Positions 1-32,748 are shown, counted from the stretch's first letter. The stretch: DNA of 32,748 nucleotides from a candidate division WOR-3 bacterium (GCA_034722095.1 JAYENM010000344.1:1-32748), one strand, 5' to 3'. Numbers and translations are program-made. Notes: generated from the letters alone by a model not told the origin.

Positions 1-1
1 A

Positions 2-166
2 GAAGAAAAGATGATAGAGGCTGTCAAAAAGGCAAAAGAAAGGGCCGAGATTTCATTTAAAAAACTGGATAAGTCCGTACAGGAAGAGGAGAAGAAAATA
101 GAAGAGAGATTTAATAAGGGGATTAAAAGAGCGAAGGACATGATAATAAAAGAGCTTACAAGTTAA
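2..166 (+). CDS. 3' end of a charged helical protein, probably A/V-type ATPase peripheral-stalk subunit (G/H); 5'-truncated by window
   Basis: Open frame EEKMIEAVKKAKERAE...KDMIIKELTS* ending at TAA 164-166; E/K-rich coiled coil directly upstream of subunit I. Confidence 0.55.
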   Translation, partial: EEKMIEAVKKAKERAEISFKKLDKSVQEEEKKIEERFNKGIKRAKDMIIKELTS

Positions 167-204
167 TTTGGCGCGACTGATTCCAATGGTTTTTATATAT
201 TCTT

Positions 205-2160
205 ATGGCTATATCACAAACAGAAAAAGTGCTCATAGCTCTTCACAAGGATGAAAGAGCGAAATTCCTTTCAAGGCTTCAGGATGAGGGTATTTTACAT
301 ATTACAGAGATTAAGGAGAAGGAAAAGGTCAGTAAAGAGGAAGGCACAGACCTCAATATAAAGATTGCGTCACTCGAGAGGGTGATAAACTATCTACGCT
401 CCTATACAAAAGAATCATTTATTGATACTCTTTTTGGGAACAAGAGAGTGGTTGATAATAATCTGTACAGAGAGACCCTCGCCTCTTCCAAATACGAGAA
501 GTTAATCTCAGAGGTTAAAGAACTTGAGAGAAAGATAGCCGAGCTACAGAGAGAAAGAACGCAGTGTGAAACACAACGGAAAGAGTTACTTCCCTGGGAG
601 TCCCTGAATATTTCCCTTGAGGAATTAAAAGAATTTAAACAGGTATTAGTAGAATTGGGATTTGTTTCAAAACCTCCCCCTGATTTTAATGAGAAAGTTT
701 CTCAACTACCCGTTGAGGTAGAGATTATCCAAAGGAGAAAAGAAGGTATTTATTGTATATTTGCATACAGGGCAGAGGCGAAGAATGAGATACGAAACTT
801 CTTAATAGGCATTGGATTTGAACCTGCAAGGCTTGATGGATTTACCGGAAAGCCACAAGATATTATAAAGGGATTGCAAAATAGGCTTGAGGAGATAGAG
901 CAACAGAGAGAAAGAATCGTTGAGAGGAGTGCAGAAATCGCTCAGGATATAGAAAGAATTCTTGTTATCTATGAAGAAGATTACAACACAAGTCTAAGAG
1001 AAAAGGCGCTCTCTAACGCATTTGTGACCCCCAGTGCTGTATGCATTGAGGGCTGGATAAGAAAGAAAGATAAAAAGAGGTTGGAGAAACTATCGGATGG
1101 ATTTGCTACGGTGACAGTGGAGGAGATACAGCCACATGCAGGGGAACTGCCTCCCGTGGAACTGGAAAACAGACCCCCGGTAAGGCCTTTTGAGGTGCTT
1201 ACAAAACTCTATGGGACACCACACTCCAGGGAAATAGATCCTTCTCCACTTATTGCTCCATTCTTTATTTTATTCTTTGCTCTCTGTCTTTCTGATGCAA
1301 TGTACGGATTGATATTTGCCTTCATTTCTCTTATTTTTATGAGAAGAATCAAGGGTGATAAGAGACTATTAAAGATACTCATGGCAGGAAGTGTAGCCAC
1401 GATTGTCGTGGGCGCGCTCCTTGGAGGATGGTTTGGAGACCTCCCGCAGAGACTCTCACCAATTTTCCCCGGACTTGCTATCATCAGGGGAAAGATACTT
1501 CTCTTTGACCCTATGAATGAACCGCTCAAGTTTTTTGTCCTTGCGCTTGGTGTGGGGATAGTCCAGATACTTGTAGGATTCTTTGTAGGATTTGTAAAAC
1601 TGTTAAGACAGGGAAAGATACTGGAGGCTATTGCAGGCAAGTTATCCTGGGATATATTCTGGATATCCCTGCTTCTATTTGTGATGGCGTCCTTTATTCC
1701 AGCGCTTGAGGGATTCAAATCCATTTTTCTTTCTCTCATTATAGTTGCAGCCCTTCTTGTGTTGTTTGCATCTGGAATTCCATCACGAAACTTCTTTATT
1801 CAAGTTGCAAAGGGACTCTTCAATCTCTATCAGGGCATAATGGGTACTGTCGGAGATATAATATCATACTCAAGGCTTATGGCACTGGGGCTTGTGACGG
1901 TAGGACTTGCTATGGCAATAAATATCCTTGTAGGTGTGATGGCACAGATCCCACTGCTGAAGTTTGTTCTTGTACCCCTTGTGTTTATATTTGGGCATCT
2001 CTTTAGTATAGGCATAAATGTTCTTGGTGCCTATGTTCATACACTCAGGTTACAATACGCGGAGTTTTTTACCAAGTTCTTTGAGGGGGGTGGTGAACCG
2101 TTCTCACCACTGAGACGGGAGACAAAATTTGTAATAGTGGAAGGCGAAGCTACGAAATAA
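205..2160 (+). CDS. atpI: A/V-type ATP synthase subunit I (a)
   Basis: 651 aa; coiled-coil N-terminus, PPVELEN, EIDPSP, membrane C-terminus with DIISYSRLMAL (essential Arg) and HTLRLQYAEFFTKFFEGGG. Confidence 0.95.
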   Translation: MAISQTEKVLIALHKDERAKFLSRLQDEGILHITEIKEKEKVSKEEGTDLNIKIASLERVINYLRSYTKESFIDTLFGNKRVVDNNLYRETLASSKYEKLISEVKELERKIAELQRERTQCETQRKELLPWESLNISLEELKEFKQVLVELGFVSKPPPDFNEKVSQLPVEVEIIQRRKEGIYCIFAYRAEAKNEIRNFLIGIGFEPARLDGFTGKPQDIIKGLQNRLEEIEQQRERIVERSAEIAQDIERILVIYEEDYNTSLREKALSNAFVTPSAVCIEGWIRKKDKKRLEKLSDGFATVTVEEIQPHAGELPPVELENRPPVRPFEVLTKLYGTPHSREIDPSPLIAPFFILFFALCLSDAMYGLIFAFISLIFMRRIKGDKRLLKILMAGSVATIVVGALLGGWFGDLPQRLSPIFPGLAIIRGKILLFDPMNEPLKFFVLALGVGIVQILVGFFVGFVKLLRQGKILEAIAGKLSWDIFWISLLLFVMASFIPALEGFKSIFLSLIIVAALLVLFASGIPSRNFFIQVAKGLFNLYQGIMGTVGDIISYSRLMALGLVTVGLAMAINILVGVMAQIPLLKFVLVPLVFIFGHLFSIGINVLGAYVHTLRLQYAEFFTKFFEGGGEPFSPLRRETKFVIVEGEATK

Positions 2161-2171
2161 CGGATGCAATC

Positions 2172-2745
2172 TAGACGCAGATTAACGCAGATAGACACAG
2201 ATGAATAAAGAAATTGGGTTAATGCGTTGTTGTGTTAATGGGTTATTAGGTAATTAAAATATTCAATTATCAAACTTCGGTGAACCCCTCGGCCTGAGCT
2301 CGGGACGAAGGCTCAGTTGAACCGTTAGCAATGCAAAATTAGCAATTAGCATTCGTTCTTTATGTTTCAATCTTTTAATCTTCAATCTTTGTGTCCTTTG
2401 TGGTGAATAATCCTGTAAGGGCGAATTGCTATTCGCCCACAATCTGTAATCTAAAATCTGCTCTTAGTATCTTCGTGCCTTTGTGGTGAAAAAGTAGGGC
2501 ACGGTTTTAACCGTGCTGGTATTGTCCGAGATAGCGCAATTTACCACAAAGTTCACAAAGGACACAAAGTTTTTTTAAAACATATCTTTTTAAAATCTTC
2601 TCTCTTTGTGTGCTTTGTGGTTTAAATAAAGAGAAATAAGTCCCTCTGTGTTGATTAAGGTTTACCACAAAGTTCACAAAGAATATTTTAAATTGTCAAT
2701 CGTCAATAGTAAATCGAAAATTAATAGGGTCCTTTGTGGTTCATT
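2172..2745. repeat. Repeat-dense spacer: 9-nt-period CACAAAG/ACGCAGAT repeats in both orientations, 7/8-mer tandem runs, two GTA(G)-type REP palindromes, CTGAGCTCG..CGAAG palindrome
   Basis: e.g. ACCACAAAGTTCACAAAG at ~2543 and ~2664, CTTTGTGTCCTTTGTGGTG ~2387, GTAAGGGCGAATTGCTATTCGCCC 2415-2438, GTAGGGCACGGTTTTAACCGTGC 2494-2516. Confidence 0.85.
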
Positions 2746-2779
2746 TTTCATAATATAAAGAGTTAATGAGGAGGATACT

Positions 2780-3745
2780 ATGTTAAAAAGATGGGGGATA
2801 ATAGCGCTTATCCTTATACCACTGATATTATCTGCTGAAGGTATGATTGGCTATATAGATTCTCAGCGGATACTAGAAGGGTATAGAGGTAGTGGAGAGA
2901 TCACACAGGAAATTAACACAGCTCTGCGAAACTGGGAAAGAGAGGCAACAGGATTGAAGCAGGAGATAGAGCAGATGATACAAGAGTATGAGAGTCAAGC
3001 AGTTATGCTATCAGAAAAGGTAAGGCAGGGAAAGATGGCCGCCATAGAAGAGAAACAGCAAGAGTATCAGAGGTTTATTCAACGAATCTGGGGGGCAGGA
3101 GGAGAGGCAGAAATAAAACAGAGAGAGATAATGCAACCATTTGTTGATAGGATCAATGGAATTATTACCCAGATTGGAGAGACAGAGGGTTATTCGATGA
3201 TATTTGATATTGCCAGTATGGGGGTAGTATATGCAAACGATGAGCTTGACCTCACACAGAGGGTGTTGGATGAGTTGAATAGAGAATATGTGGGGGAAAA
3301 AGAGGTTTTTGCTGGTTTTGAGAAGATTGAATTCTATGTGTTGAAATTGAAGGAGAAGAACAAGGAAGCACAAGATTTTGGATTAGGACAGAATATAAAA
3401 GAGAAACTACGAGCTGCACTGATTGCGATGGAGAACTATAAGGAGGTCAGGTCAACCAAGATGGCTAATGCCTTTACACTTGCAAATGTACCCCTTGCCC
3501 AGGATGAACTGACGGAGGAAGAGGTTAAGACGCTTGGAAGACTTGCCGATGCTGATTTTATGATTATGGGAGAGGTTGAAAAGGTCGGCGAGGTAATAAC
3601 AGCCCGCATATCGGTAATAGATGTGAAAAAAGAAGCAATAATCAAGACAGCCGAAGCAAAATCAAGTGGAGACAGGCCAGAAGACATTATAACTATGGTT
3701 TCGGACCTGACTGCAGAGATCTTGCCCTCTATAAAAGTAGAATAA
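2780..3745 (+). CDS. skp: OmpH/Skp periplasmic chaperone fused to a C-terminal CsgG/FlgO/TolB-N-like domain
   Basis: Signal peptide; IGYIDSQRIL, GYSMIFD, DLTQRVLDELN Skp motifs in first ~170 aa; extra ~150 aa with LGRLADADFMIMGEV..ARISVIDV; RBS GAGGAGGA; upstream of lpxD. Confidence 0.8.
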   Translation: MLKRWGIIALILIPLILSAEGMIGYIDSQRILEGYRGSGEITQEINTALRNWEREATGLKQEIEQMIQEYESQAVMLSEKVRQGKMAAIEEKQQEYQRFIQRIWGAGGEAEIKQREIMQPFVDRINGIITQIGETEGYSMIFDIASMGVVYANDELDLTQRVLDELNREYVGEKEVFAGFEKIEFYVLKLKEKNKEAQDFGLGQNIKEKLRAALIAMENYKEVRSTKMANAFTLANVPLAQDELTEEEVKTLGRLADADFMIMGEVEKVGEVITARISVIDVKKEAIIKTAEAKSSGDRPEDIITMVSDLTAEILPSIKVE

Positions 3746-3775
3746 GCTAATAATTATATCTTTATATCTTTTGCT

Positions 3776-4783
3776 ATGAAACTAATAGAGATAGCCGAGT
3801 TCCTTTCGGGTAAGATAAAAGGTAACACTTCAATAGATATAACCGGGATTGCAAGGATTGAGGATGCAAGGAAGGGAGATATAACCTATATATCCTATCC
3901 GAAATATGAAAAATGGCTTGCCAAAACAGGTGCCTCTTGCGTTATTGTTCCCAAAAATACTAACATTAGCACTACAAAAACCCTGCTTTTTGTGGACGAG
4001 CCTGCCCTTGCGATTGTAAAACTTGCGAATTTTTTCTGTAAAAAATTTTCTCCTGAAGCTGGCATATCACCTCTTGCAGATGTATCAAAGAATGCGGTGG
4101 TGGATGAAACTGTATCAATAGGTGCCTTCTGTGTGATATGTTCTAGTTGCAGATTGGGTAAGGGGACAGTTTTGTTTCCATGGGTATATCTGGGAGAAGG
4201 TTCTCAAGTAGGTGATAATTGTATGATATACCCGGGAGTTGTCATCCGTGAGAATGTGCGAATAAAAAACAGAGTAGTAATACATCCTGGATGTGTAATA
4301 GGTGCAGACGGGTTCGGGTATATAGAAAAGGCAGGCAAGAGGATGAAAATTCCGCATCTTGGAGGTGTCGTAGTAGAGGATGATGTTGAAATCGGTGCAA
4401 ATACCACAATAGACCGTGCAACACTCGGGGATACAATAATAGGCAAAGGGACGAAGATTGACAATCTTGTTCACATAGCTCATAATGTAGTGATTGGTGA
4501 GGGCTCTGTGATTGTTGCGCAGGTTGGAATAGCAGGCTCAACAGAAATAGGGAGTAATGTCATTATAGCAGGACAGGCAGGAATATCTGACCATCTTACA
4601 ATAGGAAACAATGTGAAGATAGGTGCCCAATCAGGTGTAACAAAGTCGGTAAAGGACGGAGAGGAAGTATCTGGTTATCCCGCAAGAGAACACAAGAGGT
4701 CAAAGAAGGCATACGCTCTTCTTATGCGGCTTCCAGAGATATACGAAAGACTGAAAAAGATTGAAAAGAAACTTTTTGGGTGA
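3776..4783 (+). CDS. lpxD: UDP-3-O-acylglucosamine N-acyltransferase
   Basis: Hexapeptide repeats, [45 protein letters not shown]. Confidence 0.97.
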
Positions 4784-4992
4784 ACTTTTTTGTTATCTTC
4801 AGACGCTGATTTACGCTGATTATTTTTAAAGCAAATATTTTTATATCTCTATTTTTAGACGTTGTCCCATTTAAAAACCTGTCCCTACAAGGTCAATAAT
4901 ACCTGCTAATTTGCAGAAAAGGATACCCATCGCAATACTTTAGGACAACGTCTATTTTTAGATTATTTGGTGCTTTTTCAGCGAGAATAAAA

Positions 4993-5238
4993 ATGATAAT
5001 TAGTGAATTTACTCCTGATAAGATTGAGTCTCTGCCCATTGACATCCAGAAACTTGTATGGAGGGCACTGTTTTACAAGTCGCAAGTTACAATGTATGAA
5101 AGAGAATATGCATTGAGGAAAGATGACAAGATCTTTGAAAAACTTAACAAGTATCGCGAGGCATTTAAAAATATACAGGAGATATTAAATAAGAAATGCA
5201 AGAGTAAGGGATTAGAAAGCATTATTATCGTGGATTAA
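4993..5238 (+). CDS. Small hypothetical protein (81 aa)
   Basis: ATG-started ORF with plausible helical composition, not overlapping another gene; family not recognised. Confidence 0.6.
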   Translation: MIISEFTPDKIESLPIDIQKLVWRALFYKSQVTMYEREYALRKDDKIFEKLNKYREAFKNIQEILNKKCKSKGLESIIIVD

Positions 5239-5312
5239 ATTAAAAAAGAGCGAAGGTCGAGATAGAAGTAAGAGAAACATAATAAGTTCATTTTTAGATT
5301 TATGGGGGCAAT

Positions 5313-5855
5313 ATGGAGGTAAATCCTGAGGAGTATATAAAAATAATTCCGCCACCGCCAGTTGTTCTGATATCGACACTGTATAGTAATGTGAAGAATA
5401 TAGCTCCATTCGGAATGAATATGCCGATTTCTTTTCACCCACCTCTATACGCCATTGGAGTAAAAGATACAAGAGATACATATAAAAATATTTTAGAAAC
5501 AGAGGAATTTGTAGTTGCTGTGCCGGGCCCCGGTTTAATCCGAGAGATCGATACGATAGCAGAATCTTTCTCAAGAGAGGTAAGTGAGTTTGAAAAAGCA
5601 GGGCTCACTCCCGTGGCAAGCAAGGTGGTGGAACCTTTTCGGGTGAAAGAATGTCAGTCCAATTTTGAGTGTAGACTTGTATGGATTAAACAGGCTGGCG
5701 ACCATTACATAATAGTTGGGAGAGTAGTAGCAGCAAGTATAGACGATATAATCTATAGAAAAGAACTATCAAGGCTAATCATTGCTCCTGTCTATCATGT
5801 TGGGGCTGAAGAAGGTGAATATGCTGTGAAGGGACATTTATTAGTTAAAGAGTGA
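5313..5855 (+). CDS. Flavin reductase-like FMN-binding (split barrel) protein
   Basis: PVVLIST, NIAPFG, DTYKNILETEEFVV, SEFEKAGLTP, FECRL, GDHYIIVGRV. Confidence 0.9.
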   Translation: MEVNPEEYIKIIPPPPVVLISTLYSNVKNIAPFGMNMPISFHPPLYAIGVKDTRDTYKNILETEEFVVAVPGPGLIREIDTIAESFSREVSEFEKAGLTPVASKVVEPFRVKECQSNFECRLVWIKQAGDHYIIVGRVVAASIDDIIYRKELSRLIIAPVYHVGAEEGEYAVKGHLLVKE

Positions 5856-6033
5856 GTTATACTCAGGACTTTGCATATCCGTAAAACCGCTATTGTGAAT
5901 TCTCATAACTATAATGGGGCGTATAAAACACTAAATGCCTGTCCAGAGTGCGATGATAGCATAAGTGAAAAAGCCCAAAAAGAAGGAAATAATTGTGAAA
6001 AGCCTGGTGTGTTCTTGAAGTCAGATGTAGATA

Positions 6034-7176
6034 ATGTTGACTAACAAACTGTTACAGTTTGGGATTATTTTGACGGGTCTTGTCGCCATTATGGCTTTGC
6101 CATTGAAACCTCGCTCTGATCTCGAGTCCCCGGACTCATCCAGTATAACTAATGCTACTCGTGGGGAGTCACTCGAAGAGGCGATGTTTTATGAAAGATT
6201 AGATGGGAACAAGATACAGTGCAATATCTGTTTCAGAAGATGTATTGTTCCTCCGGGAGGCCGGGGTTTCTGCCGTGTACGCGAAAACCGTGATGGAAGG
6301 TATTACTCTCTGGTTTATTCGGGCCCCTCTGCTGTGCATGTAGATCCCATTGAAAAGGAACCACAACTCCATATGTTACCAGGGAGTGAGATACTATGCC
6401 TCGGCACAGCAGGATGTAATTTCAGGTGTCGCCACTGTCACAACTGGCACCTCTCTCAGGCAAGACCCGAAGATTTGGACACTTATCATCTGCCCCCAGA
6501 AGATGTAATTAAACTTGCTATCCAGAAGGATGTCCCCACAATCTCGTTCACTTATAATGAACCAACTGTCTTCTATGAATATGTTTATGATATAGCAGTC
6601 CTTGCAAAGAAAAAGGGGTTGAGAATATTGTGGCATTCCAACGGTTCTATGAATCCGGACCCCTTAAGGGCACTTCTTGAATATACCAATGCTGTGACTA
6701 TTGACCTAAAGGGATTTACCAAAAAGGCGTACCAGAACTCATCTGCTGAATTGGAACCGGTTCTTGAAACCTTAAAGATTATCAAACAAGAAGGAAGATG
6801 GCTTGAGATCGTAAATCTGGTTATCCCAACGATAAATGATAGCCCCGATGATATCCAAAGGATGTGTGAATGGATTAAGGAGAATCTGGGAGAGGAAGTT
6901 CCGCTTCACTTCTCTCGTTTTTTCCCCAATTACAAGTTACTGCATCTTCCACCAACGCCGATTGAAACACTGGAAGATGCGTATAGAATAGCAAAAGATA
7001 CAGGTCTCCAATATGTTACAATTGGCAATGTTCCAGGGCATAAATACAATTCAACATTCTGTCCAAAATGTGGGAGAAGGATAATTCATAGGGTCCATTT
7101 TCAGGTTTTAGAAAACAATGTAGTAGAGGGAAGATGTAAGTTCTGCAAGCATAAGATACCCGGGATATGGAGGTAA
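6034..7176 (+). CDS. amrS: AmmeMemoRadiSam-system-type radical SAM enzyme with N-terminal hydrophobic extension
   Basis: CxxCxxxC..GFCRVREN, VDPIEKEP, GCNFRCRHCHNW, FTYNEPT, PLHFSRFFP, C-terminal CPKCG..CKFC..IPGIW. Confidence 0.88.
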   Translation: MLTNKLLQFGIILTGLVAIMALPLKPRSDLESPDSSSITNATRGESLEEAMFYERLDGNKIQCNICFRRCIVPPGGRGFCRVRENRDGRYYSLVYSGPSAVHVDPIEKEPQLHMLPGSEILCLGTAGCNFRCRHCHNWHLSQARPEDLDTYHLPPEDVIKLAIQKDVPTISFTYNEPTVFYEYVYDIAVLAKKKGLRILWHSNGSMNPDPLRALLEYTNAVTIDLKGFTKKAYQNSSAELEPVLETLKIIKQEGRWLEIVNLVIPTINDSPDDIQRMCEWIKENLGEEVPLHFSRFFPNYKLLHLPPTPIETLEDAYRIAKDTGLQYVTIGNVPGHKYNSTFCPKCGRRIIHRVHFQVLENNVVEGRCKFCKHKIPGIWR

Positions 7177-7332
7177 GTGACCCCTATCTCCTTCATTCCA
7201 TTCCTCCCCTGTTTAACTATAAGGGAAAGGGCTTAGTTTGCGAAAAAGAATGAAACTTTTTCTCAAAATTTCCGTATTACATAGTAACAGAAAGCAGAGA
7301 AATTAGAAGATATAAATGAAAAGGAGAAAAGG

Positions 7333-9453
7333 ATGGGTTTTTTATTATTGTTTTTTCTGCTGGTAAGCAGTGAAAAAGTAGTAGAGGTGCGGTGGACTGA
7401 TACAGCACCGAGAATTGACGGTATTATTGAAGATATCTGGCAATCAGCAGATTCGGCGTATGGATTTATTCAACATTCACCTTATGAAAAAGAGTTACCC
7501 ACTGAAAAGACTGTAGTATATGTATTACAGGATAAGGATAATCTCTATGTTGCCTTTCGATGTTATGCACAAAATCATAATTTAGCTGCTAATTTGGGCA
7601 GGAATGCGGATAATGTAACCTTATATATTGACCCTTTTGGTAGTAAGACTATTGCTTACTATTTTAAGGTTTATGCAAATGGTGGGTTTGACGATGGAAT
7701 GATGCTTGATGATGGTCGTTCCGAAGACAATTCCTGGGATGGTGTCTGGTCTCGGGCAGTAAAGGTTTATGATGACTGCTATGAGGTAGAGATAAGGATT
7801 CCATTCAGGTCAATCCGATATAAGCAAGGGCTTACCGAATGGGGGATAAATTTCAAGCGATATATTCCAAATAATCAGGAAACTATCTACTGGACAGAGG
7901 TTCTGCAGATAGAAGAAAATATGGTATCAAAGTATGGAAGATTAAAGGGCATTAGTCCTCAATCTACAGGCTATTATTTTGAACTGTACCCTGAAGGATT
8001 TCTGAGGTATGACAAGGATAGAGAAAAAGAGGGTAGGGTTAAGCCAAGCGGCAGTCTAAATTTTAAGTGGGACTTGACCTCACAGACGACTCTGAATGCA
8101 ACCGTATTGCCAGACTTCGCCCAGATTGAATCCGACCCTTTTACCCTAAATCTTTCAAGGTACGAGGTGTGGCTTGATGAGCGCCGACCATTCTTCCTTG
8201 AGGGCAAAGATATATTTAGGATGTCCAACTTTGGCCAGGGTAAGGGTTTCTATTATCCCCTAAATATCTTCTATTCCCGTAGAATTGGTAAATCAATAAA
8301 TGGTGAGCCAGTACCGATTCTTGGTGGGCTGAAACTGACCAATAAATCAGAAGATTGGAATTTAGGGGCTTTCGGTGCATATACGGATTCTTTAAAGTAT
8401 TTAGAAGATGATACGATGATAACTGAACCCCGCAGGAGCTTTGGGGTGCTGAGGGTAAAGCGCAAGGTGTTAGAAACCTCGAATATTGGAATGCTCTTTA
8501 GTGGGACAAGGGTGGATAAAGACAACTACAACTATGCCTTTGGACTTGATGGGGCGTATCGTTCTGGTGTGAATCAATTCATTTTTCAAGGGGCACTGAG
8601 TGATAGAAATAAAAAGAAGGGCTGGGCGATTTCGTCTGGATATTTCGGCTTTGTCAAAGGTTTTTTGACACTGAGCACTCTTGAGGTAGTGCAGGACTCT
8701 TTTGATGTGGATGACATTGGGTTTGTTTCCTGGGTTGGTATGAAGAAGTTTATGTTCGGGAGTGGACCTTTTAGAACTTATCAAAGGGGATTTTTAAAGA
8801 ATCTCTTTATCGCACCACTGATTGTTGTTGTTCAGGAACCAGGTAGTAAGAACTGGTCAAAAGTTTATGCCTTTACAATAAATCCAAATTTTCGTAATCG
8901 TTGGGGATTTAGTTTAAATTGCAACGTTGGACAGTATTTTGAAGAAGGTATTGAATATCTCCAACGAGGCATTAATCTTTCTGTCTGGGGTAATGGCACA
9001 AATTACCATTTGAATTTTGGTGGTAATTACAGCTATGGATATAATTATAGTCGTGAATTTCTGGCGTATCAGGGTTCAAACTGGTTCTGGGGCGCATATA
9101 ATGCAATTCCACGCATTCGTCTCTCTCTGTCATTAAATAACTGGGTTGAGTGGGATACACTAAATAGAATTATCGCTATTACATCAAAGGTAACACCAAG
9201 ATTTGATTTTACAATAAGCAAGGATATAAAAGTGGGCATTTTCAATGAGTTTGTAATGGAGACACCCGAAACAAATTTGGGTGAGGCAGAATTAATATCC
9301 AATCGTGTTGGTCTTTTATTATCCTGGAATTTCTCTCCCAAAAGCTGGCTATATATTGCTCTAAATGACCATCGGGAACAAAACGACGAGAGAAAACTTG
9401 AACTTCAGAACCAAATCGGGGCAATCAAGGCAAAGTACCTGCTCTACTTTTGA
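7333..9453 (+). CDS. Outer-membrane protein with N-terminal CBM9-like domain and DUF5916-type beta-barrel
   Basis: Signal peptide, APRIDG, NLYVAFRC, EIRIPFRSIRY, WGINF, PDFAQIESD, ERRPFFLEG, FYSRRIG; terminal YLLYF; RBS AAGGAG. Confidence 0.85.
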   Translation: MGFLLLFFLLVSSEKVVEVRWTDTAPRIDGIIEDIWQSADSAYGFIQHSPYEKELPTEKTVVYVLQDKDNLYVAFRCYAQNHNLAANLGRNADNVTLYIDPFGSKTIAYYFKVYANGGFDDGMMLDDGRSEDNSWDGVWSRAVKVYDDCYEVEIRIPFRSIRYKQGLTEWGINFKRYIPNNQETIYWTEVLQIEENMVSKYGRLKGISPQSTGYYFELYPEGFLRYDKDREKEGRVKPSGSLNFKWDLTSQTTLNATVLPDFAQIESDPFTLNLSRYEVWLDERRPFFLEGKDIFRMSNFGQGKGFYYPLNIFYSRRIGKSINGEPVPILGGLKLTNKSEDWNLGAFGAYTDSLKYLEDDTMITEPRRSFGVLRVKRKVLETSNIGMLFSGTRVDKDNYNYAFGLDGAYRSGVNQFIFQGALSDRNKKKGWAISSGYFGFVKGFLTLSTLEVVQDSFDVDDIGFVSWVGMKKFMFGSGPFRTYQRGFLKNLFIAPLIVVVQEPGSKNWSKVYAFTINPNFRNRWGFSLNCNVGQYFEEGIEYLQRGINLSVWGNGTNYHLNFGGNYSYGYNYSREFLAYQGSNWFWGAYNAIPRIRLSLSLNNWVEWDTLNRIIAITSKVTPRFDFTISKDIKVGIFNEFVMETPETNLGEAELISNRVGLLLSWNFSPKSWLYIALNDHREQNDERKLELQNQIGAIKAKYLLYF

Positions 9454-9518
9454 TATTGGTTACTATTCAGTGGTTTACCCTGCCTGTAAAAGACCTTTCC
9501 GAAATTTTCTCCTTTTTG

Positions 9519-9656
9519 GTAGTCGCAACTTTTCCGTGCGGATCCTGGGGATAAGTTGCGTAAATTGAATCCAGAACAGCGTCTTCTATTCGCAGACTGA
9601 AGTCTGCGGCTACCAGATCCCTACTTTTTGCACAGCCTGTGAAGCCTACGGCTACC
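9519..9656. repeat. GTAG-type REP doublet (REPIN-like) plus a degenerate third copy; first REP interrupted by a 19-nt insert
   Basis: GTAGTCGCAACTTT[TCCGTGCGGATCCTGGGGA]TAAGTTGCG 9519-9560 faces CGCAGACTGAAGTCTGCGGCTAC 9591-9613. Confidence 0.75.
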
Positions 9657-9760
9657 ACCTTTCGTTTTTTTGCACAACAACTGAAATATGCTCCTGCCTG
9701 ACGGTCACTGCGGATCCGTATGGACAGGCAGGCAAATCCCTGTTAGATTTTATTTTTTGC

Positions 9761-9789
9761 TTGACATTTTGTAAAATTCGTGGTACAAT
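9761..9789 (+). promoter_or_regulatory. Sigma70-type promoter
   Basis: TTGACA 9761-9766, 17-nt spacer, extended TGn + TACAAT 9784-9789. Confidence 0.8.
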
Positions 9790-9795
9790 ATATTT

Positions 9796-9875
9796 GTGGT
9801 GTCAGGAGTTGCCGAACCCGTGGTGTCAGGAGTTGCCTTACGGCGACCTTCGGTATACCCTCCTGACACAAAACA
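9796..9875 (+). ncRNA. Candidate small structured RNA / 5' leader
   Basis: Begins at the predicted TSS; 18-nt direct repeat GTGGTGTCAGGAGTTGCC (9796-9813, 9820-9837); closing arm CTCCTGACAC 9860-9869; inner hairpin GTTGCC-TTAC-GGCGAC. Confidence 0.4.
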
Positions 9876-10093
9876 CTGTTTCTCTTCCATTCTCTTAGCA
9901 TCACTGTTTAAAAAATAAATTAACAGGGATTGCCTGCCTGACGGCAGGCAGGTATGAGAACATAAGAGAAAAAGAGATAAAAAACAAAGAAAAATAATCT
10001 CTTTCCGTCTCTTCAAATCCCTGTTGAAAAAATAACAGGAAGGGAGAAGAGAGCCCTGTAAAAGTCATAACAGTAACTGAAAAAGGAAGGATT

Positions 10094-10567
10094 ATGTCTA
10101 TGAGCAAACGGTATATAGCACTTGGGCTTGTTTTAGTTATGGCTTTACTGTCCCTGAGTTGTGCGCCCGGAAATGAACGCTGGGATCAAGAGATCAATCC
10201 TGAACAAAAGGCAGGGTTCTGGGCAGGAGTATGGCATGGGTTAATTATTGTTATTACCTTTATTGTAAGCCTGTTTACTAAAGAAGTTGGTCTGTATGAA
10301 ATTAACAATACGGGCTGGCCTTACAACTTGGGGTTCATAATCGGGCTGTTCTCATCAGTAGGCGGTGGCATTCGTATCGGGAGAAAGAGGCGAAAACGCA
10401 GAAAATATGATTGGGATGAGATTGGTGATATGATTGAGGAAAGAGTGCATAAGGGAGTTGAAGCCTGGTTAGACGAAACCGAAAAAGAAAAGGAATGGCA
10501 GGAAATAGCCAAAAAGATTGAGGAAAAGATTAAAAAGAACCTGAAAGAATGGGCTGAAAAAGAATAA
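10094..10567 (+). CDS. Membrane lipoprotein of unknown function
   Basis: Lipobox SLSC, AGFWAGVWHG and YNLGF membrane segments, charged C-terminal helix; RBS AAGGA. Confidence 0.8.
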   Translation: MSMSKRYIALGLVLVMALLSLSCAPGNERWDQEINPEQKAGFWAGVWHGLIIVITFIVSLFTKEVGLYEINNTGWPYNLGFIIGLFSSVGGGIRIGRKRRKRRKYDWDEIGDMIEERVHKGVEAWLDETEKEKEWQEIAKKIEEKIKKNLKEWAEKE

Positions 10568-10660
10568 AAAGGTGGTCATTTGAGCATCGCGCCGAGCTTG
10601 AAGCCCTTTTTGACCTCGAAGTAAGGGGAATGCACAAAATATTATACAAGGAGGTGTAAG

Positions 10661-11524
10661 ATGCAACAGTATTATAGAGGGGAAAAACGGGTCACACTCA
10701 TTGTCACAGGATGTGTGATAGGCTTGTTGCTGATTATCTTTCTTTCTCGTGCCATAAAGGTTGTATCACCAGGTTTTGTAGGCATAAGGGTTCTTTTTGG
10801 CAAGGTAGTTGAGCCAACCTTAAAGGAGGGCTTGCACTTTGTTAATCCGCTTGCATCAGTTATCAGAGTGGATACAAGGACACAGGCATATACGATGAGT
10901 GGAATGGTAAGAGAGGGAAGAGTCCGCGGCGATGATGCCATATCTGCTTTGACAAAGGAAGGGTTAAGGGTAAAACTCGACCTCACTATTTGGTACAGGG
11001 TAGATCCAGAGAAGGCAGGTGAGATTTACAGGACAATAGGCATGGGTTACGAAGATAAGATAGTGCGACCTGGTGTGCGTACAGTGATCAGGGATATTAC
11101 CTCTCGATTTACTACTGAGGATATATACGCTGAGAAGAGACCACAGGTTACAGCAGCTATTCAGAGTGTAGCAAAGGAGATGCTTGAAGATAGAGGTATG
11201 ATATGTGAGAAGGTACTCGTAAGGAATGTGGCTTTACCAGAGAAGGTGAGAGATGCAATAGACTTAAAGCTGGCCGCTGAACAGGATGCACTTAAGATGG
11301 AATTTGTGCTTAAGAAGGCTGAGAAGCAAGCGGAGGTTAAGGTAGTAGAGGCAAAAGGTATTGCACAGGCACAGCGGATAATAAATAGAACACTGACGGT
11401 GAAGTATCTTCAACATGAGGCGATAGAAGCTTATAAAGCACTTGCTGGGTCACCGAACACAACATTTATCATCATGCCCACGAGTCCAGAAGGAGCAGGC
11501 ATTCCGCTGATAATTGGTAAATAG
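10661..11524 (+). CDS. SPFH/prohibitin family membrane protein
   Basis: N-terminal TM helix, GFVGIRVLFGKV, EGLHFVNP, LTKEGL, VLVRNVALP, VEAKGIAQAQRII; RBS AGGAGG. Confidence 0.93.
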   Translation: MQQYYRGEKRVTLIVTGCVIGLLLIIFLSRAIKVVSPGFVGIRVLFGKVVEPTLKEGLHFVNPLASVIRVDTRTQAYTMSGMVREGRVRGDDAISALTKEGLRVKLDLTIWYRVDPEKAGEIYRTIGMGYEDKIVRPGVRTVIRDITSRFTTEDIYAEKRPQVTAAIQSVAKEMLEDRGMICEKVLVRNVALPEKVRDAIDLKLAAEQDALKMEFVLKKAEKQAEVKVVEAKGIAQAQRIINRTLTVKYLQHEAIEAYKALAGSPNTTFIIMPTSPEGAGIPLIIGK

Positions 11525-11530
11525 AATAGA

Positions 11531-11675
11531 GTGAAATATTGTGGGTGTCCTGTATGTAATGTTGGTTGGCTGTGAGAAAATGCCGAAAGATATCAAGCAC
11601 CCAATTGCTATCCTCAAAGACGACCGAAAAGTTCTCTTAGAGGATAACGGAACTTGGGAATGTATAGTGAGGGAT
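11531..11675 (+). pseudogene. Remnant of a small lipoprotein gene, frameshifted at its start and cut by the TIR element at 11676
   Basis: Frame reads IVGVLYVMLVGC-EKMPK..DDRKVLLEDNGTWEC (lipobox LVGC); GTG at 11531 is out of frame. Confidence 0.4.
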
Positions 11676-11815
11676 GGGGTCAGGCTCAATTATTTGACTT
11701 TTTCGCAAGACTAAAACACCGTTTTATGATGGGACAGAATCATGGCGAGGAAACCGAGAATCGAATTCCCCGGTGGTCTTTATAGAAACTTATGCAAATA
11801 GTTGAGCCTGACCCC
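11676..11815 (+). mobile_element. 140-bp non-autonomous deletion derivative of a Y1 (IS200/RAYT-like) transposase element, with 21-bp terminal inverted repeats
   Basis: GGGGTCAGGCTCAATTATTTG 11676-11696 versus CAAATAGTTGAGCCTGACCCC 11795-11815 (20/21 match); internal mini-ORF 11742-11801 MARKPRIEFPGGLYRNLCK* resembling the N-terminus of Y1_Tnp proteins. Confidence 0.8.
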
Positions 11816-12057
11816 GAGAGTTTCCCATGGAAAAGAACTCCTTGAGATACTCTATAAAGAGGCCTATCGTACCACACGTCCCCAGCGGGGTGGCGTATAA
11901 CACACATTTACCTGTCGCCTGCCCCGCCTTGGCGGGGGCAGACAGGTTAAAGCGATTTGTAAAGAAAAAATCTCTTCATTAGCGGGTTTTCTTCTGTCAG
12001 GTTGCAAAGCAAAATGGGATTAAAAATTCCAGATTTCAGTCTGACCTCCATCTTTTT

Positions 12058-12398
12058 CAGACTATCAGTATTGAGAATGCCTATATAAGGCAGATCGAAG
12101 AGAACAACAAAAATATAGTCGAGGTGTCGGCGAGAAACTTCTCGCTTATCGACCCAGAAGATGTAGAGGTTTTTGGTCGTTTTATCATTAACTACACACG
12201 CCGTAAAACGAAGTGGGACGAGCAGTATCGCCTGAAAACACCGCCAGGGATATACCGCGAAACGGTGATGTTTCCATCATGGGAGCAGAGTTTATGGAAA
12301 GGGTTAAGGATAAGTTTCTGGCAAAGAGAAAAGAACTGGATGTATTAAACAGAGCTAAGCCCCCCCTGCCTAAGTCGGCTGTGGCGCCGCACCAATAA
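12058..12398 (+). pseudogene. Frameshifted 3' fragment of an unknown gene
   Basis: Two overlapping frames join into one protein-like sequence (..IEENNKNIVEV..IDPEDVEVFGRFII..PPGIYRE / NGDVSIMGAEFMERVKDKFLAKRKEL); no convincing start or RBS. Confidence 0.4.
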
Positions 12399-12504
12399 AT
12401 AGGACAGATTAAAGGCGAATTACCAAAAAAATTCTTTATTAACAGAAGTATACCTCTGCCTGTCTAACTACCGTAGGTAGGTGGTATGTAAAGGGGGATT
12501 AAAT

Positions 12505-13827
12505 ATGAAATGTCTTATCATTGCCGCTGGTAAAGGAAGCAGATTATCAAAAAGAGGCGATTCAAAGCCCCTTATTCCACTTCTGGGATTATCCCTTATC
12601 GAACGGGTGATATTGACTGCAAAGAAGAGTGGTCTTACTGATTTCTATGTAGTAACAGGATACAACGGTGAGAAGGTAAGGCAATATCTTAACAGATTTA
12701 GCCAGAGCAAAAATATAAATATAACCCATATCACAAATGAAGAATGGGAAAAGGGAAACGGCATATCTGTCCTTAAGGCAAAAAAACTATTAAATGAGAA
12801 TTTTATTCTATTGATGGGGGATCATATCTTTGACGAATCGATACTGGTAAAACTAAAGAATGAAAGAATAGCTGATGGCGAAAGTATGCCGGCCGTAGAT
12901 TATAACATTAAAACCAATAAACTTGTTGATGTTAATGGAGTTACCAAAGTTCTTGTCGAAGACAACAGGATTCTCAATATAGGAAAGAATATCAAGAAAT
13001 ATAACGCTTATGATACAGGAATTTTTCTTTGTTCCCCGGCAATATTCAGCGCCATTGAAGAAAGTATACATAATGGCGATAGCTCCCTTTCAGGGGGGAT
13101 AAGGATTCTGGCCAGCAAGGGAAAGGCTAAAACCTTTGATATTAAAGATGGTTACTGGATTGATGTGGATGATGAGAAGACATTTAAAAAAGCGGAAAAA
13201 AAGCTTTTAGATACTTTAAAAAAGACCTCCGATGGTACTATATCAAGATACTTAAACAGACCAATATCAACCAGGATTACAAGGCGCCTTTTAAGAACAA
13301 ATATTACCCCAAATCATATTTCGGTCTTCTCTTTTATCCTTGCTATACTGGGTTCCTTGTTTTTCTTTTTAGGGGGGTATATTAATTTAGTAATCGGAGG
13401 TATACTGGCACAAGTATCATCCGTGATTGATGGTTGTGATGGGGAGATAGCAAGGTTGAAATTCCAGATTACAGAATTTGGTGGATGGTTTGATGCTGTC
13501 TTAGACCGCTATGCTGATGCTTTTCTTCTTCTTGGTTTGACTTATTATGTTTATTTTACAAATACGAATTTTCTTGCCCTCTTCATTGGTTTTCTGGCAA
13601 TCATAGGCACTTTCATGAATAGTTATACAGCCGACAAATATGACGGTTTAATGAAAAGAAAACTTGGACCAGGAAAGTACTATTTTGGAATGGGGCGTGA
13701 TGTTAGAATGTTTATCATATTTCTTGGGGCTGTCCTTAATCAGCCTCTTTTAACCCTTGTTTTAATTGCTCTTTTGACGAATGCAGAAAATATCAGGAGG
13801 ATAGTGGTTCTGTATAAAAATGGATAA
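12505..13827 (+). CDS. Bifunctional inositol-1-phosphate cytidylyltransferase / CDP-alcohol phosphotransferase (IPCT/DIPPS-like)
   Basis: IIAAGKGSRL..KPL, GNGISV, LLMGDH, DTGIF, WIDVDD NTP-transferase domain; ITPN and DGCDGEIAR..GGWFDAVLD CDP-OH motif; ATG 12505 follows RBS AGGGGGA. Confidence 0.88.
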   Translation: MKCLIIAAGKGSRLSKRGDSKPLIPLLGLSLIERVILTAKKSGLTDFYVVTGYNGEKVRQYLNRFSQSKNINITHITNEEWEKGNGISVLKAKKLLNENFILLMGDHIFDESILVKLKNERIADGESMPAVDYNIKTNKLVDVNGVTKVLVEDNRILNIGKNIKKYNAYDTGIFLCSPAIFSAIEESIHNGDSSLSGGIRILASKGKAKTFDIKDGYWIDVDDEKTFKKAEKKLLDTLKKTSDGTISRYLNRPISTRITRRLLRTNITPNHISVFSFILAILGSLFFFLGGYINLVIGGILAQVSSVIDGCDGEIARLKFQITEFGGWFDAVLDRYADAFLLLGLTYYVYFTNTNFLALFIGFLAIIGTFMNSYTADKYDGLMKRKLGPGKYYFGMGRDVRMFIIFLGAVLNQPLLTLVLIALLTNAENIRRIVVLYKNG

Positions 13828-14389
13828 TATTGATTGTGTAAAAAAGAAGATTGAGGAGATTATTAAAAAATCTCCAGTTCCTGAAGACCCAATCCACTCG
13901 AAAAATACTTTGGAGTGGCTGCTTAAATTAAAGCCTGATGCTGATGAGACCTTTAAAATAGCAGCTTTAGGTCATGATATAGAAAGGGCTATTGAGGAAC
14001 GGAAAGTAAGGCGCAAGGATTACAAAAGTTACGATGAGTTTAAAGATGCCCATGCCTTAAACAGTGCTAAGATCCTGGCAGAAATAATGAAGGAGTGTAA
14101 TACAAGTAAAGAATTAGTCGATGATGTCTTTTTTCTGGTGCGCCATCACGAAACAAGAGGCACAAGACGTGCCAATGTTTTAAGAAATGCTGACACCATC
14201 TCATTTTTTCATGTAAACCTGCCCAACTATTTCATCCGAAATGGTATTGAAGAGACGAGAAGGAGATTCTTATGGGGGTACAAGAAGTTATCTGATAACC
14301 TGAAAAGGGTAGTGGCCGAGTTCGATTACCAAGATAAAGAACTTGAGTCCCTGGTGAGGGTTTGGGAAAAACCATCCTTCCTTTTGTGA
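13820..14389 (+). CDS. HD-superfamily protein (DUF4202-like)
   Basis: HSKNT..KIAALGHDIER..HALNSA..HHE..NADTISFF; overlaps upstream gene by 8 nt. Confidence 0.8.
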   Translation: MDNIDCVKKKIEEIIKKSPVPEDPIHSKNTLEWLLKLKPDADETFKIAALGHDIERAIEERKVRRKDYKSYDEFKDAHALNSAKILAEIMKECNTSKELVDDVFFLVRHHETRGTRRANVLRNADTISFFHVNLPNYFIRNGIEETRRRFLWGYKKLSDNLKRVVAEFDYQDKELESLVRVWEKPSFLL

Positions 14390-14577
14390 TAATCTCCCCT
14401 TATAGGTTCCTCCTGCATTCGGCTTTTCGACGTTCGCTCTCTACTCGCTACTGCCTACTATTTCCTTTATCTCTTCGACCTAATGTCTTATATCCAAATT
14501 GGGGGTTCTTCAAATTCTCATATCTGAAGGTCACAGACTCGTATGAGATCCGTATGGATTTGTGTGCATTCGATTGA

Positions 14578-14637
14578 CCTGCCCCGCACCTATGCATACC
14601 CTCGCACCTATTGGGTGCGGGGCATAGGTGCGGGGTG
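14578..14637. repeat. Nested palindrome
   Basis: CCCCGCACCTATGC 14582-14595 / GCATAGGTGCGGGG 14622-14635 enclosing a related CGCACCTATTGGGTGCG hairpin. Confidence 0.8.
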
Positions 14638-14839
14638 AATGTAATTCGTGGTGTCTTTTTTCTTGATCGCGTAGGAAAGCTTCCTATAAGAATGTCAAGT
14701 TATTTTTTCAAAAAGATGTTTGCAAATTGGTAACCCGTTGTATTGCCGATAGTTACAAATATTGCTCTTTGAAAAGTATGTAGTTTACCTATCCTCTGAG
14801 TGTTAACTTCTTGCAACACAGAGAGTTAGAACTGCGATG

Positions 14840-15101
14840 GTGTGGTAACCTCACCAGGGGTCCTGGCTCTTCAGGATAACCTCTCTGGCCCGCGGCCTAA
14901 ACTGGCAGTTATATAAGATATCCAGTCCGTGCGGATCCGTATGGAGCTGTACGAATTCGCACAGGGAAGTCCTGGTTCTTAACTTCCTTCATTCTGGCTT
15001 CGCGGGCGGTGAGGGAATGGAGTCTTTCCTGCGGGATTATCCCTCTTTAACGGGATTCCTAATGTATAAACCCTGAATCCCTCACCACCACAGTTTATGT
15101 T
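14840..15101 (-). ncRNA. Candidate bridge/seek RNA in the 3' non-coding end of the IS110 element
   Basis: GC-richer ORF-free region after the recombinase stop; minus-strand stem GGTGAGGGA..TCCCTCACC with internal loop and inner ATCCC/GGGAT hairpin; two further hairpins sharing AAGA(A/G)CCAGGAC. Confidence 0.55.
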
Positions 15102-16472
15102 TTATGTTAAAGAACTATTGATATACCAATTAGCCGTTTTATACCTTACTTGCAGTTTGCTGTCGTAGTCTCCATCGTATGGAATTTCTTCTGTAAGCAT
15201 CCTGAAGATTATGCGTAGTAATTTACATGCAACAGCGATCAAGGCTTTCTTCTTTTTCTTCTTCTTTTCTGGTTGGTTTGTGATAATTCGAAGATAGAAC
15301 TTCCTGATGGGGCTACCCCTTCGGATTGCACGGACAGCTGCTTGATACATTATGATTCGGAGTAATTTTCTACCGCGCTTTGTGATGTGTTTGAGGGTAT
15401 GGACACTCGTACCAGATTCCTCACTCCAGAGGTCTAAACCGGCGAGTTTTATAAGCTGTCTGCCGCTCGTGAAGTGCTGTATATCACCTATCTCTGCTAT
15501 AATACTTGCTGCCGTGATTGGTCCAACACCGGGTAGGGTGAGAAGAAGTCTGTAGTCTCTTAGATCTTTGACAATTTTATGCACCCTTTCATTGACTTGG
15601 GCGATTCTACTGTAAAGAATCCCCAGGTCTTGCAAGAGCGTACTGATTTCGAATAGCACAGCCTCATCTTCGCCGACGATACCAACGGAGTTCTTTGCCA
15701 TGTCATATATCTCTTCCAGCCTTTTATGACTGAAATGGGGATTCGATTTAGCCACATTCTTCACGAATTGATCTTTTGGAATATGGGTTATCATAGAGGG
15801 GAGAGGGTATTTTTCCAGGATTATGAGCATGGTCTTCGCCTCTATATCGTAGAAGTACTTCTCGAGTTCTGGGAAGACATACCCAACGACATTCCTGAGT
15901 CTATTCCTGAGTGTTGATTTTGCGTTTATGGAGCGGAAGTAGAGTTGCATAAAACGGTGAAGTTGGGCTACCGTTTTATCCCTTTGAACGGGAAAATAGA
16001 ACTTCCCTTGCATTATGAGATCAGCTATATTACGGGTGTCCTTTGGGTCAGATTTATCCTTTGAGACATTCATGGTTTCTCTGTTGCGATTGACAGCAAG
16101 GGGACTCACGGTAACTGTGAACTCTCCTCGTAGAGTGAGAAACTGATAAAGATGTTTCCAGTATTGCCCGGATGGTTCCATACCGAAGATGATGTCCCTG
16201 CAATGGTTTCTATTTTTATAGAATCCTGCTTTATTTAGAAACCATTCAAATCCTTTGGCAGTATTTGGAAAGAAGTACTTTCCTGCAAGGACTTTGCCGT
16301 TAGAGATCATGAAGCAAGCACAGTTTCTGAATTTACCGATATCTACAGCGACTATCAAAATATCTGTAGATGCACGCACTCTATCCTTGAGTGCCTCGAG
16401 GACACTTTTGACACCCTTTAATGGTTCAAAGGTATCCCTCGCTTCCGGTAATGGGTACTGTTTCTTTACCAT
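15102..16472 (-). CDS. IS110-family DEDD recombinase/transposase
   Basis: VAVDIGK, GMEPSGQYW, KSDPKD (DEDD); LLTLPGVGPITAASIIAEIGD, SEESG, ITKRGRKLLR, ALIAVACKL; ATG 16472 lies 5 nt after AGGAGG. Confidence 0.96.
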   Translation of the reverse strand: MVKKQYPLPEARDTFEPLKGVKSVLEALKDRVRASTDILIVAVDIGKFRNCACFMISNGKVLAGKYFFPNTAKGFEWFLNKAGFYKNRNHCRDIIFGMEPSGQYWKHLYQFLTLRGEFTVTVSPLAVNRNRETMNVSKDKSDPKDTRNIADLIMQGKFYFPVQRDKTVAQLHRFMQLYFRSINAKSTLRNRLRNVVGYVFPELEKYFYDIEAKTMLIILEKYPLPSMITHIPKDQFVKNVAKSNPHFSHKRLEEIYDMAKNSVGIVGEDEAVLFEISTLLQDLGILYSRIAQVNERVHKIVKDLRDYRLLLTLPGVGPITAASIIAEIGDIQHFTSGRQLIKLAGLDLWSEESGTSVHTLKHITKRGRKLLRIIMYQAAVRAIRRGSPIRKFYLRIITNQPEKKKKKKKALIAVACKLLRIIFRMLTEEIPYDGDYDSKLQVRYKTANWYINSSLT

Positions 16473-16507
16473 GGCCACCTCCTGTTATTAAGGGTTATTG
16501 TTTTTTT

Positions 16508-16536
16508 ATCTTACAGGAGGTTGGCCATAATGTCAA
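16508..16536 (-). promoter_or_regulatory. Sigma70-type promoter of the IS110 gene
   Basis: Minus strand TTGACA (16536-16531), 17 nt, TAAGAT (16513-16508). Confidence 0.7.
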
Positions 16537-16725
16537 GAAAATTATTTTGAGTTATTATACCAGTATATGCTAAGTCATTGGTATACTTGATATAGGGACA
16601 ATTATTGAAATAAGTTCTTTCATTTTGTAAGGAGAAAGGGAGAAAGTATGAAAAGGGGAATTAACATTTTTATTTCTTTTTCTCCATCTCCTTCTTTCCC
16701 CATTTCTCCTTTTGTATTTTTTTTC

Positions 16726-16754
16726 TTGACAAAGTAAGAATTCGGAAGTATAAT
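16726..16754 (+). promoter_or_regulatory. Consensus sigma70 promoter for the serpin gene
   Basis: TTGACA 16726-16731, 17 nt, TATAAT 16749-16754. Confidence 0.85.
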
Positions 16755-16850
16755 ATTTAGTAGAGAGGATCGTTGTAGATATATCACCCATAGTTAACCT
16801 TGATGTGTCATATATAGAGATTTATATCAGAAGTACTGAGGAGGTGTATT

Positions 16851-18071
16851 ATGTATAAAATATTAAATTTTACCCTTGTGCTCTTACTTTGCATTGGACT
16901 TATGCAATGCGCAGAGACTCCTATCTCACCGATTTCGCGTGAACTTACACTCGCCGAAAAACAATTGGTCAAGTCAGATAACAAATTCGGGTTCAAGCTT
17001 TTCAAGGAGATTATTAAAGAAGAAAAGGATAAGAATGTCTTTATCTCTCCATTGAGTGTTTCCATGGCATTGGGAATGACCTACAACGGCGCTAATGGAA
17101 GTACGCAAGAGGCGATGCAAAAAACCCTTGAACTTTCTGGTTTGACGATTCAAGAAGTCAATGAGTCCTATAAAAGCTTGATAGAGTTATTAACAGGGCT
17201 TGACCCGAAGGTTCAGTTTCAGATTGCAAATTCAATCTGGTACCGTCAGGAGTACTCTTTTGAAGAGGAATTCATCAATCTATGTAAGACATATTTCAAT
17301 GCTTTGGTGCGGGGGTTGGATTTTAACGACCCGAATGCTGCAGATACAATAAATGGATGGGTTGAAGAAAACACCAATGGAAGAATCAAAGAGATCGTTG
17401 ACAAGCCCATTAATCCTTTGACGGTGATGTTTCTCATTAATGCCATATATTTTAAAGGCACCTGGACTTATGAGTTTGATGAAGAACTAACAAAGGATGA
17501 TTGGTTTTACTTGCCTGACGGTTCAAGAAAGCCTTGCAAGATGATGGAGCAGAGAAGTGAATACAATTATTTCTCAAATCCAGATTTTCAGGCCATTGAT
17601 TTACCCTACGGTGATGGTGATTTCAGCATGACGATTTTTCTTCCGCGCCCGCAAAAGAACGTCGATTCCCTGATTGCAGAATTTAACGAGGAGAATTGGG
17701 ACAATTGGATAAACAGTTTCTCAAAGGATTCAGGAGATATCTATATCCCAAAGTTTACACTCGAATATGGAATAAAATTAAACGATGTTTTGAAGGCATT
17801 AGGAATGGGAATAGCTTTCGATCCTTATTGGGCTGACTTTACCAGGATGTATAAACCCGGGGGTATATGGATTGACAAGGTAAAGCACAAAACATTTGTT
17901 AAGGTAAATGAAGAAGGCACTGAGGCAGCGGCAGTTACTTCTGTTGAGATGATACTGGGAGCTGGCTTTGGCTTTTATATGCGAGTGGATCGACCATTTG
18001 TATTTGTGATTCGAGAAAATAAGTCTCAGACGATACTCTTTATGGGGAAAATTGTGGAACCGACCCTATAA
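16851..18071 (+). CDS. Serpin (serine protease inhibitor), probable lipoprotein
   Basis: NVFISPLSVSMALGM, NSIWY, INGWVEENTNGRI, LINAIYFKGTW, hinge NEEGTEAAAVT, VDRPFVFVIRE, ILFMGKI; signal with LMQC; RBS GAGGAGG. Confidence 0.96.
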   Translation: MYKILNFTLVLLLCIGLMQCAETPISPISRELTLAEKQLVKSDNKFGFKLFKEIIKEEKDKNVFISPLSVSMALGMTYNGANGSTQEAMQKTLELSGLTIQEVNESYKSLIELLTGLDPKVQFQIANSIWYRQEYSFEEEFINLCKTYFNALVRGLDFNDPNAADTINGWVEENTNGRIKEIVDKPINPLTVMFLINAIYFKGTWTYEFDEELTKDDWFYLPDGSRKPCKMMEQRSEYNYFSNPDFQAIDLPYGDGDFSMTIFLPRPQKNVDSLIAEFNEENWDNWINSFSKDSGDIYIPKFTLEYGIKLNDVLKALGMGIAFDPYWADFTRMYKPGGIWIDKVKHKTFVKVNEEGTEAAAVTSVEMILGAGFGFYMRVDRPFVFVIRENKSQTILFMGKIVEPTL

Positions 18072-18294
18072 GACCACAGACTACAGACTGCAGACCATAG
18101 ACAGAAAAACAGTAGAAAGTAGGCAGTAAGCAGTATGTACAAAAAGGAAAACTAAGGACCTTTGTTTCCATTGAATTGGAAATCCTTCAATGTCTCTTGC
18201 CTGCCTACGGTAGGCAGGCAAGTCCCGTCCAAATCCCTGTCCATTCCATACGGATCCTGCCCATACGGGTCTTGAGACGGAACGGATCTTGAGA
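18071..18294. repeat. Heptamer runs, CCTGCC palindrome and triple-nested CCATACGG element
   Basis: AGACCACAGACTACAGACTGCAGACCATAGAC; CCTGCCTACGGTAGGCAGG 18200-18218; nested copies 18240-18294. Confidence 0.8.
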
Positions 18295-18381
18295 TTATAG
18301 AACACCTTCGTCTCTGGAAAAATATCCAGAGACCTCTGATTAGAGATTTCTACACTTTTTCAGAAATCTCCCAAAAACTTC

Positions 18382-18410
18382 TTGACATTCTATAAAATAG
18401 ATGGTAAAAT
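18382..18410 (+). promoter_or_regulatory. Sigma70 promoter for the GH57 gene
   Basis: TTGACA 18382-18387, 17 nt, TGn + TAAAAT 18405-18410. Confidence 0.8.
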
Positions 18411-18447
18411 TACAAAAAAGGAACCGGTCCATTTTCGGGGAGGTATA

Positions 18448-20181
18448 ATGTGGTGTAAGAAATTTATCTTGTTTGTTTTCGTGGGAGGAATTATGGGAAG
18501 TAGTTTTGTGAGGGCAGAAGAGATAGAGAAACCTCCTTTGTGTTTAGCAATACTCTGGCATCAGCATCAACCCCTGTATGCCAAAGAACCAGAGAGTGGT
18601 TTATATGCTAAGCCCTGGGTAAGAATGCACGCCGTTAAAGATTATTATGATATGGCAAACATATTGGGAAAATATCCCCAAATTCACCAGACCTTTAATC
18701 TTACGCCTTCTCTGATTATCCAATTGGAAGATATAATTAGCGGTGGGCAAGATAAATATTTTTATCTTTCCCAGAAAAGGGCAAGCGAACTCAGCCGTGA
18801 GGATAAGAAATTTATTCTCTCGAGATTTTTTGATATTTACCAGAAGACTCTGCTTGAACCCTATTCTCGTTATAAAGAACTTTTAGAGAAGAGGGGACGT
18901 GTTATATCTTCAAAGACACTGGAGCAAAAAATAGGTGAGTTTACTACCCAGGACTATCTTGATTTGCAAGTGTGGTTTAATCTCGCCTGGCTGGATCCGG
19001 ATTTAAAAAAAGAAGAGTCAATCCGATTTATACTGGACAAGAGTAGAAACTTCACCGAGGAAGAGAAAAATATCATACTAAAGAAACATCTGGAGATTCT
19101 GAAAATGATTATTCCGGAACATAAGAAGCTTCAAAATAAAGCTCAGATTGAAATAACCTTTACTCCCTTTTATCACCCCATACTTCCCCTCATCTATGAT
19201 ACCGATCTAGGAAAGAGGAGTGCACCGGAAATATCCCTGCCCCGGGAAAGATTTTCTTATCCCGAAGATGCTCAAGCTCAGGTTTTAAAGGGAATAGAAC
19301 TCTATAAGAAATACTTTGGAAGAGAACCACTCGGAATGTGGCCCAGTGAGTCGGCGGTATCCCAGGAGGTAGTCGATATAATCGCTGGCGCGGGAGTTAA
19401 ATGGATAGCCACCGATGAATGCGTTCTTGAGAAATCATTGAATATAAAGATTGAAAGAGATGCCGGAGGGAATATCCTTAATCCAGAATTGTTGTGTCAA
19501 CCCTATGTTTGCGAAAGAAGAGGCAAGACTTTATCGGTAATTTTCCGGGAGAGATCTATACTTGATTTATGGGGGAAGCATCCGCGGATGAAGGCAGAAG
19601 AAGCGGCTCAGGATATTATCGATAGATTACACAATATCTATGCGAGATTACCAAAAGACAAGCCCTATTTAGTGACACTTGCCTCAGATGGTGAAAATGC
19701 CTGGGAATTTTTCTCTGACGATGGAAAAGAATTTTTGAATGCCCTCTATTCTAAATTATCCCGCGACCAGATAATAAAGACCATTACCCCCTCAGAATAT
19801 CTAAAGAAGTATCCTCCGGAGAAAAAGATTGAGAATCTCTGGGGTGGCTCCTGGATGGGACCGAACTTTAATATCTGGATTGGTGAAGGGGAAGAGAATC
19901 TCGCCTGGGAATATTTGGGTAAAACCAGAAAGGACCTTGAAGTATATAAAAAGGGTGGAGAAGCTGAACCCGATAAACTGGTTCAAGCTTTTGAAGAGAT
20001 CTATGCAGCTGAAGGAAGTGACTGGTTCTGGTGGTATGGAGAAGATATGAATTCTGGCGATGACGAAGGATTTGATTTGATGTTTAGAAACACACTGAAA
20101 AACGTTTATAAAATTATCGGCAAGAAAATACCGGGATTTTTAGAAGTTCCGATAGTAAAATCGAGAGAAGAACAGGGCTGA
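18448..20181 (+). CDS. Secreted glycoside hydrolase family 57 (amylopullulanase-like)
   Basis: Signal peptide from ATG 18448 (RBS GGAGG); WHQHQP, PWVRMHAVKDY, HPILPL, GMWPSE (nucleophile), DGENAWE (acid/base), AEGSDWFWWYG. Confidence 0.93.
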   Translation: MWCKKFILFVFVGGIMGSSFVRAEEIEKPPLCLAILWHQHQPLYAKEPESGLYAKPWVRMHAVKDYYDMANILGKYPQIHQTFNLTPSLIIQLEDIISGGQDKYFYLSQKRASELSREDKKFILSRFFDIYQKTLLEPYSRYKELLEKRGRVISSKTLEQKIGEFTTQDYLDLQVWFNLAWLDPDLKKEESIRFILDKSRNFTEEEKNIILKKHLEILKMIIPEHKKLQNKAQIEITFTPFYHPILPLIYDTDLGKRSAPEISLPRERFSYPEDAQAQVLKGIELYKKYFGREPLGMWPSESAVSQEVVDIIAGAGVKWIATDECVLEKSLNIKIERDAGGNILNPELLCQPYVCERRGKTLSVIFRERSILDLWGKHPRMKAEEAAQDIIDRLHNIYARLPKDKPYLVTLASDGENAWEFFSDDGKEFLNALYSKLSRDQIIKTITPSEYLKKYPPEKKIENLWGGSWMGPNFNIWIGEGEENLAWEYLGKTRKDLEVYKKGGEAEPDKLVQAFEEIYAAEGSDWFWWYGEDMNSGDDEGFDLMFRNTLKNVYKIIGKKIPGFLEVPIVKSREEQG

Positions 20182-20362
20182 AGGCCAAAGTGATTTGCCT
20201 GGAGTATCGGGAGCTTTTGGCTCCAGAAGCCAACAAATTCGTAGATTCAATTTTTAAAGACAGTGAAACCGTAAAGAGTAAGATAAAAAGATAAATTATA
20301 AACACGCAGATCAATTATAATGGAACATTAGGTAGTGTCAAATAGAATATGAAAAACCACAG

Positions 20363-20832
20363 TCATACGACCCGTCCCTGTGGATCCGTATGGATATGAG
20401 AGGTCATTCACCCCGTTAGATGTTTACTATCTAACGGGGCAGGGAGTAAATTTAATTCCCCCGCCAGAGGCGGGGCAGGTCTGTGCTCTCCAAAAATGTC
20501 CGTTAGCTAACGGATATAATTTTACAAGGATTTTAAGAGGCGGTAGGGACAGGGCTTGTCCCTGTCCGAAAACACTATTCCTGTCTAACGGACAACCACT
20601 CACAGAGCCGTATGGCAAGGGTTGTCCCTACAAATTCTTTTTCAATCTCTGTTTTAACTAATAAATTTCAATGTACAAAGGTTAAAAGATGGGATAAAAA
20701 GGTTGGTCTTATCCGTGCGGATCCGTATGGATAAGAGGTCATTCACCCCGCCAGAGGCGGGGCAGGGAGGGGATGGGTAAAAATCTTCTGCGAGGCTTTA
20801 TTACTCTATAATCCTCTGTGCTCTCTGTGGTT
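20363..20832. repeat. Repeat-dense spacer: two GGATCC palindromes, three CCCCG..CGGGGCAGG palindromes, TCCGTTAGCTAACGGA, and a GTAG REP doublet
   Basis: 20375-20394, 20712-20731; 20411-20445, 20458-20479, 20746-20768; REPs GTAGGGACAGGGCTTGTCCCTGTCCG 20543-20568 and CGGACAACC..AAGGGTTGTCCCTAC 20589-20631. Confidence 0.85.
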
Positions 20833-20872
20833 CGATTTTTGACAATACTGAGATATGAAAAGGGAGATAAAA

Positions 20873-21343
20873 ATGAAAACATTAATAATTTACAAATCAG
20901 TACACCATGGCAATACTGAAAAAATTGCCAAAGTAATGGCCGAGATCCTTAACGCAGAATTGGTAAAACCAAGCGAAGTAGATATAGCTACCCTTTCAAA
21001 ATATGACTTAATTGGTTTTGGCTCGGGAATTTATCATGGCAAACATCATAAAAGTCTGTTTGAGGTTATTAACAAATTAAACAATCAAAAAGGCAAGAAG
21101 GCATTTATTTTTTCGACTAGTGGGATAAAAAAGGTGCGTTTTTTCCACGAGTTTGACAAGCCATTGAAGAGAAAATTATTGGAAAAGGGTTTTCGTACAA
21201 TCGGAGAGTTTAATTGTAGGGGTTGGGATACATATCCTTTCTGGGTAAAACTCTTTGGTGGAGTAAATAAAGGCAGACCTAACGAAGAAGACCTGGAGAA
21301 TGCAAGAAGTTTTGCGAAATATTTGAAAAGGATGTCTGGATAG
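20873..21343 (+). CDS. Flavodoxin family protein
   Basis: YKSVHHGNTEKIA, DLIGFGSGIY, FIFSTSG, GRPNEEDL; ATG 20873 follows GGGAG. Confidence 0.9.
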   Translation: MKTLIIYKSVHHGNTEKIAKVMAEILNAELVKPSEVDIATLSKYDLIGFGSGIYHGKHHKSLFEVINKLNNQKGKKAFIFSTSGIKKVRFFHEFDKPLKRKLLEKGFRTIGEFNCRGWDTYPFWVKLFGGVNKGRPNEEDLENARSFAKYLKRMSG

Positions 21344-21359
21344 AACTAAAGGAGGAGAT

Positions 21360-22325
21360 ATGGAAATCAAGGAAATAAGGTTAGAGGAATTATTGCCTGA
21401 AAAGTTTATAGAAGAGAAGGTGAAAGAGATTTCTTCTACTGTCGGCAATGGTTTGGCTATCAACGCTCTATCTGGTGGCGTTGATTCTTCTACTGTGACC
21501 ATGTTAGGTCACAGGGCCTTAGGTGATAGACTCAAAACACATTTCGTTAGCAACGGTTTAATGAGAGAAAAAGAACCAGAATACATCGTATCCCTGTTTC
21601 AAAATTGGGGGGTAAAGGTTGAACTTGTCAATGCAGAAGAAACTTTCTTTGACGCATTAAAAGGTGTCACTGATCCGGAGGAGAAACGAGAGGCTATAAC
21701 TCAGGCATTTTACAAGGATGTCTTTGGCAAACTGGTAAAAGAAAGCGGTGCAAAGTATCTTTTGCAGGGGACAAATTACACGGATGTTGAAGAAACTGTT
21801 GCAGGAATTAAAAGACAACATAATATTCTCGAGCAACTTGGAATCAACCCGGAAAAGGTATATGGATATAAGGTCATAGAACCATTAATCCAACTCAGAA
21901 AATCAGCAATAAGAAAAGTTGCGAAGGCATTGGGGCTTCCAGAAGAGATATATAATAGACCGCCTTTCCCGGGTCCTGCCCTGGCAGCAAGAATAATAGG
22001 AGAAGTTACACCCGAGAGAGTAGCGATTGTTAGAAAAGCTACGAGAATTGTTGAAGATGAATTACACAGTACAGGTGCATTTCAATATCTGGCAATTCTG
22101 CATCAGGACAAAGTTACAGGGCTGAGAGAAGGCAAGAGAGATTATGGCATGCAAATAGAAATAAGATGTTGGGATAGCAAAGATGCGGTTACTGGTTCAC
22201 CAACAAGACTGTCTTACGACATCTTGGATAGATTGGCGGAGAGAATAACTAAAGAAGTGGCAGGTGTTGTGAGTGTTACTTATAATATAACCCCCAAACC
22301 TCCTTCAACTATGGAAGCGGTTTAA
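21360..22325 (+). CDS. guaA: GMP synthase ATP-pyrophosphatase subunit (stand-alone, no GATase domain)
   Basis: PP-loop LSGGVDSS, TDPEEKR, LLQGT..D, IKRQHN, EPL, PFPGPALAAR, ITPKPPSTME; RBS AAGGAGG. Confidence 0.9.
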   Translation: MEIKEIRLEELLPEKFIEEKVKEISSTVGNGLAINALSGGVDSSTVTMLGHRALGDRLKTHFVSNGLMREKEPEYIVSLFQNWGVKVELVNAEETFFDALKGVTDPEEKREAITQAFYKDVFGKLVKESGAKYLLQGTNYTDVEETVAGIKRQHNILEQLGINPEKVYGYKVIEPLIQLRKSAIRKVAKALGLPEEIYNRPPFPGPALAARIIGEVTPERVAIVRKATRIVEDELHSTGAFQYLAILHQDKVTGLREGKRDYGMQIEIRCWDSKDAVTGSPTRLSYDILDRLAERITKEVAGVVSVTYNITPKPPSTMEAV

Positions 22326-22342
22326 TGAAGGTCACCACCAAA

Positions 22343-22392
22343 GTGGGAGTTTCCAAACCCCGATTATTGTCGAGACTGGAAGTCTCTCCCAC
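22343..22392. repeat. GTGG-type REP-like doublet between convergent genes
   Basis: GTGGGAGTTTCCA..CGA / TCGAGACTGGAAGTCTCTCCCAC; related half-site at ~23550-23573. Confidence 0.55.
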
Positions 22393-22503
22393 ATTCGGTA
22401 GGCAGTTATCCGCAATCAGTTATTAGTGTCATACGCCGTCCAGAGAGAAAAATTTTTGTGATTTTCGTGCCCTTCGTGGGCTAAGGAATTAAGGTAAAAT
22501 TGT

Positions 22504-23337
22504 TTACTGCCCCAAAGATCTGGCGAGTTCTCTTGCTCTGTAGGAACTTCTTACAAGCGGGCCGGATGCCGCTCCTCTGAATCCAAGTTCCTTTGCGATT
22601 ATTTTAATATCGTCAAATTCCTCAAGGGGAAGGTACCTATTTACCTTTACCTTCCCTCCGGGTGGTCTTATGTATTGACCTACTGTAACAATATCAACTC
22701 CCACATCTCGCAGGTCCTTCATAAGCCCTATTACCTCATCCATTCCCTCGCCAAGTCCAACCATAAAGCCCGATTTTGTTCTTGTGCCCATTTGCTTTGC
22801 CCATTCAAGCAGCTTAAGGGATCTTTTATAATTCGCCATAGGCCGAACAGTGGAATAGAGGCGGAAAACGGTCTCTATATTATGATTTAGCACATATGGC
22901 CCCTCGTCTATCACCGTTTTCAGGGCATCTCTGCTGCCTCTAAAGTCTGGAACGAGCGCCTCAACATCTGCAATATCTCTTAATGTGCTTATAGTTGAAG
23001 CAAACTGAGTTGCACCTCCGTCTGAAAGGTCATCTCGTGAGGGTGAGGTTATCACCACATAGCGAAGCCCGAGTTTTTTAACGATTTCTCTTGCCCTTTC
23101 TGGCTCCTTTTCATCAGGTGGAAATGGTTTCCCCTTTTTTACAGCACAGAACTTGCAGTTTCGGGTGCAAATACACCCGAGTATGAGGAGTGTGGCTGTC
23201 CTTCTCCCGAAGCATTCACCGATGTTGGGGCATCTCGCCTCTTCACATATTGTATGAAGCCCGAGATTCCTCAGGAGTGCTCTCATCTCATTATCCTGGG
23301 GAGAATAAGTGGTTTTTATCCATGAGGGAACTTTCAT
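22504..23337 (-). CDS. lipA: Lipoyl synthase
   Basis: CEEARCPNIGEC, CTRNCKFC, NHNIETV, TKSGFMVGLGE, GPLVRSSY. Confidence 0.97.
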   Translation of the reverse strand: MKVPSWIKTTYSPQDNEMRALLRNLGLHTICEEARCPNIGECFGRRTATLLILGCICTRNCKFCAVKKGKPFPPDEKEPERAREIVKKLGLRYVVITSPSRDDLSDGGATQFASTISTLRDIADVEALVPDFRGSRDALKTVIDEGPYVLNHNIETVFRLYSTVRPMANYKRSLKLLEWAKQMGTRTKSGFMVGLGEGMDEVIGLMKDLRDVGVDIVTVGQYIRPPGGKVKVNRYLPLEEFDDIKIIAKELGFRGAASGPLVRSSYRARELARSLGQ

Positions 23338-23339
23338 AA

Positions 23340-23609
23340 TTTAGTCATTAGGTTATTAGTCATTGGTCGTTTGTATCGTTGGGGATGCTTCGCTGTCAGA
23401 AAAGCCATCTTATGAGTATGTGGCTTTCCCTGAGCATCGTGAACCACCTTCTCTTCGTAGCTCAACACATCGAAGTCTAAGAAGCACGTCGGCAATTCAC
23501 CACAAAGGGCACAAAGAAGGACACCGAGAGATTTAAGATTTTGGTGTTATCGCGACTAAGAAGGCGCTCCCACAATAACCCAATAACCTAATGACTCAAT
23601 ATCCAATGC
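23340..23609. repeat. Spacer with inverted 8-mer runs enclosing degenerate palindromes and a CACAAAG repeat
   Basis: TTAGTCATTAGGTTATTAGTCATTGG ~23341 versus CAATAACCCAATAACCTAATGACT ~23573; CACCACAAAGGGCACAAAG ~23498. Confidence 0.7.
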
Positions 23610-24320
23610 CTAACCTATTGCAAGTCCTAAGGCAGTTGAGAGATAATTACTCTTTTGCACTGCATCAGGATTGAGTGGATAAATCCGTCTTAAAGGACGC
23701 ATGACTTCAACGGATATTCCTGTTTGTTCTTCAAGTCCGAGAACCCTCTCAACCTTCCCTGTCACCATAATCCCCTTGATATTCTTGAAATATGCAACTC
23801 TCTTCTTGAGTTCATCCTGCACAGAGACTTTAACTGGTATATATGCACCATAGTACCCATCATAGGCGAGGTTGAGGACATTTTCTTTTATATCACAGAG
23901 AAGGTATCGTTCTCTTCCAGGATAAGAGAATTGAAATATCTTATGAAGGGCGTTAAGGTCAATATCCACAAAATCGGGGCTCCTTCCAATCTTTTGAAGC
24001 AGAGAGAGTGTATTTACAACATCCTCGTTGTTCTGTACAGTTGCTATAACATCCACCATTTCTTGAGAATATGCCATTTTGTGAAATCTTGCTATGTCTG
24101 TGTCTGAAAGCTCTATGTAATACTTCAATTCTTCATTTAAGAGGTCTTTGGGGGCAGTAAATCTCGCTATTCTTCCCTTTGTACAGGTTATAACCCTTCC
24201 TTCGCCTATTCTGTCTTTTAATTTCTCAAATTCAGTTGTCACAAAAAAATCCTTCAGGATATATCCCTGAAGGCAGACAAGAACGATAGGTGGTCCAGGG
24301 TCTATTGCATAAGTAAGCAT
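23610..24320 (-). CDS. Divergent, shortened PilM-like (actin-fold) protein
   Basis: N-terminal AIDPG, VDIDLNAL, IMVTG, C-terminal LSTALGLAIG resemble PilM/FtsA motifs; only 236 aa. Confidence 0.55.
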   Translation of the reverse strand: MLTYAIDPGPPIVLVCLQGYILKDFFVTTEFEKLKDRIGEGRVITCTKGRIARFTAPKDLLNEELKYYIELSDTDIARFHKMAYSQEMVDVIATVQNNEDVVNTLSLLQKIGRSPDFVDIDLNALHKIFQFSYPGRERYLLCDIKENVLNLAYDGYYGAYIPVKVSVQDELKKRVAYFKNIKGIMVTGKVERVLGLEEQTGISVEVMRPLRRIYPLNPDAVQKSNYLSTALGLAIG

Positions 24321-24512
24321 AAGACAGAACTTCTATCTGCAATCCCTTTTAAAAATAGGGAGCAACAACGAAATAGATATATACAAATCTACCTGTCCAT
24401 ACGGATCCGTAGAGATCAACAGACAGGAACGGCTCGTCTGAGCTCGCCGAAGACGGTCATCTTGAGGACTGCTGATGACTCAGATTTTTGTCTCTTTCCG
24501 TTAGCTAACGGA

Positions 24513-26570
24513 TTATCGTGCTACGGCATACACCTTTCTTTGTTTATATTCTTCTTTCTTGCCTTTATTCCAGTTTTGGACAGGACGATAGTAGCCCACT
24601 ACTCGTGAATATACTTCTGTCTGCTTGCCACACATGGGACAGGTGTAATGCTCTCCTCTTATGTATCCATGTTCCTCACATATAGAGAATGTGGGTGTCA
24701 TAGAAAAGTATGGGACTCTGAAGTTCTCCGCGATTCTTTTCACAAGAGTTGCGCAGGCGTCCTCATCGTCTATCTCTTCGCCGAGGTATACATGTATGAC
24801 TGTCCCACCCGTATATTTTGACTGCAGGCCCTCTTGCAGTATAAATGCTTCGAATATGTCGTCTGTATAGCCTACGGGAAGCATCGTAGAGTTGGTATAA
24901 TAAGGTGCCTCTTTTCCCTGCGTGATTATATTGGGGAATTTCTGTTTGTCTATCCTTGCGAGACGATAGGCAGTTCCCTCTGCTGGTGTTGCCTCAAGGT
25001 TGTATATGTTCCCTGTCTCTTCCTGAAAATCCGATAGTTTCAGAAGCATAAAATCGAGAACCTTCTCTGCAAAGGCTGTTCCTCTTTCGCTTCCTATATC
25101 CTCTCCAAACAGATTCAGACAGGCCTCGTTCATTCCAACAAGCCCTATGGTGGAGAAATGGTTTGCAAGTGTGCCAAGGTATCTCTTCGTATAAGGCAAA
25201 AGTCCTCTTCGTATATTCTGTTCAACAACTCTGCGCTTTAGTTCAAGTGAATCCCTTGCGAGTTCCATAAGAGATGACAGTCTTTCAAGGAATTCGTCCT
25301 CACTCTTTGACATGTAACCAAGCCTCGGCATATTTATGGTCACCACACCCACAGAACCGGTTGAATCTCCTGAACCGAACAGCCCTCCTGTAACATTTCT
25401 TCTGAGTTCTCTCAGATCTAGCCGTAGTCTGCAGCACATACTCCGCACATCGGATGGATTGAGATTCGAGGAAATAAAATTGGAAAAGTAAGGAAGCCCG
25501 TACTTGGATGTTGCTTTAAATAGGATGTGCGCGTTCTCACTATCCCAGTTAAAGTCAGGGGTAAGATTGTATGTAGGTATGGGAAAGGTAAATATCCTCC
25601 CCTTATTATCTCCTTTAAGCATAATCTCAAGGAATGCCTTGTTTATCATGTCCGCCTCTTTCTGAAACTCACCGTAGTATCCGAAACCTGATGAATACTT
25701 CCCATCTATGGTGACCTTTTGATCCTTCAGATCCTCTGGAATTGTAAAGTCAAATGTGAGATTTACAAACGGGGTCTGTCCGCCCCATCTTGAAGCAACA
25801 TTTACAGAGAATACAAATGTCTGGATAGCTTGATAAACATCCTCATAGGATAATCTTTCCTTTCTTACGAGTGGGGCGAGAAAGGTATCAAACGAGTTGA
25901 ATGCCATAGCACCAGCCCACTCGTTCTGAAGCGTTCCCAGAAAATTCACCATCTGTCCCAGAGCGGTCTCAAGGTGCTTCGGGGGAGATGCCTCTACCTT
26001 TCTCGGCACACCATTGAATCCTTCATAAAGCAGTTGCCGTAGTGACCATCCTGCACAGTATCCTGCAATACCCATGGAAAGATCGTGTATATGAAAGTCC
26101 CCTTCAGTGTGTGCCTTTGCAATCTCCGAAATGTATATGTTCTCGAGTGTATACCTTGCAATCATAGAACCTGCCGTGTGCATCATAAGTCCTGAAAGGG
26201 AATAGTCCGCATTCGCATTTTCCTTCATCCTCCAGTCGTCCTCTGTAAGATAACCGTTGACAGTATCGCTGACATCCATAAGGAGCTTTTCCGTCTTTCT
26301 TAACTCCGCATGTCTCTGTCTATACAGTATATATGCCTTGGCAGTATCAGCCTTGCCATCCTCAATCAAAACCTTCTCAACTATATCTTGGATGTCCTCT
26401 ATATGGGGAACCTGCTCCATCTTTTCAAGTATTTCTACAACCCTATCCGTAAGCGCCTTTGCGTCGAGTTGTTCGCCAGTAGCGCTTGCTGCCTTCAAGA
26501 TGGCATTCTGTATGCGAAATGGATTAAAAGGCACCATGTATCCATCTCTTTTTTTAACAAAATCTAGCAT
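24513..26570 (-). CDS. nrdD: Anaerobic (class III) ribonucleoside-triphosphate reductase with ATP cone
   Basis: VKKRDG..AKAYILYR ATP cone, HIHDL, RSMCCRL, EATPAEG, YTGGT, CEEHG..CPMC, glycyl radical loop YSRVVGYYRPV. Confidence 0.97.
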   Translation of the reverse strand: MLDFVKKRDGYMVPFNPFRIQNAILKAASATGEQLDAKALTDRVVEILEKMEQVPHIEDIQDIVEKVLIEDGKADTAKAYILYRQRHAELRKTEKLLMDVSDTVNGYLTEDDWRMKENANADYSLSGLMMHTAGSMIARYTLENIYISEIAKAHTEGDFHIHDLSMGIAGYCAGWSLRQLLYEGFNGVPRKVEASPPKHLETALGQMVNFLGTLQNEWAGAMAFNSFDTFLAPLVRKERLSYEDVYQAIQTFVFSVNVASRWGGQTPFVNLTFDFTIPEDLKDQKVTIDGKYSSGFGYYGEFQKEADMINKAFLEIMLKGDNKGRIFTFPIPTYNLTPDFNWDSENAHILFKATSKYGLPYFSNFISSNLNPSDVRSMCCRLRLDLRELRRNVTGGLFGSGDSTGSVGVVTINMPRLGYMSKSEDEFLERLSSLMELARDSLELKRRVVEQNIRRGLLPYTKRYLGTLANHFSTIGLVGMNEACLNLFGEDIGSERGTAFAEKVLDFMLLKLSDFQEETGNIYNLEATPAEGTAYRLARIDKQKFPNIITQGKEAPYYTNSTMLPVGYTDDIFEAFILQEGLQSKYTGGTVIHVYLGEEIDDEDACATLVKRIAENFRVPYFSMTPTFSICEEHGYIRGEHYTCPMCGKQTEVYSRVVGYYRPVQNWNKGKKEEYKQRKVYAVAR

Positions 26571-26615
26571 AAGAGCCCCCGGGTTGAAATTTTTAACTCA
26601 GTTACTTTTTATTTG

Positions 26616-26828
26616 CCACGGATTACACGGATTTTTTACCACGGAATAACACGGAATTATTATTTAAATTATCTCTTTCTCTGTGTTAATCTGTGCAATC
26701 TGTGGCTTTTTTAGACGCTGATTTACGCTGATTAACACGGATTTATTTTTAAATGTTTTTATTTCAAAGAATTAGTTTCTTTATTTATCTATGAACATCT
26801 GCGTGCATCTGCGTCCCATACGGTCCCT
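26616..26828. repeat. Two inverted pairs of 8/9-nt-period CACGGA/ACGCTGAT repeats
   Basis: CCACGGATTACACGGATT 26616-26633; AGACGCTGATTTACGCTGATTA 26713-26734 is identical to 4801-4822; CATCTGCGTGCATCTGCGTC ~26796. Confidence 0.8.
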
Positions 26829-26837
26829 TTAACAGAG

Positions 26838-27452
26838 TCATTCCAGTATCTTATCTGTGGTTTTAAAGTGAAGTTTTGCTACCTCTCTTAACATATCCCT
26901 GCCATATTTCTCTATAAGCACCTTCCCGCAACTGATAGTATCATCATTTATACCTATAGGCAGGGCGATACCATATTCCCTCTCTGCCTTTGTGAACCAG
27001 GTAAGAAATCTATCACGTGCGATTATACTCGCTGCCGCAACCGCAATATCATCCTCTGCTCCCTTTCTTATATCAAATTTAATCTTTGGAAAGGATGCAG
27101 TTATGAGTTTTGCACTTCCAAAATCATCGATCACAACATACTCGCACTCGGTCTCCCTCAGAATATTCTTTATTACTGTCTTATGTGCCCACAAAAGAAA
27201 TCCATTGATAGTCCTCATGCGCGAGTATAACTCGTTGTATCTCTTTGGTGTAATCAGAACAATCGAATGGACACAGTTTGTAGTTATTGACTCACTTAAT
27301 GCCTTGATGTTCGATGCCGCTACCTTTTTCGAATCTCGCACGCCAAGATCTGTTAATAACCTCTCTTCATCTTCACTGACCTTCACACCAGCCACTACGA
27401 GTGGCCCAAAATAAGACCCTTTACCCGATTCGTCGGTTCCTATCCTGTCCAT
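26838..27452 (-). CDS. rnhC: Ribonuclease HIII-type enzyme (catalytic domain only)
   Basis: IGTDESGKG.YFGPLVV, GVRDSKK, PKRYNELY, VIDDF, GAE..IAVAAASIIAR, VAKLHFKT; likely start ATG 27452 just after upstream stop. Confidence 0.85.
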   Translation of the reverse strand: MDRIGTDESGKGSYFGPLVVAGVKVSEDEERLLTDLGVRDSKKVAASNIKALSESITTNCVHSIVLITPKRYNELYSRMRTINGFLLWAHKTVIKNILRETECEYVVIDDFGSAKLITASFPKIKFDIRKGAEDDIAVAAASIIARDRFLTWFTKAEREYGIALPIGINDDTISCGKVLIEKYGRDMLREVAKLHFKTTDKILE

Positions 27453-27453
27453 T

Positions 27454-28152
27454 TCATAGAATGCCTTTGCAGGCATTTATAAACGAAGAAAAAAGACGTT
27501 TGATTGCAGAACTCTCCTGAAAGAGGTTCTCGGGATGAAATTGAACTCCAATTACGAATTTATGTTTCCTGCTCTCTATACCCTCTACTACCCCATCATC
27601 CGCATAGGCTGATATAATAAATCCAAATGCGAGTTCCTTTATTGCCTGACGATGAAAACTGTTGACCATTACCTCTTTCTCTTTCATAATATTGAATAAT
27701 TTTGTGTCCTTCTCTATCTTTATACGGTGTGCGGCTCTTTCTTCGGGAAGTTCCTGCCAGTGCGATTCTACATGCTGTTTAAGTGTGCCCCCGCCCATAA
27801 CATTCAGAACCTGGCATCCCCTGCAGATTCCGAGCACGGGCAGTCCTTCTTTCACAGCAACCTTCGCCAGCGCTAGTTCAAACCCATCTCTCTTCCTGTA
27901 CACCCTGGAGAGCGACGCCATTCTGTGCTCCCCATAAAATAAAGGATCTATATCCCCACCACCGGTGAATAAGACCCCGTCAATTCTCGAAAGCATATGC
28001 GAGGCGAGAATTATATTGCCCTCACCGTTTACATCAACGGATGGCAGAAGAAGAGGTATACCACCGGATTCCATTATTGCTGTAATATAGTGGCTTATTG
28101 TATAGTATCTTGACGCAGTTATACCTGTGGTTAAACCGATAAGTGGTTTCAT
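27454..28152 (-). CDS. Class I glutamine amidotransferase, peptidase C26 / PuuD-like
   Basis: KPLIGLT, TGGGDIDP, RDGFE, LGICRGCQ, VNSFHRQ, GVQFHPE; start at ATG 28152 or overlapping GTG 28197. Confidence 0.92.
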   Translation of the reverse strand: MKPLIGLTTGITASRYYTISHYITAIMESGGIPLLLPSVDVNGEGNIILASHMLSRIDGVLFTGGGDIDPLFYGEHRMASLSRVYRKRDGFELALAKVAVKEGLPVLGICRGCQVLNVMGGGTLKQHVESHWQELPEERAAHRIKIEKDTKLFNIMKEKEVMVNSFHRQAIKELAFGFIISAYADDGVVEGIESRKHKFVIGVQFHPENLFQESSAIKRLFSSFINACKGIL

Positions 28153-28193
28153 TGTTCTATTATCTTCACAAGTGAGGTTCTTGTCTCCCCAAA

Positions 28194-28940
28194 TCACCTT
28201 AAATGTATATTTCTTGCAAACTCCGCTACCATCGCCTCTATCTTCATTTCTCCTTCAAACGCATTTCCTATGACGACGAAGTCCGCCCCTGCTTCTACCC
28301 TCTCTTTTGCAAGCGATACACTTTTTAATCCCCCACCAACTATAATTGGTATATCTATATATGATTTTACACTGCTTATCATCTCGTCAGGCACAGGGAC
28401 TTCTGCACCGCTTCCCGCCTCAAGGTAGACAAATTTCATACCAAAGTACTGCGCTGTAAGGGCGTGAAATTTCGCAATGTTTATCTTATCTCTAGGAATT
28501 GGGAGGGTGTTTGAGATATACGTAACAGATGTAAGGCATCCTCCATCCACAAGTATATATCCACAGGGAATGGGCTCAATCCCATATTTTTTGATAAGTG
28601 GCGCGCCTCTAACCTGTTCTCCTACCAGATAGAGAGGATTTCTACCCGAAAGGAGCGATAGAAAGAGAATGGCGTCTGCATTTTTTGATACCTGGAGATG
28701 ATTACCGGGAAATAGTATTACAGGAAGGTCAGTACTTAACTTAATCTCCTTCAAGTATCCTTCAAGACTGTCCCTGTCATATGTGCTACCACCGACGAGA
28801 ATGGCGTCTGCACCTCCTCTTTCAATCTGAGGAACTATCGCTTTTAGCTGTTTGATATCTGTCTTATCCGGATCAAGCAGAAAGAGGAAGCCCGCCCCCT
28901 TTTTTTTTATTGTCTGGAGAAGGTATGAATATACACCCAT
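28194..28940 (-). CDS. Geranylgeranylglyceryl phosphate synthase, group II type
   Basis: LLDPDK, ILVGGS, ILFPG, DAILFLSLLSGRNP.YLVGEQ, YLEAGSGA, IIVGGG, GADFVVIGN. Confidence 0.93.
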   Translation of the reverse strand: MGVYSYLLQTIKKKGAGFLFLLDPDKTDIKQLKAIVPQIERGGADAILVGGSTYDRDSLEGYLKEIKLSTDLPVILFPGNHLQVSKNADAILFLSLLSGRNPLYLVGEQVRGAPLIKKYGIEPIPCGYILVDGGCLTSVTYISNTLPIPRDKINIAKFHALTAQYFGMKFVYLEAGSGAEVPVPDEMISSVKSYIDIPIIVGGGLKSVSLAKERVEAGADFVVIGNAFEGEMKIEAMVAEFARNIHLR

Positions 28941-28967
28941 AATAAGATCAAGTTATGTAAGATATTA

Positions 28968-29046
28968 ACCGCAGAGGTCACAGAGTTCGCTGAGAGAAGA
29001 AGGAAAAAAACTTTAAGTTCTCTGGGTCCTCTGCGTGCTCTGCGGT
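28968..29046. repeat. Inverted pair of 9-nt-period CGCAGAG repeats in the predicted 5' UTR of the GGGPS operon
   Basis: ACCGCAGAGGTCACAGAG.. / ..CTCTGCGTGCTCTGCGGT. Confidence 0.75.
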
Positions 29047-29082
29047 AAGAAAATCTCTGTAAGCTCTTGTAACCTCTAAGAA

Positions 29083-29111
29083 ATTATACCATACTTCTTT
29101 CTAAAAGTCAA
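29083..29111 (-). promoter_or_regulatory. Sigma70 promoter for the GGGPS-C26-rnhC operon
   Basis: Minus strand TTGACT (29111-29106), 17 nt, TGn + TATAAT (29088-29083). Confidence 0.75.
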
Positions 29112-29582
29112 GGGTTTTTTAAATTCTAAAAAACCAGAAATATCACGAAAAGATAAGTAGAGTCTACAAAGAGAAGATTTAAGACATAAGGGAGGATTAA
29201 AATTTTTTTCATTTTTTTGTCCTAACCTCTCTTTTTATCTCTGCTATTTTTTCAACAGGGATTTTAAGAGACCCGTGGTGAACGAAGTGAATCCATGGAA
29301 AGAGATTTTTTTATTTCTTATGTTTTCTTTTCCAGGCGGCTCTTGGGATGGTTTCTTAACGCATCATCTGGTCTGCTCACTTCCTTCCCTGCTAACATAT
29401 TACAATTCCGGATCATCGAAATTTGTACAAATTTGGTTTATGTACAATCGAAATTTGCGAAAATTTTAATATTGGAGAGTGAAGCATGGCAAAGATATCC
29501 TTGTAATACCCGTATGCATCTTTTTTGCATTACTTCCTACATCATCGAAAAATCTTTGATGGTCTTTACAAGATAATAATAA

Positions 29583-29681
29583 GAGGCAACAAGAAAATTT
29601 GTAGGAGATAAGACATTTGTAGATGAGGTAAAAAGAGGAGTTCTGCTATGGTTGCTTATGCAAATAGTCGAACCTGACCCC
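29583..29681 (+). mobile_element. Right end of a second GGGGTCAG-type element with a possible transposase scrap
   Basis: CTTATGCAAATAGTCGAACCTGACCCC 29655-29681 matches 11789-11815 with 2 differences; upstream frame KFVGDKTFVDEVK. Confidence 0.6.
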
Positions 29682-29849
29682 GGGTTTTAGTAACTTCTTT
29701 ATATTCTTTTGAGCCGTATGTGAGCCCTTTATGAGCCGTTTCAACCTGTTTTTCTTTACTCGTTTTAATCGCCAAGTAATCGCCAAAATCGCCAAGCAAA
29801 TACCAATTCGTGTATTCCACAATGGTCATCTTTTGCCTCATTTACGGTT

Positions 29850-29960
29850 CTATGTCCCCTTTGTACCTTTAGCGTGCCTTTCCTGCGGCTTTTGCGTGTT
29901 TAGTACGGCATAATATGTTCCACGCCCCGTTGTGCCAAATTTCTGTAACATTTTTTTCAT
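29850..29960 (-). pseudogene. C-terminal winged-helix fragment (AlbA/RecG-C type regulator tail)
   Basis: MKKMLQKFGTTGRGTYYAV.. Confidence 0.4.
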
Positions 29961-30126
29961 TACCTTTAAGACATGCATAAGAAATTTACCGCTTCCATGA
30001 ATTGAGAAAATATCTCTTTTTGGAGTCTTTGTGCAAATAATGTGCTAAGTATGTGCAATTGGTATGTCCGATATTAGTTACCCTTTGCCTCATTAGAACA
30101 TAATGTAGGTCTCTCTTGCCCTTTTA

Positions 30127-30342
30127 TTACCTAATTTGCCCAATTATTGCCTTTTTAATTTTGTAGAAGATTCTCCATCCGTGAGTTCCTATTTTTTCAA
30201 GCGCATCTCTCTGTACCAATTCTTCAAGGTCGTCAGTTGCTGTGCGTTTTGAAACATTTGATATTTGTTGGTATTCCTTCAAATGCTCATCCCGCCAGTT
30301 GTGTTTGAATTCTAAATTTTGTGTTTCTGCTATCTCTTGCAT
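30127..30342 (-). pseudogene. C-terminal winged-helix fragment (AlbA/RecG-C type regulator tail)
   Basis: KEYQQISNVSKRTATDDLEELVQRDALEKIGTHG. Confidence 0.55.
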
Positions 30343-30501
30343 ATTACCACCATATCAAAGGTTTAATGATTTTATAGTCCAAATTTTTCAAATCAATTTT
30401 CTCGTCATTTATACCCTGAACATTTCTATTCACTACTGTCCCCCACAATTTTTATCTCCTCCTCGGTTAAGCCGTCTGCTAAAGCATTTTTGAATATAGA
30501 T

Positions 30502-32340
30502 CTACTCATTCGGTCGTATGAACTTTCTATAAGAATTAGGGATATCAAATATGAATGGTGACTTATCATAAAAATTATACCCCTGTGCTGCTTTTCCTTC
30601 ACGTTTCTTAGCATAACATAGAAAAAGTTTCTCTTTTGCTCTTGTCATAGCAACATAAAAAAGTCTTTTTTGTTCTTCGATGTCTCCATTTAATTTGGGG
30701 AAGTTTCCTTTCTCCATTCCCAAGACAAAAACAACTTTTCTTTGAAGTCCTTTAACAGAATGGGTGGTAATAAATAATACAGCAGCATCATCTTCTCCTT
30801 CTCCCGATTCTCGCGGGTCTGCGGTTTTTTCACCCTTTAAACCACGAATATTTTGAATAAAATTATATAAACTCCAATCCCTTGGAATGGTTTCAGATTT
30901 TTTAATAATTTGCACTATCCTTGTCTCTTTTTTATATCCTAATTTTTCCGCAACGACCCAGAGCAAATTTTTTAGGTCTGTCTTAGCAGCTGTAACTGAT
31001 AGACTCTCGAAAAGTTGATTAAATATTTTTAATGGCTTATGCCATCTTTTAAAAGAACTATCATTTTGGGCTACTGTTAATGCGTTCCAAAAAGAGCAGT
31101 CGTTAGCTTCTGCATATTTACGAATCTTTTTTATAGCTTTATTGCCAATTCCTTTAGCTAATTTTGACGCTAGACATACCCTTAACGCCAAACTATCCCG
31201 TCTATCAATAATAAGTCTTAAGCAAGCAATAAATTCTCTCACATGTTTTGTCTCCTCCAGAGAAGGTTTTATTATACGAATATTTGCCTTAGCGAGGCTT
31301 GCGGCAATTTTATCTGCAATATCCCCACCACGATATAGAATTGCTATATCTTTCGGCTCATATTCCCCTGTCTCAACAGTGTTTTTAATCCACTGGCTAA
31401 TATATTTTGCCTCTTGCACATCACTTTTACAATCAAGAATATAAATTGGTTCGGAATCTTTCTGCTGCGGATTCAGGGGTGACTTGCGTTTAATAAATTC
31501 ATCTGCACCTCGTATAATCTTTTCTGGACAGCGAAAACATATTGTCATCGGCTTTTGTATTGCTCCCACAAAATCATTAGTAAAGCCTAGTATAATTTTG
31601 GGGTCTCCACCACGCCATCCATAAATACTTTGTTTATCATCGCCAACTACAAAAAGTCCTGTGCTTTTATCAGCAAGCAACTGGATTAGAGAATATTCAG
31701 CTCTATTTATATCTTGAAACTCATCAACTAACAAGCGTGTGCACTTTGTATGATAAGTATTTCTGGTCTCCTGGCTTATTTCTAAAAGTTTATAAGCATT
31801 CATTATCAAATCCTGGAAATCCAAGGCAGAGTGAAACCATAATAACTCTTGATATCTTGTATAAATCTTTTTAAATAAACCGTCCTTAAGGTCGTCAGGA
31901 CGTTTTCTGTTTGCCTTTAACAGCAAAATTTTATTTGAATATTGCTTTATTTTTCCTTTAGCTCTTGGGTTTACATCAAGAATAGCATCACCAAGCACAA
32001 GATAGGACTCATATCCATTTCCAATGGTGAATTCTTCAGGCATACCTATCTCATTGCCTTTATCTTTAAGCATTCTTACTGAAAGAGAATGTAAGGTGCA
32101 TATCAATGGGTGATCTTCGGCGGAAAGACCGAGTTCTGTGAGTCTTTTTTTCATTTGCTCTGCGGCCTTGGTAGTAAAAGTGATACCAATAATCTCCTCT
32201 TTGGATACCAAAATTTGCTTTAATAAATGCAAAATCCTGTGAGCTAAGACTTCTGTTTTACCTGTCCCTGGTCCAGCCAAAACAACCATGGGTTTTCCAA
32301 TACTCTCAACTATATCTTTTTGTTCCTCTGTTAAAGGCAT
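30502..32340 (-). CDS. UvrD/PcrA-like superfamily 1A helicase
   Basis: AGPGTGKT, TFTTKAA, TLHS, VDEFQD, VGDDKQSIYGWRG, HSVKGL, EQKRLFYVAMTRAK. Confidence 0.95.
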   Translation of the reverse strand: MPLTEEQKDIVESIGKPMVVLAGPGTGKTEVLAHRILHLLKQILVSKEEIIGITFTTKAAEQMKKRLTELGLSAEDHPLICTLHSLSVRMLKDKGNEIGMPEEFTIGNGYESYLVLGDAILDVNPRAKGKIKQYSNKILLLKANRKRPDDLKDGLFKKIYTRYQELLWFHSALDFQDLIMNAYKLLEISQETRNTYHTKCTRLLVDEFQDINRAEYSLIQLLADKSTGLFVVGDDKQSIYGWRGGDPKIILGFTNDFVGAIQKPMTICFRCPEKIIRGADEFIKRKSPLNPQQKDSEPIYILDCKSDVQEAKYISQWIKNTVETGEYEPKDIAILYRGGDIADKIAASLAKANIRIIKPSLEETKHVREFIACLRLIIDRRDSLALRVCLASKLAKGIGNKAIKKIRKYAEANDCSFWNALTVAQNDSSFKRWHKPLKIFNQLFESLSVTAAKTDLKNLLWVVAEKLGYKKETRIVQIIKKSETIPRDWSLYNFIQNIRGLKGEKTADPRESGEGEDDAAVLFITTHSVKGLQRKVVFVLGMEKGNFPKLNGDIEEQKRLFYVAMTRAKEKLFLCYAKKREGKAAQGYNFYDKSPFIFDIPNSYRKFIRPNE

Positions 32341-32376
32341 CGTTACACCTGATTATGAATTTTAATCTATCAATCA

Positions 32377-32748
32377 TTATCTCCTGCTAAAAGTCTCTAT
32401 TATTTCAATTTCCTTTGGCGTAAGGTCGTAAAGTTTGTACACCGTCCGGTCAATCTGGTGTTCATATTCTTTGACTTTTGCTTGTTTTTGGGGATTTTCA
32501 AGATAATCAGAGGATTGGGCGAGGGAGAGGATTTTGTTGACAAGGTCAATAAATGGTTTTTGGTCAGATTCAGATATTTTTGGGATTGGAAGTTGCTCTA
32601 AAAATGCTTTTTTATATCTATAGCCACTTTCTCCAAGACCACCACCTGCATAAAATTGTTTAAAGAAAAATGTTACAGGTTTTGAGTTTAATATTACAAT
32701 TAAATATTTCAAGCCTTTTCCTGTCATTAGGAACGTTGTCGCTTCGCA
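32377..32748 (-). CDS. C-terminus (TaqI-C-like target recognition region) of a type IIG/Eco57I-like restriction-modification enzyme; 5' part outside window
   Basis: LKYLIVILNSK, YRYKKAFLEQLPIP, DLVNKIL, QIDRTVYKLYDLTPKEIEII. Confidence 0.85.
   Translation of the reverse strand, partial: CEATTFLMTGKGLKYLIVILNSKPVTFFFKQFYAGGGLGESGYRYKKAFLEQLPIPKISESDQKPFIDLVNKILSLAQSSDYLENPQKQAKVKEYEHQIDRTVYKLYDLTPKEIEIIETFSRR

Follow-up and report, generated by a model that had tools for sequence, protein, structure and literature searches.

The locus studied here raises the question of whether a palindrome of only about 20 nt, lying inside other repeats, is a mobile element in its own right, and what might move it. 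It was noticed in a 32,748-nt stretch of DNA (the window) from an uncultured Ca. Stahlbacteria (WOR-3) host, whose intergenic regions are very repeat-rich and have been remodelled between relatives at 95% identity. The initial annotation proposed a discrete, very small, non-coding insertion unit that nests in other repeats and in itself, and our analysis upholds this description. The motif is part of a genome-wide family, a superfamily of 17-20 nt non-coding mobile units: the 2.0 Mb MAG of this host (G000, 88% complete) contains 144 copies of GATCCGTATGGA and 221 of CCGTATGGA, compared to about 11 expected for the latter. In the window, the 20-mer has 5 matches at ≤3 mismatches against 0 in 100 shuffles, and the 12-mer has 15 at ≤2 mismatches, where the shuffles averaged 2.0 and never exceeded 7, counts far enough above the shuffles to exclude chance. 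The annotated copies were found in place or within 1 nt, and in both orientations.

Each unit is composed of two adjoining mini-hairpins of 8-10 nt. The first, a variable mini-palindrome of 7-10 nt, has the form T-stem-loop-stem-A (TCC-ACA-GGA, TGC-ACA-GCA, TCT-CA-AGA or TCCC-TA-CGGA), and the second is a constant module of the form xxC-GTAT-Gx'x', most commonly TCCGTATGGA, in agreement with the annotated pattern of one constant and one variable arm. A T..A mini-palindrome lies directly 5' of TCCGTATGGA in 153 of 171 copies. The outer dinucleotides of NNCGTATGNN are complementary in 342 of 902 occurrences compared to 56 expected, with 28-58 of 340-778 in the controls, and five different complementary stems surround CGTATG. 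In the 17-19-mers the stems are just 3 bp. The predicted DNA fold energies of the units are weak (-0.7 to -3.8 kcal/mol), and GTAT or GTAG sits in the loop of the 3-bp stem; a single imperfect stem of 8-10 bp folds in the 20-mers only.

The copies in the window show how the units sit in their hosts. On the plus strand at 9533-9551, a 19-nt unit, TCCGTGCGGA+TCCTGGGGA, with right flank TAAG, interrupts a GTAG-type REP at 9519-9560. As annotated, its excision restores the REP, which has four uninterrupted paralogs elsewhere (≤3 mismatches); the filled composite is also multi-copy. Similarly, a 20-nt unit at 9705-9724 on the plus strand, TCACTGCGGA+TCCGTATGGA with right flank CAGG, lies inside the REP CCTGCCTGACGG^CAGGCAGG, and exact excision of 20 nt creates an 11+11 nt junction, which occurs four times elsewhere and has no boundary ambiguity. 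The empty form of this host is the uninterrupted 20-nt REP at 9933-9952; this REP is itself a clean 20-nt indel (window position 9932) that is absent in G003 contig C217 with a flank identity of 1.00, and its type flanks a RAYT gene on contig C54. The degenerate copy annotated at 20599-20615 proved to be a real 17-nt family member, TCACAGA+GCCGTATGGC, positioned 1 nt further on at 20600-20616 on the plus strand. It occupies the loop of the GTAG-type REP CGGACAACCAC^AAGGGTTGTCCCTAC, for which empty paralogs exist and whose filled form flanks a truncated RAYT on C80. On the minus strand at 24396-24415, the 20-nt unit TCTCTACGGA+TCCGTATGGA, with right flank CAGG, is a clean insertion, since the orthologous site has a clean 20-nt gap in two related genomes (L001/G003 and L002), with a 2-nt (GA) boundary ambiguity.

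The 20-nt unit at 20712-20731 on the plus strand, TCCGTGCGGA+TCCGTATGGA with right flank TAAG, lies in the host GGTCTTA^TAAGAGGTCA, annotated as a palindrome. No empty paralog was found at ≤2 mismatches; on C54 and C104, an 18-nt member, TCTCAAGA+TCCGTATGGA, occupies this host site instead. Thus, one host site can carry unrelated left modules, indicating independent insertions. For the copy annotated at 14539-14558, a lone constant module TCCGTATGGA at 14549-14558 stands, while the sequence before it is a 17-nt relative on the plus strand, TCACAGA+CTCGTATGAG at 14531-14547, followed by A at 14548. The plus-strand 20-nt unit at 14926-14945, TCCGTGCGGA+TCCGTATGGA, is followed by GCTG rather than YANG; in this singleton context a search for an empty site returned none. 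The degenerate copy annotated near 26815 amounts to an isolated core resembling CCGTATGG, at most a candidate insert.

The window also contains nests. The three copies annotated at 18240-18294 form exactly one 55-nt, three-level nest on the minus strand (18+19+18 nt; right flank CAGG). A 19-nt unit, TCCG^CAGGA+TCCGTATGGA, has the innermost 18-nt unit, TCTCAAGA+CCCGTATGGG, in its first module, and is itself inserted in the second module of the outermost unit, which is 18 nt long (TCTCAAGA+TCCGT^ATGGA). This composite recurs at C37:15651 and is missing whole from G002 and G003 (flank identity 0.94-0.98). A 38-nt nest at 20363-20400 on the plus strand holds the 20-nt unit TCCCTGTGGA+TCCGTATGGA (20375-20394) inside the 18-nt unit TCATACGA+CCCG^TATGAG; excision yields one empty paralog, and the context family comprises 17 copies. 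Empty target sites of a 17-nt relative, TCACAGA+CTCGCATGAG, were identified at 9795-9870 on the plus strand as GTGTCAGG^AGTT within a tandem/hairpin repeat. Filled paralogs of these sites exist, with empties numbering 22, 13 and 3, and a contig from run X3 has TCACAGACTTGCATGA at the GTGTCAGG^AGTT junction, possibly as a paralog and not as an allele. Finally, a second kind of small unit, the 16-nt perfect palindrome TCCGTTAGCTAACGGA at 24497-24512, corresponds to an 18-nt clean indel (window position 24495) that is absent from L001/G003 and L002 with flank identities of 0.96-1.00, and a further copy lies at 20499-20514.

The same behavior was observed genome-wide. In silico excision of 64 of the 221 copies produced a sequence present elsewhere in the genome, that is, an exact empty paralog. 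Of these excisions, 24 removed 18-20 nt and 40 removed 36-38 nt, two size classes that indicate nesting; the nests are at most three deep. Nested composites of 36-55 nt are gained or lost in one piece, indicating that the outer ends suffice. In paralogous and orthologous pairs of empty and filled sites, each unit comes or goes precisely, between fixed ends whose boundary ambiguity is 0-2 nt, confirming that there is no target-site duplication. An unbiased scan of non-tandem 15-22 nt indels between paralogous repeats recovered mostly this superfamily; patches with variable end points were not seen among them. Across the 47 distinct contexts represented by 150 copies, the ends were constant throughout. 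By crude ORF calls, 195 of the 221 copies are intergenic, in support of the annotated location. Four inserts lie in the non-palindromic, non-repeated coding sequence of an rve-transposase gene copy, where insertions of 17 and 19 nt disrupt the reading frame.

Comparison with related genomes, in which the annotation had suggested looking for empty alleles, uncovered such sites. The closest relatives, G003 and G002, have 18 and 9 copies compared to 144 in G000, a tenfold difference between genomes at 95% identity. In the ~44 kb of G000 that we aligned to G002/G003 (about 95% identity), there are 13 clean small-unit indels. Eleven are present in G000 only (nine single 17-20 nt units, a 36-nt and a 55-nt composite) and two are filled in a relative only. 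As G000 is the filled genome at most polymorphic sites, with both relatives empty there, the comparison points to a recent burst in the G000 lineage. Copy numbers are also high in G001 (190; 91% complete) and G050 (138; 97% complete), and G020 is a further carrier. Other families of the phylum, and one genome outside the class, contain identical 19-20-mers within unrelated flanks, and a 10-12 nt core is strongly conserved in distant lineages.

We next consider where the units insert. YA occupies positions +1/+2 beside the constant end in 32 of 47 contexts compared to a background of 13.7% (p=2e-17), and among 61 contexts 48 have Y at +1, 43 have A at +2, and 43 have G at +4. The units sit directly 5' of YANG, and YANG stays in the empty orthologous sites. 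G050 has the same trend, with YA in 7 of the 13 copies listed, and one subfamily, TGCACAGCA+TCCGTATGGA, deviates in that CCGT^ is conserved on its left, in place of YANG. The constant module contains CG^TATG, which together with the YANG preference explains why the units nest in each other. As a separate observation, the junction often creates GGATCC/GATC. The annotation had inferred that hairpin or cruciform DNA is targeted and had made this depend on an enrichment over background. Of 47 contexts, 9 had the junction in a hairpin loop (stem ≥4 bp), as did 267 of 1500 intergenic positions drawn at random (Fisher p=0.85), and fold energy did not differ either (p=0.31). Inserts also lie in non-palindromic sequence, among them the four in the rve-transposase gene copy. 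Accordingly, hairpin targeting is unsupported and a sequence preference, ^YANG beside the constant end, is seen instead.

Among the enzymes suggested in the initial annotation, a Y1/HUH protein is the best candidate. Y1_Tnp is present in 10 of 10 motif-bearing genomes tested, and G000 has four intact and two truncated Y1 genes, whereas other high-copy genomes lack RVT_1, IS110 and Y2_Tnp. On balance, an HUH/Y1 nuclease-ligase probably moves the units in trans as single-stranded DNA. Such an enzyme, IS200/IS605- or RAYT-like, would recognize the small hairpins and then cut and join beside the tetranucleotide; this would explain the lack of duplication, the tetranucleotide preference and the covariation of the stems. 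Passages of PMC6006769 describe hairpin recognition, guide/target tetranucleotides and absence of duplication for IS200/IS605 and REP biology. The link between Y1 and the units is only inferred, because the motif immediately flanks the gene, REPtron-style, at 0 of 39 Y1 loci (gene +/-1.5 kb, 21 genomes) from MAGs that are incomplete and could have missed a gene; a copy lies somewhere within the locus at only 4 of the 39. No Y1 ortholog group is specific to carriers, and among the 22 relatives that have 0-1 copies, 15 possess Y1 genes as well. Also arguing against this route are the short stems and weak fold energies, far short of the 7-20 bp stems of described REPs, the absence of a clear strand bias and the subfamily with CCGT^. 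In addition, each intact RAYT of G000 has its own, different flanking REP, and the guide and linker of IS608 ends would not fit within a unit of this size.

These loci bear directly on a second explanation, in which a standard REPtron accounts for the units as ordinary REPs or REPINs, its cognate RAYT gene lying in the unassembled part of fragmented MAGs. The size, copy number, palindromy and intergenic location of the units fit the REP class, and REPs within other palindromes are reported in PMC3733652. Moreover, G000 runs at least five RAYT/REP systems, is only 88% complete, and has 58 of its 195 intergenic copies near contig ends. However, the 39 loci devoid of a flanking motif include those of G050 (97% complete, 14 Y1 hits) and G001 (91% complete, 15 hits). 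Furthermore, the foot of the hairpin lacks a GT[AG]G or CGTC tag, GTAT or GTAG being in the loop, and most members have 3-bp stems. We therefore regard this explanation as unlikely.

Alternatively, there could be no dedicated element, and short palindromic patches could have been shuffled by slippage, by template switching during replication and by recombination between densely spaced repeats. The density and remodelling of the intergenic repeats are compatible with such shuffling, as are the 0-2 nt of microhomology at some junctions and a recombination between two copies that deleted 36 nt at C249. By contrast, constant ends in 47 contexts, the same 19-20-mers in unrelated flanks beyond this family and class, inserts in non-repeated rve-transposase sequence, a specific YANG preference and the absence of microhomology at most junctions make it improbable.

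A further route would pass through RNA, with the units transcribed and then reverse-transcribed, as has reportedly been proposed for cyanobacterial SDR elements. The units are SDR-like in being very small and nested with a secondary structure that compensatory changes support; in RNA, CGTATG would have a G·U wobble in place of its G·T pair; and G000 has one RVT_1 gene. We nonetheless consider this route quite improbable: no RVT_1 match was present in G001 or G050 despite their high copy numbers, no Rfam family was found in the window, and orientation is unbiased relative to transcription. Relative to flanking genes, 56 copies face one way and 53 the other, without clear strand bias; the association with the gene strand of the contig is weak (p=0.019) and the copies are not independent. 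GC skew follows gene strand in this fragmented MAG (rho 0.92), so that replication direction is unreadable there.

That the motif is not mobile DNA but a site kept by selection, for protein binding or in the manner of an uptake signal, is very improbable. Conservation of the 10-12 nt core and the frequent GGATCC/GATC at junctions would suit a selected site, but clean 17-20 nt indels, self-nesting, gene interruption and the tenfold copy-number gap at 95% identity would not, and the intergenic classes (divergent/convergent/tandem 19/9/109 against 23/9/105 expected) are without bias. That the IS110-family recombinase of the window (15102-16478) inserts the units is barely credible: IS110 elements are known to target repeats and the unit at 14926-14945 lies 157 nt beyond the 3' end of the ORF, but the gene is single-copy in G000, was not found in the carriers G050 or G020, and 20-nt inserts are not a product of the IS110 mechanism. 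MITEs, as DDE-transposase derivatives, were rejected given the lack of target-site duplication and a unit shorter than one MITE terminal repeat (15-30 bp).

How, then, do the units compare with known systems? They share with REP/RAYT systems short palindromes, mostly intergenic, in hundreds of copies and several families per genome, occurring as singletons, dimers and clusters, with no target duplication, genome-specific bursts and Y1 genes present. REPs may also sit in other palindromes and in genes, according to PMC3733652 and PMC6006769, which give REPs as high-copy, mostly extragenic sequences of 20-40 bp (PMC3733652) or 21-65 nt (PMC6006769). With 144-221 copies, the units are at or just below the lower bound of this size range. 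They differ in nesting systematically in themselves and in their two mini-hairpins of 3 bp, where REPs have a single stem of 7-20 bp. The units lack both a basal stem of 7-20 paired nt and a GT[AG]G/CGTC at 0-2 nt on the 5' side of the hairpin foot, and none of the 39 Y1 loci has a cognate RAYT immediately flanked by the repeat. REPs are said to be species-specific; the sequence of the units, by contrast, is conserved in different families of one phylum. The in-frame insertion of an 18-nt palindrome in the G003 ortholog of a CCA-adding/poly(A) polymerase-family gene (C28:8327-9658) recalls the Rickettsia palindromic elements (RPE) and intragenic REPs covered by PMC3733652, but RPEs are much longer, and the units are mostly intergenic and their rve-gene inserts frame-breaking.

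Like IS200/IS605 elements, the units insert without duplication beside a preferred tetranucleotide at one end (^YANG, with one deviating subfamily) that remains in the empty site, have hairpin-defined ends, and tolerate cargo between them, as the 55-nt composite moves whole. Unlike those elements, they lack subterminal hairpins of ~20-25 nt at both ends with guide tetranucleotides 5' of each foot, are far shorter than any described end pair, leave no space for a guide tetranucleotide or linker, the preferred tetranucleotide adjoining the hairpin directly, and show no clear strand bias; their enzyme is a candidate only.

The SDR elements offer a further parallel. SDR1-8 of Nostocaceae, reportedly described by Elhai et al. 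2008 (Genome Res 18:1484), are said to be very small mobile repeats of 21-27 nt that nest in their own copies, insert in other short repeats and heptamer arrays, and differ in sequence between families while sharing a secondary structure with compensatory changes; their mechanism is reportedly unknown. By this definition the units, with three-level nests and five compensated stems, resemble SDRs. They differ in host (WOR-3 rather than cyanobacteria), in size (17-20 nt rather than 21-27 nt), apparently in sequence, and in their YANG target preference; the RNA route is disfavored for them by high-copy genomes without reverse transcriptase. SDR5 inserts in HIP1, and no SDR is noted outside Nostocaceae among HIP1-rich cyanobacteria, in PMC5861425. 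The annotation did not recognize the unit as a described element; this holds for the exact family, which has no match in the literature searched, but not for its kind, which has precedents in REPs and cyanobacterial SDR elements. Their length puts the units among the smallest mobile DNA known, and they are best read as trans-mobilized single-strand hairpin elements akin to both of these systems.

The copies of the short palindromic element described in the initial annotation proved to be real. A search with the 20-mer, allowing up to 3 mismatches, returned 5 matches in the window and 0 in 100 shuffles, the 12-mer GATCCGTATGGA, at a tolerance of 2 mismatches, returned 15 compared with a shuffle mean of 2.0, and reading of six intergenic regions bore out the listed copies. 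Across the MAG that holds the window (G000; 2.0 Mb, 358 contigs and 40.6% GC; the window is the complete 32.7-kb contig C344), we found 144 occurrences of GATCCGTATGGA, 171 of TCCGTATGGA (3.2 expected) and 221 of CCGTATGGA (10.8 expected). The NrdD protein encoded in the window is 99% identical to NrdD in two Candidatus Stahlbacteria (WOR-3) MAGs. Rfam reported no family in the window, and the literature, at abstract level, contained no account of this unit family and nothing on repeats in Stahlbacteria; related repeats might appear in the supplementary REP catalogues of PMC3733652 and PMC6006769.

Directly 5' of TCCGTATGGA, 153 of the 171 copies carry a mini-palindrome of 7-10 nt with the form T...A, indicating that the unit is bipartite and 18-20 nt long. 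The most frequent left module is TCTCAAGA (43 copies), followed by TCCCTACGGA (26), TCCACAGGA (16), TGCACAGCA (14), TCCTTACGGA (12), TCCGAAGGA (7) and TCCGTGCGGA (4). Accordingly, the palindromic 20-mer first reported exists, but only as a special case whose first module nearly repeats the second in inverted orientation. The sequence logo has the constant TCCGTATGGA preceded by a variable 5' part and followed, outside the unit, by a conserved A at +2 and G at +4. An unbiased scan of the MAG for short non-tandem segments that split two 11-mers adjacent elsewhere in the genome yielded a 15-22 nt class made up mostly of relatives with an identical bipartite build: TGCACAGCA+TTCTTCGAA, TCACAGA+GCCGTATGGC (the window copy at 20600), TCACAGA+CTCG[T/C]ATGAG, TCATACGA+CCCGTATGGG and CCCTACGG+CTCGTATGAG. 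This class also holds 20-nt REPs of the CCTGCCTACCGGCAGGCAGG type. In the constant module the loop is kept and the stem co-varies. Complementary outer dinucleotides flank 342 of 902 NNCGTATGNN occurrences (56 expected), compared with 28-58 of 340-778 in three composition controls, and five stems recur: TC/GA (171), GT/AC (61), GC/GC (37), CT/AG (34) and CC/GG (24). The unit hairpins are weak alone (-0.7 to -3.8 kcal/mol with DNA parameters), and the units have no coding capacity.

Three lines of evidence support the earlier proposal that these units are inserts: paralogous empty sites, orthologous empty sites and independent contexts. When copies were excised in silico, 64 of 221 gave an 11+11 nt junction found elsewhere in the MAG. 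The excised lengths fell at 18-20 nt (24 events) and 36-38 nt (40 events), the longer class being a unit nested within another unit, as in TCACAGACTCG[TCCACAGGATCCGTATGGA]TATGAG; one case within the 37-nt class has three levels. We then compared G000 with two close relatives, G002 and G003, whose genes are 92-98% identical to its own. The copy at window 24396-24415 corresponds to a clean 20-nt gap in both. Ortholog alignments of ~44 kb from the window and from contigs C28 and C37 contained 13 clean small-unit indels, of which 11 are filled only in G000 (nine single units of 17-20 nt, a 36-nt nest and a 55-nt nest) and two only in a relative. The larger nest lies at C37:15651 and repeats the composite of window 18240-18294, which indicates that a unit bearing 37 nt of inner units was gained or lost as one piece. 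The REP at 9933-9952, previously cited as an uninterrupted counterpart, does lack the insert, and against G003 it is in turn a 20-nt indel. Window 18060-18400 and 26560-26860 are too remodelled relative to these genomes for orthology calls. Contigs from three sequencing runs (X3, X6 and X8) span window 24255-26572 with 37-69 gap letters, compatible with empty sites, but with the individual indels not itemised these contigs carry no weight here.

The close relatives differ in other ways too. A further class of small unit consists of 16-nt palindromes, perfect or nearly so (TCCGTTAGCTAACGGA and TCCGTCAGCCGACGGA; window 24497-24512 and 20499-20514), and gives clean 18-nt indels between ~95%-identical relatives; TCCGTTAGCTAACGGA is a clean 18-nt gap in the alignment that also shows the 24396-24415 gap. 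In G003, at the site matching C28:8903, such a palindrome lies in frame (6 codons) in the ortholog of a PolyA_pol/HD gene (CCA-adding enzyme family). At C28:5260-5566, two genes are separated by a 307-nt block of repeats, a nested 36-nt unit among them; G002 and G003 both lack this block as a single piece, and in them just 2 nt separate the genes. Intergenic tandem arrays with repeats of ~7-10 nt (cagacta-, cacggatt-, ctgtg- and gcagatg-type) occupy window 18070-18100 and 26600-26810, and the short arrays of the window differ between close relatives.

Grouped by their flanks, the 150 usable copies gave 47 distinct contexts. Many copies are passengers of larger composite repeats, with context sizes of 25, 17, 17 and 12 copies. 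Several host sites bear unrelated first modules; the site ctgtctaccga^caggtaga, for example, is occupied by TGCACAGCA, TCACTGCGGA or TCCCTACGGA. A copy of an rve-family transposase gene (C37:7100-8440) has received four separate inserts of 19, 18, 17 and 18 nt within 1.2 kb, two of which break the reading frame. All four are clean and lie in host sequence that is not palindromic; the gene copies of G003 and G002 lack them, although these genes may be paralogous IS copies.

The initial annotation had further proposed that the element targets hairpin or cruciform DNA. This did not hold. The junction lay in the loop of a stem of at least 4 bp in 9 of 47 contexts, compared with 267 of 1500 random intergenic positions (p=0.85), and the fold energy of the joined flanks was no different from that at random intergenic positions (p=0.31). 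Instead, the bases directly 3' of the constant end are strongly biased to the tetranucleotide YANG: YA was present in 32 of 47 contexts against a background of 13.7% (p=2e-17), and a looser clustering into 61 contexts had Y at +1 in 48, A at +2 in 43 and G at +4 in 43. Empty orthologous sites keep the tetranucleotide (GTTGA^CAGG, TATTA^TAGG and AACTA^CAGG), indicating that YANG is part of the target and not of the element. Other subfamilies, when read with TTCGAAGAA first, likewise adjoin CAGG, TAAG or TCAG, whereas the TGCACAGCA+TCCGTATGGA subfamily deviates and has a conserved CCGT^ on its left. Recursive nesting is explained by this simple target rule, because the constant module contains CG^TATG, and the apparent liking for REPs arises because REP 3' arms start with CAGG or TAAG. 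The units of G000 displayed no bias among divergent, convergent and tandem intergenic regions and no orientation bias relative to flanking genes (56 same, 53 opposite), which argues against a role as an operator, a terminator or at the transcript level. Collectively, these data leave us with little doubt that the unit is a discrete mobile insert with a preference for YANG.

We counted the 12-mer in 272 genomes of the phylum, using the reversed pattern as a control (0-1 per genome). It was abundant in three: G001 (190 copies), which belongs to the same genus, G000 (144) and G050 (138), which belongs to another family and is the only abundant carrier related at the level of the phylum alone. Lower counts were found in G003 (18), G020 (15), G005 (10), G002 (9), G014 (8), G021 (8), G270 (5) and G006 (4), and the remaining genomes (roughly 250-260) had 0-1. 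Identical 19-20-mers in unrelated flanks, often followed by YA, are present in G050, G020, G014, G270, G005 and G021. Copy number in G000 is ~10-fold that of its ~95%-identical relatives, and G000 has the unit at most polymorphic sites, which points to a recent burst in its lineage. The high copy number in G050 suggests that the system was transferred horizontally or has long been retained. A search of viral contigs with two 14-mers matched 97 and at least 118 contigs; those among the matches listed had one match each, an estimated chance level, and no phage vector was evident.

Several enzymes are candidates for moving the units. The lack of a target duplication, the presence of an adjoining tetranucleotide, covarying hairpins and tolerance of cargo all agree with the way in which IS200/IS605 transposases and RAYTs are described to cut and join single strands (PMC6006769). 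Y1_Tnp (PF01797) was found in all 10 carrier genomes tested, with 5 hits in G000, 15 in G001 and 14 in G050, but Y1 genes are common in non-carriers too. Four intact Y1 proteins are encoded in G000 (C249, C38, C54 and C184), G001 and G050 have long Y1 forms with a DnaA-like tail, and G002:C128 holds an intact relative of a truncated copy on contig C80 of G000. Each intact RAYT of G000 has its own, different flanking REP, the motif immediately flanked the Y1 gene in REPtron fashion at none of 39 Y1 loci in 21 genomes, and clustering of 34 Y1 proteins (33 from these loci plus the truncated C80 copy) revealed no carrier-specific clade. Eight ORFs have motif copies on both sides, and the sole relevant one is the truncated C80 RAYT; it was rejected as a cognate gene, as its flanks are GTAG-type REPs with the 17-mer a mere passenger in the loop. 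On balance, movement by a Y1/HUH enzyme is a tentative proposal that we hold at somewhat less than even chances. A Y2/IS91 transposase was considered because the IS91 target, CTTG, resembles the complement of CAAG. It was rejected, as was an RVT_1 reverse transcriptase: each was found only in G000 among five genomes (G000, G001, G003, G004 and G050 for RVT_1). An IS91-type Y2 transposase gene and a reverse transcriptase gene lie at C95:10028-10588 and C312:848-1498. The IS110 recombinase, one of the enzymes first suggested, is disfavoured, with one copy in G000 and none found in G050 or G020.

That gene (DEDD_Tnp_IS110 and Transposase_20; window 15102-16478, minus strand) is the sole copy in the MAG, and window 11667-16800 has no counterpart in G002 or G003 except a serpin N-terminus. 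Descriptions of REPtrons, RAYT genes flanked by their own REPs, usually have them immobile and present in a single copy. The C249 RAYT unit, with REPs CCCACCGC..GCGGTGGG, is multi-copy (C249, C226, C240, C233, C208, C121 and C354), and in several copies the same internal stretch of the gene, ~285 nt long, is missing, as in non-autonomous derivatives.

A broader and rather improbable reading is that the units are the minimal natural substrate of a single-strand DNA transposition activity kept or exchanged across WOR-3 classes. The activity could come from a Y1/HUH enzyme that acts on non-cognate mini-hairpins or from a novel enzyme. Mobility would be set by the two ends alone (about 13 nt and 5 nt), which would tolerate cargo, and the variable first module would help to choose the insertion site, in the role of a specificity or guide module. 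If so, no smaller end-defined mobile DNA would be known, and the units would offer a natural template for very short programmable insertion tags. Mobility at 17-20 nt, if true, pushes down the known size limit of transposable DNA, and the mobilising enzyme would need little more than two 3-bp hairpins and the adjoining tetranucleotide. The units account for the poor assembly of these MAGs (in G000, the end of a contig is the location of 58 of the 195 copies between genes), the wholesale intergenic differences between genomes 95% identical in their genes and, through recursive insertion, the growth of composite repeats. They also inactivate other mobile elements, as in the rve transposase copy, and related small palindromes add in-frame peptides to proteins. 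Identical sequences across families of the phylum open a way to track down the enzyme through phylogenetic profiling.

What makes the units notable is their extreme smallness, a bipartite mini-hairpin design, recursive nesting that follows from a simple target rule, and sequence conservation across the phylum. Judged by size, copy number and location, they fall at the bottom end of REPs, which PMC3733652 puts at 20-40 bp, but they lack three defining REP features: a foot tag, a long stem and a cognate flanked RAYT. Unlike described REPs, they have identical sequences in different families of the phylum. They resemble IS200/IS605 substrates in two tested respects and differ from them in end architecture. 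Among described phenomena, the small dispersed repeats of Nostocaceae (Elhai et al. 2008) come closest.
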